A DNA stretch of 64,000 nucleotides, from the NCBI GenBank assembly GCA_008632985.1, contig QPGO01000052.1:186001-250000 (forward strand). The letters run 5' to 3'. A program made the translations under genes and the position numbers. Each line of letters opens with the position of its first letter. Within the stretch, counting starts at the first letter, position 1. Of this stretch, positions 1-64,000 are shown piece by piece. A model generated the notes under the pieces. That model searched no databases. It was not told the origin of the DNA and saw only the letters and a program-made list of their open reading frames with translations. Origin of the DNA: Psammoneis japonica (lineage: Eukaryota).

Positions 1-297
1 GCCAAGATTTCATGTTGTTTCAGACATGCTTCTCTTGTGACCAGCACTCTGTTTGCTCTGCTTGTTTTTTGAGCAAGAGGAAAGAGGAGTGCTGGCGGCA
101 CAGAGAAAGTCAGCCTTCAGAGCTGCCTGTTGCATGGAGAGAAAGAAAAAAAAGAGAAAAATTTGCTCTTTTGCTCTCTGCCCAGATGTCCCACCCAGGA
201 GAAGAGTTTGTCCTGCTCCTGAGACAAAAAAGCAACGGCAAATGCAGAGACAACCTCCTGCTGCAATTTTGCAAAGCCAGCTGAAGTTGTGATCTGT

Positions 298-318
298 CAC
301 ACACACACACACACACAC
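298..318. repeat. (CA)n microsatellite
   Basis: cacacacacacacacacacac read directly. Confidence 0.9.
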
Positions 319-743
319 TTTTGAAACAAATTGCTGTGTCAATTGTCATGGTTGCTTTGGCTGTTTTCTGATGACACATGGCTCATCCAAATTTCATTGT
401 GAGCTGGATCTGCCGGAGTCAAGTCATCATTGAATGACATCATCTGCACGTGATTGCTGTGCAAACATGAAAGCTCAAGCCCTTGTTGGCTCTTCTATGC
501 ACTTGATTGAGCACTTCTTTGGAAGTTGGTTTGAGGCAAAATGATGTGTTTGCCTGTGGAAGCAGTCATCTGATTTGCTGGCCACAATGGAGAAACACCA
601 TTTGATGACCAGCAAGCTTGCTTCTTGCGTGTGCGTCAATTGCATGCACAGGCCCAGTGCAGCAGTTGACATTTGTGCTCTTCTTTTTGATTGTTTGTGT
701 TGTTCAAGCAGGCGCCATGGGCAAGGGCAAGCCTCGGTGCACA

Positions 744-846
744 TGACAGAAGGCAGCCTTTTTTCACAAAGGTCGCAGGGTGCTTCAAACAGCTTGACAG
801 AGGGCAGCCTTTTTCACGAAGGTCGCAAGGTGCTTCAGACAGCTTG
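744..846. repeat. ~50 bp imperfect tandem duplication
   Basis: tgacagaaggcagccttttttcacaaaggtcgcagggtgcttcaaacagct is followed by tgacagagggcagcctttttcacgaaggtcgcaaggtgcttcagacagct. Confidence 0.85.
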
Positions 847-2678
847 GGTGGCTCTTTGAGCATGTCATGTCTGAACCCCCATGGACCCAACAACACCTGT
901 GAGTTGTGGGCCCATTTCAATGTGTTTCGTTTGCAATTTGATCATCTTGCTGAGTCACAACTTGTGTCTCACACTCTTTTTTCCAGATGTTGACCACACA
1001 TTTGCAGATGAATGTGCATGGCCAATGGTGAAAAGCAGGAGCCAAACATTTGTGCAACTCTCATCTCTGTTTGAGCACCACAGCCATGTGCATTCTCAAG
1101 ATTGTTGCTCATTCAAGCCACCCAAATGTCTGGACCACACTTGTTTTTTCTCTGACTTTTCCTGCTTGCAGCCAGCTTGTAAGACTGCAAGACCCACAAG
1201 CACAATCAGGACAGAATGTTTTGTGTGCTTTGAGTGCCCACGCACAACTGCGCCATTGGCCACAAGTCTCGGACAAGCAGAAATCACCTGTCTTCTCAAG
1301 TCCTCACCCAAGAACATGACAACAGTTTTCCAAGTCACAAGTCAGTCAATGTGCCAGGATTCTTGTTTGAATCATCAGGCTGTTTTGAGTCAAAACAGTT
1401 AAAGACAGAAGAAATGCCAGGACATTTCAACAGCATTTGTTGTTCTGCAGGAATGGCATTCTGTTTCTTGGGGTCATGGTTTGTGTCATGCACCCTCAGA
1501 GCCTTTTGCATTGATTTCAGTCCTCTGCTTGAATCGCGTTGACACTCCCAAGATTCTGTCATCCATGCTGCCAAGAACCAAGCGAGACAAAGAATCACAT
1601 TTGCATTCAGGATTTGTGGAGCTCAACAAGACCTGCCAATTGTCTTCAAACGAAGAACTCTGTCACAGGTTTGACAAAATGTTGTGATGACAATCAAGAT
1701 GTGGCACGCTGTGTTGCTGCCTCAAGCCCACCGGTTGAATGGGAGTTCAAGTGGATGATTGGCTCAAAGTCTCCAACATTCCAATGTCAGACGCTCTCCC
1801 ATGAAACAGCTGCTCAGGTTTCTCAAACTCTGGGATCTTGAATGAAGCGAATCTTCCTCCAAGCTTGAAGTCGACGGCGAGCGACGGAAGCTTTGAACTC
1901 TACGTGCAAGCTAAGCTCCTCCAAGCATCGATCACTCAAGTCATTCGGGTTTCTCCATAGCACGAACTGCATCGACATGCATCTCGCAGTTTCATCGAGT
2001 TCAACAAGACGAGCGACTTTGGCGAAAGAGGCTGCTCGTTGAAGGCCAGACTACTGAACTTTTATGTCGAGTCGAAAAGATAGGAAACCAGTTTCGAAAA
2101 AAATTAGGATGGCTCGCCAAGCTACTAGAGTTTTTCCGTTTTGAAATACGTCCTTCATGTTGTTTGCCCACATATTTTGTTGCTCTGAGGCCTCTAAGGT
2201 GTACGTAGCAGCACTTGCCAGCAACTCGTACTGCCCTAACGGGCCACTTCACTCTATGCTGTAGAGCAAGCTTCTGACACAATCTTTCGCTCGCAGGAGT
2301 TTGCATTAAGCTCTTCGGGTTTCAGGCAGGCAGAGGAGCAGTGCTCCAAATCTGGATTGAATGTCGACCATACCGACAGGTTTTCGCCCCGGACATCGCG
2401 ACCAAAGGTCGTTAGTACAAAAATCAGCATGGTACCAAACACGCTTTGCAGCCAGAACAAAGCAGTGCGATGTGATACGTTTCCATCGCTTTATGCACGC
2501 GTCTTATGAGAAAAAAGCAGCTTGAACTAATGACGAACGGCTAGCATGGAAAACAACTGCTCTTGTATTCTAGTCACATCAAGGCAGGAGGCTCCTTCAG
2601 CAATGAAGCTTCGGCTAAAGGGGCGCCACCTGAAACACAAACACGACTGGCTCAGTCGGGTCTCGACGTAATCTTACT

Positions 2679-5600
2679 TCATTCAAAGTTCTCGAGCTCA
2701 AGCAGCTCGTCCTCAAGACGTTTCAATTCTTCTCTAATTTCCAAAATCCTCTCCTTTTTCTTCATATCTTCGTCTTCCTCAACATCCTCCATCTCTATGA
2801 AAGATAAACTTAGCCCTGATATTTTTCGCGAAGAATGTGCATGTAACATGAGGGTCGAACGAGTGCTATCGGTCAATACAACAGAACGCCTGTCAAAGTT
2901 GCGGAATCTAATCCTATCCTGGTCCTGCCCAAAGTCTTCGGGTCTAGCTAGCTCACGGAATTTGTGCAACCACGGCATAAGTGCCGTTATAAAAACAAGA
3001 CGCCACGCAGAGCAAGATCTCGTTGCAAAGTTCCCATCTTTGTTGTAGCGCAGTTGCATCAGATACAAGTAACCGAGTGTCTCCAAGTAAGGGTGTCTGT
3101 GCGCCTCATGAATGAGAATTTCTTTTCGCGACACTGTGGGCCAGTTGTCTGATGATCAACAGTCGCAAATGTGGTGATGAGGGCGTCGAAAGAAGACAGT
3201 AATGCCATATTCCCGTGTAATGTACTTACCCACTTCGATCGGACCAAACATGCCCACGCCGTCGGCGAACAGAGGAGTGTCAATCCTTCCGATATACATC
3301 GCGCCAAGGATCAAAATTTTCACAGCGCGCACCACCATGAAATAGACCGAAATAGCAGCTGAGTAGCATTCCATCGCTATGGTGACAATATTGGCAGCCA
3401 AGGGACTTTTGCGGTAGAAGGCCGTAAAAAATTTGTTGCGAAGCAACTGCAGAACAACAATCTTGGTTACAATGACGAGCCCTAGGCCAAGATAATTCCC
3501 GACAAGAGATAGGATGAACTCTGATGTTCTTTCCCAAGCAATCAAAAACACAAACGCTCCGACAATTATCGCAATCGAGGTTGCCGAAACTAATACGCCC
3601 CAAAACATGCCGCCGTACATCAAGGTGACTTGGTCCAAAGCAAAGCGGTACCTTAAGAATGACCAAGAGCGAAGGGAGGGTATCACGCCCCTTCTGAATT
3701 TCATGGTTGTCGACACCATAGTCGGCAGAAACACAATCGTCATGCCCACAGCTGTAAAGAAGCCCGCCGTAGCGCCCAACGCAATCACGGCTTTCGCTCT
3801 AGACGACAAAGAGAACAGATGGGTAAGAATCAAGAGGGAACTATTAGTAGCGCGGATACGCCTTGTACAGCAGTCAAGGAAGTCAGCTTACAATTTCTCG
3901 TCTTTCACTTCGTAGTCTTCTCTTTCCACAAGGTATTCAATGACGCGGTTCATTCCCAAGACAGCTATATAAGGAGTGGCGCAGCAGACGCCAATCTGAA
4001 ACACTGTGCCGAGAATCAATCGATTCGAAAGCCATATGCCTTTCAAGCCAAACACAGAAACGAGACTGAAATGTCAGGTAGCTGTCATTGGAAGAAGCCA
4101 ATATTCAAACTGTCTTACCATCTTCAGTGAAAAGAGTGCCATCTCTGATTCGTCTCCACGTGACACCAACTCCACCTATTTGTGTCATTATGCCGTCAAG
4201 CTTTGAATACTCGAACAGCCCCCTACCATAGTTTGTTAGCTTTTGTGACCGGACCCTCTTGGATTTGTTCCCTCCGCAACCACATGCCAGTTCCAAGGAT
4301 TCATGATGCAGCTGGAGAGCGCACGCGAGCATCTGATCTGTTTTGAACATGGCTGCTTTCTTGATTTTTGACTCGTAACTAACGTTTCCTAACGAGTAAT
4401 ACCATGTAAACCACTTTTGGTGTTCCGGTCGAGTACGCATCCAAACCATCACGAGATGAAACAATTGTAACACTGTGACCAAGAGCCCGCAGGCAAGGGA
4501 AACTATCCGAAAGGAAGATTCCCCGTTCGTGCTAAACCAGTATGGAACCTCCATGCGTACAAAAAAAGGAATGAACAAGAACACCAAGAACAACCCGATG
4601 CCAACTATCATTTGCGAAACACTTTCTCTTCCCTCGATACCATTCCCAATCGACGCGAGGCAAATGAAGGGGGTGCCAAATATTATGAGCTCCGCAACTA
4701 CGAGGAGAGCATTTACGACGCCACCAACAAAGGGGCAAGCCACTGTACTTAAGAAGTTCTTGTTGGACTCGTTGCAGACGTTGCTTTCGTATTTTGCAGT
4801 GGCACCGAAGAAAAGGTATACAACAAAGAATACGACAAAGGCGATCCACACAATAACGCCGTGAACTCTTGTTCGGTAGCCATCTGCTGCGTAGTCAATA
4901 GGTGAGGCGACAAAGAGACGCTCGTATACGGGATGTGCAGAGTCATTCTGTTCGCTTCTTCCTGGTTCTCCTTCCGCGGATCCCTCTTGTTTACCACGTC
5001 TGCGGCATCTTTCCTTCAGTCGGAGGAGCCCTTTTCGACATTTTTCGCCCAACGTTTCTTCGTGCAAAAGGTTACTGGCGACACGCGACATGCCAAACTC
5101 CTCGTCATCTTCGCTGTCCGTTCGAGAGCCGCCTTTTGTTCCATTTGCATCGCCAAAGACGTCCTGAAAATTGGTTGAGATGCGGTCTTCTCTTGCGGGA
5201 TCGTATGTACGTTTTACGTCGGAAGTCAAGCCGTCAATAAAAGAATCAGTGTCCAGCACATGACTTGAGCCAGAAGTGCATTCAACCATTTCGCGAACCA
5301 GCTGCTTATCTTGAGCAAGGTGCTCTTCTCCATAACAGAGAAGAATATCTCTAACTAGCTTTGAGTTGATTGGTTTCGGCTCTGCGGATCCCGTAACGTC
5401 AACTAGGATAAGGGAGAGGACATCCTTGAATACTTCATGACCCAGGCCATTGTTCTGCCCGTCTTGTTTGGTCTCGCTGTCGCTTGTATCAACGTTGCGG
5501 CACTGTGGACAATGACACTCTGGGTCCTGTACATCACCCCCTTCTTGCCTTCGCTCAGTCCTCTTGCGACGCAGCCGCAGTAAAGATGGAATAACCAAAG

Positions 5601-6135
5601 CAGCCGTCAACTCGACAAGGTCCATCGTAGCTTGCTCATCGTCGTGCATATCACTTTGCAACGCGCGATCGTTGTCAACCTTGTCGGCAGTCAACCCTCC
5701 TAACACCACATTTCTCACCGTTTCTGTCGTCAAATTGAGTCCGTGACGGCTCTTCAGAAATGCAGCTATCTCCTGCGCTGACACTGATCCGTCTTCTGTT
5801 AACGCCTTCATATTGCTACACTGATGCAAGCTGGAAATATACTCCAACTCGGCAACGTCAGAATATGGAGCGACAGGTGAAGCATGGCATATCTGGCCAT
5901 TGTGTGTCATAAACTTAACGCCCTTAACCGCTCCTTTTAAAGCAACTGTCGCGGATTTCTTGGCAGCCGTCCCAACCTTCTCAACTGTTTCCGTTACAGG
6001 CTGCAGGGTAGAAGTCGACGTGAAAGCCTGCGTCTTGTCTTCCTGGTCGAGCTCTCGTTTCACAGCCTTGGAAGAACCTAGCATTTTGTTCACCTCTATG
6101 TTGTGATTCTCGGTTTCTCTCCCGACGCCGTCCAT
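2679..6135 (-). CDS. Multi-pass membrane protein, STRA6/RBP-receptor-like, 4 exons (approx. 6135-4119, 4039-3892, 3798-3230, 3148-2679)
   Basis: ORFs 4105..6135, 3156..3833 and 2679..3134 join through GT-AG introns. Many hydrophobic helices. The C-terminal 'GRIDTPLF...EAHRHPY...WRLVFITALMPWLHKFR' resembles the STRA6-family C-terminus. An EF-hand-like 'DGSVSAQEIAAFL' lies near the N-terminus. Confidence 0.7.
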
Positions 6136-6654
6136 TTCTCAGGATCCCTGGAGAAGCAAGCCTCTAAAACAAATTATACTGGTAAGTTGTTTGGTGTTTA
6201 TTGATCGATGCAGCGTCCGCCGTTCCATGAAGCATCGCCGTCGGCCATTTGCGATTGGCGAACAAAAGTAGGGAAAGCAAGTACTTCTACATACTGTATG
6301 ATACGTAAGCAAGAGCCACGCAAAATACCGTTTACGCGACAGACATTTTACTTATGCCCATCACTTTGTATAGCGAAAAGTGAAAGAACTCGTGGTACTG
6401 TACACTGTAGCTTTCTACGTAGCCTAGTAAATTCAAGTGAAAGAAGTCGCCATGGCGGTGCACCGTAGGCACCGTAGTGTGGTTCGATTTTGACAACTTC
6501 GCTTGCTTTTTGCGACTGCAGAAGTGACACCAATCGACAACACGAAGCAGACATGACATGCGTGACGAAGCGAATGTTGATTTGTGGCGTGTTTCATGCT
6601 AGAAATGGACTTGTTGTTGCTTTCAAAGGATTGTGCAGACAGCTGCTTCTGGGC

Positions 6655-7000
6655 TTCAGCCACTTCAAAATCTTGACATCAAGAATTTCAACTGCTTCAA
6701 AATTTGATGTTGATTGCTTCAACCACTTCAAAATCTGGGCACAGAGGACTTCAAAATCTTGATGTTGAGCACTCTGGGTGCTTCAAAATCTGGGCATCAT
6801 AGATCTCAACCAAACAAAAATCTTGGCATGTGTCAGCGGCTTCTCTCAACCAACACTTCAAAATCCAGGCATCATGGATTGCAACTGCTTCAAAATCTTG
6901 ACACCAAGAATTTCAACCACTCCAAAGTTTTGATGTCAAGGATTTCAAACACTTCAAAATCTTGATCATGTCGAGGATTTTAAACACTTCCAAATCTCTC
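6655..7000. repeat. Degenerate tandem repeat with core (ac)ttcaaaatct(tg)
   Basis: The cttcaaaat core recurs near 6663, 6695, 6726, 6749, 6781, 6856, 6888 and 6952. Confidence 0.75.
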
Positions 7001-8943
7001 AGCATGTTGAGGCCACCCACTCTTCTTCCAGCGCATCTCATGTTGCGAGACCCAAAACAAACAGCAGCAGCAGCAACAACAACAGCATGAGCCAAAATGA
7101 CAACTGTGCTGACCTTTGTCTGGTGTTCACTTGCAGCAAGAGCATGGGCAGCTCTGGCTCCCATGCACTCCTTGCTGGTGACAACAACTCCCAGATGTGT
7201 CCGTTGCAGCACCCCCTTGTCTGACTGTGGGGAAGTCCTGCAAAAAATCTGGAGACCAACACCAGCTCTCCAGTGCCAGCCAGATGACCCTCTGCAAAAT
7301 GTTGATGGTGCATGTTTCATTCACAAAAAAATGTGGCAATGCTGTGTCTCTTCCATCCACACTGTGCCAACCCCACCATGCTGCAACACAAAGCAATCAT
7401 TTGGGGTCAAATGAGAGACAAAAAAAAGGTTGGCAAAAGTTCGCAATGTTGGGACAAAGAGCTGCTCATCTGACAAACAAAAAGCAGTTGCTGCCATGAC
7501 CAACAGAACACTGGGGGCATTTGCAGAGAGCAGCACCCACTGCCCAGTCCTTGACACACGGAGCTCCAGCCACATTGACATGCCAGAGAAAAGCCAACCT
7601 GCAGCTTGCAAGCAAGAACCATGCTGTGGGCCACAGGAGCCTGTCATTGTCATGCAAAAACACCTTAAAGTTTGGCTCTGCAACAGACAAATTTAGCCCA
7701 ATTGTGACCTGTGGGCAGTCACACTCCTTCTTGTGCCCAAACCCTGCCAAGAAAAAGCCACCAACGTTGAGACCTGTGTGTGGCAAATGCATGCATCATG
7801 CAAAAACTGAGCTTGGTCACATGACCTCACCTCTTCTTGGTTCCCAGCTGCTCTGATGCATGGAAGATTTCAGAGATTCTAAAGGACTGTCCATTTCATC
7901 ACAGCTCTAGACATTGGCAAAAGGCTTCCTCCACCAAATCCATGTGGCAGAATCCTCTCACAAGAAAAGCCACCTTTTGGGAGCCAGATGGACAAAAGTG
8001 TGCATGCCAAGTCCTTCCATTGGGCCATTGAATGGACCATCATTCTGCAGCACCATGACAGTGCATCTGTGAGACAAGTGGACCAACCTGGCAAAAGTCA
8101 AGCTCCCTCCTGCCAATGTTTTTAGAGCAAAGTCCTCCAATGATGTTGCCCTCCTTTGGAGCAAACAGCAAACAAGTCTTCTCATTTGTTTGGCTGCATC
8201 TGCAAAGCACTCATCAAGCACAGAGTTGGTTTCTGCCTTTGCAAATGTGAGCTCTTTTGCAGTCAAATTAAGTGGCTTTGTGTCAACACAGCCAGCCATG
8301 GAAACTTGCCCACTGGAGCATCTGAGCTCCCTCTTGTTTCAAATTGGCCAATCCCTGTGGACTGTGAGTGCCTCCACTTGTTTGTGGGGCTGTGGGGCTT
8401 CTGCTCCAAGTAGATTGACAATTGACTGGCACAAAATTGACATTGGATGACCACTCTGCAAATCCTTGAAACATGCAAGCACAAGCTCCTCTCCACAGAC
8501 TTTTTGGAGACAAAAATCAAGACCTCAAACAGTTGCTCAACTCAGCCAAAGAAAAAATCCTTGCTGGCCTTGCAAGATGTGACTGTCCAAACTGTTTCTC
8601 TTCAAAACTGACTGGTGCTAAATGGGCATGGGACACATCTTTCTGCAGCCAGAAGACACAAACAAAGCAAACAAGGTGCTCAATGCTTTGGATGATGGTG
8701 GAACATTCCACCAAAGTTGTCTGGTCCACACCTCTGACCTCTCAAGTGTGGCATCAGCCTCTGGCAGTCATTGCGCCATCAACAAGGATGAGGGTTTGAG
8801 ATTGTTTGACACTCCAGATTGTTGAATGACAAGAGATGCAGATGTGCCACCATCTCAACAGTGCACCCCCAGGCTTGCCAGTCAAAACTTGCCTTGACTG
8901 TGCTGCTGAGCACCTGCACTTCTGCTGAGCTCAACAACCTGGA

Positions 8944-8968
8944 TCTCTCTCTCTCTCTCTCTCTCTCT
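8944..8968. repeat. (TC)n microsatellite
   Basis: Run of tc repeats read directly. Confidence 0.9.
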
Positions 8969-11900
8969 TCAAGAGACCCAAAAAGACAAAGCAAAAGTGA
9001 GAACAAGCAATCAGGCTCTGCCAGAGAATGACAGCATTGGTTGCTGCTCCTGTCTGAGCTGGAGGGGTGATGTTTCAATGTCCTCTTTTGAGGCAATGTT
9101 CTTGGTGCTGTTCCAAGTCAGGGATCTCAACAATCTTGAAGAACTTTTCCAGGTTTGCTTGCACTGGGCATGCACATATGCTGGTGCATGGGGAACAAAA
9201 TTGGCTGCAATCTTGATCTGCATCATTTTCCATGTGGTGATGCAGTGAGGTGGGGTCAACAGCCACTTGGCACACACCTGAGAAGGGGGGCACATCTTGC
9301 TCCAGTTGTGCATTGAATGTGCAAAGGAGTTCTTGGTTGACTCAAATGGAATTCAATGTGGTGAATCAAGCTTGTGATTGGAGTTCCCGTTCCATGGTCT
9401 GTGATGCTGCTTTCCAGCTGTCAGCAGATGATGCTCTCAACAACAGTTTGTTGATTTCAAAGACTGGCACAACTCCCTGCAATGCACAATGTAGATTGTT
9501 GCAGCATTGTCAACAACATCAAGTGTCATTGAGAGAAGGACACTTGACAAAGGCCTGTGAAACTGAATTCACAGAATGCAGTGCTCGTTGCACCAAAGGA
9601 TGACAACAAATCCTTGCTCTGTCCATCCACTTGTCCAACAATTTTGATTTCACACTCGGACTCACAGGACCAACAAAATCTCACCCACACGCAGATGCCA
9701 CACGCGGGGAAATTCTTGAGCAATCATGTTGTTTGCCATCTGGCCAAGCTTGGCACAATGCAAGAGGTGGCTGACAGGTGTGACCCATTTTGTGGGAAAT
9801 GCCTGAATTGTTTTCACCATGTTGGGCAAGCTTGCACAGCACGCCAATGCTTCTGTTGCAGGGATGGACAGGGCAAACCACACCAATGGGCATGCCAACC
9901 TGCAATGGCTCCCTGCATTGCTTCACAAATCCAAAGAAGACAATCAAATTTCAGAAAGGCGGTGCATGATCAATGGCACCTGGGGCATTGAAGTCAGGAA
10001 AGAACTGGGTGCACAACAAAAAACTCAAACTTGAGGTCCTTCTCAAATTCTCATTGAGGCCTTGGCATTGACAAAGGGGAGAAACAGAGAGCTCCAAATG
10101 CTGCACAGGAGAGCTGATCTCCAGAAATCCAGCACAACTTCAGAGCTGCTGACGCTCCTTTTGATGACAACAGGAAGCTTCAAAAGGGCTTTGCAGACAG
10201 CACAAGAACAAGAAAGGTCAGTCATTGAGGGATTGACATCCATCATCTGTCTGCATCTCTGATCATTTGAGAATGAAATGTCAGCCAGAGATGGCTTGTT
10301 GTCCGGCCACCATTTGACAGAGCAGCCCACTGCACCAAATTGAGAAACCAGTCAATGCCTGCCAAACATGCAATGCAAAGGGATGGAGTTGCTTGGAAAT
10401 GAGAACATTGGAGGAAATTGCTGGTTGTGCCAGCTCCTGTTTCATTGACCAACTTAAATTCTGCTAAGTTCCGTGTGGGCTTGCCCACAAAACACAATGA
10501 CAGCAATGGCTGCAGTGGCTGCACATTAAAAACCAAAAGATGCATTTTTTGAGCCACCTGCCTCCAGTGCCTGAAATCTTTGCCCACTCAAGTGGTCTTT
10601 CATGTCAACAAAGCCTTTGTTGCCCCTGGTGGTGAACAATGTCAACCATGAAGGAAAGCCCACAGCAGGCACAGGAAGGGCACCCCCATTTGTTGCTCCT
10701 TTTTTTCTGCTCTGTCAGACAGTGCAGTGTGAAGCTAAACGAAAGCATTCTTGACTCCTGCTCACTCCCCATGGTCACCACATGGTGTGTGGCATGTGTT
10801 GGAATGGTTGAGTCAAACAGCAGTCAGCCTGAAACTCAAATCATGCCACTCTGTCTCATCTTTGCACATGCAGCTGCACATCTACACACCATGTTGGTGC
10901 ACCCACAGTTTTTTCAAAGCAGGTGTGACCATCTCATTTTGTTGGCAATTTGGTGCTGCTCACAGGAGCCTCTTGCACAAAAACCAAAACACACAAGAAA
11001 GACCACACATGAAGGCATCCCATGCAAAACAAGAAGCCCATGGAACAGAAGAGCAGCACAACAGACCCAGCCAGATGCTCCTCTGTCTACAAAAAACCGA
11101 TGACACTCAGATGTTTCAGTGCTGTTGCCAACTCAGCATTTTTCTGCATTCATTTCTGAAAGTGAAAAAAGCCAGAGAAAAGGAGTGCAAAGATTGCTGC
11201 CAACTCACAAAAGTGATGGCACATTTTTGCAATTCTGTGGTGGCACAAAAAGGGGCTGCAAAACATGACACCCCCACACTGGCTGCCCTTGTTGTTGCTT
11301 TGAACACAAAAGCTGCAAAGCTGAGCATCTTAAAAAGGTGGTGGTGTGTGCTTGCTTTTCTGTTGAAAAGGAGAAACGAGTTGTCTTGGGGCAAAGCAAA
11401 GCTGCAACAAGCCACCATGCAGGGGCATGTTCTGCAACAACATGCAAAAACTGACAGCTCTGCAAACCATCAAAAAGGAGTTTTTGCCACAAGAAAAGCA
11501 CTGTGCCATGCTGTGTGTTCCACTCAAGCAAGCAGCAATGTCTTGCCCACTGGGTTGAGGTGCAAGGCAATGTGGCATGGCAGTGCCACCATTTTGCTTG
11601 TTCACCTGCAGAGAGAGCAGCTAGAATGACTTCAAGTTTTTGCAGAGCTGGAAATGGGTTGATGCCAACTGCTTGCTTGCACATGCCTCCTGATGCTTGG
11701 ATGGAAGAGCAGTGCAGCAGCCCACCAACATGAGGAACAAAGGTGCACAAAAGCCCCCTGCACTCATCACAAGATGTCTTTGACATGAGTGAGCATTTGA
11801 AGTTCATGAGGCGCAGGCAATCCCATCTGGGTCACACCCCATTTGCAAAGATTCTTGTGCACTGGGAATGAGAGTTCATGAGTGCACTTTCTCACAGGCT

Positions 11901-12365
11901 CTAACCCCCCATGTTTTGTGCAGTCTTCAAGGTCTTGATGGGGGGATCTTCAGCAACTTGCTGCCATGATGTGGATGCTGGTGATTTCTTCCATTACAAA
12001 GAGCACTTGAAACAGTGGTTAAAGGTGGGTTCAGCTTAGACTTTGTAAATCCTTTCCAAGTTGCTCACAACATGTTTTGCATTTTTTGTGATGTCACTCC
12101 AGGCGTTCCCCGTTCGGTCTTTATTTCCTACAGCTGACAAGGTGGCGGTGTAAATTACGATATGATGCCTTGAGTTTTCATAGAAGCCGTTTCAACAAAC
12201 TGAAGCATGATTTGATTAGTCCTTCCCGTTCCATGCGGCACCTGTAGGACGGAACGCTTCGTGTGCATCTAGCTTTCTAAGAAAAAGTAGTATCTGACAA
12301 GTTAAATTCTCTAGAAATATTAGCGGTTAATCTCTAATCAAATGACCATGTAGTTCTCTTCATCG

Positions 12366-13301
12366 CTAGCTTCCACCGCCTACATATCCCTCGTCAAGAG
12401 GGCCCGAGTCGGCGGCGGCAAGTTTTGCACCATCATCTGTACCAAAGAGTTGTGTGTACACCGGAAGCAGGGCACTGTAGGCATTCTGCTTGTATTTGCT
12501 GTCGTAGACATACTGTGTATTGACTGGGGCTCCAGGTCGATGGGCATGCGAGTCCTCAAGTACCCACGATAGCCATGCGGATGCAGCATTTTCTCGTGCT
12601 TCAGCCACCGCATTTATGTTGCCAACGGTTATTGGCATTTTCAAGCACGTGTAAAGCGGACCACGAACAAGCAAATCCAATTCACTTGGAGATGGGTCGT
12701 TGGGAACAGCTCCCTCCAATGATGCAATAGTCGCTTGTATCGACGAGACGAGTTCTTCTGTTCCAAAGTTCGAGTCGAATTCGTTTCTTGCACCCGAGTA
12801 CTCAAAGGACTTGCGACCCAACTCTTCTGGCCCGGGATAGGACCCATCTGGCTTTCTCATCTCATAGGCCCCGTATGCTCTTGGACGAAAATCCAACGTA
12901 AAAATAAGAGAGTCTCCGTCCACCGCACATTGCGATAGCAAGTGAGGAACGTCGGTAAGAGGCCCGCAGAATATGGTGAGCGATGACAAGCGTTCCGCTA
13001 CACAAAGTGACGACAGCCAAGCAATATTAGCTGGACCTGGAGCGTCACGAGCATCTAATTTGGCTGTAGACGCTCCGATTGGCTCAGCAGCCCACGAACA
13101 ATCCGCCTTGGGCGCCAAGTCCGGAATAGCCCCAGCAATCGCATCCACACTTGCTGCTTGAGCCGCTTCGAGCGCTCCAATAGCATCTGCTGCCGTAGCT
13201 TTTAATGCACGGGAGACCTGACCAAATCTTTTAACTGGAGTGGTCACAAAGGCTGTGGCCGCGTCCAGAACGGCGAATGCCGCGAGCAGTCGAAGCATCA
13301 T
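12366..13301 (-). CDS. RCCR: Plastid-targeted red chlorophyll catabolite reductase-like protein (ferredoxin-dependent bilin reductase family)
   Basis: Single-exon 311 aa ORF. Signal peptide ends 'ATA-F' (diatom bipartite plastid leader). The motif 'TDVPHLLSQ...SLIFTLDFRPR' is typical of RCCR. Confidence 0.7.
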   Translation of the reverse strand: MMLRLLAAFAVLDAATAFVTTPVKRFGQVSRALKATAADAIGALEAAQAASVDAIAGAIPDLAPKADCSWAAEPIGASTAKLDARDAPGPANIAWLSSLCVAERLSSLTIFCGPLTDVPHLLSQCAVDGDSLIFTLDFRPRAYGAYEMRKPDGSYPGPEELGRKSFEYSGARNEFDSNFGTEELVSSIQATIASLEGAVPNDPSPSELDLLVRGPLYTCLKMPITVGNINAVAEARENAASAWLSWVLEDSHAHRPGAPVNTQYVYDSKYKQNAYSALLPVYTQLFGTDDGAKLAAADSGPLDEGYVGGGS

Positions 13302-13608
13302 TGATGTTGTGTTCCCTCACACCGGTCCCCTCACACCTTGACGTTGAACGTGTGTTTTGGGAAGCGATGATTTTTTGCCGCCGTCCGCGCCAATGCGTGC
13401 GTCATTGCCAATCTCCGGGTGTCTTTTTCAAAAGATGGCGCCAAAAAATATCCAACGCGCACCCGACCGACGCGCGATCCGAGTGAGAGCAAGAAGATCT
13501 CGCGGCAACACGCAAATCCGTTCTGTTGATCATTGCTTAGCCAAGAGCCAAGCAGCAAGGACACAGCAAAGCCATACCGTAGGCCCTAGCTCAAGGATCA
13601 CTGATACC

Positions 13609-16254
13609 ATGTCGTCCGATGAAGAAAGCAACCAATCTGCTTCCCGCGAAGACGAGGAACCGGTGGCGGCGCCAGAATTGGGTTCGCCGGACGAAGACAC
13701 GTTGCGAGTTATGCTCAGTACCGACAACCACCTGGGGTACTGCGAGCGAGACCCAGTAAGAGGTCTTGACAGCTTTGCTGCGTTTGAAGAAGTCTTGTCA
13801 CTTGCGAAAGAAAACGAGGTATGGAGCTACTGATTTCCAGGGAGTCCGTTCAGGTTTGTTGTAGTAGTAGCGTGTTACTCACTTATTTTCAACCCTGCAC
13901 AGTGTGACATGGTGCTGATTGCGGGAGACTTGTTTCACGATAACAAGCCGACCCGACGCACCATGCATAAGACCATTGAGATCATTCGCCGATACTGTAT
14001 GGGTCCCAACCCGGTGCAAGTCAAGATTGTATCCAACCAAAGCTGTAACTTTCGGAGCATCAACGGAAAGGTCAATTACGAGGATGAGTTTTTCTCGGTC
14101 GGTAAGAGAAAAAAGAATACATCATATTTCTTTTCAGCCGCCACCACAATGTACTGTCCTTACAGGTATCTTTTTCATTCTCTTTACTTTCAGATTTGCC
14201 GCTGTTTTCAATTCACGGAAACCACGACGACCCGACACGTGACGGAGGAACAGAAATGCTTGCAGCATTGGACCTCTTGGCCGTGTCTAATCTAGTCAAC
14301 TACTTTGGACGGCAAGACGAAGTAGACAAGGTGGAGATATCTCCTGTGCTCATGCAAAAGGGGTCGACAAAGGTAGCCATGTATGGTATGGGGAGCATGC
14401 GCGATGAGCGTTTGAACCGCATGTGGCAAGGCAAAAAGGTTCGCTTCTTACGTCCTGACAATGATGAAGATGAGGAAGGAAACGACGACAATGACGACGA
14501 GGGATCGTCTCCATGGTTCAACATTTTTGCTCTTCATCAGAACCGTGATTTAGGAAGAGGGGTCAAGAACTGCGTCCATGAATCCATGATTCCCGAGTGG
14601 ATGGACTTGGTAAGCAAACGCGACTCGAACTTGAGATCCTCACAATTTTGCCTATGTATGTATCCTTATAAGATTTGCGCGTGTGCTATGTTCTGACCTA
14701 GGTTGTCTGGGGACACGAACACGAGTGCCGCATTGACCCACAAGAATCGGTTGTGGGGACATTTCGCATCACCCAGCCAGGATCAAGCGTCGCCACGAGC
14801 TTGACTGGTGGGGAGGCGGTTCGCAAGCACGTAGGCATTCTCGACATTAGGGGAAATCAGTTTCGACTCAGTTCGATACCCCTGACTCAGATTCGATCTT
14901 TTGTCATGGGACAAATATCTCTTGCCGAGCGCCAACACGAATTGGACCCTGAAGATCCAAAGATTGATGACAAGGTTTCAGATCTACTCCAAGAGGAGGT
15001 GGAACTTCTCATTTATCAAGCCAAGGAAAAGACTAGGGAATTGCTTAGAGACGCAGTGGCGAATGGGAACACCGCCGGCGAGAAAAGCAACCCTCATCAA
15101 CTGCATTACCGGCTTCAGAAACCTGATGAGGTCTTAGTCAGGCTGAAGGTGGAACATTCAGGTTTTTCCACCCTGAACAACCAGAGATTTGGTGCCAAGT
15201 TTGTGGGAAAGGTTGCCAACCCTTCAGACGTTCTCTTGTTCCACCGTCGTCGACAGCAAGAGTATGAGAAAGGTAGCGCTGGCAAGAAGAAAAAGAAATC
15301 ATCGAACCTGGATCAACCCGTCGCCCCGACAGAAGTGGAAGAAATGGACATTGCCGACTTGTCGAAGCAGGAGTTAGAGAAGTCGGACAAGAGGCTAGAA
15401 ATTCTAGACGAGCAAAAGCTGGGTCTTGCGTTGGACGACTTTGTATCTAAGGAACAGAAGCTTGCTATTCAGGATGCTATGGCGGACATGCTCAAGAAGC
15501 AGCAGCACAAGCTGATCAAGCGTGGGGACGCTGACGCGAGCTCCGTTCGAGAAAGTGTCGCTAAAGAGAAGGAGCGAGAAGAAGAGGAGCAAGACCAGAA
15601 TCGCTCTACAATGAGTGGGCGTAAGCGAAAGGAGGCATCTCATCGCCGTGCCAAGAACGACGACAAAGAGAATTTCAGCGAAGATGAGTAGAGTCGCGAA
15701 AGGAATCAAGAGGCGGAAGGAAGACTGCAAAGAAAACGTCCCGGTCGTCCACGAGGCCAGTGACCACGAACGATTCCGATGATAGTGACGAGGACGAGAT
15801 TCCATCTTCTGCTTCACTTCGTTCCCGTGCAAGGCCGCGCCGCCAGCTGGCAAGGGGTTCGCAAAAACGATACAAAGAAGATAGCGACAGCGACAATGCC
15901 GACGAGGACAGTGATCCAGTGATTGATCTTCAAGAAGATGATGATATGGATATGGACGACATTGAGGAAGAGGTAGTCAAACCAAAGAAACGTGGCAGGG
16001 CGGCCTCGAAGAAAACTCCAGCCAAGACGAAAGGTTCCGCCAAGAAGCCACAACTGTCTCAATCGCAGTTGTCCTTTTCCTCGAAAAAGAGGGGCACTAA
16101 GACTACCTCACGTGCCCTCTCAAATCGGCGCAAGGCTGCCGCGCGCCTCAGTGATGACGACGATAGTGACGAAAACGCTGGGTCGTCGCGAACGGCAAAC
16201 AGTTTGGGATTGTCTGGCGGATGGGGAACCGCTCCTACGCCCTCAATGAAATGA
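13609..16254 (+). CDS. MRE11: Double-strand break repair nuclease MRE11 (exons approx. 13609-13818, 13903-14101, 14194-14609, 14702-16254, with an apparent -1 frameshift near 15688)
   Basis: Phosphoesterase motifs STDNHLGY, AGDLFHDNKP, FSIHGNHDDP, ALHQNR, WGHEHE, ITQPGSSVATSL and NNQRFG..FVGKVANP. Canonical introns. Acidic/basic C-terminal tail. Confidence 0.97.
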
Positions 16255-16477
16255 ACAGCGAAGTAGAGCAGAACCAATGTCATCTTCTCCTAGCCCCCCC
16301 AGACAGGTCAAAGAGTGCTTAGAAAACGCAATGATGTGAGCACAGGAACTAGAACCAAGCATTTGTACCATAGTATCGAACGGTAGCTTTGACTTATCGC
16401 CTAGATAGATCAAATCGATTCTAGCCTCTAGCACAGATATTTGCAAATGTAAGTTCGGGCTAAAACCAGCTCTCTCC

Positions 16478-16570
16478 AGCACTCTCTACTCTACTAGTAG
16501 AGCTAGCTACTCTCTAGAGCTACTACTAGCTAGAGTAGAGAGTACTTCTAGCTATTACTACGGTACCAGC
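16478..16570. repeat. CTA/TAG/CTAG-rich low-complexity island
   Basis: ctctctactctactagtagagctagctactctctagagctactactagctagagtagagagtacttctagc. Confidence 0.8.
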
Positions 16571-17086
16571 GAAGAGCGAGCGAGGAGCGGGCAAAGCGTG
16601 GCCTTGCAGCTAGCTTTTTGAACTTAGCCTACTGTGCTGTCGATGTGCCTGGCTTGCGCGCGCGCGCTAAAGTGTTCTTACTTTCAGTGTAAATATCACA
16701 TTAAGCTATTTTTTATATATGATTCTTAAGATTATTAATTTTTATATGTTGTTGGCATTATATCTATCAGTACTGCATTTTGAATTTCCAGCTTCACTGC
16801 GGCCTACCGTACGTACATACATACCGTATGTAACGAACGATTGACAGAGACATCCGTCGTTCCGTTTGTGTTGCGATCGAGTTGCGAAGATGGTTATTCC
16901 TTCTTCTCGCTGTCGGTGTCGGGTGATTCTCTTTCCGGCGTTACCTCTGTCATAGATAGTGCAGAAGGAGAGCCATTTACGACGTTATGAATGTGTTCTG
17001 GAGCTACAGATAGCTGCGTAGCTTGCGGTTAATGACTGAGTGATACACATAGAAAATACCAAAGCAACAAGCAAAAAGTACCCGCC

Positions 17087-20000
17087 ATGAGTTCTTCTCA
17101 ACCCCCTGAATCCCCAGCTACTCCAAAGGCTGCTGCATTGGAGGCTTCCTCGTCATATTCTCCTTATCGCAGTCGACTCAATGGTCTTACTAGGCGAGAA
17201 ATGCTAGAGAGAAAGCGGGGAAGCCCTCGCAAGGGGGTTTCAGCTTGTAATCTGTCAGAAACGAACGAGATCGAACCGCTGCAGACTCCGTCGTTAGCTG
17301 ATACAGATTGCAAGCATGACACCTTCGTCTTTAGTTCAACGTAGAGCACAATTGTTTGGAGGCACGTCGTCAGAAAAGAAACGCGGCAAAAAGAAGTCAT
17401 CAAGTCCGAAAGGCGATGCTGGGTCGGATGATGAGCGAAAGAGCCACTTCAGCGGGGCAGGAACTACAGTAACAACAGCCGCCAGCTCACTATCGCACCC
17501 AAAAGGATATTCACCTCTTTCGGATGAAGGACTAGACGCGTCTGTGCAGAAAAACATAGGGAAGCGCCATAATGACGACTCACACCACGAGTTGTTGCAG
17601 GAAGCAGAACAATTTGAGAAAACAACAAACGAACGAATAGATTCTGTCGGTGTGCGTTATTATCGTATCGTGTACAAGGGAGTCGTTCCCTTGTTATCAA
17701 GACCTGACCCCCACTCATCCAACAGTGGGGCATACCTAAGCTATGGGGAGATCATTTCAACGCATTGTGAATTCGACTTGGACAAAGACTTCTCAAGACA
17801 GACGCCACTGATATCAGCTGGCAACATGCATCCGGCTTCAGATGATTCAGAAGCTAGAAAAGAGACCGTCTTTTCCCCACCATCCCCACCTCGATCGCTT
17901 GCTTCCCATACAGGCAACTCTGGCTCGATTTCTTCTCTCGATACGCCGCGAACATCAACGACGGTGCTTACTAGTAGCGAGGAACCTTCGCAACCCCAAC
18001 AAAACGAGCACGATAACGCAAACAAGAAGATATCTTCTTTTGCCCACCATGTAATTCGAGTCGACGAGATCGCAACAGGAGGGTATGCTGTAGGTGAGCA
18101 TACTGATCACGAGAGAATGAAACCGAATGTCCTGCAAACTCCGAAACGATCAAACATCCAACCTCCCGCACCTTTAATGACACAGTCGGCCCTGTGGATT
18201 CTCCCGACAGTTTCGCATCGACCAATCACTATGGCTATCTTTTTCTGAACAAAAAGAAAGTAAAAATTGCTGAAGCAATTACCCACCCACCAACATTTCA
18301 ACGAGGTCAGTTTCTGTACAAGATAACATCGTCTTCACCGCTGCCCATTTTGTTTGGACCAAGCGTGGATGCTCCTCGAACGCGTGCAATGGTTTTGCCT
18401 GGCACTGTTCACGATGTCTCTTTGAGATTCTCACCTAGTAATGACGGGATTATGTTGCTTCGCTTATCTCATCGCCGAGGGTGGATCGCAGATAGGCGCG
18501 TCGGTCGTGTAGGGGGGAAGAATAAGCTGCGATCTATTGCGCTCGTCAAGGAAGTGTCGGACGAAACGGGTTGTTCCTGTGATGAGAGTTCCTCGTCGCT
18601 ATCAAATTTATCTTTCGTGTCCCGTACAACGTCCATTGCGGCGTCTGCGTCAGTAAATCGAAGACGACATCGGCCGCCGCGGAGAGAGAAAACAAGCGAA
18701 GGCGTGAGTCCGTCGCGATCCAAAGGCGCGGCCACACCTGACACCATGGGCACAGCGAGGTCTCGAAAGTCAGATTTGACGCTAGATTCCAAGAATATCG
18801 CTGATCACAACAAAACTACGTCGCCCATATCAAACGTGTCTATTCTGTCGGACGACTCGTCTGTAAACCGGTCTGGGTATCAAGTGATACAATCGAAAGG
18901 GCGCTCTCATGAATCCATGGGTCGCCAACCTATCACTGTGACGCCCTCACTTTTTCTTATGCGGGTGAATGCTCCCAGAGGACTCAAGATACTTGACGCC
19001 CCACATTTCCAGGTACGGCGATTCCTGAATAATGCTTTTGTTGTATTTTCGCTTAAAGTTGTCTCTGATCTTGTCGTTTTGATTGGCATCAAAGGTGTCA
19101 AACCTAATTCATGGGCAACAAGGGTCGTCGAAACAACCTGTTAGCTCACCTCAATCTCGTATAGACATCGGCGATCAGAATGCGTTGAAACCAGCAAATT
19201 CCATATTCCAGACCATGGGAGGCTCACACACAACTCCGAGGTCCCATGGGTTTGGGAATCCTGCTGTGTTTGACGGAAAGACCCGAGCGCTACCTCGTGG
19301 AGCGCTGTTTGAAGCCTCCTCGAGAATGGAAGTAACTGGTTCCTCCTATAGTCAAGGCGCCGGGCTCATAAGACTCTCCGACGGCAGCGGTTGGGCTGTT
19401 GTTCCGCGTCAAAGCGAGCTAGATTATCAATACAAGCATTATCACGGTGGGGTCATGTCAATCAGGGAAGGGGAGGCGACCCGAGCTTTTGAAGAGGTTG
19501 GGAACGCTGTTGTGGACGACATCGATGCACGACAGACTCCAAACATTACCGAATCAAGTGTCTGGCTTCGCATATCAGCAAGGAACGGTGTTCTAGTTTC
19601 GTGTCCACCACCCCAACCAAGCGGTATGACTGATGAGGACACCTCACCCACATCGTCGACGGCGGGGTGTTCATCCATCGTAAGTGGGGGTGAGTCAAAC
19701 TATGGTGTCTTGACCAGTCAGGACTCTGATGTTGCGTCTTCAGTTGGAAGCTCCTTTCTGGACGCGGTGTTTCGTACGCCGAGAAAGAAGGAAGAGCGAG
19801 AGACGACGCAACAAAGAAAGGACCGGAACAAAGAAACACCCCGGCAAATGTCATTCCCTGTGGTTTGTGTGTCGAAGTTGATAGCTGGGATACACGGCCG
19901 GAAGTTCACCAGGTAGATATGTTGCGTGGCGCAGATTTGTAGTTTGCTCCAGTTTTGATTTCTCAAACATACGTACGTGTTCTCTCTCTCCCTTTTTAGG

Positions 20001-20836
20001 ACTATGTTCGGCTCGTTGGAGGTCAAGGCTGGATTCCCCGTCAGCTCGGTGGGAGAATATGCGCCGTTCCCATAGATAGACCCGATAATCGTCTGGGCTC
20101 TTTTTGGTTTCGAGTCCAGCCTACCAGCGGCATCAAGGTCCGCGTAGGCCCTTCTCGTAGAGCCCCATCCATCAGATCGGGTGATGGTACCCACTTTCGA
20201 TTTGAATGCGGGGAGTTTCTTCGTGCTTGTGAGGTGGCGACGATGTTTGACACGAGCGCCGGGACACAGACCTTTGCGAAACTCTACCGAAATAGCCACA
20301 CGCAGTTCCTTAAGGGAGATCAAGGACGACAAACACATAGACTCCTGGCCAGCATGACCACCCAAGCGGAGTGGGTGCAGGTCCATTCACAAGATCAATT
20401 GTACCTGGAGGAATGTGCTTCTGCTCCACACATTCAACGCCATCGTCAAGGCTGGCGCTACAATGCGGTTGCAGATTCTGGTATTCAGGTGCGTAAAGGT
20501 CCTTCCTTTGTCGCCGAAAAGGGTGATGGCGTTTTGCTTGGAGGCGAAAGTGTCTTGATCAATGAACGTGTCACTGCACCAGGTGAACGAATCACTTGGC
20601 TGAGGCTACGAGATGGTCGGGGCTGGGTTCACGATTTGGGATTGAATGGGGAAGTTATGATGATTGCACACTCATTGCATGATCGCACCCCATTGCGCGT
20701 CGCTAAGAGGCCTGTGAAACCTGGACAACGACCACACCATGACGAAGCCGCCTACAACACAATAATTGCTCGCCTTTTCCACGGTGAGGCTGATGAATCA
20801 GGACACCACGGTCCTCGAAGAACTTATAATGTATAA
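17087..20836 (+). CDS. Large hypothetical protein with repeated SH3b-like beta modules (introns approx. 19013-19094 and 19913-19999; 5' structure uncertain; two apparent frameshifts)
   Basis: Collinear ORFs 17087, 17316, 18194, 19083 and 20000-20836 carry the recurring motifs 'RLSHRRGWI', 'RLSDGSGWA', 'RLVGGQGWI', 'RLRDGRGWV' and 'GIKVRVGPS/GIQVRKGPS'. Confidence 0.7.
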
Positions 20837-20929
20837 TGCATTGAATGCAAATAATTGAACTTTCTTCACTCGAACAGCATTTTGAAGTTGTCGATGATTG
20901 AAGATGGCAACATTCTGGTGCTGTACATG

Positions 20930-21200
20930 ACGTTTAGCTGGCTAGCTTTTCTCTCTACAGCAGCCAGCTAGCGTGCATGTAACTAGTAGCTAGATTAGAG
21001 GTAGATGCTCTGGCTACTACTTCTTCTACTCTCTCTCCTCTCTAAAGAGTAGTCACAGGCTCAGCCTACTAGCTAGTAGAGAGAGGCTGCGAATCTACCG
21101 GTAGTAGCTCTACCGGTAGCTACTAGCTAGAGTAGAGGGCCCTCTACTCTCTAGAGCTAGAGAGTAGCTACTGTACATAGTGCTACATTGTAGGAGTTAC
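20930..21200. repeat. CTA/TAG/CTAG-rich low-complexity island with palindromes
   Basis: Dense agctag, ctact and ctaccggtag motifs. Perfect 22 bp palindrome agagtagagggccctctactct at 21129-21150. Confidence 0.8.
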
Positions 21201-21529
21201 TAAAGAGATTTTGCGGTAGAGTCGTCCGATGAGGCGCAAAAGCAAGATCTGCCGTGCGTGCGTCCGTTCTGAGCTCCGCGCGACAGATGGCGGACAACTT
21301 GTGGCCGGCCGGAGTGACACCACCGAACGCCATTGCGAACTCCCACTGTGTTTCTACTCGACTGCAATACGAAAAGATCAAGGAGAAGTTCTGTCGATGC
21401 GAAGCCCACTTTTCCGAAGGGCGCCGAAGAATCTTTTCGACACAAGCATCCGACGCGCCCCGCCCCACTACACACGCGTTCGTTGGCTTCTCTCGTTCGC
21501 TCATTTCCTCTTTTGAAGTCGAGCCTATC

Positions 21530-22329
21530 ATGATGATTCGTATTGCTACCCTTGCACTGTTGGCCTCTGGCGTGAGCGCCTTTTCCTCCTCTCTTCCATT
21601 TGCGGGTCGAACTGTAAGTGAACGAAGCAGAAGGAGATCAGTGGTTGATTGTGGATGCGTTGGGTATGTTTTGCGATCGGACTTTCGTTTGAGCAAGTTT
21701 GAGTATCCATCCTTTTGGAATCCTTTATCACACGATCGTCGAGATCGGATTGCGCGTCCTGAAATGGGATAGATCGCCATACTGACCTTCTTGATTGCTT
21801 TTGATTTACTTGACTCATTGCATATCTTCAGGCCATAGCGTCCCCTACAGTCCGCCATGTCATTATGACCGATGAGGAGACGGACAGCATTCTGAAGTCT
21901 GCCCATGATTGCGTGGAGAGTGAATGCTCCATAGACGACGTCTCCTCTCTGATCCACGATCTCAAAGAACAGGAGAAGATTCTGAATGACCGTCTGGTCA
22001 AGATTATGAACATGATCGCCCACCTTCAGCACGTAAACGAGAAGGAGGAACGCAAGACGGACGAGGTTCGTCAGCTGGTGCGTGATATGCTTCGAGTGTT
22101 TAACCACGAGGTAAGAAAGGCGCAGTGTGTGTCGAATGAGGACATGATAAGGCGTGTCTCCAGATTTCGTTTCTGACACAAGCATTCGGATTGTTGTTGC
22201 AACTTCGCTGCGATAATAATACAGGATCCAAAGTACTTTCCCACCGGATTTGCCGGGGATGTTGGTGACGGCCCGACGGATGCTTACAAGGCGCTTAACC
22301 CCAAGCCCTGGAAGCCCGCCGAGAAGTAA
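21530..22329 (+). CDS. Plastid-targeted small coiled-coil protein with CxxxxC motif, paralog A (exons 21530-21613, 21832-22110, 22225-22329)
   Basis: Leader MMIRIATLALLASGVSA-F. Core 'AHDCVESECSIDDV'. C-terminus 'PTGFAGDVGDGPTDAYKALNPKPWK'. GT-AG introns keep the frame. Confidence 0.88.
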
Positions 22330-22758
22330 TCGTCCAGCCTCTTGGATTGAATCAATAGTGACCTAATAGCGAAATATAAATTAATTTTGAGCTCCTTCTG
22401 CGAAGCCGCACAATACTGTACTTTCGTATGACAGTCTAATCGTTTTGAATTGCAACGCATGCGTTTCCCTTTATCCTTGTTTCTATGGCCTTGCATTTGA
22501 TGCAAACCGTTTCCTTGGGTCGGATGAGTTGGGTACCGGTAAGCTTTACCATGCACTTTGTCACTGGGACTATTGAATCGACATGAAAAATGAAATGTAA
22601 TGCTCGTTTTCGCCTCTCTATTCGTAGGAGGAAACCAAAGAAAAATATAGAAAGTACTAGAGGGTGCTAAGAATTCAAACAAAGCTACTTTACTGTATAG
22701 ATAGCAAACTTTTCTGCTAAGCCACGCGGACACAAAAGCCACTTGCATTCATGAAAAT

Positions 22759-23437
22759 TTACGGGCTGCCTTTTGCTTTCCATGGCTTAGGGTTGAGCGC
22801 CTTGTACGCATCCGTGGGACCGTCTCCAACCTCTCCGGTCCATCCCGTGGGCTTGGAAAGAGAAGGGTAATCGTTTCCACTGGCCTTGTCCTGAGAATAT
22901 AAAAAAAGAAAAGAATCGAAAACGAATTAGCATCGTTGCATGTCGAAACTTTAATCAGGGCGACTGCTTTTATGACACTTACACCGAGTTGGAAGACACG
23001 GAAAATGGCACGAACAGTCTCGCGAATTTCATCGACCTCACGGTCATCCTTGGAGTTGATTTTTTCCAGAGAGCTAATCATACCCTTGACTTCTTCGACG
23101 CGCTTGTACAATTCACTCTGCTGGCCTTTGAGAACGTCAATCAGCTCAGCAACTTCATCAAGAGTGCATTCACCCTCAGCACATTCTTCAGCGTGGCTAA
23201 GCATACTTTCGACTTCCTCAGGAGCCATAAGTCCTAGCTGCATGGGCTGGCGGACGGCCTGAAACAATAGAATGACGAGAAACCACACACCATGGTGAAA
23301 TGAGTCGACGGTTGACGTGCCACGAAACAAATTCAGAGATCTTACGAAGCGCCTTTAGTTCGACTTACATGAGGTACCATGGGGGCAAAAGCGGCAGCCG
23401 AAGCAACAAGAGAGAGGAGGATAGCAATACGATTCAT
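22759..23437 (-). CDS. Plastid-targeted small coiled-coil protein with CxxxxC motif, paralog B (exons 23437-23369, 23258-22983, 22890-22759)
   Basis: Leader MNRIAILLSLVASAAA-FAP (ASAFAP-type). Core 'AEECAEGECTLDEVAEL'. C-terminus 'PTGWTGEVGDGPTDAYKALNPKPWK'. Same three-exon layout as paralog A. Confidence 0.88.
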
Positions 23438-26400
23438 GTTGATAGATTTAGTTTCTTATTTTTATGATGTCTTTCGTTGGTTTTGGACGATGGACGGCAG
23501 GTCAGGTGTCGTCGTTCGGAAAAAGATTCTCTGATGCGAACGCGCGGATCGATCGGGAAAGATCTTCCGTCAACAAACGAGCCAGCTGTTGCGAAGCTAA
23601 AAAAATCGACATCCCATTCTCTGGATGGCAGTGGTGTTCTTCGCCTGTCAAAAGAATGGCCTTTGCGATCCCCAACACGTCATTTTGACGTGGTGTTTCT
23701 TTTACACTGTACTGTACTCTTGCGTGATGAAAAGCGGGTCACCTGGAGCTGGAACAGGTGTGATTTGCTGGACAGTGTGCACCAAATTCAAACATCTGCA
23801 AGGGGCTTGTTGAGTCAAAAACATGTGCCTTTCTCAAAGCAGGGTTTTCAACTTGTGCATTTTTTGCAGAGTTCAAAATTTTCAACAAAACTCCATCTTC
23901 AAAGTTTTTTGCTTGCTCTTGCGGAAATGTTCTGGTGTTTGCAGCTGAAAACACCCATTTTGACTTTCTTCCCTTTCACTCCCTTCACGGCAAAATTTCA
24001 GCCATGGGCACGCAGGAACACTTGAAACACCACCAGCAGCTTGTGAACATTGCAAACTTTTTCAGCATGCCTTTCATCTCATTGCAAACTTGAAACCACC
24101 AGTCAGCAATGCAAGTTTCCAGAAGAAAGCCTCTTGCCCCATTTGCTGTGTGCTGGCCATGCACTCATCCTGCACATCAGCCAACACTCAACAATCTGGG
24201 TGCCGGGGACAGAGACCCAGCATTGTGAGCAGACTAAATGACAGCTCCTCATCCCTGAGAAAAAGAAGAAGAGGGGGCGCAACAACTCCCAACCCCAAAT
24301 GAAAAAAACAAGGTTTTTTTGCAAAGAAAAAGCTTGCTTGCAAAATTTTTGTGCTTCCTGTTCTGGCTTCCAGTGTGTGTTAGTTGACTGAGGCAGCTGG
24401 AGCTCTTGTGTTGCAGAGAAAACTGCACATCCCACAATCTGATGTCTCAGACATGTCATGATCTGGTGCTCTTTTGCTGCTGTTGTTTGACATCACTTTG
24501 GCACTGTGCACATGTGCCTTGTTGTGCTGTCAGCCAAAACCCAGCTCTCAACTTGCAAGAAAATGACTGTTGGCATTGTTGTTGAATGCTTTGTCTTGTT
24601 GATTGTGTGTCATGGGACAACTTGTCAACCAGCGCAGCCAGAGACAACCATTTCCTTTTCCATTGTCATTGCATTCTCAGCAGAAAGTTGCCTCTTACAA
24701 AACTTTCCCAACTTTTTCCTTTTCCACAGTCGTTGCTGCGTTCTCAGCAGAAAGAGTTGCCTCATGCAAAACTTTCCCAGTGCTGTGAGAAGACAAAAAA
24801 CAGGCAGAGGCACAGCAAGTGCACAGTGAGAGACAAGAGCCAGAGCTCCTGTCACTGCTCTGACAGCTGCCTGTGCCTTTCAACATCTCTCACCAGCCTG
24901 AGCACTGGCCACCACCACCACTGCCCTGGACCAAGGTGGGCTCCTGCAGTGCCGTGTTTCATTTTTTTCATCAAAACAGACACACAAGTGGCATGATTTG
25001 CACAAAAAAGTTTCTCTGGCTCTGCTCAGCTGCACCCCTTGGTTTTTGCACGTGCAAGTGCTCCTGGCAAAGATGAGTCAAATGACTCCAATGGAAGTGA
25101 CAGAGGAGCACAGCACAGAAAACACCCATGCAGTGTGTGACAGCACTCCTGTGTGCGCAGTGATTTCTGGGCCCCTGCTTGGACAAGAGTGGTGCAATTT
25201 GGGCTGCATGATGAAAAAATGAACAAAGCAAGAGCAACACACAGAGACTTGTTTTGTGCCAGGTCTTGCACACATTTCTCCTGGAAGCTGGGGCAACAGT
25301 TCCTTGCTTTTGCTGTCATCCTCAGGTCTTCCCATTGGGGAGGGGGGGGGGACAGTCACTTGAGGCGCTGTTTGTCATTGTGTGTGTGTGTGGTGTGCCC
25401 ATGTGCCTGGTGTCTTTCTCAACAAGCATGACCTGTGTGTTCAGAAAAAAAATGATGACCGGGTCAGAGCAAATGTTGCGGATGTTGTCACCAAAACACA
25501 GTGTTTCATTGACTTTGCCTGTGCCTCACATTTCAGTTGCCTCTTGTGCCATTTTGCCACTGGAGCAGTGTCACACCAGCAAACCCGGGGGTGTGATGCA
25601 AGCAATGTGTGTTGGTTTGATCCCTCGGCCAAGGTGGTGCTGTGTTTGGCATGCAGCAAATGTCACGTGGAATGTCTTGCTTGCATTTTGTGATTCTCTG
25701 CACTTGTGAGCATGCCTTTTTTGTCAAATCTGACCTTTTGGCATGCATTGCTTTTTTCTTTGCATCTTGTCTAAAAAAAGGTGGCAAAAGTGTTGCAAGC
25801 TGTTGTGGCATGTTCACTTTTGCATGCTTGAAAACAATTTGTCAGGTGCCTGTTTCTTTTGCAGGGAAGCCACATGGGTGAACATGGCATCACAACCTGC
25901 TTTTGTGCATCATTTTTGAAGCCACTCTGTCTTTGGTGAGGATGCTTGAGAACTTGTCCCATGTGCTGCTTGACTGGCATGCTGGAGGAGCTCCATTTTT
26001 TGAACTCTCCATGAGAGCTGTGCTTTGACTCTTGCAATCTTGCACCCTTTGCCATTTGTTTTGGTGTCCTCAACACCTCAGTGGTGTCTGACCAACTGTG
26101 AAATGATGACCTGCAGAAGGACAAGCTTGCAAAGTTTTGAGATCTGGCTTTTCTTGCACTGCAGGCATTTGGCCATGTGGTCTGGGATTTTTTTCTCAAA
26201 ATTGTCTACAAGTTTGGATGATCTCAAGGTGTGTCATGCTTTGCATTTCCACAGCTCACACATCATGTGCCCACAAACAAAGAACGACAGAATTTGACTT
26301 TCATTGCACAACACTGGATGCTGCTTTCCTCTGCAGCTCCTGCTCACAATCAACAGAGCAAGCACATTGTCACATGTGCTGAAATTCCATGTCATTTCAT

Positions 26401-26704
26401 CCTTGTTTGACTCATCATCAATCATCCTTGGCCCCAACAGGCTGGTTGTCACAGCACCCCTTGAGCTGCAGTGCTCTCTGCAGAGCCTCTGCAAAGCATG
26501 TGTGCAGCCCCCCTGTGCTTTTGGGCAGTCCAAGTGCACTGTGATCATGTTGACACAAGGATGCCTCCTTTTCATGACATTTTTGTTGTCATCTCCACAG
26601 GCACACTTTGACAAAAAGAGATGGCCAACCTCAAAGAAGTGAGTTGTTGCTTTAGAACCCTGTGTCTGATTGCCTCTGGCAGAATGTTTTCCAGCCAGAG
26701 CAGC

Positions 26705-26980
26705 TGACAGGATTTGAACAGGATTCAGGTGCGCGCGAAACATCGCGCGCTGTTTAGTTTGCCGCGCACAGTTTTGTGTGCTTTAGTTCCACGCGTTCGC
26801 GCGCGATGTAGTTTGCTTTCGAGCCACAAGGCTCACAAGAATGACAACAGCAGCCCGATTGTGCCGACTTGCACGTCTTTCGGCTCCTGTGACGGTCTCT
26901 GAGCGGAGACTCATCTGCCATTTAGACAGCAGCAAGGAGTTGTTGTTTGAATTCTTGCCATTTGCCTTCAATTTCTGTCA
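26705..26980 (+). repeat. 5' LTR
   Basis: TG...CA termini with a 6 bp inverted repeat. Ten differences, all transitions, from the 3' LTR. Confidence 0.95.
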
Positions 26981-26991
26981 GATTAACAGTC
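26981..26991 (+). promoter_or_regulatory. Putative primer-binding site complementary to the tRNA-Asn(GTT) anticodon arm
   Basis: GATTAACAGTC directly abuts the LTR. Its reverse complement GA-CTGTTAA-TC is an Asn anticodon loop plus stem bases, the same geometry as the copia half-tRNA PBS GGTTATGGGCC. Confidence 0.55.
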
Positions 26992-27936
26992 TTGCTCATT
27001 GTCAACCCATTGAGCAACCGCCATCGTCGTTGTTGATTTACCAACGACGCCACTTCAATTCTGCGTGGACCTCCGTGTGTGTTCTACATGCATCGGCAAG
27101 TCCACGCGCATCCAATGCCAGGGCATCGGCAGGAAGTTAACGTCGCCGTCAAGTTTCCTTGCCGCTGGACATCTGGATTGATCACACTGCCTTTGATCGC
27201 TGAAGACATGCATTCAACGGTCATGTCCAAGTCTGTCCTTGATCCTCATCCCTTGACACACCTGTTCATCGGTTGATGGTCAAGAACCCCACATGTTCGA
27301 GGATCTTTGTCGCTGAGGACATGCACATGCACACATGTCTTCACGGCCAAGAACCTGCACCCACTCTTCGGACTGCGGTTTTGCCACCACTCTACAAGCA
27401 CACCGAGTCCATTGCACCTGATCTGCCCCGGACTGCTGGTGCTCTGCAGTTCCACTGGGTCCACGAGGACGACTGTGAGAGCAAGCAGCCGTGATTGCAG
27501 TCTGCGTTGGGGCGAGGGTGCTTTCCCGCATTTGTTCGTTCGTCCACAGCGCCTGACGCCTACGTCAACTGGCCAGCCTGATCGGGAAATCCAACCGACA
27601 CAAAACAAGAACGGTTCGGGGGTCTTGTCCACCTCTGGTCAGCTTACCTGCAGGGGTTTACAACCCGCTGCTCCGCTCGCAAGCAACCCAAAGCGCCGCC
27701 AGCTGCAGGTTCGGACGTGCCGGCACAACTCTGCGGACCGGATGGGAAGTTTAGCACTTGACAACGAACGGGACAGCACAACCCGGCGACTTCTGATTTT
27801 AAGACAGTCCAAGATTTCAAGTCAAGTCTAGCTCAAGTCAAGTCTTTTTCAAGCCAAGTTCCAAGTCAAAACTCCGAGTCAAGATCGCGCTCTAGATTGG
27901 ATCTTGTCTTTTGTTTCTACTGCACCGTCCTCCGTC

Positions 27937-30201
27937 ATGGTTCTCACGCGACAGCAACAAACCGAAAGCTTCAAGTGCATTCTAGGCACTGTGCTCAATC
28001 AAGACAATGACAGCCCTCTTCGTTCTGCCCTGTCCATCAACGGGATTGAATCGTGCGAGGAATTGTTCACGTTCTCACCCACCCAAATTGACACCCTCAC
28101 TTGCAGAGACGGCGCCAATGTAGTGCCTTTGCCACGGACCCACAGAAACCTCCTAGCAGCTTTGATCAGCTTCCACTTTGTCAAAGTTTGCAACGGTGAT
28201 GATGTGACCAATGAACCCCAGTTGCTCACACCCGAGGAATTTTGCAACTGCCGCCTTGGTCCGGACCACTTGACCTCTCTAGCCACTGGCGCAGCACCCT
28301 CCACACCTGTGCCGAGTCCCTTGCCATCCAAACCAGGTGAACCCAGTGCCATTTTGACACCAGCCTTGCACTGTGCCACCACTCAGGTGTCCCCTAGAAG
28401 TGGTGTCAGTCGCGCCCCGCATGTCTTGACCAACCCGCCTGCAAGCAACCTCGGCCCAGTGCAGGATTGCAGCCCTTGCACAGACCCGCACTTCGAGGCC
28501 AGTTGGGACACTCCACCCATGGCTTCCAAAGCTGCAGCCTTTGCACCCTGCAAACCACTTGCTGCCAACCTCCACGTGTCGACCGCTGTCACCCTTCACA
28601 GTCTTCGTTTGGGAAGTGATGGAGATGACAACTTGCTTCTCGCATCTCCTGATGGGGAGCCTCCTTTTCCCGTCATTGAATCTGTTCACAACAGTTCAAC
28701 CAGTTCATCAGATGGGGAGTTCAGGACATCCAAGCAGCTTCGTTGTCTTCGGATCCTCCAAGCATCGTACCTCGAGACCAGGCCTCCTGATTGGATGCCT
28801 CAAGTCTCGTGCCTCGAGACTGGGCCTCCTGATTGGATGCCTCAAGTCTCGTGCCTTGAGACCAGGCCTCCTGACCGGATGCTCCAAGTCTCGCACCTTG
28901 AGACCAGGCCTCCTGATTGGATGCCTCAAGTCTCGTACCTCGAGACTGGGCCTCCTGATTGGATGCCTCAAGTCTCGTGCCTTGAGACCAGGCCTCCTGA
29001 CTGGATGCTCCAAGTCTCGTGCCTTGAGACCAGGCCTCCTGATTGGATGCCTCAAGTCTCGTACCTCGAGACCAGGCCTCCTGATTGGATGCCTCAAGTC
29101 TCGTGCCTCGAGACTGGGCCTCCTGGTTGGATCCCCCAAGTCTCGTACCTCGAGACCAGGCCTCCTGATTGGATGCCCCAAGTCTCGTACCTCGAGACCA
29201 GGTCTCCTGATTGGATGTCCCAAGTCTCGCACCTCGAGACTGGGCCTCCTGATTGGATGCCTCAAGTCTCGTGCCTTGAGACTGGGCCTCCTGATTGGAT
29301 GCCCCAAGTGTCGTACATCGAGACTGGGCCTCCTGATCGGATGCCCCAAGTCTCGTGCCTTGAGACCAGGCCTCCCAACTGGACTCTCCACGTCTCGTGC
29401 CTCAAGACCGGGCCTCCCAATTGGATCCTCCACATCTCACACCTCAAGACTCGGCCTCCGGATTGGATCCCTCAAGTCTTGCACCACGAGACTCGGCCTC
29501 CTGATTGGATCCCCCAAGTCTCGCACCTCAAGACTTGGCCTCCTGATTGGATCCCCGAAGACTCGTGTCACAAGACTGGCAAGTCCTTTTGGATCCCAGA
29601 AGTCTTGCAGCACGGGACTGGTTGCCCCAATCAGACATCTGCAGCCTTGCACCACAAGATGTCTTGCTCCAATCCAATCCCCGAAGGCTTGCACCTTGAG
29701 ACTCGTTTCTCCAATTGGATCAGTCTCTCAGGAGATGCAGCTGAGCTTGCAATCGGATTGGTGGAACACAAGACCACCGCTTGTGCCTTTGAACTCATGC
29801 TTGCTCTGTTCCCCGAGTCGTGCAAATGCCATGCCACCCTGCACGAGCACTGCTCTGTTTTTCTAGCAGCAGCCCAGTGTGGCAACTGTCCCAAGAACCA
29901 ACAGACGGACATCAGTCTTTATGACCTTCGCTCAGGAAGTGAAGGCGATGTCAACTTGTTTGCATTGTCCTGCAATGTTGCCCTGCCGTTCAACATTGTC
30001 AACCAGACCAAGCTTTGCTCCTTCCATTGCAAGTGCGGATGTGGAATCCCACAAGATCCCAAGTGTGCCTTGAGCTTTGAAAAGCACAACGGCATCTGCA
30101 ATTGGGGAGACGCAGCTCATCTCAAGATGACCCACTTGGAGAATGCAACGTTGCTCTTGGATCTTGATCCTTTCTTGTCTCCTCATGTTTTGGTGCTTTG
30201 A
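27937..30201 (+). CDS. Element ORF: gag-like N-terminus + 14-aa repeat array + short pol remnant; no RT/RNase H/integrase core
   Basis: 'MVLTRQQQ...FKCILGTVL...SPLRSALSINGIES' resembles diatom copia gag starts. 'CKCGCGIPQDPKCALSFEKHNGICNWGDA' resembles, from memory, the pre-RT copia segment 'YKYGY.IP.DY..AL..D..NG...W.DA' with Y replaced by C. Confidence 0.7.
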   Translation: MVLTRQQQTESFKCILGTVLNQDNDSPLRSALSINGIESCEELFTFSPTQIDTLTCRDGANVVPLPRTHRNLLAALISFHFVKVCNGDDVTNEPQLLTPEEFCNCRLGPDHLTSLATGAAPSTPVPSPLPSKPGEPSAILTPALHCATTQVSPRSGVSRAPHVLTNPPASNLGPVQDCSPCTDPHFEASWDTPPMASKAAAFAPCKPLAANLHVSTAVTLHSLRLGSDGDDNLLLASPDGEPPFPVIESVHNSSTSSSDGEFRTSKQLRCLRILQASYLETRPPDWMPQVSCLETGPPDWMPQVSCLETRPPDRMLQVSHLETRPPDWMPQVSYLETGPPDWMPQVSCLETRPPDWMLQVSCLETRPPDWMPQVSYLETRPPDWMPQVSCLETGPPGWIPQVSYLETRPPDWMPQVSYLETRSPDWMSQVSHLETGPPDWMPQVSCLETGPPDWMPQVSYIETGPPDRMPQVSCLETRPPNWTLHVSCLKTGPPNWILHISHLKTRPPDWIPQVLHHETRPPDWIPQVSHLKTWPPDWIPEDSCHKTGKSFWIPEVLQHGTGCPNQTSAALHHKMSCSNPIPEGLHLETRFSNWISLSGDAAELAIGLVEHKTTACAFELMLALFPESCKCHATLHEHCSVFLAAAQCGNCPKNQQTDISLYDLRSGSEGDVNLFALSCNVALPFNIVNQTKLCSFHCKCGCGIPQDPKCALSFEKHNGICNWGDAAHLKMTHLENATLLLDLDPFLSPHVLVL
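28759..29598 (+). repeat. 42 bp coding minisatellite, about 20 units (QVS[Y/C/H]LET[R/G]PPDWMP)
   Basis: The unit caagtctcg(ta/tg/ca)cctcgagac(ca/tg)ggcctcctgattggatgcct is repeated in frame. Confidence 0.95.
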
Positions 30202-30267
30202 CTCCAAAGTTCTTTAGTCAATCCGAAGTCGAATCTGTTTCTGTGACTCCTCAAGCAAACTGGGGAG

Positions 30268-30543
30268 TGACAGGATTTGAACAGGATTTAGGTGCGCGCG
30301 AAACATCGCGCGCTGTTTAGTTTGCCGCGCACAGTTTTGTGTGCTTTAGTTCCGCGCGTTCGCGCGCGATGTAGTTTGCTTTCGAGCCACAAGGCTCACA
30401 AGAATGACAACAGTAGCCCGATTATGCCGACCCACATGTCTTTCGGCTCCTGCAACGGTCTCTGAGCGGAGACTCATCTGCCATTTAGACAGCAGCAAGG
30501 AGTTGTTGTTTGAATTCTTGCCATTTGCCTTCAATTTCTGTCA
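30268..30543 (+). repeat. 3' LTR
   Basis: Direct repeat of 26705-26980, preceded by the polypurine tract and followed by the TSD GCAGC. Confidence 0.95.
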
Positions 30544-32932
30544 GCAGCTCCATGATGACTCTGGTGCACTGCACTTGCATCAAGAAGGAAACAAATGCCC
30601 ACCTGACTGGACAGTGCACGCAAATCAGCTCTTTTGCATGTGGAGGAGCTGTGGGAAGAGCATGTGATCATCTGGATCATGGGTTTGACACAGACTCTGA
30701 CAGCCCTGCCAATGCCAAATGGCAGAGGTCAAGCTGACAGTGATTTGCAACAAGTGCCAAGAGCACCTGGCAAAAGACCATGGCATTTTGTCAGATTCAG
30801 CAGAGGAGCATGCATGGAACCAAGAGTTCTCTGCAGTGCGTGCATGCAGAGCTGGATCTCAACTGTCCAACCTGGCCAAGTTGAGAGTTTGCAAAAAGCA
30901 AAGCACCTGGCACTTCATGGCACACACACACACCATCTCCAGCTGCTTCTGTCAGGCTGACCCCCCTCTGGGTGGCACCATTCCAAGCTGATCACAGTGG
31001 CTTCTGCCATGCTCCTCATTGAGTGTGCTGGAAGCATGGGTTGGCTGGCGCCGGCAAGCACAATGCACTTGATTTGCCACTGGCACTGATGCAAACATTT
31101 TGCCAGACAAACTTGTTGGTCACAGGCTTGTTTTCTTTTTTTGAAATCATGCAGAAAAAGTTGCCAAATCTCCACATTCCGTGTGTGCAGGGATGGTGTG
31201 TTGCCTTCCTTGTTCCACACAACCAACAGACCTTTGAGAGCCACACAGCATCTCCTGAGTGGGGACAAGTTGGTGCAGTGCTTGTCACCAGGTCACGGCC
31301 CCACTTTGCAATCAAATTGTGCATCTTTTGCCTTTTGTCTCTTGGCAAACCTTTTCGAAGTCTCAAAACAGCCTGGGAAGTGCTGCACCCAGTTTTCTTT
31401 GAATTGGAGAAGACTTGCACTCCCTCTGCAAGGGCGGAATTTTGCATGCAGGTTGCACCACCATCCTCACCTTCCTCGCGACCACAGTTGCAGAAAAGAC
31501 ATGCAGCCGGAAAATCCACCTCAGGCTCAAGAAGGAGAGGTGCAAGGCTGAAAAGAGAGTCATCGAAGGAAACTTGAATCCAAGTGTCTGTTTTGTCTCT
31601 GTCATTTGGATGGAGATCTTTGTCATTTTGTTTCATGGATTTTGAACAAAGCAGGGGGGTGCCACTTTGAGGGCACAACAGAAAGCTCCGCGATCACTGA
31701 CATTGTCAGGCATTGGAGATGCCCACATCGGTGGGTGCATTTCCATGTCATGCAGCTCTTTGTGGAGATTCAGAGAAGCGATTTGTTTGTGTGCATGACA
31801 ACAAAGCAATTTCAGCAAAGACAACAAAGCTGAGCTGCTTTCCCCATGTGCAGCTTGCAACATTTTTGAAACAACGGCAAAAGGAGGCAGCCTGTCTTCA
31901 ACCTTCTGCTCTCCACACTTCATGCCGGCAGTGTCACTCTTCTCACCATTGGGCATTCTCAGGATTTGACGCTTCTTTTTTTTCTGGGATGCTGCTGCTG
32001 CTGCTGCTGCTGCTGCAATTTTGGTGGTTTTTCCCTTTGAGCTTTGAGGGATGAGGGCATCCTGTCGAATCAAGTCGTCGGCGACTTTGAACAATCTTGG
32101 AGGCTTTCCCACATTGATCTTCTTCGCTGAAACTTTTCAAACCACAAAATCCTCTGGAGAAGTCTTGATCCACCCCACAATCTCCCAACTGTTGAATTGA
32201 GGTGCTGGCGGCATTTGCGATGTTGTTGCCAAATGGTTTTCTGGCAACATGTGTGGCGGCGGTGGGTTTGGAAAAGAGCCGCCGATTGCGATGGAATTCA
32301 AGTGACACCGAAGCGGCAACATGTTGATGATCTTGCATCTTGACATGCATTGGAGGGTGAGTCTGGCTTCTTCTTGTTCAAATCCGCACTTTTGTTTTCG
32401 TCGTCGTGTTCTATGTTGCTGCAATGGGTTGAACAGCGGACTCTCTGGGTGTTGTCGTCATGGCTGGGAAGCACTCTCTAACTCTCTGCTCCAGCTCAAG
32501 AGCAGGAGCTTGCTCTCTCCAGCTGCTGCAAGCAGCAGAGAGAGCACTTCAAGCAGCTCTCTGCTCGACCTGCGACACACGCGATGCGGCGATGCTGGCA
32601 GGTCTGCCGACCGAGAGCGAGACACCCCTGTGGCAGGGGAGCTGTGTGTGTGTTCATGGTTGCGTGCACACGGCTTCACCATGCGTTGAGTTTCAATGTT
32701 AATGCACACATGCATGTGCACATTCCACAAGCAAGAATGTGGTTCAGGATTTTTCCTGTTGCTGTTAGCATTTGTGCACAAATGCACAAACAAATGCGTG
32801 AGGACATTTGTGTAAAAATATAATGAATAAGACATAAATCTGCGACGTGCCGGTAACCATGACACCACCCATATTCTCCCCTACCGCCAGCACAGGGGTG
32901 AGAGCGAGAGAGCGCCTGCCTGCACAGCTTGC

Positions 32933-32982
32933 TACATCCGGGCGATTTTTGTGCAAATTTGCACAAAAATCACCCGGATATA
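32933..32982. repeat. 50 bp near-perfect spacerless palindrome
   Basis: tacatccgggcgatttttgtgcaaa|tttgcacaaaaatcacccggatata, two mismatches. Confidence 0.9.
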
Positions 32983-33132
32983 AAGTTACAACCGAAAATT
33001 CTGGATGGACGTACGGTACAGTAGTCTACGGTAGCTACGACGTGAGCAGGCTCGCTCATCATCGCCGCAACTTGCGATTACTTCCAACCAAGCTTCCAGC
33101 TTCCAGCACTACAATACTACCTTATTCTATCA

Positions 33133-33519
33133 ATGATGTCAGACAGTTCATACGCTGCCGCCACCCGACACCGTCGTCCATATTCTATTGCTGGACGTCC
33201 TCCTGTATTGGAAATCATCGATGATGCATGGACCGCAGATACTCTGACGGACGATGAGATTGACGCAGGACGTCACGAGGCTGTCATTGCTCCGCTGCTG
33301 GAGGAAGGGGAACTCGACGCTGATGCGGTAGTCATGACCACTGGAAACTCGGCGTCAGCGCACCTTACTGCAGAAAGGCGAAAGAAAGATGAGGGATGGA
33401 ATGATTTGGGTTTGGATCAATTTGACACTGTGCAAGGTTCAACCTGTGCAGTTGATGCCGGGCCTGCTGCTTCGAACAACAGCGGCCAACAGCGGGAGCA
33501 GCAGCAGCAGCAGCAATAG
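33133..33519 (+). CDS. APC13: Anaphase-promoting complex subunit 13 (Apc13/Swm1)
   Basis: 'VLEIIDDAWTADTLTDDEI' and 'KKDEGWNDLGLDQF' match the two conserved APC13 blocks (LDLIDDAW..D.L; E.KWTDLAL). Confidence 0.85.
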   Translation: MMSDSSYAAATRHRRPYSIAGRPPVLEIIDDAWTADTLTDDEIDAGRHEAVIAPLLEEGELDADAVVMTTGNSASAHLTAERRKKDEGWNDLGLDQFDTVQGSTCAVDAGPAASNNSGQQREQQQQQQ

Positions 33520-34344
33520 TGTGGTTTTCGATGTGGATTGTCAGCTGTCTGTTGGTGTCTTGAATTGGTCCGAGCTAGTTTACAGGTGCAATAACTACGC
33601 GGTGCGATCGCTTTCGATGAATGGCCGAGTCAGTGACAACTTGGAGCGTACTTTTGCATTCTCTGGGAACTTAGCAAAACGAGAATGGTCTCGCTGCGCT
33701 GGTTGCATCGTGTGTCTCCATCTATTTTCTCTATAGAGAAAGAGATAAAAAAGTGCAACAAGGTTTTTCAACATTTTCTACTCTTCTATTATAGATTACT
33801 TGTTCATGGCCCGTCCATACCGGAATCAATCGTGACATAATCACATGCTTGTAAAGGGGAAACTAGTACACCAAAGTTCTTACTCCTAATGTTTCTCCAC
33901 TATTGCCTCCAGAAACTTAAGCAGATCCAAAGATTCTGGGTCTTAATGGCTTTGCTGCTCACTCACAAAAGCTTAAACTAGTCCAGAGTGCTATCAGACT
34001 GCGATAATGAAGCAACGATAGAGCAGTCAAAGGCCTCTTAAGCTCATAAGAGCATTTACTGTACCTCTCAAAAGCTCGGGGTCGCACTCATGTTTCCAAT
34101 TGAATCCTCATTGACTCAAGAAGTGACCATGAGAAACGATTAACTATGCTACTTTTCTAATCCCATCGCAAGAGAAAAGTGCTTCTCTTTCTCGAACGAT
34201 CTCTCTGTCTCTCTCTCTAACGATTGATCGATCGATCGATAGAGTTTCTTCTCGGGTGGATGGATCTGTTTATGTCGCTTTTTCCGTTTTATTCTGGATC
34301 ACTACACTGACTGAAGGATCTAAGAGGGGCACCTGCGGTGAGCC

Positions 34345-34592
34345 TTACAGTGTACTCTCTGCTCTAGAGTGGAGTCTACGCTGTACTCTACTCTCTCTAG
34401 AGAGCTAGCCACTAGAGTCTACTCTAGCTTTTAGATAGAGACTTTACTACTCTACTTTAGAGTAGCTACTCTCCCTCTTACTCTCTACTCTAGGCCTCTA
34501 GAGAGTAGCTACCGGTACCGGGCGGTATGGCCCTCTACTCTAGGGCTAGCTACTGTATGTAGAGAGGTCTACTCTCATAGATACAGTAGAGA
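34345..34592. repeat. CTA/TAG/CTAG-rich low-complexity island
   Basis: ctctactctctctagagagctagccactagagtctactagc... and ctaccggtaccgg. Confidence 0.8.
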
Positions 34593-34849
34593 GGGGACGG
34601 ACGGACCACCAGAAGCAATGTGACGTCATCGACATAAAGAATTGCACTGATGATGATGTCACACAAAGCCACGTCAGCTATCCGTCAGCGCCTTCAAATT
34701 TTCGAAAAAATTGAAGGCGCTTCGTACAATCTCTGTAGAAACTGTACGAAGACATAATTTTGTCGGATGGAGAAACGGAAATCAAAGTCTGATCAAAGAC
34801 GACTCTCTAGTAGATATTTTTGTTCCTGATCTTGACGCTCTCTCTGACG

Positions 34850-35389
34850 ATGACGAAGGTAATTTCCGGCCTGATCTTCGTGACTTTTTGCGCATTCCAA
34901 GGCACAACAGCCTTCATCGTACGCACCTCGGATAAACGTTGCCACACGGTGCTTTCGGAAACAGCGTTTGAACCACGTGACAAAGTGATGCAACAGAGGT
35001 CGCAAGAATGGCAGGAAGAATGGCAGGAGCAAATCCCGTTCAACAGTACGTTCACATGACCCATATCGTTCAGATACATTTGATCAAAGTTCCTCTCTAA
35101 CAACAGGTCTTTTCTTCTGTGCATGACAGATATGCAATATCCTGCTTACTACACCCCATCTGACCGTCGCGCTGTATCAGACCAAGAGCGGATCTGGAGT
35201 CGGGATCGTGAATACAACTGGTACGACAGCCATCGCAGCTCTTTCGAAGAGGAGCGCCAGAGCCGATTCGCACCTTATTCCACTCGCTCTAACTATTATT
35301 CAGGCGTTTACGAAGAGAAAAGGTCAGGTTCCAAGTGGGGCAACCGAATGCGCCGGGCAGCGTTTTGGCTGAAGACGCGATGCTCGTAG
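34850..35389 (+). CDS. Small hypothetical protein with signal peptide, possibly plastid-targeted (exons 34850-35045, 35130-35389)
   Basis: Hydrophobic leader ending 'TTA-F'. A GTACGT...CAG intron joins two ORFs in frame. Confidence 0.6.
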
Positions 35390-35760
35390 TTAGAGTTGAA
35401 ACGTTTGCGGGACAGTCGATACCGCTGTGTTTGATACAATGCACAATCGAAGGAATGCGAAGGAAAGAGCTAGGCGTGAGAATCCTTCATTCTTTCAGTT
35501 CGATATTCGTCCGTAGATTATTGATGCGCTCCGTTCTGCTGTCAAAAGTGGATCTCGTCGAAACGTTTGGTGTCAGAATAAGAACGAAAACGATACTCGT
35601 AACATACATAAATCTAATGCGTATTTTTTATCTCAGTTTCTATTACCATTTCGACAAACATCGCAGACTCTCCGTTTCACTCTCTGTTTCACAAAGTAAG
35701 AGGTATCATTGGTGACAACTCCAGCTCTCCAATCCGAGCATTGCAGTGAAAACAATTGAA

Positions 35761-37196
35761 ATGTGGGGTAATTTACGAATCAATTGGCGATTGTTTTCCT
35801 CATTGCTGCAAATACTTGGTCGTCCAGAAAGAGACTATAAGAGATGCAACCTCCTCGTCAGACGAATAAGCTGCATGCGGCCGATGACTGCGGTTCCATC
35901 GTTTGCTGGTTGGTCGAGTGAGTCGTCGTCTACTCCCAACGACGCCGCGACCGGCGGCAATCACCGCTACCGTATGTGCACAATGTCATTTTCTCGCCCG
36001 TCGCTGCAGCACCTGTTTCGAGTATGTCTTCGCCCATTGGAGTAGGGTTCGGGACAGCCGCCTTGGGAGATTCTTGTTACGATGCTGTTACCATGGCTCT
36101 CGACGCTGGCTTTCGAAAGTTTGATACCGCCGAAGCGGATTGGTGGTACGATCAGAAGGCTGTTGGATCTGCGTTGGAGTCTTTCTTCTTGGAGCAATTT
36201 AACGATGAGGAATGCAATGGCGGCGAGCACGAGTACTGTTCGCGGACATGCCATTCAGAAGATTTGTTGATATCCACAAAGATACCGCCTTGGTCACTTA
36301 CGTCTGAGTCGGACATTCGCGCTAATGTAAGTAACGATTTTGGGTTCTGTCTCCTTTTTTCATAGTCTTTTTTTAAATTATTATTGAAGCTTACTCTCTG
36401 CCGGATCAATGCCAATACCGTATGTCCAATAGGCTCGAAGGAGTCGCAAAGAGCTGCTTGGTTTTTGTGACCCGCTTACAATCAAGGAGGATCCCGACGG
36501 AAACGTTGTCGAGACTGAATATCCTCTGGATGTCTACTATATTCATGGTAGGTTGGCGTGTTTCCTTCTCGCTGCCACTCGAATGTCGACTCTGTTTTTC
36601 TAACCAGTCGGCTTTCTGCTCCTGTCCAAGCTCCAAAGTGTTGGCCTGGATGGCACCACCGCTGTGACAACGTGGGTGAAACACTTTCCTTGAGAGACGC
36701 GTGGGTGGCAATGGAGGCTGTCGTCGGGTTAGACAACTCGGCGAGACGCATTGGCTTGTCAAATGTGCATCCGCCCGAGCTTCTAGACATAATCAATTTT
36801 GTTCAAGAACGAGAGGCGCGGGGAGACACGAATCCACCACCTCGAATGCCTGATGTTCTTCAAGCCTTTGCCGATCCTCTTTCACCAGCGGCAGAGTTGC
36901 GAAAAATCTGTAAAGAGCATGGCATTGAGTTTGTCAGCTATTCTACGTTGGGTACGCAGCATCATAATCAACCTCGAAACCCGGTTTTAACCAGTGCGCA
37001 AGTACGGGAAACTGCAGCCAAGCATGGGCGCTCAACAGCTGAAGTAGTCCTTAGTTGGGCTCTCCAACGAGGCATGAGCGTCATCCCCCGGTCGAACAAG
37101 GAGCATCATATTCGTGAATTGGCGAACATGCTCACCATGCCACCATTTCTTAGCGAGGAGGATCTAGCCGTCATCGACTCTCTTGAACTTAATTGA
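35761..37196 (+). CDS. Aldo-keto reductase family protein (introns approx. 35918-36009, 36327-36432, 36548-36630; start uncertain)
   Basis: Motifs GFGTA, 'ALDAGFRKFDTA', ISTKIP, 'LDVYYIHAP', IGLSN, SYSTLG and 'VLSWALQRGMSVIPRS'. Confidence 0.9.
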
Positions 37197-37345
37197 ACGA
37201 AAAAGGAATCTTATTGGTTTTGGACGTGCTATCCTACCGTACATTTGTTTTTAAAAAATAAGATTTGTAGATGTAGTGCACACTGTGAGGGACTTTTGTC
37301 GCAACACTGCTGTGACTCCTGCGTCCCATTTCTTCTTTGTTGTGC

Positions 37346-38638
37346 CTACCATACATCGCCTCCATCAGTGTCAAGATCTCCGTCGTCGTAATCAAAGCCA
37401 CCATCATCAAAATCATCTTCGCCGTCAAGAGAATCAGTGTCGTCGTCCAAGTCGTCAAGAGGCACCATTTGAACTCCCCCGTCGTCAATTATTGCATCCT
37501 CCGCGTCGTCCAAGTCCAGCTCTTCTTCGTCCGCCTCGACCGTCGTTGCCGCAGGAGCAACAGAGTCATCGCCATCGTCATCCAGGAACCCGAGGTCAAG
37601 ATCCAGGTCAATGTCAACATCTTCATCGGAAGATTCATCATCAATGTCATCGCCAGCGTTCTGAATTGCCTCGAGTAACCCCTGAGCAGCGGATGCTTGA
37701 TTCGACGCAGTGGGTGTCGATTCCTCCTCATCGTCGTCAGCCATGTCAAGACCAAGATCCAACAAAAAGTCATCAAAACTGTCATCCTCTTCGTCTTCTT
37801 CTTCATCATCATCCTTGGCTGCCGGCGTTACTGATGATTCAGCCGTATCAGGTCCATCATCAACAATCGCATCGTCGGCAGAAGGCGGTTTGACTGCTTC
37901 TGCAGTGACAGCGTCTTCTGCTACCGAGCCAAGCGTACCGTAGACACCATCTCCCAACTCTACCGGCACATCCATGACACTGGCTTCATCATCATCATCG
38001 TCATCCACAATAAGAGTTGACTTCTTTTCCGATTCGGCGGCTTCACGTCTTTCTTTGACACCTCTCCGTGCCCCGGCTCGCATCGCTGCTTCCATCTCTG
38101 GTGTCGCCCAGCGACCCTGCTGTTCGATAAAGTCTTCGATGGGAATTGGATGTGGATGAGGTGGCTCCCATTTGTGATGCCATTCAATTTGCTGAAAGTG
38201 CGGCCACGGTATCGGTTCTGGGTCGTCGTCGCCAATCGGTAAATCGTGAAACGGCATGTTTTCTGGTGTCTTGCCTGGACGCATCGTCCCTGGATACTCC
38301 ATCATGGGCTCATACGAGTCCGGCAGTTCCGACTCTTCGTCGTCAATTGACATATAGCCAGAACCGGGAGGGGCATATATATACAGAGCGGAAGCGGGGT
38401 CTTTCACCGTACTTTCAAAGATTCTTCGACGTTGGCTGTTCTGGCTACGACCTGACCATCGCTCAATCGTTGGAAGCATAGTAAACGCATTGCAGAATTC
38501 ACACAAGGCGTATCCAATGAAAAGTAATACGACGGTTGAAGAAGACATTGTAGCCACCAGCGAAGTGCTTGCGGGATGGTGGTGGCGGCGCGGCCGTCGG
38601 ATTCCCATCGTCGTGATGTTGTGTGAGCGAGCCATCAT
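37346..38638 (-). CDS. Hypothetical protein with hydrophobic leader, Pro/Trp/His-rich core and long acidic tail
   Basis: Open frame of about 430 aa with normal codon usage. 'CNA-F' cleavage-like site. Core 'YPGTMRPG...PWPHFQQIEWHHKW'. Confidence 0.75.
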   Translation of the reverse strand: MMARSHNITTMGIRRPRRHHHPASTSLVATMSSSTVVLLFIGYALCEFCNAFTMLPTIERWSGRSQNSQRRRIFESTVKDPASALYIYAPPGSGYMSIDDEESELPDSYEPMMEYPGTMRPGKTPENMPFHDLPIGDDDPEPIPWPHFQQIEWHHKWEPPHPHPIPIEDFIEQQGRWATPEMEAAMRAGARRGVKERREAAESEKKSTLIVDDDDDDEASVMDVPVELGDGVYGTLGSVAEDAVTAEAVKPPSADDAIVDDGPDTAESSVTPAAKDDDEEEDEEDDSFDDFLLDLGLDMADDDEEESTPTASNQASAAQGLLEAIQNAGDDIDDESSDEDVDIDLDLDLGFLDDDGDDSVAPAATTVEADEEELDLDDAEDAIIDDGGVQMVPLDDLDDDTDSLDGEDDFDDGGFDYDDGDLDTDGGDVW

Positions 38639-38749
38639 CACTCAGCACTCAGCACCCATCAATCAAAACAGACGGATGACGTACGTACGAGGGCACTTGT
38701 CATCACCCCATAAGCACGTAGATTTCTACTTTGATGAGTCATCAGGCTC

Positions 38750-41700
38750 AGAACCCAGCAGACACGGTGCCCCGGAAGTGTGCACATTTTGTCTTCGACC
38801 GTTCTGTCATCCTTTTGCACGCCTTGTGCGACAGCTGTTTGCATCACATCTTTCGTGGCACGCCCCCCCCCCCATTGATGCACCCAGCAGCAGAGTTGTC
38901 GGAGAATCTTGGCCATGCACACAGCAGCCTGAGTGCTGGTGCGCCAACCCACGCAGCCCTGGTGTGTGTCTGCAGCAGAGCCAGCATGTGGTGCTCTTGC
39001 CACCGCTCGTGTCTGCAAGGTGCGCTCTGTCTTTTGCAAATCTGAAAAATGGAAGGTGCGATTTGCTCTTGTTGAGAGTTGAAATTTGCTTGACAACAAA
39101 AAGCTGCATGTTCTTGTCAAGGAGTGCTCCTTCATTGCCTCTGCAAATGGGTGGATTTTCACAGTTGACCCAAATTGGCAAAGCGGCCAGGAAACCAGAC
39201 TCAAGGAAATTTGGTCTCACAACATGTTGCGAGCTCTTCACAAGATCACTTTCCCATGTGTTCACAGTGCCATTGTTGTGAATTCATTGTGTGTGTCCAC
39301 AGCCAAGTTGGCAAAGCAAGACACAACAGACAGCAGGCGAAACATGCATGGCTCATTTCTGTGCACACGCACACCCAAGTCAATCTTGCTGATGGTGGCT
39401 GTCATTGTTTTTTGGCTGGAGCATGTCATGCCAACAATTTGATTTGTTCATTTTCTTTGTTGTTTGTTGTGTGTTGCACTGGTCACAACTTCTGGTTGTG
39501 CATTTTTGGAACAAGGCAGCAATGCCGCTGCACGAGAGCCACAAGCAAGTCCAACATTCGACATCAAGTTGCCAGGATGTGGAAGTCCAAGCTGCCCAAA
39601 GTCACCAAGACATCTGGGTTCTTAATTTGCCAAAATCTGGTGATTTTGCTGGCTCTGGCCAGACAATCACCATGGGCACAGCTCTCTCCTCTCTTTCCTC
39701 TGGCTGGCTGGCCGCTCTGCCACTCGTCTCTGCTGCTGCCAGCAGAGCCACTGGCTGGCTGTGCCCCCCCTGCTTGCATTTGCACCAGTGCACCCAGCTG
39801 TGGTGCTGGCAGTGCTCCTCCACTGATGGGGTGGATGGGCAACACTGGGGCTTGAAGCAGTGCTTGCTGCTGGGAAGCAGAGCTGGCATGCCACTCCTTG
39901 ATTGTTGTTCACATTGAAAACATCCCTCACTCCTGTGAGCTCAATGCAGAGAGGTGGAAGACATGACATGCCTCTTTGTGACAGCAATTGAAGCTGTTCA
40001 CTTGGCTTGCCACTGAGCTCTTTGGAAAAATGAGCAAAACAGAGGCCACCAAGAAAGCACGCTTGTTGTTGTGGTCAAAGGATGTGCATCATTGCAACTC
40101 ATCTTCAGCTTTTGTGGTTGTCATCTCCCTTTTGTGTTGGTTGCTTGCCCACTTTGTGCGAGTGTGTTGTGGAGCTCAAAATTTCGTTCTCGCCACATCA
40201 AATGAGGGCCACAAGATAAAAACACATTGTGGCAGCCAGCAGAACAGGCAAGGAAGGGCACATTTTTTGTGACTCTGGGGAATCCTTCAACAAGGCAAGG
40301 GGAAGCCAAACCAAAAACCAAAGAGACTCAACTTGGGAGCACTGATCACCTCTTGTCTGAAGCAAAAATGGGCCAAAGCAAAGGAGTGCATTCAAGTGCA
40401 CCCCCCACAAGCAACACATGAGATCACATTGTTGTTTGTTGCTTGTTGGCAAATCTGTTCTTCACTGGGTCTGTTGAGATGAGTGTGTTGGTCAATTGAA
40501 ACAAGATGATTTCTCTGATTGAGAAACAGATGAAATGGAAGATGGGTTTGAGGTTTCCCATCAAATGTGCGACTTTGTGCAGTCAACATTTGTTCTTGAT
40601 GTGGCTTTCAGCAGAGATGGTTTGGGTTCATCTGAGAAATGGGCACTCATGCAAATGTCACCGTTGTTCTGCCATGACAGAATTGGAAACACACCACTGC
40701 TCTTCCATGTTGGCCACAACTGGCACACAGCCAGCCCAATGCTCACAAATGTGTTTTTCTGGATTTGGCTCAACAGATCTGCACAAATGCATTGTCATTG
40801 TGCATCCAAAAGTGTGTGTGTTGGGGGGGGAGGGGGCACACCAGATTTCAGAGCTTTTGGTGGCTCATTGCAGTGGCACTCCTTCAGAGGATCCCACTTC
40901 AGTTGACCCCAGATGAAGACAGTGACCCACTCCAAACTGAACAAGTTTTTCTGCTCTGTTTCCAAGGCATCGGAAGCTGCTGTGTCAGAACATGGTGCTG
41001 GAGGACTTGAGCACCAAGACATGACAAAGTTTCATTTCCAATTGATGCAATGTTTTTGGAGGCTGTTGATTTGGAGACACCTCACAAGTCTGACTTTCAA
41101 ATTGTTGATCTCATGTCACCTTGGAGGACTCAAAGCAGCATCAGAAGACTGGCTCCATTTCATGCTCTGGCATGGGCACCCTTTTGTCATCTGCACATGT
41201 CAAAGATTCTCCTTGAAATGTCCGACCACTGTCAAGGCATGTTGCCACTTTGCACAGCAGGAGCACAGCCTCTGCTGCCAGATTTGCTGCTGCTGTTGCT
41301 GAGGCAGAGCCAACCAAACTCCACTGACATCAAAGGAATTGAGTGTCCTGCAGAACCAGTGGGTCCAAACAGCACTTGGACAGCTTGGGTTTTGCTTGTG
41401 CAAGGCAATGTGGTTGTTGACTGGCATGGAAATGCTGACAGATGGCAAAAACTTCATGATTCTTTCATTGCTGAGTGCTTGTCCTCAGGCTGCAGCTCAC
41501 CCAACAACAACTGGTGCTTGGCTGGGGCACTTCACTGTGCCATCAAATGAGGTTGTGTGTGGAGGCAGCAAGACAGTTGTGGAAGGCAGTTCCAGATTCA
41601 GCAACTGCTTTTGATCCAAAGACAAGATTGTCTCCATTCTGGCTGGCTGCATCAGCTCCTGAAAAACCTCCCTCAGGCTTCAAAAGATGCCTGACAATGG

Positions 41701-44700
41701 GCTGGATGCAACACTTGAGTTGGCCCACATTCATCTGGGAGCTGCTTCAGTCAGGAACACCCAAGCATTTTTCTCTTCAAGCCAGTGCCAGTGCAGCAAC
41801 TGAAAAGGCTGTGGGTGCTTGTCATGCATGCACAAGGAAACACGGGAACCACAAAATGTGTTGCATGCAACACAGAGAGGTTGCAACAAGCAAATTTCCA
41901 ACACAGAGATCAGTGCAGCAGAGCCAGCCAGCAGCTTCTCTTGTTGCAGATCACAACATGCATTGCAGCTCTGATGCCAGCATCACAGAAATGAAAGAGG
42001 CTCACTCTGACCCTGAAGACAAGCTTTGGAGGAAGGCTCACAGACTGGCTCTCTTGCCAGATGCTCCTCATCAGCATGATTTGGGTGGAAAGCTTTCAGC
42101 AGATCCCACGTTGACTTGCCAGTGCTTTGAAGCCTTTCACAGAAAGCTGTCATCCAACAAATGCCCAGTCATTTGTTTGTGGCTCTGCCAATGATGCAAG
42201 AGAGCACTTGAAACAAGCCAGTGAATGCCTCCAGGAGCACAAATCTGGACTCAGCATTTGAGAAAGCAGTGCTGTCCTGGCCCTTGGCAACAAGCAAAAA
42301 GTTTTGAGGAGCCAAAAACAGTGCAAAAGCCTTGCCCCAGCTGCACCAATGGTGACAACAGAGATTGCAAGTTGCAAATCATATGCATGATGCAGAAACA
42401 GACCCAATGATGGAGATGGTGCACAGAATGCACTGGATTTGCTGCTTTTGGGGTTGCCCACATCTGCCGTGCAGAAGCCTCTCATCACATCTGACTGAGG
42501 AGATCATGCTGTTGACAATGGGCTCAACTTGACATTGTGGCAGGCAAGTGACTTGTGAGCTCTCATTTTGTTTGGCAGCGCTGGGTGCTGAACATTGTTT
42601 CAATCAGATGCAGTGCATCTGTTTTCAAAGAAGATTGATGTCTCACTTTTTGTGATCTCAGCTGGCTCTTGTCCAGAGCAACATTTTCACATTGGTGGTG
42701 CTGGCTCACACAGCTTGTTTCTTTGTTTGTGTCTGTGAGGGTGCTGTTGCATCTAATCTTTGCAGCCAATTCTCACATGCACAACAACCTTTTTGTTGCT
42801 GTTGCACTCTTGTCATGGTGGTTGAAGCTTGCAGGCAGGAGGTCAGAGGTCATGGAGTTGGTCACACAGGCAGTCACAGACTGGGGGCTGGTCAAGCAAG
42901 AGGTCAACTGGGTCAACTTGGTCTTGGTGCTGAACATGCAAATGCAAAGAGCAGATGTCCTCCTCCCTGACAATTGGTTGCCTGTGCCAATGTGGTTGTG
43001 CTCTGGCCTCATGTTGCCTTGTCCCACAGGTTGGTGACGGCTTGAGAGCTTCCCAACTTTAGAGCAAGCTGCAAGCATGATGTCCAACAACCTCCAAGCA
43101 GTGGCAGGATGAGGGGGCACTGGTGGTCTCTGGGAGATCCCAGGTGACACTTTGACAACTGCAGTTGAGCATTGAGCAGTGCAAGGCACCAGTGTTGTGC
43201 AGCTGTGGCATCCTGTCCCATCCTCCATCAGCCAGAAGCACACGTCTTCTTCAAACTCTGACTCCAGAATGAAAGGACCACATGATGGTGCCAACCAACA
43301 TGACAACAGCAAGCTGAGGGCATTGATGGTCTCTGGTGGATCCACATGACACTGCAACACCACGGCTGAGCAGAACAAGGCCTGTCTTGTGTGGTTGTGG
43401 CCCCACATCATCTTGTTCTGACAGGAGGAGCAGACTTGAAAACTTCCCAACTCCACAGTGAAAGGGCCGCACACGCCAGCCAACCCAGTGGCAGCAAGCT
43501 GAGGACGCTGACGGTATCTGATGGGTGCCTGGCAACACTTCAAGAACTGCAACTGGTCATTGCAAGGTTGGCCTTATGGTGTTGTGGCCTGCTGATGTCA
43601 CCTTGTCTCCAACAGCAGCAGATTTGAATTTCCAAACTCCAGAGCAAAAGGCCCCTGTGGTGGCACCAACCAACCTGACAACTGCAAGCTGCTGAGGGCA
43701 CTGGCAGTGTCTGGTGGACCCCAGGCAAGACTTTCAGAAGTGTGCTTGAGTGTTGCAAGGTTGATCTTGTGGTTGTGGCTCCATGTCACCTTGTCCCCAA
43801 TGGCAGCACATGTGAGTTTCCAAACTCCTCCAGAGTGCAAGGAAACCACAATGGTGCCAACCAACCTGAGGCAACAGCAAGCTGAGGGCATTTGCAGTCT
43901 CTGCTGGACCCCAGGTGTTGGCAGCCTTGCCACATGATGGACAAAACAAGAAGACAACACAGAGTCAGATGTCCTGGCACTTTCACAGAATTGGGCTGGA
44001 AGCTTCGCCCTCCACCAGAGCTCCACAGGTGGATTGCTTTTTGACATTTGAAACAGAGAAGCTTTTTGTCAAACTCCTCCTCCAAAGTGGGCACCTCAAA
44101 TGAAAATGTCCAAAGCCACATGAAACACCAGCTGTCCATGCAAAACAGAGGGACCAAGAAAGATGTGATTTTGCCAAGAAATGTCCCACAAAGCACAGAA
44201 TTTTGCATCACCTGGAGCTGGAGCAGGCCTTGAGGCCAGGCAGATCTCTGCTGACATGTTTGATGTTTGGTGCCACTCTTTGATGCCAAGCCCTGTTGTG
44301 CCACCACAAGCACATGTCTCTCAGACAGGCCAGAGGATGATTCCTGCTGCAGTCCATGGACCCTGCAAGACTGCCTGTCTCATGCCACATGTTTGTCATC
44401 TCTGAGTTGTCATTTTCTTGCACCTCCTGTCTCAAAAATCTGAGATTGCACATGTTGCAATGGATGGAGCATTGGAGCAGCCAGGTTTTGGCTCTGAACT
44501 CTGCCGCCATTGGCTTTGGATGTGCGGTGCTGCCATTTTCTGTCAGCTTGAACAAGACCAGCAGAAATGGAGCACATGAAAGTTCCTCTCCAGCAGTGCC
44601 AAGACTGCCACATCAAATTATTCCACAACCTTCCCAGCGTGTCTGCTCTTGCCAACAATGGCCCCTCATTTCCCAGCCATGGAGAGCACAATGTGTGGCA

Positions 44701-45460
44701 CAGAGAAAGCAAGCAGGCTCCATGAGTTTGTGCTGGAAAATGTGAAAATGTGCTTTGACATGACCGCTGATTGCTGCAAATTGAAGCACACTTTCTTTTT
44801 CTGACACCAAGCTCCAAGAGTAAAGAGAGCACCCCAACAAAACGCAGCTTTGAACAACAAAAGTTTCCACGTCCTTTTGACCAACTCTCTGTTGTAAACA
44901 CAGGTCTTTGGCGGCAACAGGAGGATCCTGTCACTTGGCACACTCCTCTCATCACTGCAACACTTCCTGCAGCCACTGCAAGAAGTCTGCTCTGCACTCC
45001 ACAGAAACAAGCCAAGACACCCAATGGATGAAGATGTCAAGCATTGAGCCCTCCACATTGGGAGTCCTGTGGCAAGTCACTGACACCCTGCTCGACATGT
45101 TGACATGACTGTTCTTCCTTGCCATTGTTTTGTGTAAAAAAATGCCCTCTGCCTGGTTTGATCCTGACTTTTGAAATGAACACAAGTGCCAGGTGGTCTT
45201 TGTTTGAATTTAAAGCGACAGATGGCTGTCACCCCATGACTTGTGCTCCTCTCTGGGACAATGTGCACCAGGCATGACTGGGATTTCCATGGCTCTGTTG
45301 TGTCGGCTCCAATTTTGTTGCATTGAACCCAACAATGCTTTGAACATTTGTGGAGAAAGAAGAATGGAATCAAGGTGGAACAAGTGCAAGCAGGATGCCA
45401 CAATGCAAATGGTGTGCTTTGAGGGACACAACAAAGGACGGCTGTTCCTCAGAGCTTAAA
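38750..45460. other. TpA/CpG-depleted degenerate block 4
   Basis: TA is extremely rare over ~6.7 kb. No intact gene. Confidence 0.85.
43050..43930. repeat. Degenerate tandem array, ~190 bp period, about 5 copies
   Basis: Anchors 'ttcc(c/a)aact...ccaacc...gcaagctgaggg...tctctggtgga' recur near 43050, 43250, 43444, 43630 and 43818. Confidence 0.7.
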
Positions 45461-46120
45461 GGGATGCATTCTATGTGTCCCCCCGTAAAACATTAGAATG
45501 TGACTGAGCGCATGGAGCTGCCAGCCCTCGGAGCAAAGCTGCACGCAGCATGGGAACTAAATGATGACAATGTCATGCTGCATGTAGCACACGAATGTGC
45601 TGGGACGTTCACGGAGAGCGTTGGACGATCTACCGCTTTTCACGTCCACACCACGCTGCTTCATGAATCATTCAGATGGCTGTCGTGAGTCATTTCAGGA
45701 CCGGCTGCCCCACTTCTACTGCCGGTAGCTAGTAGCAGAGGCACGCATCTTTCTCCACGCCTTACTGTTAGATGTAGAGATTTTCGATGCCTTCGGTCTT
45801 GTAGGAAGAAGCGTTTTATCTGGTTGTCTCAACTCGACTGACTCTGTAGCAACTCACATGAGGCAGTCAACAGTGTGCGATATATGCAGAATTTTTGGAC
45901 TCTGGTAGAGTCTTCGTTCTCGTTGAATAATTCTTAAGCTTGGCGGATTCGCAGACCCTCATTTGATCTGCTTTATTCAGAACTTCCTATTGCAAAATGA
46001 CAGAAGAACTAGCATCGATCTATGTAACAAGTTTGTCAGACCTGTATGGTTTACTCTAGCGTATCCATGAGCGAGCACTCAACATTAATGCGAAAATGCG
46101 TGCACACCACAACGATGCAG

Positions 46121-47095
46121 TTAGACAAGTCTGTCGCTGTTGTCTTCAGCGATGGATCTAGTGCTTCTGGATACTGGTGGTACATGAAAGTTGTGTAGGG
46201 CCAAGCTTGTCGACAGAGCCATTAAGAAAACAACGAGACCAAGAGCATGACTAACCAGGCATGTGGACGGTATGTCAAAAAGGTGTAGAAAGGGAATAAT
46301 ATCTGGCTCAGAAACGGCATAAGAGCATCCAATGAATCCCTCTTTTTCTTGAATTCCCAATAAAATCGTTGCAGCTGTGGCGTTGTAGAGTAGAGGTCCA
46401 ATGAACTTGTGAAAAAACATGATCTTCGTCTTGCCTTCCGGTGTCACGATATTGCTGCAGACATTGTAACCACCAAAGCTAACAATACCCACCATAAATT
46501 GTCCGATATAGACAAGCACAACAGCGCACCCAATCCATGAATGAAGACTGTACAGGTTGGCAATGAACCCACTCGCAGGGTCGTTGTGTGACTTGAAGAC
46601 CGCGACCAAGGCAAGCGTTGCAGACACAGCTGCTATCAACCATGCCAACATGTGCGTCCTTTTGATAGTGTTACGCGAAAAGTGTACTGCAGGCACACGA
46701 AAGATCAAGGCTGCCACCGTCATGAAGCAGAACGACGCCACCATGAGGAGGGGGTGCCAATTGAAAACCTTGGCAGTTCCGCCCAAGAGTGATATCCATA
46801 CAACCACAAGCAAAAGAGCAATAAAGCTCAAGACAAACGAAGCGAGGAAGCACCGTCGTTGAATATTATACGTAAAGTCTGGTAAAGAATTCGCAGCCGA
46901 AAGCGACTCTCTGCTATCCTGAAGAATGAGGGGGTCGCCATGGCATGCCGGGTCTTCTGGTTCCTCTGCCGATGATGGAGGGTCATGCGGTGACAGGCGT
47001 GTACCTTCTCCTGGATCTGTCATTGCTGTTCCTGTCCAATTGTTGCCTCTCCTTGATCGCATAGGGAGAACAATGTTGCTCTCGGTTGTCGGCAT
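46121..47095 (-). CDS. CYB561: Cytochrome b561 (transmembrane ascorbate ferrireductase family)
   Basis: 'FNWHPLLM', 'KRTHM', 'VFKSHN...ANLYSLHSWIG', 'HKFIG' and 'GIQEK'. About six TM helices. Confidence 0.92.
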   Translation of the reverse strand: MPTTESNIVLPMRSRRGNNWTGTAMTDPGEGTRLSPHDPPSSAEEPEDPACHGDPLILQDSRESLSAANSLPDFTYNIQRRCFLASFVLSFIALLLVVVWISLLGGTAKVFNWHPLLMVASFCFMTVAALIFRVPAVHFSRNTIKRTHMLAWLIAAVSATLALVAVFKSHNDPASGFIANLYSLHSWIGCAVVLVYIGQFMVGIVSFGGYNVCSNIVTPEGKTKIMFFHKFIGPLLYNATAATILLGIQEKEGFIGCSYAVSEPDIIPFLHLFDIPSTCLVSHALGLVVFLMALSTSLALHNFHVPPVSRSTRSIAEDNSDRLV

Positions 47096-47503
47096 TACGG
47101 GGCGGTACCTGTCATCATGTTTGACAAAGACAAAAGGACATCATCATCCCCTCTACCGTACTGTACTAGGGCCCTACTGTAGGGCCCTACGGTACCTCTC
47201 TCGTCACTCGATTTTTCGCGCGCTCAAAAGTATCATTTATAAAGGTATTCGTTTATGATTAACTGTATGTATTTCCAGTTTTTCTTTTTTCCGCCCATTT
47301 TTGGCGCTATCGAAATTTTCAGTTAAAACTGGTATTCGTAGGCCAATATGACGAATCTTAAATGTATTTCCAGTTTTTCTTTTTTCTGACGATTTTTGAG
47401 CTTTTTATGAATGTAGATCTTATCGTACAGCCAGACGGACGACCATGGTGTCGAAAAAATAAAATATCTCACCCATTGCCATTCGCAGAAAGACAAAAAC
47501 ATC

Positions 47504-48771
47504 ATGGTAATCGGCCGCCAGGTATTGAGAGGATTGACAAGAGAAGTACAGCTTCCTGCCATGCTTCGACGACACGTACACATCGATGTTAAAATTGTTG
47601 AAGTTGGTCCCCGGGATGGTCTTCAGAATGAATCTGTAATCGTATCCACCAAAGACAAGGTGCGCCTTTTTCAACAGCTCCTTCCCCTCTAGATCCCTGT
47701 TGACTACGTCACATTTCTCTTCCTTGCTGCCATTCTCAGTAGCGTCAGCTTCTTCTTTTTTCTTTTGGGTTTCAGCTCACCTTGATCGAAAAGTTGGAGC
47801 AAAGCAGTTGTCCCGTCATTGAAGTCGCATCCTTTGTATCACCGAAGTGGGTCCCAACGATGGCTGATTCTGGTGGTGTCATGGAGACACTCAACATTCG
47901 TCGACAGCACAAAAAGGACGGATGCTCAGCTCTCTACTCCTGTCTCGTTCCGAATCTCAAAGGCTATGTACGAGCACGGGATGCAGGTTCAGACATGGTT
48001 GCCATTTTCGCATCCGCCAGCGAAGCATTTTCTCAAAAGAACATTAACTGCAGTATCGAAGAGTCCATGACTCGATTTGCTCAAGTTGCGGATGCAGCCA
48101 AGCAGGATGATATTCCGATGCGTGGATATGTTTCTTGTGTCTTGGGTTGTCCTTACGATGGTCATGTACCGCCCGCAAATGTGGCACGGGTTTCCGAGAG
48201 GTTGTTGGAACTGGGATGTGAAGAAATATCCTTGGGCGATACGATTGGGATTGGAACTCCGGGACCAACCGTTGAAATGTTAGCAGAAGTGCAGGTATGT
48301 CGTTATGGGAAGAAGAGCATCGCAGGTTTTCAATCATCAAATATTCACATTTACTATCGTCCGATGTGAAGACTGTTGTTGACACTCAGAAAATAGCCGT
48401 TCATTTTCATGACACCTATGCACAAGCGCTGGTCAATATATTTGCGGCTCTAGAACGAGGTGTGAGAATCGTTGATTCGTCAGTTGGCGGTTTGGGTGGG
48501 TGCCCGTATGCGAAGGGAGCATCGGGGAATGTTGCTACCGAGGATGTCGTCTACATGCTGTGAGTGCGTGCCTGCTTATCATCTTTAGTGTGATCGACGG
48601 CTCTTGCTCATATTGTCATTCATCTGTATCACCAGACAAGGAATGGGACTGGAGACGGGAATAGATCTTGAGAAACTGATAGAAGCTGGGAGTTTCATTC
48701 ATGATGTGCTTGGACGAGAAACAAGAAGCAAAGTGGCAATGGCAATGAAGAGCAACGCACAGCAATCGTAA
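47504..48771 (+). CDS. HMGCL: Hydroxymethylglutaryl-CoA lyase (exons 47504-47659, 47776-48294, 48372-48559, 48636-48771)
   Basis: '[13 protein letters not shown]', 'SFVSPKWVP', 'EISLGDTIG', 'HFHDTY' and '[22 protein letters not shown]'. Confidence 0.97.
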
Positions 48772-48858
48772 TACCATTAGTGAAATTAAGAGCTTAAAAC
48801 AGAGACGTACTGTGACGGCTAAGATTCCGAACGCACCGTATAATACGGGGATTCCCAT

Positions 48859-51662
48859 CTAATCTGAGTCCTCCGAGTAGACGGTTTCTGAGCTCTCATC
48901 ATCCTCGTCATCTTCAAACAAAACACTCCCGTCTACAGCATAAACCGTGGCACCACGAGGTGCGCCAATACCTTCTGGGGATGTTGCCAAGATATCTTCT
49001 GCCGAAAAGCGACACATGACTTGGGTTGATGCGCTGTGTAAAGTGAGAGTGGGGAAGAGCTCTTCTTCCATCGGAACTAATAGGGGCAGCGTTGAGACAG
49101 GACCAGGCATTTGGTGTGGCAAGTGCTGCGTTCCCATCGAAGCGGCAGCGACGTCAGCCCTTGGAGTAGCTCCAGAAATCGCTCCGCCTATGGGAGTTGA
49201 AAACAGTGGAGGAGATACAACCGTGCCATTCACATTAAACGTAATGGCAGCTGTAATCATTACGCCGTCCCATGTTTCAAAAGCCGACTCGTCGTCCAGA
49301 TATACAAGGCATCCCACGGTCGAATTGTCGCCATAAGAGCTCCGACTTAGGTCCAGAGGACTGCACCAGTTTCCAGCAGTCAGTATTTGCCCTGTGGTGC
49401 AAAGTCCGACAGAGCCCTTCCAGGCACCCACCAATGTGTTCAGCGGCATTTCTAGTGTAGAAAGGCCAATCGAGAGCGTCGCCAAAGAAGCTTGCAAAAT
49501 CACATTACCGACGGAGGTGTCATCACGGACATTTCAAAATATACAAAACAGTTTCGCAGAACAGGAACCATGCTTCGGGTGCTGCAGTATAGCACATTGC
49601 CAACTTTGGTCGCGACATGTTGTCCACAAGAAAGACTGATTCCACTTCCTTCCTCACGTGTAAACACAGCGAGACGATTCTCATCACGGAGTGCTTGCGC
49701 CATGGCCCGAGTCCTCTCATTCTCACTCTCAAGGCCATCCCTAACACGAAGCTGATCACGTGCCAAAAATACTACGTCTTCTACAAACTTCGTGCCCATC
49801 TCTAGTACCATTCTCCTTTTGGCTGGTGACGGTGGAAAGGAGCTGGGAGTGCACATAAAATGGCTCTCCAGTGGTGAAGCGGAGCCAGATGCGGGAGGAG
49901 GACCTGGGGCAATTTCTTCCTTGACGTTTGATTTTGGCATTTCGTTGCTGCGGGAAGGAAAGTCGACGTTTCCAAATGATTCATGTCTTGGTGGCCGTTT
50001 CACGGAATCATGCTCGCTGGGGGGCACAATAACCGTTGCGACAAATGGGCGTAATGACACATCGTAGTGCATCATTCGTTGAACACGCTTCTTGGCATGC
50101 TTGCTAATGATTCTTTCTTCCTCGCGCTCTTGGTAAGATATCACTTCTGCCGCAGAATTAACTGTACTTAGCTTTCGAAGCAGCTACGACACGAGGCAGA
50201 GACAAGAAAGTCAACGTGTAAGGAGCTCTTAAAATGCAAATACGACACAAATATACAGACACAGTATTCACAACGAACCATCACTTACTTTCTTATTCAT
50301 TGCGATTTCAGACTGACGATTCCTTCGTAAGCCCATTTTGCCAAAGACGCCAGAGTCCTTGCCAGATGATGCCAAAAGTGCAGATGATGACGCAGACCTC
50401 GTCGACGCCGTGTGGTGTCCGGCTCCTCCCCTCGAAAGGCGTTGTAGTGCGGCGGTGCTTGCCGACCCGACTCCTGTTGCGACGCTCTGAATACCACTCA
50501 CCAACGCTTCACTTGTTTTACCCACAGCATTAAACTGCATAGACACTGTTGCTTCAATAACGGCAAACGGGTTGAAATTCAAAATACCATCCCATATTTT
50601 GTGAACGACTAAGGACAAGGCGGAAACCACAGCATTGACAGAAGTACATTGGATTCGAAAAACAGCAAAACTGGTATCGAGGGCCAGGTCCGTAAGTCCT
50701 TCGACAACATCAATCATTACGGATAGCGGAACGTTACGCAACAGTGTGTCGATAAGAATTTTCAGTATCCGTAGTCTCTGCTCCCTCTCACGCCTTCTTC
50801 GCTTTCGCTTTCGCACCACACGACCCCCCTCTGCCATTCTTGTGCTGCTCCTCGACGGCGGCTCGGTTGGTTCTCTCAACGTTTCAGGGTCCACTTCCGA
50901 ATCTTGTTTTGCTGTAGCTTGCTGCTCTTGAATTTCCTTGCGCTGTTTGTGAATGTTGCGAGCGGCCTCGTGAGCTTCTAAGCAATACGATCGAAGTGAC
51001 CCGGGATGTGCAAACACAAACGATGTCAATTTCTGCTGTATCCACCGTTTCTGCTGTAGCTGTAAGCGTCTCATAACACTCTCGTCGTCTTCAGAGTCTT
51101 CATCTTCATCTTGGAGACCGACAAGGTCAGGACAGGAAGGAGTTCCAAGGTGTCGCTCTTCTTCAGGCAATTCACCAGCTGGAGACAGTAGCATGAGACC
51201 GGGTGTCGGTGGTGTCGTGATCATAGAGCTCCAGCTCATGAGAGGCTGTCCCATAGCTCCTTGCATGTCTCCAATTGACCAAGACGTTGGGAGCTGCTCC
51301 TGACTTAAAGTGCCGCGACGACCTCCGAGCGAAGCTATACTTTCGGCGTCCGAGACACTCAAGTACGATGCAATTTTCCTGACGATAGCCACGCCACCAT
51401 CTTGAGGAGGATACACAACGGATGACACCAGATGACTTGCTACATCATTTTCGTTCATGTGAACATAATCGGAAGGACTGCCACGAATCGGCACATGTGG
51501 AAAATAGCTCTCTGACGGCTGCGTTTGCTGTTCTTGTTCCAGTGAAGACGGAGACGACGATCCTTCGTTGTAACTTGGCGATACTTCTGTACTATCATCC
51601 AGATCTATTGATGAGACCTGCAATGATAAACCGGTTGCAGGCGCCGGTGTGCCCCTCGCCAT
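48859..51662 (-). CDS. Protein with C-terminal SPRY/B30.2-like domain (exons approx. 51662-50289 and 50183-48859; apparent frameshift near 49513)
   Basis: 'FVYFEMSV', 'LSIGLST..MPLNTLVGAW..SVGL..TG', 'SYGDNSTVGCL', 'FNVNG' and 'LFPTLTL' are SPRY-type strands. Confidence 0.75.
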
Positions 51663-52090
51663 TGTAACAGGCGATGTTTTCGTTTTAGGACGTGAGTTTC
51701 TTACTTCTTACGTACGTTGTTCTTTATTGCTGTACCCCATTGTGCTGCCGTTCCGGTGTCTTCTCGTCGCAGTTTTTTGGACGTGTTGCTGTTTATTTGC
51801 GTTTGGCGGTTGTACTGCACTAGAGTGCTAGTTATTGTACATACTATATATGTACATTGTTATGTTTATTAGCATAATTACTTCAACGCTTCCTTTCTTT
51901 CTTTTTCATACTAAAATGACTGCCACGTCGGTCACATGAGTCTTTTTGGCGGCAGCGCAGTTGTTGGTTTTCAGTTTCGACAATGATGAATGGGGTCAGC
52001 AGAATTCGTCCCGAGTATCTCTATCGCACAATAGGTTGCTGAAGCTGCAGTCCCCGCCTATTGATCTCGCCGCTTCTCATTGTTCAACTC

Positions 52091-52695
52091 ATGTCCATTC
52101 CCAAGGATCTATCTGCGCCAATGCCTCTTGCGGCCGACGCAGAACTCGTGTCGAAAATATCGACCCAAGGTCCCATTGGGCAGTGCCTCGAGGAAGCGCT
52201 GAACGAAGCCCAGGCACTATCAACTAAAGAATTAAAAGATCTAAATGATAATGAATCATCTGTCACTACCGATTCTAATGGGACAAATGCAGTCGAAAGT
52301 AACAACGATGACGAAACAGAGGTGCTTCCGATGGTCGACTCGGTCATGTCCAGACGAATCTTACAATCCTTTGGCGAAGCCGTGGCATGCACTAGCTGGC
52401 ACGAGACAGAACAATCAAGCGTTAATAGGGACCAATCGTCGAAATGCCCACCTGCTGCTTTGCTGAGGGGCCAATTAGCTCACTATAATCGTTTTGGAGG
52501 CCAATGGAGGATTGTTGCTGAGGAGGGGAGCGAACTTTTGTATCGAACCGTGGTGGAGCAACAACGTCAACACGGAAACGCGACCGACCATGTCTATGGG
52601 ATATAAGCAGAAAAAGAGCCGCAACAAAAGATCAACGAACGCCATTTGTACTCGATGAATCAACTCAGGTTTTGGCGTACGATGATATCACGTAA
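52091..52695 (+). CDS. Transcription factor IIA gamma subunit-like protein (apparent frameshift near 52555)
   Basis: 'GPIGQCLEEALNE', 'ILQSFGEAV', 'LRGQLAHYNRFGGQWRIV' and, in the -1 frame, the terminal 'QVLAYD' parallel TFIIA-gamma (Toa2) blocks. Confidence 0.6.
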
Positions 52696-52856
52696 AGAAG
52701 CAATCAAATGAACAATCAAAGGTTCAAATTGTTTTTGTTCCACCAGCGTAACTGGCTATTCCCACCAAAACAAAAAATTCGAACCGCCGTTGCATACGGT
52801 AATTTCTCGCAGCTGACAAGACATTATGCTGGTACACTTATCGTCTTTTGAAAATT

Positions 52857-53501
52857 CTAGGTCGCCAGTTTTGACTTGAACAAATTGGCAAAATCCTTTA
52901 CTTTGGCATTTTTTCGTGGTTCCTTCACCTTCGTTTTGGGACACTGCATTTCCTTCCAACTTATGGGGAACATAATTTGATGACTTGATTTACATGTAGC
53001 GCGTACAACGCCAAGCTCCGTTTCTGCAGTTGAAAGGAAATAGCGCCTCGAATCTCCCAAGGACACGATACGACATAGAACTACATCACCAGGCTGAAAA
53101 GAGTCTTGCAGTTTCACTTCTTCTGAAGCTCCTGTCCTGACGTCCTGCATACGAATAGCCCCTTCGTATTCTTGTTGTGCGAGTGTACCCGTAACACCCT
53201 CGGCCGCAACAATCTCCACAATCGCTTGCTGCCATGTAAGTCTTACGACTCTACCAAGAACAATCTGCCCAACATCCAAGACCCGAGAAGACGCAAAATG
53301 AGCTCCATCCTTCAACGATACAGACACCTTAGGCAATACGTCATCCTTGTCTGGCTCTGTCAGAACGAGCTTTCCAACGACACTCGCAAAAACATTGGCA
53401 CCGCGAATATAGCATCCGACACCAGGCGATACTTGACGAATACTGCCTATCCGATCACCTGGTGTAACCGTACTCCCGACCTCGTATCGAAGAATCGTCA
53501 T
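52857..53501 (-). CDS. CSL4: Exosome complex component CSL4/EXOSC1
   Basis: 'VTPGDRIG', S1 domain 'GAIRMQDVR...SFQPGDVVLCRIVSLGD..YFLSTAETELGVV', and 'MFPISWKEMQCPKT..KEPRK'. Confidence 0.95.
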   Translation of the reverse strand: MTILRYEVGSTVTPGDRIGSIRQVSPGVGCYIRGANVFASVVGKLVLTEPDKDDVLPKVSVSLKDGAHFASSRVLDVGQIVLGRVVRLTWQQAIVEIVAAEGVTGTLAQQEYEGAIRMQDVRTGASEEVKLQDSFQPGDVVLCRIVSLGDSRRYFLSTAETELGVVRATCKSSHQIMFPISWKEMQCPKTKVKEPRKNAKVKDFANLFKSKLAT

Positions 53502-54139
53502 TGTGGTCAAGAAAGCTGACAACAGTAAACAGCGCCGTATTTCTCATTTGTCGTCTCATTCTCTCATCGTTCATCATCGCGGGTGTCGCGGCGGCGGCCC
53601 CAGTCATATCTCACATACATAACTAATAAATATGATATTTGTGACGTCACCAGTAGAATCATACCGGGCTTTTCGTATCCGCAAACATACCATACCACTG
53701 CTGAGGTTCTGGCCGTAGGTTCTACGTAAATTTTGTACGAGTCACTGTTCGGCGGTCGTGCGTTTGAAGCGCAAAGAAACAATTGGCAGAGAAGCGCCAT
53801 GACAGCGCGGAGGGCGGCGACTCTTCAGGGATACGAAGCAACCTAAGTGAAGCAATAGCTACGCTGACTTGAACACTCTCTAATTTATTGCAACTCATAA
53901 GTTTTGATATCGCAGAGCGGGCAGTGTGTGAGGAAACAGAAAGCAAGAACACCTGCTGCGTTGCTGAAAGCCCGTGTAAACACAGCAGACGGTAATTTTC
54001 TTTACCCATCTACAAAGAAGTACAGAAGTCACTCCCCAAGGCATGGAAAGCTGCACCTGATTTGGTGTAGGTATAATCATAGCTTCTTCAAGGTGGAATC
54101 GGTGCAATTGATAAGTCCACGCGGCAAAGCTTATTCACC

Positions 54140-56735
54140 ATGATGTCCACTGCCGTCGCGACGGCAACTTCGTCTTCCGCATCATCTATTTCTCCTCCAT
54201 TGATTTCGAACAATGACGAGGAAAACGCCGTCAAGCGGAAAGCGATGAACTCGAATGATTCTTCAACTGGTGCGCAGCACGACGTGAGCATTGTCGACGA
54301 AAGAGATCCACTACCGTCAGAACTGAGGAAAATACTCTCCGAGGTGGCTCGTGCGGGCAGATGCAGTGGTCTTTCTTGGAACAGCACTCAACAAGAACCT
54401 TCCGCGGACGGGGCTGTAAGAAACAGAAATACAAGGCGGCGACGTGACAACGCTTCGTCTTCCGCATGTAACCCACGGTCATCGCCTCCGTTTCACATGG
54501 TGCCGGTACGCAAGAAACGACGCAACGGCATGTACAGCATGAGTCGCAGCAGACGACGCTATGAGGGGTCATCTACCACCACCAAGACCAGCACCACCAC
54601 AACATCATCGTCCACAACAACCACGACTCGTAAGCGACCTTTGTTTCTGATCCGGACCACATCGTCAAAGGCCTCTTCCACAACTGGGTCTGTAGGAAGC
54701 AGCGGCCGAACATCGGGGAGTGAACAAGAGGGGGATTCGACGCAGTATGAATGTGACTCAGAGGGGACATCGGCAACGACAAACAGCGAAATTAGTTTTG
54801 AGCGGAGAGAGCAACATCTGCGGGGTAACAACGCAAACAACCGGATTGCAATACATAGCAGTGCTGTTGCAGCGACACTGCATGCGAACCACACAAATGG
54901 TAGTTCAAACAAGACGACTTCTCCGCGATACTCATCGCTAAGAGAGGCAATCAGAGTTGCACTTGAACTCGTTTTACATCATGCTTACAAGTATCGGGGA
55001 GGGTATAAGTTGTCGCCCGCTGAATTGAGAAGGAATGCCACAGAAACTGGGCAACAACAAGACACGGCCGATCCGAAACACGAGAAGCCGACTGAAGCCG
55101 AGGATAGAAAAGAAGCGGGTGTTCTTGTTCCATCTAACAAGGACGTCAATGCGATGGCCGAAGCTATATTTCGCCAGCGGTGTAAGCGTTTGTTAGGTTT
55201 GTTGGGGGAGAGTCACGCCGGAGAATGTATTGTAGGGCAAAAAGCATCACCCAGTGAAGCGGTTGACTCTGGAAACAAGGCGCTCCGTGAACTACAGAGT
55301 AGTAGTACCAATGACGAGACACCCTTTACGATACAGAGAATAGCGGAAGTCCTTGTTTCGCCTCAAAGAGTGAGTTCTTGTTGACCTTTCTAGCTTTTTT
55401 TACTGTTTCTGGCTCACTCTAGTTTTGTTCTCTGGCTGTTTCAGTATTACACTCAAACGCATAAACTGTGCAATGCTCTTGAAAAGTTGCTTCTTGTTTC
55501 GTCATCTTCAGGATCCTTTGGGGGAAGCCACGGTGGTGACTCGTCTCAAAGTAGACAGGAGGTAGGTCGAAAGCTCTCTGTATTTGTTTTTTTTTCCCAA
55601 TCTGATGCGATCTCTCTGGTTGTTTAGGAACGAGAACTGGCTGCGCTCGCTAACGAAAAGGGGCGCGAGCGGCGATTGCGGCGAAGACCATCATCGTCGT
55701 CGGATGACATTGCTATGGATGACAATGATCTGCACACACTCAATGGCACCTCTCAGATGGAAACGGATTGTAGTGATCCCCAGAAAGGGCGGCTGTCACC
55801 CGAGAAGTTGAAGTCAGATAAGGAAGACGACCACACCCATACTGCTGGACATGGTCCTCATCACGTTTCAAGGGAATCTCTAGAGGCAGCTGCACGCGCC
55901 TCTCTTCGGAGCAAGTTCGATCACGTTGCGATTGACGCTCACGCTGCGTCAGCGTCGGTCGAGCGGGAAACAGGCGTGCGTCCGTCCTCGCCACCACCCC
56001 CAAACATTGGATTTGTACGACAACATTTGCAGGAACACGGACCAGGAGAATCCTACGCTGATCCGTTGGGACACAACCACCATATGATTGCGAGACCACC
56101 ATCACCAATTTTGTTTGCCCCGGGTACAGACGCTGCTTCGCCGTCAGCGTCTGCCTCTACCATCAACCCACTCAGTCCGAATCGTAGCGTTCAGTTGCTT
56201 CAGATGCACCATGCTCCATCATTGGCGGCTTTACATGGCACTCCGTTAGAGGTGGTGATTGATCCTATTGCCAGCGCTCCGTCCACGGCCACCGCCAACG
56301 TAGCTGCGCTTTTAGAGGTAAGATTGCATTGTGCATCGCCCTGTTATCTTGCTGTCGTTCATACTCGCTGACATTTTACTTGCATATCAGGCCGATCCCA
56401 CTGGTCGCTCTTCTGCTTCAAATTCCGATGTTGATTCGGAGTCGGATGATATTTCGCTAGATGACTCAGCGTCAGATAGAAGTGATGGGTCAGACTCCGG
56501 CTCCGGAACAGTTCATTATGAGCCATTCACAGCTGCTAGAGTAATGGCATTGAATAGGATGCAGCAGCAGCAACAACGCCTGCAGAGTCGGGTGCTGGCT
56601 GCGCTGAACACTGGAACCAGCGCTACGCATAGCCAGTACAACCAGGAGGGGTACCAAAGCGGTGACAGCATTGATTCTACTATGGCAGAAGATTCAGGGG
56701 GAAGTGATTCGTCGTCTTCAGACTTGGCTGATTGA
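54140..56735 (+). CDS. PP4 regulatory subunit 2 (PPP4R2/Psy4)-like protein (exons approx. 54140-55369, 55445-55561, 55628-56317, 56391-56735)
   Basis: The spliced motif 'PFTIQRIAEVLVSPQR|YYTQTHKLCNALEKLLLV' is characteristic of PPP4R2. The remainder is low-complexity. Confidence 0.75.
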
Positions 56736-57095
56736 ACTGCCCGCTATGCAGCGCGAAGTCGTCACCACCAGTTCGTTGTGATATGCGTTCCTCGATTTTA
56801 AGAGTAGAGAGAAAACGCGTAGATCTACTTTTCATAGGAAAATTGCTGCAAGCATGGATAACTGTTTATCATCTTTAGCTAAATGCGCATGCAGAGAAGT
56901 AATGCTAGCTGGAGAACACGAGTTAGAACCAAGGTTTTGGACTGGCTACTTTTGATTGCAAGGTTCTGCGGACGCAAGCATAAAAAACGATGCACAGAAT
57001 TGCTCTCGGCAGCTGGCCGATCAACCATGGCTTCTAACAAGCGGCTCGCTGTGTTGTCCTCGTTTGAAGGAAAGTTTTGGGGTCGCATTCCCTCA

Positions 57096-57236
57096 AAGAG
57101 GGCTGTCGACATAAATGGAGACAGCGCCGAGCTCCGACACGCCTGACAGGAAGCGCGAGAAGTTATCATACAGTAGCAGGCACAGCCAGCACGAAGAAGA
57201 GGGCTGTCGACATCAATGGAGACAGCGCTGAGCTCC
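57096..57236. repeat. 40 bp direct repeat pair (57096-57135, 57197-57236)
   Basis: aagagggctgtcgacat(a/c)aatggagacagcgc(c/t)gagctcc occurs twice, 101 bp apart. Confidence 0.9.
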
Positions 57237-57345
57237 CACTGCATGTACAGCTGGAATACTTTTCCATTTCAGATTCACAGCCGACATGGTTAATGATAAC
57301 AGATCACAAAATACTTGTAGAGTTCATTATTTCATAAAGCCTTGT

Positions 57346-60300
57346 TCAGAACGGAAGGAAAAACGTGTCTACGTTGTTCAGCCAATGGTCACAGACCTCT
57401 CGCTCACTCACGATTCTGTCTACATCATCTAGGTCACGGAATGAGATCCGGTATCGCAAGTTCTTTGGCTGATACTGCGACGGCGTACCACCTCGTCCGT
57501 GTGGAATCCTACCGATGGCAGCGGCAGTTGGCGGGGAAACGATTTCTTCCACCATACCGGAGTAAATTCCGTTTTCTCCAACGTCCAGGCGAATCCAGTG
57601 TCCCAGCAGTCTGTGAGCAAGACCGACCTCAAAATCTTGGTCGCAATACTGGCTACCATGTCCTCGAGGAAAGAGCTGCAAAACCTTGCCGATCTTTTCC
57701 GAAATTTCAAAAGGAACTCCATCTTTCGTCGATCGGTAATACACTTGAGTAGCGTAGGACCACATACACCGAGCCGCCCAGATCATTCTCCGACGTGCAA
57801 ACGCTGGCAGTGGGGGGTTTTCAATAAGAAAATCGAGAACAGAGTGGAGTTCTGCCTCACGATACCTAGAAATGATGAGATACATACTTTGATAGGACAT
57901 ACCACTCCTTTCATTTGTTGAAGCCTTGCGTGGAACACGCACGCATCTTCGACATTTCGAACAAAGCATAGGGACGAACCCCCGTCCTTCTGACGGACCG
58001 CCACTATTCTGAGTGAGTTCACAAGACAACGATGACAAGTCTTCGTTTTCGATTTCGTCTTCATTCCGGTTTCCATTCCCTGTAATTACGAACGAATTCC
58101 CAGGCCTCACGAAAGTCTCGTTACCGTAGCCAGAGTACTTCCTTTTCCGCACTCCGTCATACGCGTTCCCGTAGTAAACAAGGAGTTCTGTTTTTTCACC
58201 TTGAAGCAGCGTTGTCCCTTTGCGAAGAAGATAATGGACACTACCGTCATCGTGGTGTAAAGCTTCAACATTCTGAATATCAAGCCGCTGATTGAATGGC
58301 CCACCCATTTTTCCTTTTGACCTACTTGAAGATGATCTCTCTGTTCCGTCTGCAGGTTTGTCGATCTCATTTGCAAATGGAAGAAGAAGGTTTGATGCCA
58401 TCTCATGGACGAGGCCCGTCTCGTCGGATGTAATGTCAAAAATGATGTTCAAATCTACATTCTTGCCATACAAGACGCACTCAGGTTGACCTTCGCAGCT
58501 GGGAGGACCTTCGAAGCTCCACTCACTCGGCTTATTCTCGAATAGAAAATTCTTCATCTCCATCGTCACTTGATTCTTGATATCCTCAGCACGATGAGGG
58601 CCATACTTCCCAAGATCGATAAAACCTGGGGTACGCCATGACTGAAGAGGCCCGGTGTAAGTCACGAACAGTCCGCGGCCAGCGTTTGGAATGAAGGACG
58701 GTTCAACCGTTAATGCCAACCGGTGCTCAGACAAAGAACCGTTCTGGTTTTCCCGGGCTACCGTGAGAAAGCGCTTTGGCAATGGATTTGTACTTGGACT
58801 TTTCGAAAAGGCTCCTACAACTGTAGCGGAGGAATCCACCGAATGGTGATCCGTCACATTCGTCGTTATAGAGCGCGGACATATCCATTCCCGTGACGAT
58901 TGAGGCAGCTCAGCGACCTCATCGCGATTTTTTGATCGTCGCGAGCGCTTTCGTTTTCGGACTTTGTCCCGCGTTTTGGCCGGCCGACCAGAGTGATGCT
59001 TGCTCTTCTTTTGACTCTCTCCTTCCCGAAGCTGTCTGTTTCCACCACCACTACTACTACTACTGTCATAGTTCTTGCAAGACACGGTGTCCCTTTTCTG
59101 CTTTGCCAACAATCGCGTAAATGGTGGGTCGCCGTCACCCCGCTGCTGCGAATCTGGGGTCTCTGTGTCGGAGTGCTGAGCAACTTCCTCAGAAGAAGAT
59201 GGTTTCTCAAGCATTGAAACGACCGGCGTATCTGACAAGTCTGCTAAAGACGCAACTGGAACAGAGCTCCCGCTTCCCAGCACGTCTTCGCATACTCGAG
59301 GGCAAGTCTCTGGTTCGTCTGGAATTGAAAGATCTACGGGCAGTGTTGCCCGCTTTGATTTGGCAGAACCCTGTGGAACTCTTTGTCCCGGTCGGGCGCT
59401 TCTTGCTTTGTGTGTCGAAGCCTCTGCTGGAACAGACTCTGTTGGTAAAGGTGTGAAAGAATTCCTCCTCCTCTCCAGCTGATTCTGTGCTCCATGCTTT
59501 TGCGACAAACGAATTTCGATGTATGTGGAATCATCATCTGGTATTAGCTCGTCTAGGGTTGTTGCGTTCTGCCGTAAATTGCTTATTGGTGCCTCTTGTT
59601 GATGCGAGTCATTCTTAAGGGCAACTGTTGCAGCCGCTATCGATGGCGATTCTTGGGAGTCCTTGTTGCTTGACTGTGGTGAAACCCCTTCTTCATCATT
59701 GTCTGTCGTATTTGCTACTTTCTGCAATGATGCATTGGATGGTTCAGCGCGGGCTGTTGAAGCACCGCTGTCGACTTCATCGTCGTTTTCTGAGTCATAC
59801 TGACGTATTCTATGCGTACGTTTCTTTCTCATCTTGTCTCGCATTGTTCTTCTGAAAATGCGACTTGAAATAAGATGGTGAAAGTTGCATTGAATGGACG
59901 CTGCCCATTCCAAGGGGGTGCCGTAGCCTAGCGTGGTTAGATGCTCGCGATAACGTCGATAGTACAGTAGATATTCGAGCTCAAGAACAGCCCTACGCTG
60001 ATCGCCAAGTCTCGGATTTTGTTCTTGCAAAATGCCACTCTCTGAAGGGGAGCAACAAGCAACTGGAAGCCTGTCTTCAATTTTTTTCCGCCGCTGTACG
60101 CAGGGCACATCATTGTGTCGTTAGAAGCACTCAGGTTACATCCGCCGATACATACTGAATACTAGCTGTACATACCTCCTGATTATACAACGTAATCCAC
60201 CGATACGTTTCGCTAGGGTCCATATCACATCGATCACCGTCATCAAAGTGCACGTGGTACAAACCGTCGTCCAATGGCTTCCTGAGCCGACCTTTACGCT

Positions 60301-60514
60301 TTATCCGCAACAACCTTCCACTCGACACGTTGGTGGGAGGTACCAAATAAGAATGAACTCGACCCCTAAAGAGAACGTCCCTACCTTCACTGTCCTTGAA
60401 CCACTTGAGTAGACAGCAATTGAGCAAAACACCGAGTTGTTCAGTTGACAAGTCCATGTCATCGATGGCACTGGTGGCACATGCTAGCTTGTCGACATTT
60501 TTCACTGAAGTCAT
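57346..60514 (-). CDS. Divergent SET-domain-like protein with N- and C-terminal Tudor-like domains (exons 60514-60176, 60093-57346)
   Basis: 'VEPSFIPNAGRGLFV', 'PFANE' and 'GEKTELLVYYGNAY' resemble the SET N-terminal, NH and ELxxxYG motifs. 'FRGRVHSY...YHVHFDDGD' and 'YSGMVEEI...YRISFRD' are Tudor-like. Confidence 0.65.
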
Positions 60515-60945
60515 GACAAGTGTTTGCCACTCGCTACACTCTTGCTTTAAAAAAGCTATTCGACATTATTATCAAGCGATACAATTGCTTAAATCAATAA
60601 TGATGGGGACATCAAAAGAGTACTGTAGTGGAAAACGCTTGCGCTTGAAGAGACGTGTCACACACCATTGCTGACAAGGATGGATTTGGTTGTGTTTGTT
60701 GTATGAATACCGGTAGGGCCCTACAGTACCGGTATGTGCGTTTTTGCGTTTCCGGCGGCCGTTGAGCGACCTCGTGCGTTGCCCTCGCGCGCACGCACGC
60801 ACTGTGTGTTCCCGGTCCGTCCGTCCGTCCGTCACAAGCAGGCAAGCTGTACGAAAGCGCGGGAAACAGCGCGCGATCCACCGCGCCACCCGAAAATCTG
60901 GAAACGCTTCGCTCACATTCTCCGCCCGCATTCGGTGTGTTGACC

Positions 60946-63900
60946 ATGGCAAAGTTGAAGCGCTCTTACGAGCCTTCAGTCGGGGATCTGGTGTGGGCAC
61001 GCACTGGTCTCGGTTCCCATGAGGAGCCTGCATTGATTCTGAAGGTTGGATGTGACGTAGACGAGAGTCTTGACGACAATGACGGCGGCCACAAGAGCGA
61101 CAAACTTCCCTCCGGTGTGTTGGTACGTTTCACCGTATCTTTCTACGAGGGAGTTTTCACCATGGATCGTATCCGTCCAATGGAGGAAGCAACCGCAGGC
61201 TCGCGGCGACGATCGAACAGGACGGCAACACCGCCACCAAATCTCCCGGTATCCCAGAAGCCCCTCCATAAAGAGGACATCAAGCCACGAGTAACTCCGT
61301 CCCCTTCTAGTTGTGCTACTTCTGACACTGCTGATTCGATGGAATCGGAGGAACCGGAGGAGCGTAAGAGACCCAGCAAGCGTAAGTCGTCCTCCAAGAT
61401 TGAGTCGAAGACTGCAAAAAAGAGCAAACCGACCAAGACTGCATCCGGGAACGCAAAGGAAGATTCAAAGAAAACAGACAATGTAGCGGCTAAGAAAGAC
61501 GTGCCACCAGCGTCGGGGAAGGTAGGAGTAGAAAAGAAGAACAAAAAGGCAAAAGCGGTTTCATCGCAGGCTTCTTCGTCTCCACACTTTGACAAGAAGA
61601 AAGGTGCTGCTGCTTCGAAGAAAACAAAGAAGGCGGCCGCCTCGGACGTGGGACGTGAATCAAGGATCTTCGAAAACAACAACTCGGATGAAAGTGAAGA
61701 CGACGCCGCGCTTGATCGCCCTTTTCGGATCGAGTACAGCAAGACTGGGCGCGCCACATGCAGGAGGTAAAATTGTTGGGCGGTATATTTTCATGGATTA
61801 GAGGCGTTCTCATTTTATTCTCACGCTTGTTTCTGAACAGGTGCGATGAGTACATCAAGAAGGGTGAACTGAGAATCGCGCATACGCCACTCTTTCGCGG
61901 CAAGGTATGAATGCATCTGTGGCGTGGCAGTGACATGTTCAAGACTCAAAGTTGATGAATTTTTTTCTCAGCCCCACTCCTCTTTTCTCCTTCGTTATTC
62001 GTTTCCTTAGCCCGGGTTTCAGGTCTATCGCCACTTGCAGTGTGCTGTGTTTTCAGAAGAAGTCCATTGCGCCGAGGACGTTGGGGGCTACAGCAAATTG
62101 ACGCCAGAAGACTTTTCGAAGCTTGTGGAACGCGTGGAGGAGAGCAAGGAAGAAGTCAGGCAGGAGGCAGAGGCCTTGGAGCCGGACGAGCTGGTACAAG
62201 CGGCATTTCAGGGTGAAATCCGTTCGGCGCCGCCTGGCTTATCAGCAACCTTACTCCCATTCCAAGTGGAAGGAATGTCTTGGATGCACCACCAAGAAGT
62301 GAAGGTTACTGAGCTCCGTTCGGGGATCCTTGCGGATGAGATGGGTAAGTGAAGTTCTCGTCGCACCGAATCTTCGACCTTTCCCTGATACTGATGAATG
62401 ACGGCTTTAACGTTCCTTGTTAAGAAGGCATGGGCAAAACACTTCAGACTATCGCAACGATTCTTGATAATAGACCGCGGCTACAACATAGTAAGCCGGG
62501 TGCAAAGCACCCACCGACGCCCGACCGTGATCAGCTTATCCGGGAGGCAAGCCTTTGGGATGACTCGCTTGCTGATTGGAAACATGAGATGGATATGAAC
62601 AATATCCCGGCTTCACTAAGACCCAAAGCGAGAGGCAAGCAACCTGGAGGTGGCGCTCGAGCTGGGACCCTTGTAATTTGTCCTGTGATTGCCTTAAGTC
62701 AGTGGAAAACGGAAATAGAGAAATTCACCGACAATGGAACGCTCAGCGTGTGTGTATATCACGGACCAAATCGGTCTTCGCAAACGCCGCGTCAGATGCT
62801 AACTAAGTATGACATTGTACTTACGACTTATCAAGTTTTGGAAGCCGACTTCCGAAAGATGGTTTCTCCCAACAAGGTGAAATGCCCAAATTGCGGAAAC
62901 AAGTTCAAAGTTGATAAACTTCGTGTCCATCTCAAGTACTTTTGCGGGGAAGGGGCGCAGCGCACAGAGGCGCAGGCACGGCAGCAAAGCAATCGCGACC
63001 GAATGCAGGCTCGTGCACGCGGTGGCGCTCCCGGTGGAAAGAGCAGAGGTACGAAAAAATCCTTCTCCAAGCCTCAAGCTCTGCGGGCGAAAAGTAAGAA
63101 GAAGTCTCCTGAAACCGCGTCAAAGCATTCCGTGCACGTAAAACGCAGCGCTTACTACGATTCCGAGAGCGACTTATCGGTAGAAGAAGCTCCTCCTGTC
63201 GTGACTGGTCGCCCATCTCGGTCAGCTGCAGTAAATGCATCGAAACGTATGTCATCTTCGAAGAAAGACTGGGGATTTGGTGTCAATGGAAGCGACTCTG
63301 AAGACTATAAAGACGACGATGTCTCAAGCAGCGACGAGAGCTCAGATGACGAGCTGGTCAAACCCAAGGCCAAACCCAAAATGCCGTCATCATCCAAAGA
63401 GACTTCGGAGAGCGAGAGCAGTAGTACCGATGACGAGGAAGCTGTTCAGCGAGCCAGAGAGAAGCAGAGAAAGGCAATGCTTCAGGCGCGGAAAACGAAG
63501 AAAGTTGGTATGGCAGAGGGTTCCAGAAAAGGTAGTGCGGGGACTGAACAGAAAAAAGGACAAAAGAAGAAGGCATCTACGAACGGAAAGAAGAAGAAGA
63601 AGAAGAAACGCTTCAATGATAGCAGCTCCTCTGGTATTTCCGACGAAGAGAGGGACGCGCTTGAAGGCATTGACATGGAGCGACTGGTACAAGAAGCCAT
63701 GGAGGGATCTGTGATGAGCCCTCTTCACAGCCTTTGTTGGTGGCGGGTTGTCTTAGGTGAGGAAAGATCTGCCGACTACCGTGCTTGGTTTACAACTCTC
63801 TTTTGGTAAACCCTCATTTCATCTTTGCTGGCAGACGAAGCTCATTTCATCAAGTCTCGATCAAGTCAGACTGCTGCGGCTGCATTCGCCCTTATTGGTA

Positions 63901-64000
63901 TCCATCGCTGGTGCCTTTCGGGCACTCCGCTCCAGAATCGCGTAGGTGAGTGGCGTCTCGTCGTTGGTCTCGGAATCCTCCAGTTGTACTTTTTTGACAA
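60946..64000 (+). CDS. RAD16: RAD16-like SNF2 helicase with N-terminal PWWP-like and PARP-type zinc finger domains (multi-exon, runs off the window end)
   Basis: 'VGDLVWAR' (PWWP-like). '[14 protein letters not shown]...KGELRI...YRHLQC' (zf-PARP). 'LLPFQ.EG..W', '[16 protein letters not shown]', '[13 protein letters not shown]', 'DEAHFIK' and '[11 protein letters not shown]'. Confidence 0.9.

Follow-up and report, generated by a model that had tools for sequence, protein, structure and literature searches.

The window analysed here, a stretch of 64,000 nt of diatom DNA taken at its full length, consists of gene islands separated by gene-free blocks with a peculiar dinucleotide composition. 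The depleted blocks were delimited across the window by a two-state HMM on TA and CG. The features are as follows, with observed/expected ratios (o/e) in brackets after the counts.

1-1871, unstranded: depleted block 1, truncated where the window begins; TA 3 (o/e 0.02), CG 23 (0.23)
6601-12103, unstranded: depleted block 2; TA 25 (o/e 0.07), CG 24 (0.08)
12104-23735, unstranded: unaffected control island; TA o/e 0.64, CG 1.03; holds Mre11 at about 13.3-16.3 kb
23736-32256, unstranded: depleted block 3, whole, split by a younger element
23736-26704, unstranded: left part of block 3; over 23736-26731, TA 6 (0.03), CG 18 (0.11)
26705-30544, plus strand: nested younger LTR-bounded element, non-autonomous, with LTRs, TG..CA ends and a target-site duplication
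28751-29608, plus strand: 42-bp tandem array inside the element; period 42, 19.4 copies (about 19-20 units)
30545-32256, unstranded: right part of block 3; over 30487-32256, TA 0, CG 26 (o/e 0.25)
32066-32765, unstranded: fringe, TpA-depleted with CpG kept; the TA-HMM runs to 32765, the CG-HMM ends at 32065
32766-38727, unstranded: unaffected control island; aldo/keto reductase; spliced contigs in sequencing run X2
38862-45438, unstranded: depleted block 4, the largest complete one; TA 12 (0.03), CG 46 (0.11)

A preliminary description had drawn four gene-free blocks in this region, nearly free of TA, saturated with TG/CA and sharply bordered by islands with normal TA. Its coordinates agree with the HMM blocks within about 100-500 bp, and the composition that it described is borne out by the counts below.

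Composition and borders of the depleted blocks

The blocks were pooled with the nested element left out (18,632 bases) and compared with the gene islands of the window (41,528 bases). The pooled blocks contain 46 TpA, while about 742 would be expected at the gene-island frequency (o/e 0.04, Poisson P about 2e-248), so that the loss is even stronger than had been claimed. TG and CA are raised to 2102 (o/e 1.84) and 2126 (o/e 1.80), and the excess is seen in single blocks (TG and CA o/e 1.71 and 1.85 in block 1, 1.93 and 1.71 in block 2, 1.86 and 1.83 in block 4). The islands have 1652 TA (o/e 0.61), with o/e 1.10 for TG and 1.14 for CA. An equal-sized loss of CpG, absent from the earlier account, is also found in the blocks, with 137 seen against about 1131 expected and o/e of 0.13 against 1.02 in islands. 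Is the gain of TpG and CpA comparable to these losses? From islands to blocks TA+CG falls by 0.091 and TG+CA rises by 0.087 per base, and YR steps per base are 0.2367 in blocks and 0.2407 in islands. The gain of TpG and CpA thus matches the loss of TpA and CpG, and the pyrimidine-purine total is unchanged. The block sequence is complex with no low-complexity character, and its GC content is 0.46-0.49, about 0.48 overall.

When separate TA-only and CG-only HMMs were used, the block borders were at most 150 bp wide. Block 1 was placed at 1-1900 by TA and 1-1847 by CG, and block 2 at 6476-11994 and 6589-12103, respectively; the two losses have common domains and borders. The fringe at 32066-32765 has 3 TA against about 30 CG. 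The borders lie within a few hundred bases of the closest transcript-like contigs. Within the islands the composition is normal also outside coding sequence. The island at 12104-23735, which carries an Mre11_DNA_bind domain at 14702-15688, has TA o/e of 0.9-1.2 in its non-coding stretches. By the Mre11 encoded here, the organism is placed among the diatoms. In the island at 32766-38727, X2 contigs cover 33093-38607 with intron-like skips, the first of which has GT..AG ends, and the skipped stretches have TA o/e of 0.55-0.77 and CG o/e of 0.62-1.01. For the introns, intron-like stretches and spacers of the islands overall, the ranges are 0.55-1.24 for TA and 0.62-1.13 for CG. The process spares the introns and spacers of gene islands.

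What DNA are the blocks made of? They carry no genes and are probably diatom chromosome domains made up of silenced junk or repeats. The term repeat DNA, used in the preliminary description, finds no backing in the protein content of the old blocks, where none of the 119 ORFs of at least 90 aa reached a Pfam cut-off and no transposon or viral protein was found. Terminal repeats were looked for in the old blocks and none were found. Degenerate internal repeats lie in block 4 at 43.25-43.9 kb. The read data of a sequencing run, X1, were assembled into contigs from 31-mers (word depth about 37-60, contigs up to 315 kb long). The summed word depth of the old blocks in this run is 75-1720 against about 60, which no more than hints at relatives. 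For the fringe it is 418-638, and hence the fringe has relatives elsewhere in run X1.

Direction, strand and rate of the changes

The changes are unpolarised, and their direction is taken from composition and from sites with three states. For the former, TA and CG were converted in silico in the gene-island DNA of the window, and 3- to 5-mer spectra were compared. The collapse of both steps matches the k-mer spectrum of the blocks (r 0.96-0.93 vs 0.65-0.55). A single collapse fits worse, with r 0.79-0.75 for TA alone and 0.87-0.83 for CG alone. The GC content predicted by the collapse is 0.468, and 0.480 is observed in the blocks. In the old internal repeats, 11 CA-vs-TG doubles occur in 129 aligned YR columns, about 5 times our estimate of about 2 for independent single changes.

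The nested element gives a second line of evidence. It is bounded by two LTRs of 277 bp (26705-26981 and 30268-30544), 96.4% identical, and by a target-site duplication of 5 bp (GCAGC; 26700-26704 and 30544-30548); the left part of block 3 is old, saturated DNA that received the insertion. The summed word depth on the LTRs is about 117,000-132,000, versus about 60 on the single-contig flanks; this is not a copy number, but it indicates that the LTR family is abundant in run X1. No Pfam domain was found in the element. Its TA is already low (o/e 0.19) while its CG is largely retained (o/e 0.68). Block 3, drawn as one block in the preliminary description, is not uniform, as it encloses this element. 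Of the 277 LTR positions ten are unlike in the two copies, and all ten differences are transitions. Nine of the ten lie in YpR steps (P 0.015, in a sample of 10 differences only); by type there are 3 of TA vs TG/CA, 2 of CG vs TG/CA and 2 TG-vs-CA doubles. Since the two LTRs belong to a single insertion, these changes arose after integration. The interior of the element is poorer in TA than the 3.6% LTR divergence predicts, so part of the depletion may be inherited within the family.

The tandem array inside the element registers the course of mutation from within. One site is TG in 8 units, TA in 6 and CA in 5, and never CG; a second is CG in 10, TG in 6 and CA in 3, and never TA; a third is CA in 9, TG in 6, CG in 1 and other in 3. 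The units do not count as independent events and show 21 non-YR transitions as well. The old blocks can also be compared with further sequences from run X1. Among the matches listed (40 of 834), 13 of the 23 differences are YR transitions, and in 10 of these 13, again among the matches listed, TA or CG in the other sequence stands opposite TG or CA in the window. The change came about by mutation, in DNA that was already integrated.

Does the process prefer one strand? The TG fraction is 0.497, its dispersion does not exceed that of normal DNA, and runs tests give z from -1.3 to 2.0. The conversion is strand-symmetric and unclustered by strand. The transitions from TA to TG/CA on both strands, as had been proposed, are thus seen in the YR total, the collapse model, the LTR pair, the array and the equality of TG and CA. 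As for the rate, the loss per lineage computed from the LTR counts is about 0.21-0.39 for TA and 0.05-0.13 for CG, and the LTR divergence at TA is about 30-70 fold that at non-YR positions. For blocks at equilibrium, the dinucleotide frequencies put the forward rate above the reverse rate by a factor of at least 45 (TA) or 15 (CG). TpA is removed faster than CpG, as is also seen from the young element and the fringe, both of which are TA-poor while CpG is kept.

Proposed mechanism and alternative explanations

We think it likely that these gene-free, probably silenced blocks have gone almost to the end of two transition processes, each with its own sequence context. One would be TpA>TpG/CpA, by A>G on either strand where the A follows a T; the other would be CpG>TpG/CpA, by ordinary decay of methylated CpG. 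The TpA arm may be enzymatic and directed to chromatin that also carries CpG methylation. Its most likely agent would be a DNA adenine deaminase of ADAT2/TadA type with a strict requirement for 5'-T; the natural tRNA substrate of ADAT2/TadA is U33-A34. In diatoms, DNMT5a is needed for the CpG methylation of TEs (PMC9998398). No deaminase candidate for the TpA arm was found among the 90 island ORFs of the 64-kb window, in line with the earlier remark that the enzyme is not evidently encoded there. The effect would be that mobile or foreign DNA is irreversibly inactivated, a RIP-like outcome by the opposite chemistry. In the boldest form of this view, a tentative one, a single chromatin-guided deaminase with dual activity on A and C would erase both of the self-complementary YR steps, TpA and CpG; such dual activity is cited for ADAT2 of amphioxus and trypanosomes in the accessible part of a recent preprint (bioRxiv 10.64898/2026.01.13.699255).

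Could the same composition have another origin? One explanation is that the T of TpA, rather than the A, is the target. A TET/JBP-type dioxygenase might mark this T in silenced repeats (as 5hmU or further oxidised), and the marked T would mispair with G, giving TpA>CpA, and TpG on the opposite strand. Both arms would then be pyrimidine modifications of one heterochromatin state, alongside 5mC. Oxidised thymines mispair with G. To our knowledge neither 5hmU nor TET/JBP is known in diatoms. The common domains and borders of the two losses would suit such a mark, strand symmetry makes an A-origin and a T-origin indistinguishable, and dinoflagellate 5hmU, in the text available, favours the T of TA and TC, overlaps 5mC on repeats and silences TEs (PMC11572971). 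However, 5hmU pairs normally with A, one-step deamination is a simpler route to A>G, and TC shows no depletion in the blocks (o/e 0.95), though it is down from 1.18 in the islands. We regard this explanation as unlikely.

It is very unlikely that the elements lacked TA and CG from the start, or are held in that state, by an intrinsic or selected composition that would, for instance, evade a nuclease or sensor reading TA and CG. The young element, with an interior too TA-poor for its LTR divergence, leaves room for a family bias. But the two LTRs diverged once inserted, and at YpR steps, the same array site is TA, TG or CA in different units, and the YR total is conserved with a simple collapse model fitting the spectrum. 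CA-vs-TG doubles are in excess, other X1 sequences retain TA or CG at the TG/CA of the window among the matches listed, and the blocks are non-coding and heterogeneous, with no evident object for selection.

A sequencing or assembly artefact, in which miscalling of modified bases in silenced DNA turns CG and TA into TG/CA, is most improbable. Some long-read base-callers are biased by modified bases, and the platform of both the window assembly and run X1 is off record; run X1 is possibly the window's own assembly sample, and it makes a good check for artefact that is not independent. Its contigs, at a depth of about 37-60, agree with the blocks except for 0-5 letters per 0.7-2.1 kb: 3 on 26001-26688 (left part of block 3), 5 on 30551-31547 (right part) and 0 on 39663-41772 (block 4), where the fraction of sampled 31-mers present in the run is 0.82. 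The contigs also depart from the window outside the blocks. Reads that assemble into such contigs are presumably accurate, and errors would give neither a clean single state of TG or CA at almost all sites nor identical states in both data sets.

Might there be no targeting at all, with neutral loss of TA and CG throughout the genome and selection keeping both in genes only? Apart from the blocks the window has no long non-genic stretch, as such a scenario would have it. It is nevertheless highly improbable, given the TA and CG of intron-like stretches and spacers in the islands and the narrow borders reported above. A variant has WA>WG errors made by repair of Pol-eta type where replication is late. 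Pol-eta-type WA>WG repair, also named as an alternative in the preliminary description, fits poorly: AA should fall too, yet the AA/TT o/e is 1.26 in the blocks vs 1.11 in the islands.

Finally, ADAR-like A>I hyper-editing of retroelement transcripts, fixed through reverse transcription, is hardly credible even though ADARs prefer 5' U in the preprint text available (bioRxiv 10.64898/2026.01.13.699255) and an LTR element is among the affected units, for it predicts A>G on one strand while the changes here are balanced and unclustered, the LTRs of one insertion differ by changes that post-date integration, the old blocks have no retroelement features, and the mutated DNA runs beyond the element to sharp domain borders.

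Relation to known systems

The decay of methylated CpG, known from vertebrates and plants, resembles the present case in the low CpG (o/e 0.13) and the gain of TpG and CpA limited to non-genic DNA. It cannot remove TpA, whose loss here is faster and goes further than that of CpG. RIP of ascomycete fungi shares irreversible domain-wide transitions in a dinucleotide context, non-genic repeats as targets, and a strong dinucleotide skew with sharp borders. It turns CpA into TpA and leaves AT- and TA-rich DNA, whereas here TA is destroyed and GC stays at about 0.48. Fungal RIP was rejected on this opposite direction (TpA o/e 0.04, CpA 1.80, GC 0.46-0.49). DNMT4, which is related to RID, occurs in many diatoms (PMC9998398). 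If true, our reading describes a RIP-like system with reversed chemistry, and since it leaves the GC content untouched it would be invisible to scans by GC or RIP index. APOBEC3 and ADAR of animals likewise make deaminase-type, context-specific transitions against mobile or viral nucleic acid. They act on single-stranded cDNA or double-stranded RNA in strand-biased clusters, while the changes here show strand symmetry and no clustering and came after integration; that either edited a retroelement intermediate was rejected on the TG fraction of 0.497, the non-significant runs tests and the differing LTRs. The 5hmU of dinoflagellates, also a SAR lineage, is a TpA-directed modification accompanying cytosine methylation on TEs; in the text available it is an epigenetic mark with no reported mutational footprint (PMC11572971).

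There are several practical consequences. The altered repeats have lost all TAA and TAG stops and therefore carry long spurious ORFs (119 of at least 90 aa here). Their GC content is normal and they are missed by homology-based TE annotation. Dating of insertions by LTR divergence will give wrong results in such genomes, and transgenes in such domains may suffer mutation. A natural TpA-specific adenine mutator acting on double strands would be of enzymological interest.

The closest relative is the TpA-specific A:T>G:C hypermutation of the chlorarachniophyte Bigelowiella natans, shown by mutation accumulation (Mettrop et al., bioRxiv 10.64898/2026.01.13.699255), so that the system can no longer be called undescribed as in the preliminary description. 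In the accessible text of that preprint, A>G and T>C make up 230 of the 231 single-nucleotide mutations of two viral inserts and are all stated to fall on TpA, 124 clusters are poor in TpA and rich in CpA+TpG, and the de novo rate in the domain is raised about 1000-fold with variation from line to line; an ADAT2-like candidate agent is a hypothesis there too (bioRxiv 10.64898/2026.01.13.699255). We found no diatom report of TpA>TpG/CpA hypermutation in a literature search. By the cluster rule given in that text (at least 3 consecutive 1-kb windows with Rho TpA at most 0.43 together with Rho CpA+TpG at least 1.52), 19 of the 64 1-kb windows here pass the thresholds, and four clusters qualify (7001-12000, 24001-27000, 30001-33000 and 39001-45000), in addition to two windows at the cut start.

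As far as the preprint text goes, the two cases share the TpA target with TpG and CpA as products by strand, here at the level of an unpolarised signature, as well as sharply delimited non-genic domains, here possibly of foreign or mobile character, and a proposed adenine deamination of ADAT2/TadA type. They differ in host, a rhizarian there and a diatom, that is a stramenopile, here. The targets there are foreign or mobile DNA (virus, virophage, TE); the only identifiable target here is an LTR element plus anonymous low-copy DNA, and no viral gene was found. TpA o/e is 0.04 here, which is saturated, against 0.45 given for the NCLDV insert of B. natans, and CpG is lost in the same domains here while the term CpG has no occurrence in the preprint text available. 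It is possible, if at present a tentative view, that TpA hypermutation is an old defence of the SAR supergroup, which in diatoms would act in domains of CpG methylation and faster than methylated-CpG decay. If true, a TpA-erasing process exists in a second, distant lineage that is ecologically dominant and genetically tractable, and a single-species curiosity becomes a candidate general defence of marine protists. To the B. natans case would be added a saturated end-state, a coupling with CpG loss that points to heterochromatin targeting, and an abundant LTR family caught in mid-process as a source for a polarised trinucleotide spectrum and rate. The finding is thus a diatom case of a very recently described process, here saturated and coupled to CpG decay.

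TpA and CpG loss in four gene-free blocks

From a 500-bp profile and a two-state hidden Markov model (HMM) on TA+CG, the following blocks were called:

1-1871, depleted block 1
6601-12103, depleted block 2
23736-32256, depleted block 3, which encloses a younger element
38862-45438, depleted block 4

With the nested younger element left out, the blocks contain 46 TpA in 18,632 bases, an observed/expected ratio (o/e) of 0.04, while the gene islands between them contain 1652 in 41,528 bases (o/e 0.61). At the island frequency 742 would be expected in the blocks (P about 2e-248). The o/e of TpG and CpA there is 1.84 and 1.80. A preliminary description had claimed TA loss with TG/CA gain in these gene-free blocks, and this part stands, as does its exact count of three TA in the first 1.9 kb. 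But it left unmentioned that CpG is likewise missing from the same blocks (137 against about 1131 expected; o/e 0.13 versus 1.02). The GC content of the blocks is nearly unshifted at 0.46-0.49, because the loss of TA pushes it up while the loss of CG pushes it down. The block DNA is complex, and a simple repeat is ruled out. Short microsatellites (CA)n and (TC)n lie within the blocks at 299-318 and 8944-8968.

The borders are as sharp as had been described, at most 150 bp wide. In the only island covered by spliced contigs of sequencing run X2, no border is more than a few hundred bases away from the ends of those contigs. When the HMM uses TA only, the block is continuous over 23716-32765 and spans both the young element and a 700-bp fringe of normal CpG (32066-32765). 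TpA loss thus extends beyond CpG loss, which indicates that the two arms of the process are separable and that the TpA arm is faster. A near-perfect 50-bp palindrome (32933-32982, 92% self-complementary) is found at the edge of the fringe.

Could the depletion be a base-calling artefact, as the preliminary description proposed to check? Of the 31-mers sampled from block 4, a fraction of 0.82 is present in sequencing run X1. Contigs of this run reproduce the blocks at a word depth of 37-60, each piece having 0-5 other letters, and depart from the window at scattered genic sites too. Contigs of up to 315 kb built from 31-mers would imply accurate reads. Note that run X1, of unrecorded platform, is possibly the same sample as the window, so the agreement is a check of assembly against reads and not an independent replicate.

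What kind of DNA are these blocks? None of their 119 open reading frames (ORFs) of at least 90 aa has a Pfam domain at the cut-off (E up to 0.1), and the translations, rich in C, H, Q and W, look non-coding. Such frames, which reach 296 aa in the old blocks, are long because both strands lack TAA and TAG, and they are a trap for gene predictors. Self-BLAST (E 1e-5) found no terminal repeats of the old blocks. Summed word depth, which hints at relatives and does not give copy numbers, is 75-1720 in the old blocks against about 60, so parts of them have relatives elsewhere in run X1. The highest value of any old block belongs to a stretch with many back-and-forth joints in that run:

43250-43920, degenerate tandem or rearranged repeat with a period of about 185-190 bp and 69-81% identity

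The blocks are best described as old, degenerate repeat or junk DNA, of which some may not be repeat DNA.

The gene islands encode Mre11, an aldo/keto reductase, cytochrome b561, an HMGL-like enzyme, exosome CSL4 and a SNF2-related protein. No deaminase, DNA methyltransferase, TET/JBP or Y-family polymerase is encoded in the islands of the 64-kb window, which agrees with the earlier remark that the enzyme is not evident there. One normal island contains a 924-codon open frame (57346-60120, minus strand) without a Pfam domain. Comparison at E 1e-5 with the 8000 candidates that share most words with it, out of a collection of 5.8 billion proteins, gave no homologue; it is an orphan or lineage-specific gene.

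Conversion within pyrimidine-purine steps

Four results point to conversion of TA and CG as the origin of the block composition. First, pyrimidine-purine (YpR) steps, that is TA, CG, TG or CA, amount to 0.2367 per base in blocks and 0.2407 in islands. Relative to islands, TA+CG is lower by 0.091 per base and TG+CA is higher by 0.087. Transitions confined to YpR steps would leave such a total unchanged. Second, each TA and CG of the window's own gene-island DNA was randomly collapsed to TG or CA. The 3-, 4- and 5-mer spectra of the collapsed DNA correlate with those of the blocks at r 0.96, 0.94 and 0.93, compared with 0.65, 0.60 and 0.55 for uncollapsed DNA, and collapse of TA alone or CG alone gives a poorer fit. 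Third, when degenerate internal repeats of the old blocks are aligned, 129 YpR columns include 11 CA-versus-TG double differences, about five times the estimate of about 2 for independent single changes, the repeat pairs being partly overlapping. As supportive evidence, such doubles fit a site that was once TA or CG and changed separately in the different copies. Fourth, among the 40 differences listed of 834 between the window and the read-derived contigs, 23 lie in old blocks and 13 of these are YpR transitions. In 10 of the 13 the window's TG or CA faces TA (4) or CG (6) in the other sequence. In core gene islands only 2 of 8 differences in the same list are YpR transitions, and 5 are transversions.

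A younger LTR element inside block 3

Block 3 encloses two further features, one within the other:

26705-30544, nested LTR-type unit of 3.84 kb with 277-bp direct terminal repeats and TG..CA ends
28751-29608, 42-bp tandem array within the nested LTR element

The terminal repeats (LTRs) are 96.4% identical, and a 5-bp duplication, GCAGC, flanks the unit on both sides. Together these indicate an LTR-type insertion into DNA which had been depleted beforehand. A Pfam search of its ORFs found no recognisable pol or gag, so the element is non-autonomous. Its CpG is largely kept (o/e 0.68) while its TpA is already low (0.19). The LTR itself is CpG-rich, with 21 CG in 277 bp. For X1 contigs at least 80% alike, summed word depth is about 117,000-132,000 on the LTRs, 6,700-12,000 inside, while single-contig flanks have about 60. 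These depths make the family a very abundant one in run X1, and the LTRs, at about 10-20 times the depth of the interior, suggest many solo LTRs. A metagenome scan with the unchanged 21-nt stretch at the LTR start gave two hits (L001 and L002), which match over 21-26 nt only, have ordinary TA and CG, and were rejected as chance hits.

The two LTRs of a retroelement are identical at integration. The present pair differs at 10 positions, all of them transitions and nine in YpR steps (P 0.015), including three TA versus TG/CA, two CG versus TG/CA and two TG-versus-CA doubles; only 1 of 133 non-YpR positions differs. The copies of the 42-bp array behave in a similar way. One site has TG in 8, TA in 6 and CA in 5 copies and CG never, and another has CG in 10, TG in 6 and CA in 3 and TA never. 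Taken together, the LTR differences and the array sites indicate a process that works on DNA after integration, with both strand products arising from one ancestral dinucleotide. By arithmetic from the LTR counts, the probability of loss per lineage is about 0.21-0.39 for TpA and about 0.05-0.13 for CpG. From the frequencies, and assuming that the old blocks are at equilibrium, the forward rate exceeds the reverse one at least 45-fold at TpA and at least 15-fold at CpG. The array also has a 126-bp higher-order periodicity (its best self-matches are at offset 126), and it sits within an open frame of 789 codons, which is unlikely to be a real gene.

Chemistry, targeting and known systems

In the blocks TG makes up 0.497 of TG+CA. 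The local dispersion of TG and CA does not exceed that of ordinary DNA, and runs tests gave no significant result. There is neither strand bias nor strand-coordinated clustering, which makes it less likely that an RNA or single-stranded intermediate was edited. A thymine modification of the 5-hydroxymethyluracil (5hmU) type may be a rival chemistry for the TpA arm. It is compatible with the symmetric signature, and in dinoflagellates 5hmU is reported to replace T preferentially in TA and TC, to overlap 5mC on repeats and to silence transposable elements (PMC11572971). The preliminary description had also offered Pol-eta-type WA->WG mutation, and this is spoken against by AA/TT, which are undepleted (o/e 1.26 in blocks versus 1.11 in islands). 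Surviving block TpAs have T at -1/-2 in 48%/57% of cases versus 20%/26% in islands (46 and 41 sites; with the starting composition uncertain, nothing is built on this). TTTA/TAAA contexts are enriched among them, while ATA/TAT are most depleted, the numbers being small.

Run X2, though labelled 'DNA?', is transcriptome-like, with contigs on 33093-38607 that skip two intron-like stretches:

35046-35129, intron-like skip 1, 84 bp, GT..AG ends, absent from X2 contigs
36327-36629, intron-like skip 2, 303 bp, GT start, absent from X2 contigs

These stretches and the spacers inside islands have TA o/e of 0.55-1.24 and CG o/e of 0.62-1.13, which contradicts a genome-wide neutral bias and indicates that the process is aimed at domains. 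On the blocks X2 gives diverged pieces only and no near-exact contig, which was not taken as a sign of silence. Two island spacers, 16400-17100 and 21000-21500, stand out by a high TA content (o/e 1.22 and 1.24), at the other end of the scale from the blocks, and are probably promoter regions.

Is there any known system of this kind? For the CpG arm, diatoms methylate CpG of transposable elements via DNMT5a (PMC9998398), which would account for this arm; many diatoms also have DNMT4, which is related to RID, the enzyme of RIP (PMC9998398). For the TpA arm, our literature search turned up no account of TpA being lost or hypermutated in diatoms. The preliminary description was right about the kind of system but called it undescribed, while one is described for Bigelowiella natans (bioRxiv 10.64898/2026.01.13.699255). 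In mutation-accumulation lines of that organism, 231 of 302 nuclear single-nucleotide mutations fell in two integrated viral regions, where the mutation rate was about 1000-fold above that elsewhere. All but one of the 231 were A>G or T>C, all of these on TpA. The genome has 124 clusters of 1-kb windows poor in TpA and rich in CpA+TpG, and an ADAT2-like deaminase is the proposed agent. The text of the preprint contains no occurrence of CpG, diatoms or stramenopiles; its Tables S2-S12, outside this count, may give CpG values. By its thresholds, 19 of the 64 1-kb windows here qualify and form four clusters of at least three. For the Mre11 ORF, identity is 44-59% to named diatoms, 42% to brown algae and 39-43% to oomycetes; one dinoflagellate-labelled record (52%) is the sole further named taxon among the matches. 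This bears out the diatom origin first assigned, so the window is diatom and not Bigelowiella.

Thus the TpA depletion is real and striking, and it is of the same kind as the Bigelowiella hypermutation, here in a new lineage. What we infer beyond that is an enzyme, a targeting signal and a function in defence. Unlike in B. natans, the diatom blocks are saturated, their TpA loss goes together with CpG decay in the same domains, and the process acts on an LTR retroelement after its integration.

What the first reader, a model, noticed from the sequence alone, without database searches (positions are those of the whole stretch)
28759..29598. 42 bp repeat array gives the direction of mutation: TAC -> TGC or CAC
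At the same codon across about 20 units I read Tyr TAC x6, Cys TGC x9 and His CAC x5, interspersed, and never CGC. TGC and CAC are two steps apart but each is one transition from TAC. TAC is therefore the parsimonious ancestor, hit independently on either strand. This is the strongest internal evidence that TA is being destroyed rather than created. A second site (acCAgg vs acTGgg, once acCGgg) is ambiguous between TA and CG ancestry.
Basis: partly seen in the sequence, partly recalled or inferred. Interest (0 to 1): 0.8.

Follow-up and report, generated by a model that had tools for sequence, protein, structure and literature searches.

The report
TA-erasing mutation in a diatom retrotransposon
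A 42-base repeat inside a diatom jumping gene records a mutation process that rewrites TA steps to TG or CA after the element has inserted, a kind of natural genome editing so far described in one unrelated alga; the repeat alone, however, is weaker evidence for the direction of change than it first appears.

Summary
The array is real: 20 units of 42 bp with TAC 6, TGC 8, TGT 1, CAC 5 and no CGC. It lies in the gag-like frame of a 3.8 kb non-autonomous LTR element, whose Copia-type partner is in the same (diatom) genome. The direction TA to TG/CA holds, but not for the reason given. In the window alone, 'no CGC' has p of about 0.1. Nine of 13 non-TAC units are inherited states shared by other copies, one CAC comes from CGC, and only three are independent hits. 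The proof comes from elsewhere: 0 CG against 26 expected in 312 core units; sister LTRs differ at 42% of TA sites and 0.9% of ordinary sites, equally on both strands; and tyrosines conserved in 120 outside Copia proteins read Cys or His in 174 of 267 cells here, never the reverse. TA is lost about 7 times faster than CG and prefers TAY. The same signature is published for Bigelowiella natans (bioRxiv 2026). My searches found nothing for diatoms. The scan has noted this process many times on other DNA of this genome. The enzyme is unknown; DNA adenine deamination is the best guess.

The parts
26700..26704 (+). Left target-site duplication GCAGC
26705..26980 (+). 5' LTR, 276 bp, TG...CA
   Evidence: 96% identical to the 3' LTR; 7 of 8 differences are TA/TG/CA/CG exchanges
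27937..30201 (+). Gag-like open frame (stop-to-stop frame starts at 27832, 789 aa). Its start is homologous to the gag end of a 7.1 kb Copia-type element; no pol in this copy
   Evidence: 83% DNA identity to L106 over 26705-28278; no Pfam hit for the frame itself
28759..29598 (+). 42 bp (14-codon) tandem array, 20 units; variable codon 4 (TAC/TGC/CAC) and second site (CA/TG; TA in other copies)
28885..28926 (+). Unit with a private TAC to CAC hit (TAC in L031 and L038)
29011..29052 (+). Unit hit in opposite directions in sister copies: TGC here, CAC in L031, TAC in L038
29431..29472 (+). Unit -3: CAC here; TAC 16, TGC 16, CAC 10 of 42 arrays
29473..29514 (+). Unit -2: CAC here derives from CGC (CGC/CGT 23, TGC 11, CAC 7, TAC 1 of 42 arrays), so a CpG loss and not a TA loss
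30262..30267 (+). Short polypurine tract GGGGAG before the 3' LTR
   Evidence: the same 12 letters precede the 3' LTR in 36 of 37 elements with two LTR hits
30268..30543 (+). 3' LTR, 276 bp, TG...CA
30544..30548 (+). Right target-site duplication GCAGC
23500..32500 (.). Host block almost free of TA and CG into which the element inserted (similar blocks at about 1-2000, 6500-12000 and 39000-45500)
   Evidence: pooled 16.6 kb of such blocks: O/E TA 0.03, CG 0.11, TG 1.86, CA 1.82, against TA 0.62 and CG 1.02 in 38.5 kb of other DNA

Best explanation
The array is a passive recorder inside a non-autonomous LTR retrotransposon of a diatom. After a copy inserts, a process acting on chromosomal DNA converts TpA to TpG (A to G on one strand) or CpA (the same change on the other strand). 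It needs a 5' T almost absolutely, prefers a 3' pyrimidine (TAY), shows little or no same-strand clustering, and runs about 7 times faster than the parallel CpG decay in the same DNA. Variants made in earlier rounds are passed on when units duplicate and when the element is copied again, which explains most of the TGC/CAC pattern in this window. SHOWN (about 0.95): direction, post-insertion timing, strand symmetry, context. INFERRED (about 0.55): the lesion is deamination of adenine to hypoxanthine by a TadA/ADAT2-type zinc deaminase that reaches silent, probably CG-methylated chromatin, and the effect is to disable mobile DNA.
For: Direction: at 28 columns where at least 85% of the aligned outside Copia proteins (120 used) have Tyr, ten genomic copies show Cys 123, His 51, Tyr 74, Phe 19 of 267 cells; at 4 conserved Cys and 21 conserved His columns Tyr appears in 0 of 227 cells. 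TA and CG co-occur in 2 of 196 TA-bearing columns of the 7.1 kb element. Timing: 24 sister-LTR pairs differ at 192 of 452 TA-column sites, 105 of 522 CG-column sites and 43 of 4648 other sites; 106 of the TA-column differences are TG in one LTR and CA in the other; 2 of 24 target-site duplications differ as CA versus TG. Symmetry: TA/TG 39, TA/CA 45. Rate: TA kept 771 of 2952 cells, CG kept 3126 of 3747, ratio about 7. Context: per-strand rate TAY 0.99-1.20 versus TAR 0.37-0.41, and 0.60-0.67 versus 0.35-0.40 in the autonomous copies; 21 of 38 surviving TA in old blocks are YTAR and 3 are RTAY. A to G at AA, GA and CA is 0.8, 0.8 and 0.3%. Domain behaviour: TA loss tapers over about 300-400 bp beyond element ends in the 10 of 48 flanks with normal distal TA. 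An ADAT2-type gene with HAE, PCxxC and the Asn is present. The same signature was measured as de novo mutation in Bigelowiella natans, whose authors propose ADAT2.
Against: No enzyme is shown. The deaminase set found is ordinary: one ADAT2, one TadA-like, two A_deamin genes, and no expansion or chromatin-domain fusion seen in the frames read. The Asn is in all 29 of 120 homologues in which the motif could be read, so it is not diagnostic. Evolved TadA7.10/8e mutate A in any context (PMC10085711, passages), which is looser than the roughly 80-fold TA specificity here. Sequence alone cannot tell A to G from T to C on the opposite strand. Same-strand clustering, expected of a processive single-strand deaminase, is absent in 4 of 5 distance bins and slight in one (0.520 versus 0.499 at 10-30 bp, z 2.5). 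The array's own TAC is kept far more often (29 of 39 at unit -6) than RTAY sites elsewhere (11%), which is unexplained. The column-based rate includes some inherited variants and so may be too high.
Confidence: 0.55

Rival explanations
1. Mark-then-decay: a base at TpA in silent DNA is chemically modified (an oxidised or alkylated thymine in R-T-A context, or a methylated adenine), perhaps by or alongside a methyltransferase such as the DNMT4/RID-like genes, and the modified base mispairs or deaminates, as 5mC does at CpG.
For: The TAY rule for A is the same as an RTA rule for T on the other strand. The process is strand-symmetric, unclustered and co-located with CpG decay; TA kept and CG kept correlate over 10 autonomous copies (rho 0.88). 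The genome holds 27 PF00145 matches, and diatom DNMT4 is related to fungal RID with unknown function (PMC9998398, passages).
Against: I know of no such TpA mark (recalled; not searched). ApT, the eukaryotic 6mA context (recalled), is only mildly reduced (0.76 versus 0.90). The B. natans preprint's text does not mention CpG. The DNMT4 assignment of the genes here was not tested.
Confidence: 0.25
2. Error-prone repair synthesis: deaminated 5mC in methylated elements triggers patch repair by a low-fidelity polymerase that misinserts at A:T pairs, as polymerase eta does at WA motifs in somatic hypermutation (recalled).
For: TA loss and CG loss share domains and correlate. Slight same-strand excess at 10-30 bp.
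Against: AA is no more mutable than GA (0.8% each), whereas a WA rule predicts strong AA to AG. TA events outnumber the CG events that should trigger them by about 7 per site. No dependence on distance to the nearest CG column (0.33, 0.22, 0.33, 0.24 kept).
Confidence: 0.1
3. Editing during the retrotransposition cycle (ADAR-like A-to-I on element RNA, or editing of cDNA).
For: Two A_deamin genes are present; the 5' U preference of ADAR is cited in the B. natans preprint; some variants are inherited by whole sets of copies.
Against: Sister LTRs, identical at insertion, differ at 42% of TA sites and in both directions. Target-site duplications and flanking DNA are hit. Non-retroelement DNA is stripped too. 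TG and CA are equally frequent.
Confidence: 0.03
4. Array-local effect or artefact: TAC, TGC and CAC arose once each (or TA is being created from TG and CA, as in RIP) and spread by unit duplication; or long-read base-calling errors at modified bases.
For: Nine of 13 non-TAC window units are inherited. An older subfamily has only CAC/CAT. The window differs from contigs of run X1 by many one-base gaps, so it probably has read errors.
Against: Orthologous units show TAC, TGC and CAC side by side in sister copies. Outside proteins fix Tyr as the starting state. TG or CA columns revert to TA in 12 of 7815 cells.
Confidence: 0.03

Closest known systems
TpA hypermutation of integrated viral DNA in Bigelowiella natans (Mettrop et al., bioRxiv 10.64898/2026.01.13.699255; parts 1-3 of 5 of the text read, plus a term search; remaining parts and supplements not seen)
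   Same: TpA to TpG/CpA on both strands, confined to foreign or silent DNA; long-term TpA loss with CpA+TpG gain; can affect single-copy DNA; ADAT2 proposed but not shown.
   Different: There it was measured as de novo mutation in a rhizarian, in virus-derived regions that still hold 3-9% TpA. Here it is inferred from copies in a diatom, acts on LTR retrotransposons after insertion, runs to near-total erasure, is paired with CpG decay and has a TAY preference. The preprint's text has no occurrence of diatom, CpG, LTR or context.
Repeat-induced point mutation (RIP) of ascomycete fungi
   Same: Dinucleotide-specific transition mutagenesis that disables mobile DNA on both strands and leaks into flanks (RIP properties recalled; link of RID to diatom DNMT4 from PMC9998398 passages).
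   Different: Opposite direction: RIP makes TpA from CpA/TpG (recalled), this process removes TpA. A trigger by pairing of repeats is not shown: a nearly single-copy block is also stripped.
5-methyl-CpG decay in methylated transposons (DNMT5 in diatoms; PMC9998398 abstract and passages)
   Same: CG to TG/CA occurs in the same copies and explains the CAC at unit 29473.
   Different: It cannot remove TA; TA and CG columns are separate and TA loss is about 7 times faster.
Ty1/copia LTR retrotransposons of diatoms (CoDi; PMC2806351, passages)
   Same: LTRs TG...CA with a target-site duplication; the partner element has RVT_2 and 1534 relatives at E <= 1e-30.
   Different: This copy is a pol-less derivative with a 42 bp array that the autonomous partner lacks. 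Its CoDi lineage was not determined.

Membership tests
Non-autonomous Ty1/copia LTR element | Paired LTRs TG...CA, 5-bp target-site duplication, polypurine tract | tested here: met
Non-autonomous Ty1/copia LTR element | Shares LTR and gag start with an autonomous Copia element carrying RVT_2; lacks pol itself | tested here: met
Non-autonomous Ty1/copia LTR element | Integrase upstream of RT in the partner | tested here: inconclusive
   Pfam found only RVT_2 in 4 of 4 partner frames scanned
CoDi lineages (CoDiI, CoDiII) | RT phylogeny with CoDi references; primer-binding site | not tested
   no reference set in hand
B. natans-type TpA hypermutation | A/T to G/C transitions restricted to TpA, both strands | tested here: met
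B. natans-type TpA hypermutation | Confined to foreign or silent regions, genes spared | tested here: met
   (window and flanks only; not genome-wide)
B. natans-type TpA hypermutation | About 1000-fold de novo rate, on in some lines only | not testable with these tools
   needs mutation-accumulation lines
B. natans-type TpA hypermutation | Same enzyme (unknown there; ADAT2 proposed) | not testable with these tools
   ADAT2 present, activity on DNA untested
RIP | C to T at CpA/TpG, creating TpA | tested here: not met
   direction is the reverse
RIP | Triggered by sequence duplication | tested here: inconclusive
   duplicated methyltransferase-like genes are TA-stripped, but so is block 23600-26690, which has only short matches elsewhere (the search can miss old repeats)
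RIP | Premeiotic, RID-dependent | not testable with these tools
   PF00145 genes present; RID/DNMT4 orthology not tested
ADAR/APOBEC editing of retroelement RNA or cDNA | One-strand bias, identical sister LTRs, no change outside the element | tested here: not met
Polymerase eta WA mutagenesis | AA as well as TA is a hotspot (recalled) | tested here: not met
   AA 50 of 6248, GA 46 of 5637
5mCpG decay | CG to TG/CA on both strands | tested here: met
   methylation itself not observed

The most novel reading that the evidence does not exclude
Diatoms carry a natural DNA adenine editor that serves as genome defence: a 'reverse RIP' that is guided to silent chromatin, converts TAY to TGY until mobile DNA has almost no TA left, and is shared with Rhizaria, so ancestral to or repeatedly evolved within SAR. 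Pol-less elements such as this one would persist because a TA-stripped progenitor can still be copied and offers fewer targets (its 3' internal part has TA in 4 of 104 YR columns).
Probability: 0.35. Interest if true: 0.9.

Novelty: new variant of a known kind. Interest (0 to 1): 0.62.

Why it matters
No natural enzyme that edits adenine in eukaryotic chromosomes as a defence has been identified in the papers I saw; the one preprint with this signature offers only a candidate. A diatom in which whole element families lose about three quarters of their TA steps while ordinary sites change by under 1% gives a strong, countable phenotype, a sequence rule (TAY over TAR, no AA), a short candidate list, and a second SAR lineage for comparison. 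It also matters for practice: LTR-based ages in this genome are inflated several-fold unless TA and CG sites are masked; loss of TAA/TAG should lengthen open frames in dead elements (inference); and tandem-unit counts overstate the number of independent mutations.

Tried and rejected
Pfam scan of 32 window frames: nothing for the array frame or for frames in the TA-poor blocks beyond one weak zinc finger. Homologue search with the gag start among longer proteins: 0 of 987 candidates. Atlas look-up gave an unnamed cluster at 0.94 with low recognition, a lead only. Tet_JBP: no match, but the control rang nowhere, so absence is not shown. PF14437 added no deaminase beyond those. Same-strand clustering: null in 4 of 5 bins. 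Distance to the nearest CG column: no trend. Flank TA density does not predict TA kept inside (rho -0.24, p 0.25, n 24). TA kept does not track background divergence in the 24 short elements (rho -0.15), but tracks LTR identity weakly in the 10 long ones (rho 0.65, p 0.04). No RNA holder was listed; run X2 shows splice joints and next to no cover of the element or the TA-poor blocks, which is no evidence on expression. Outside Copia proteins show no Cys/His at the conserved Tyr columns in 105 of 120, but they are selected long frames, many from short assembled contigs that may collapse copies, so this says little about other species. Rows dropped: of 39 loci, 37 had two LTR hits, 27 passed the end and duplication filter and 24 were kept for alignment (L040, L045, L055 left out as nested, truncated or internally deleted). 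Paper searches for a diatom report (listings only) and term searches in 10.1101/2025.10.24.684338 and PMC2806351 found none; the library lacks most subscription journals.

Full report
OBSERVATION. The array exists as described: period 42, 28751-29566, no indels. Its 20 in-frame units have TAC x6, TGC x8, TGT x1 and CAC x5 at codon 4, with no CGC. In the window alone the missing CGC is weak evidence: 2.1 expected if the two letters varied independently, P(0)=0.11.

WHAT THE ARRAY SITS IN. It lies in a 789-codon open frame inside a 3.8 kb element with 276 bp LTRs (26705-26980 and 30268-30543, TG...CA, 96% alike), a GCAGC target-site duplication and a short polypurine tract. The genome (91 Mb, 597 contigs) gave 54 matches to the array region (40 of 71 candidates scored) and 950 first-look candidates for the LTR. 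A 7.1 kb element with the same LTR, a frame of up to about 1900 codons and RVT_2 is the likely autonomous partner; the short element matches it at 83% over 26705-28278 and lacks pol. The host is a diatom by the named hits of a housekeeping gene (Skeletonema, Thalassiosira). The window alternates sharply between ordinary DNA and blocks almost free of TA and CG: O/E TA 0.03 and CG 0.11 in 16.6 kb, against 0.62 and 1.02 in 38.5 kb.

I anchored 43 arrays from 39 loci on their last unit. Unit -1 is CAC in 40 of 43; unit -2 is CGC/CGT in 23 of 42, with TGC 11 and CAC 7; units -4 and -5 are TGC in 35 and 36 of 40; -7 is TGC in 21 of 38 and -8 CAC in 22 of 36. Typing units by ten other positions shows types h and k are TGC in 24 of 25 and 14 of 16, and the window's two k units are one duplicated variant. 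Read by eye, L031 has the window's unit order and the same codon in 16 of 19 units. So of the window's 13 non-TAC units (TGT unit aside) nine are inherited, one (29473) is a CG loss, and three are independent TA hits: 28885 (TAC in L031 and L038), 29011 (TGC here, CAC in L031, TAC in L038) and 29431 (TAC 16, TGC 16, CAC 10). An older subfamily has CAC/CAT in all 9 units found, so the deep ancestor of the unit is open. Both refutation criteria are thus partly met. Yet the core units do behave as a TA hub: TA 130, TG 80, CA 102, CG 0 of 312, against 26 CG expected, and the second site resolves the same way (TA 9, TG 131, CA 167, CG 0).

DIRECTION, TIMING AND RULE FROM BETTER EVIDENCE. (a) Outside polarity: the best 120 of 1534 related Copia proteins have Tyr in at least 85% of aligned rows at 28 columns; ten genomic copies read Cys 123, His 51, Tyr 74, Phe 19 of 267 cells there, while conserved Cys and His columns give Tyr in 0 of 227. 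(b) After insertion: 24 sister-LTR pairs differ at 192 of 452 TA-column sites, 105 of 522 CG-column sites and 43 of 4648 others; TA/TG 39, TA/CA 45, TG/CA 106. Two of 24 target-site duplications differ as CA versus TG. (c) Two separate processes: TA and CG share 2 of 196 TA-bearing columns in the long element. TA is kept in 771 of 2952 cells and CG in 3126 of 3747, a rate ratio near 7; inherited variants may inflate it. (d) Context: TAY 0.99-1.20 versus TAR 0.37-0.41 per strand, and 0.60-0.67 versus 0.35-0.40 in the long element. A to G after A, G or C is under 1%. (e) Little same-strand clustering: null in four distance bins, 0.520 versus 0.499 at 10-30 bp. (f) Domain behaviour: TA per 100 bp rises 0.4, 1.2, 2.8, 3.1, 4.4, 5.3 outward from element ends in the 10 of 48 flanks with normal distal TA. 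Duplicated methyltransferase-like genes are stripped as well, and so is a block with only short matches elsewhere.

MECHANISM. Shown: chromosomal, post-insertion, strand-symmetric TpA to TpG/CpA change with a TAY preference. Rejected as main source: RNA or cDNA editing (sister LTRs, duplications and flanks are hit), RIP-like creation of TA, and a WA-type polymerase error (AA equals GA). Inferred, about 0.55: adenine deamination by a TadA/ADAT2-type enzyme in silent chromatin. The genome has one ADAT2, one TadA-like and two A_deamin genes; nothing marks any of them as a DNA editor, and the Asn noted in the preprint is present in all 29 homologues where the motif could be read. Evolved TadA enzymes are less strict than this process (PMC10085711, passages). 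The main rival, about 0.25, is a chemical mark on T or A at TpA that then decays, possibly tied to the many C5-methyltransferase genes (diatom DNMT4 is related to RID and of unknown function, PMC9998398 passages). Unexplained: the array's TCG-TAC survives in 29 of 39 copies at unit -6 but 16 of 42 at unit -3, which lacks the 5' CG, whereas RTAY sites elsewhere survive in 11%; support for shielding by CG elsewhere is slight (0.39 versus 0.31).

COMPARISON AND NOVELTY. The same substitution signature was measured de novo in integrated viral DNA of Bigelowiella natans (bioRxiv 10.64898/2026.01.13.699255; parts 1-3 of 5 read; supplements not seen, and its mutation table bears on the TAY question). 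I learned of that paper from earlier notes of this scan. Its text has no mention of diatoms, CpG, LTRs or flanking context. Five searches and term searches in two diatom TE papers found no diatom report. The process works like RIP in reverse but fails RIP's defining direction. I file it as a new variant of a known kind: same signature, new lineage, acting on LTR elements to near-total erasure, alongside CpG decay, with a 3' rule. The scan has already noted it in many other windows of this genome; those notes are not counted as support.

VERDICT. Observation confirmed; interpretation partly supported (right direction, overstated evidence). Interest 0.62, carried by the process and not by the array.

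Noticed in passing
L085, L086, L087, L091 (G000 C297, C301): Duplicated copies of a C5-methyltransferase-like gene have 16-23 TA per 3.3-3.6 kb against 102-168 in the other PF00145 loci, with CG largely kept (139-167); two copies differ mostly by CG/TG/CA/TA exchanges (94 of 123). Host-like duplicates may be targets.
   Followed up: partly
L081, L082, L088: Several C5-methyltransferase genes, one with a weak chromodomain hit in an upstream frame; possibly an expanded DNMT4/RID-like set (assignment from recalled motifs, untested).
   Followed up: no
L116-L119 (G000 C40, C79): Two separate A_deamin (ADAT1/ADAR-type) genes in one diatom genome.
   Followed up: partly
window 1500-2000, 23500-24000, 32000-32500: At block edges TA loss extends about 500 bp further than CG loss (2-4 TA but 20-21 CG per 500 bp).
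   Followed up: partly
window 23600-26690: Fully TA/CG-stripped host block with only short matches elsewhere; a 42 bp piece near 23717-23758 recurs at many places in the genome.
   Followed up: no
window 28759-29346, codon 4 of the units: TAC directly after CG survives far more often than its RTAY class predicts; possible shielding by a methylated CG.
   Followed up: partly
window 9177-10903: Contigs of run X1 differ from the window by many one- or two-base insertions in the TA-poor block, suggesting unpolished small indels in the assembly there.
   Followed up: no
window 13546-16457 and 62424-63806: Ordinary genes: Mre11 (spliced in run X2) and an SNF2-family frame; cytochrome b561 at 46124-47140.
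   Followed up: no
window 16491-16545 and 21105-21170: Short intergenic stretches rich in TAG/CTA words (48 TA in 16501-17000) that share loose matches with each other in the laid contigs.
   Followed up: no
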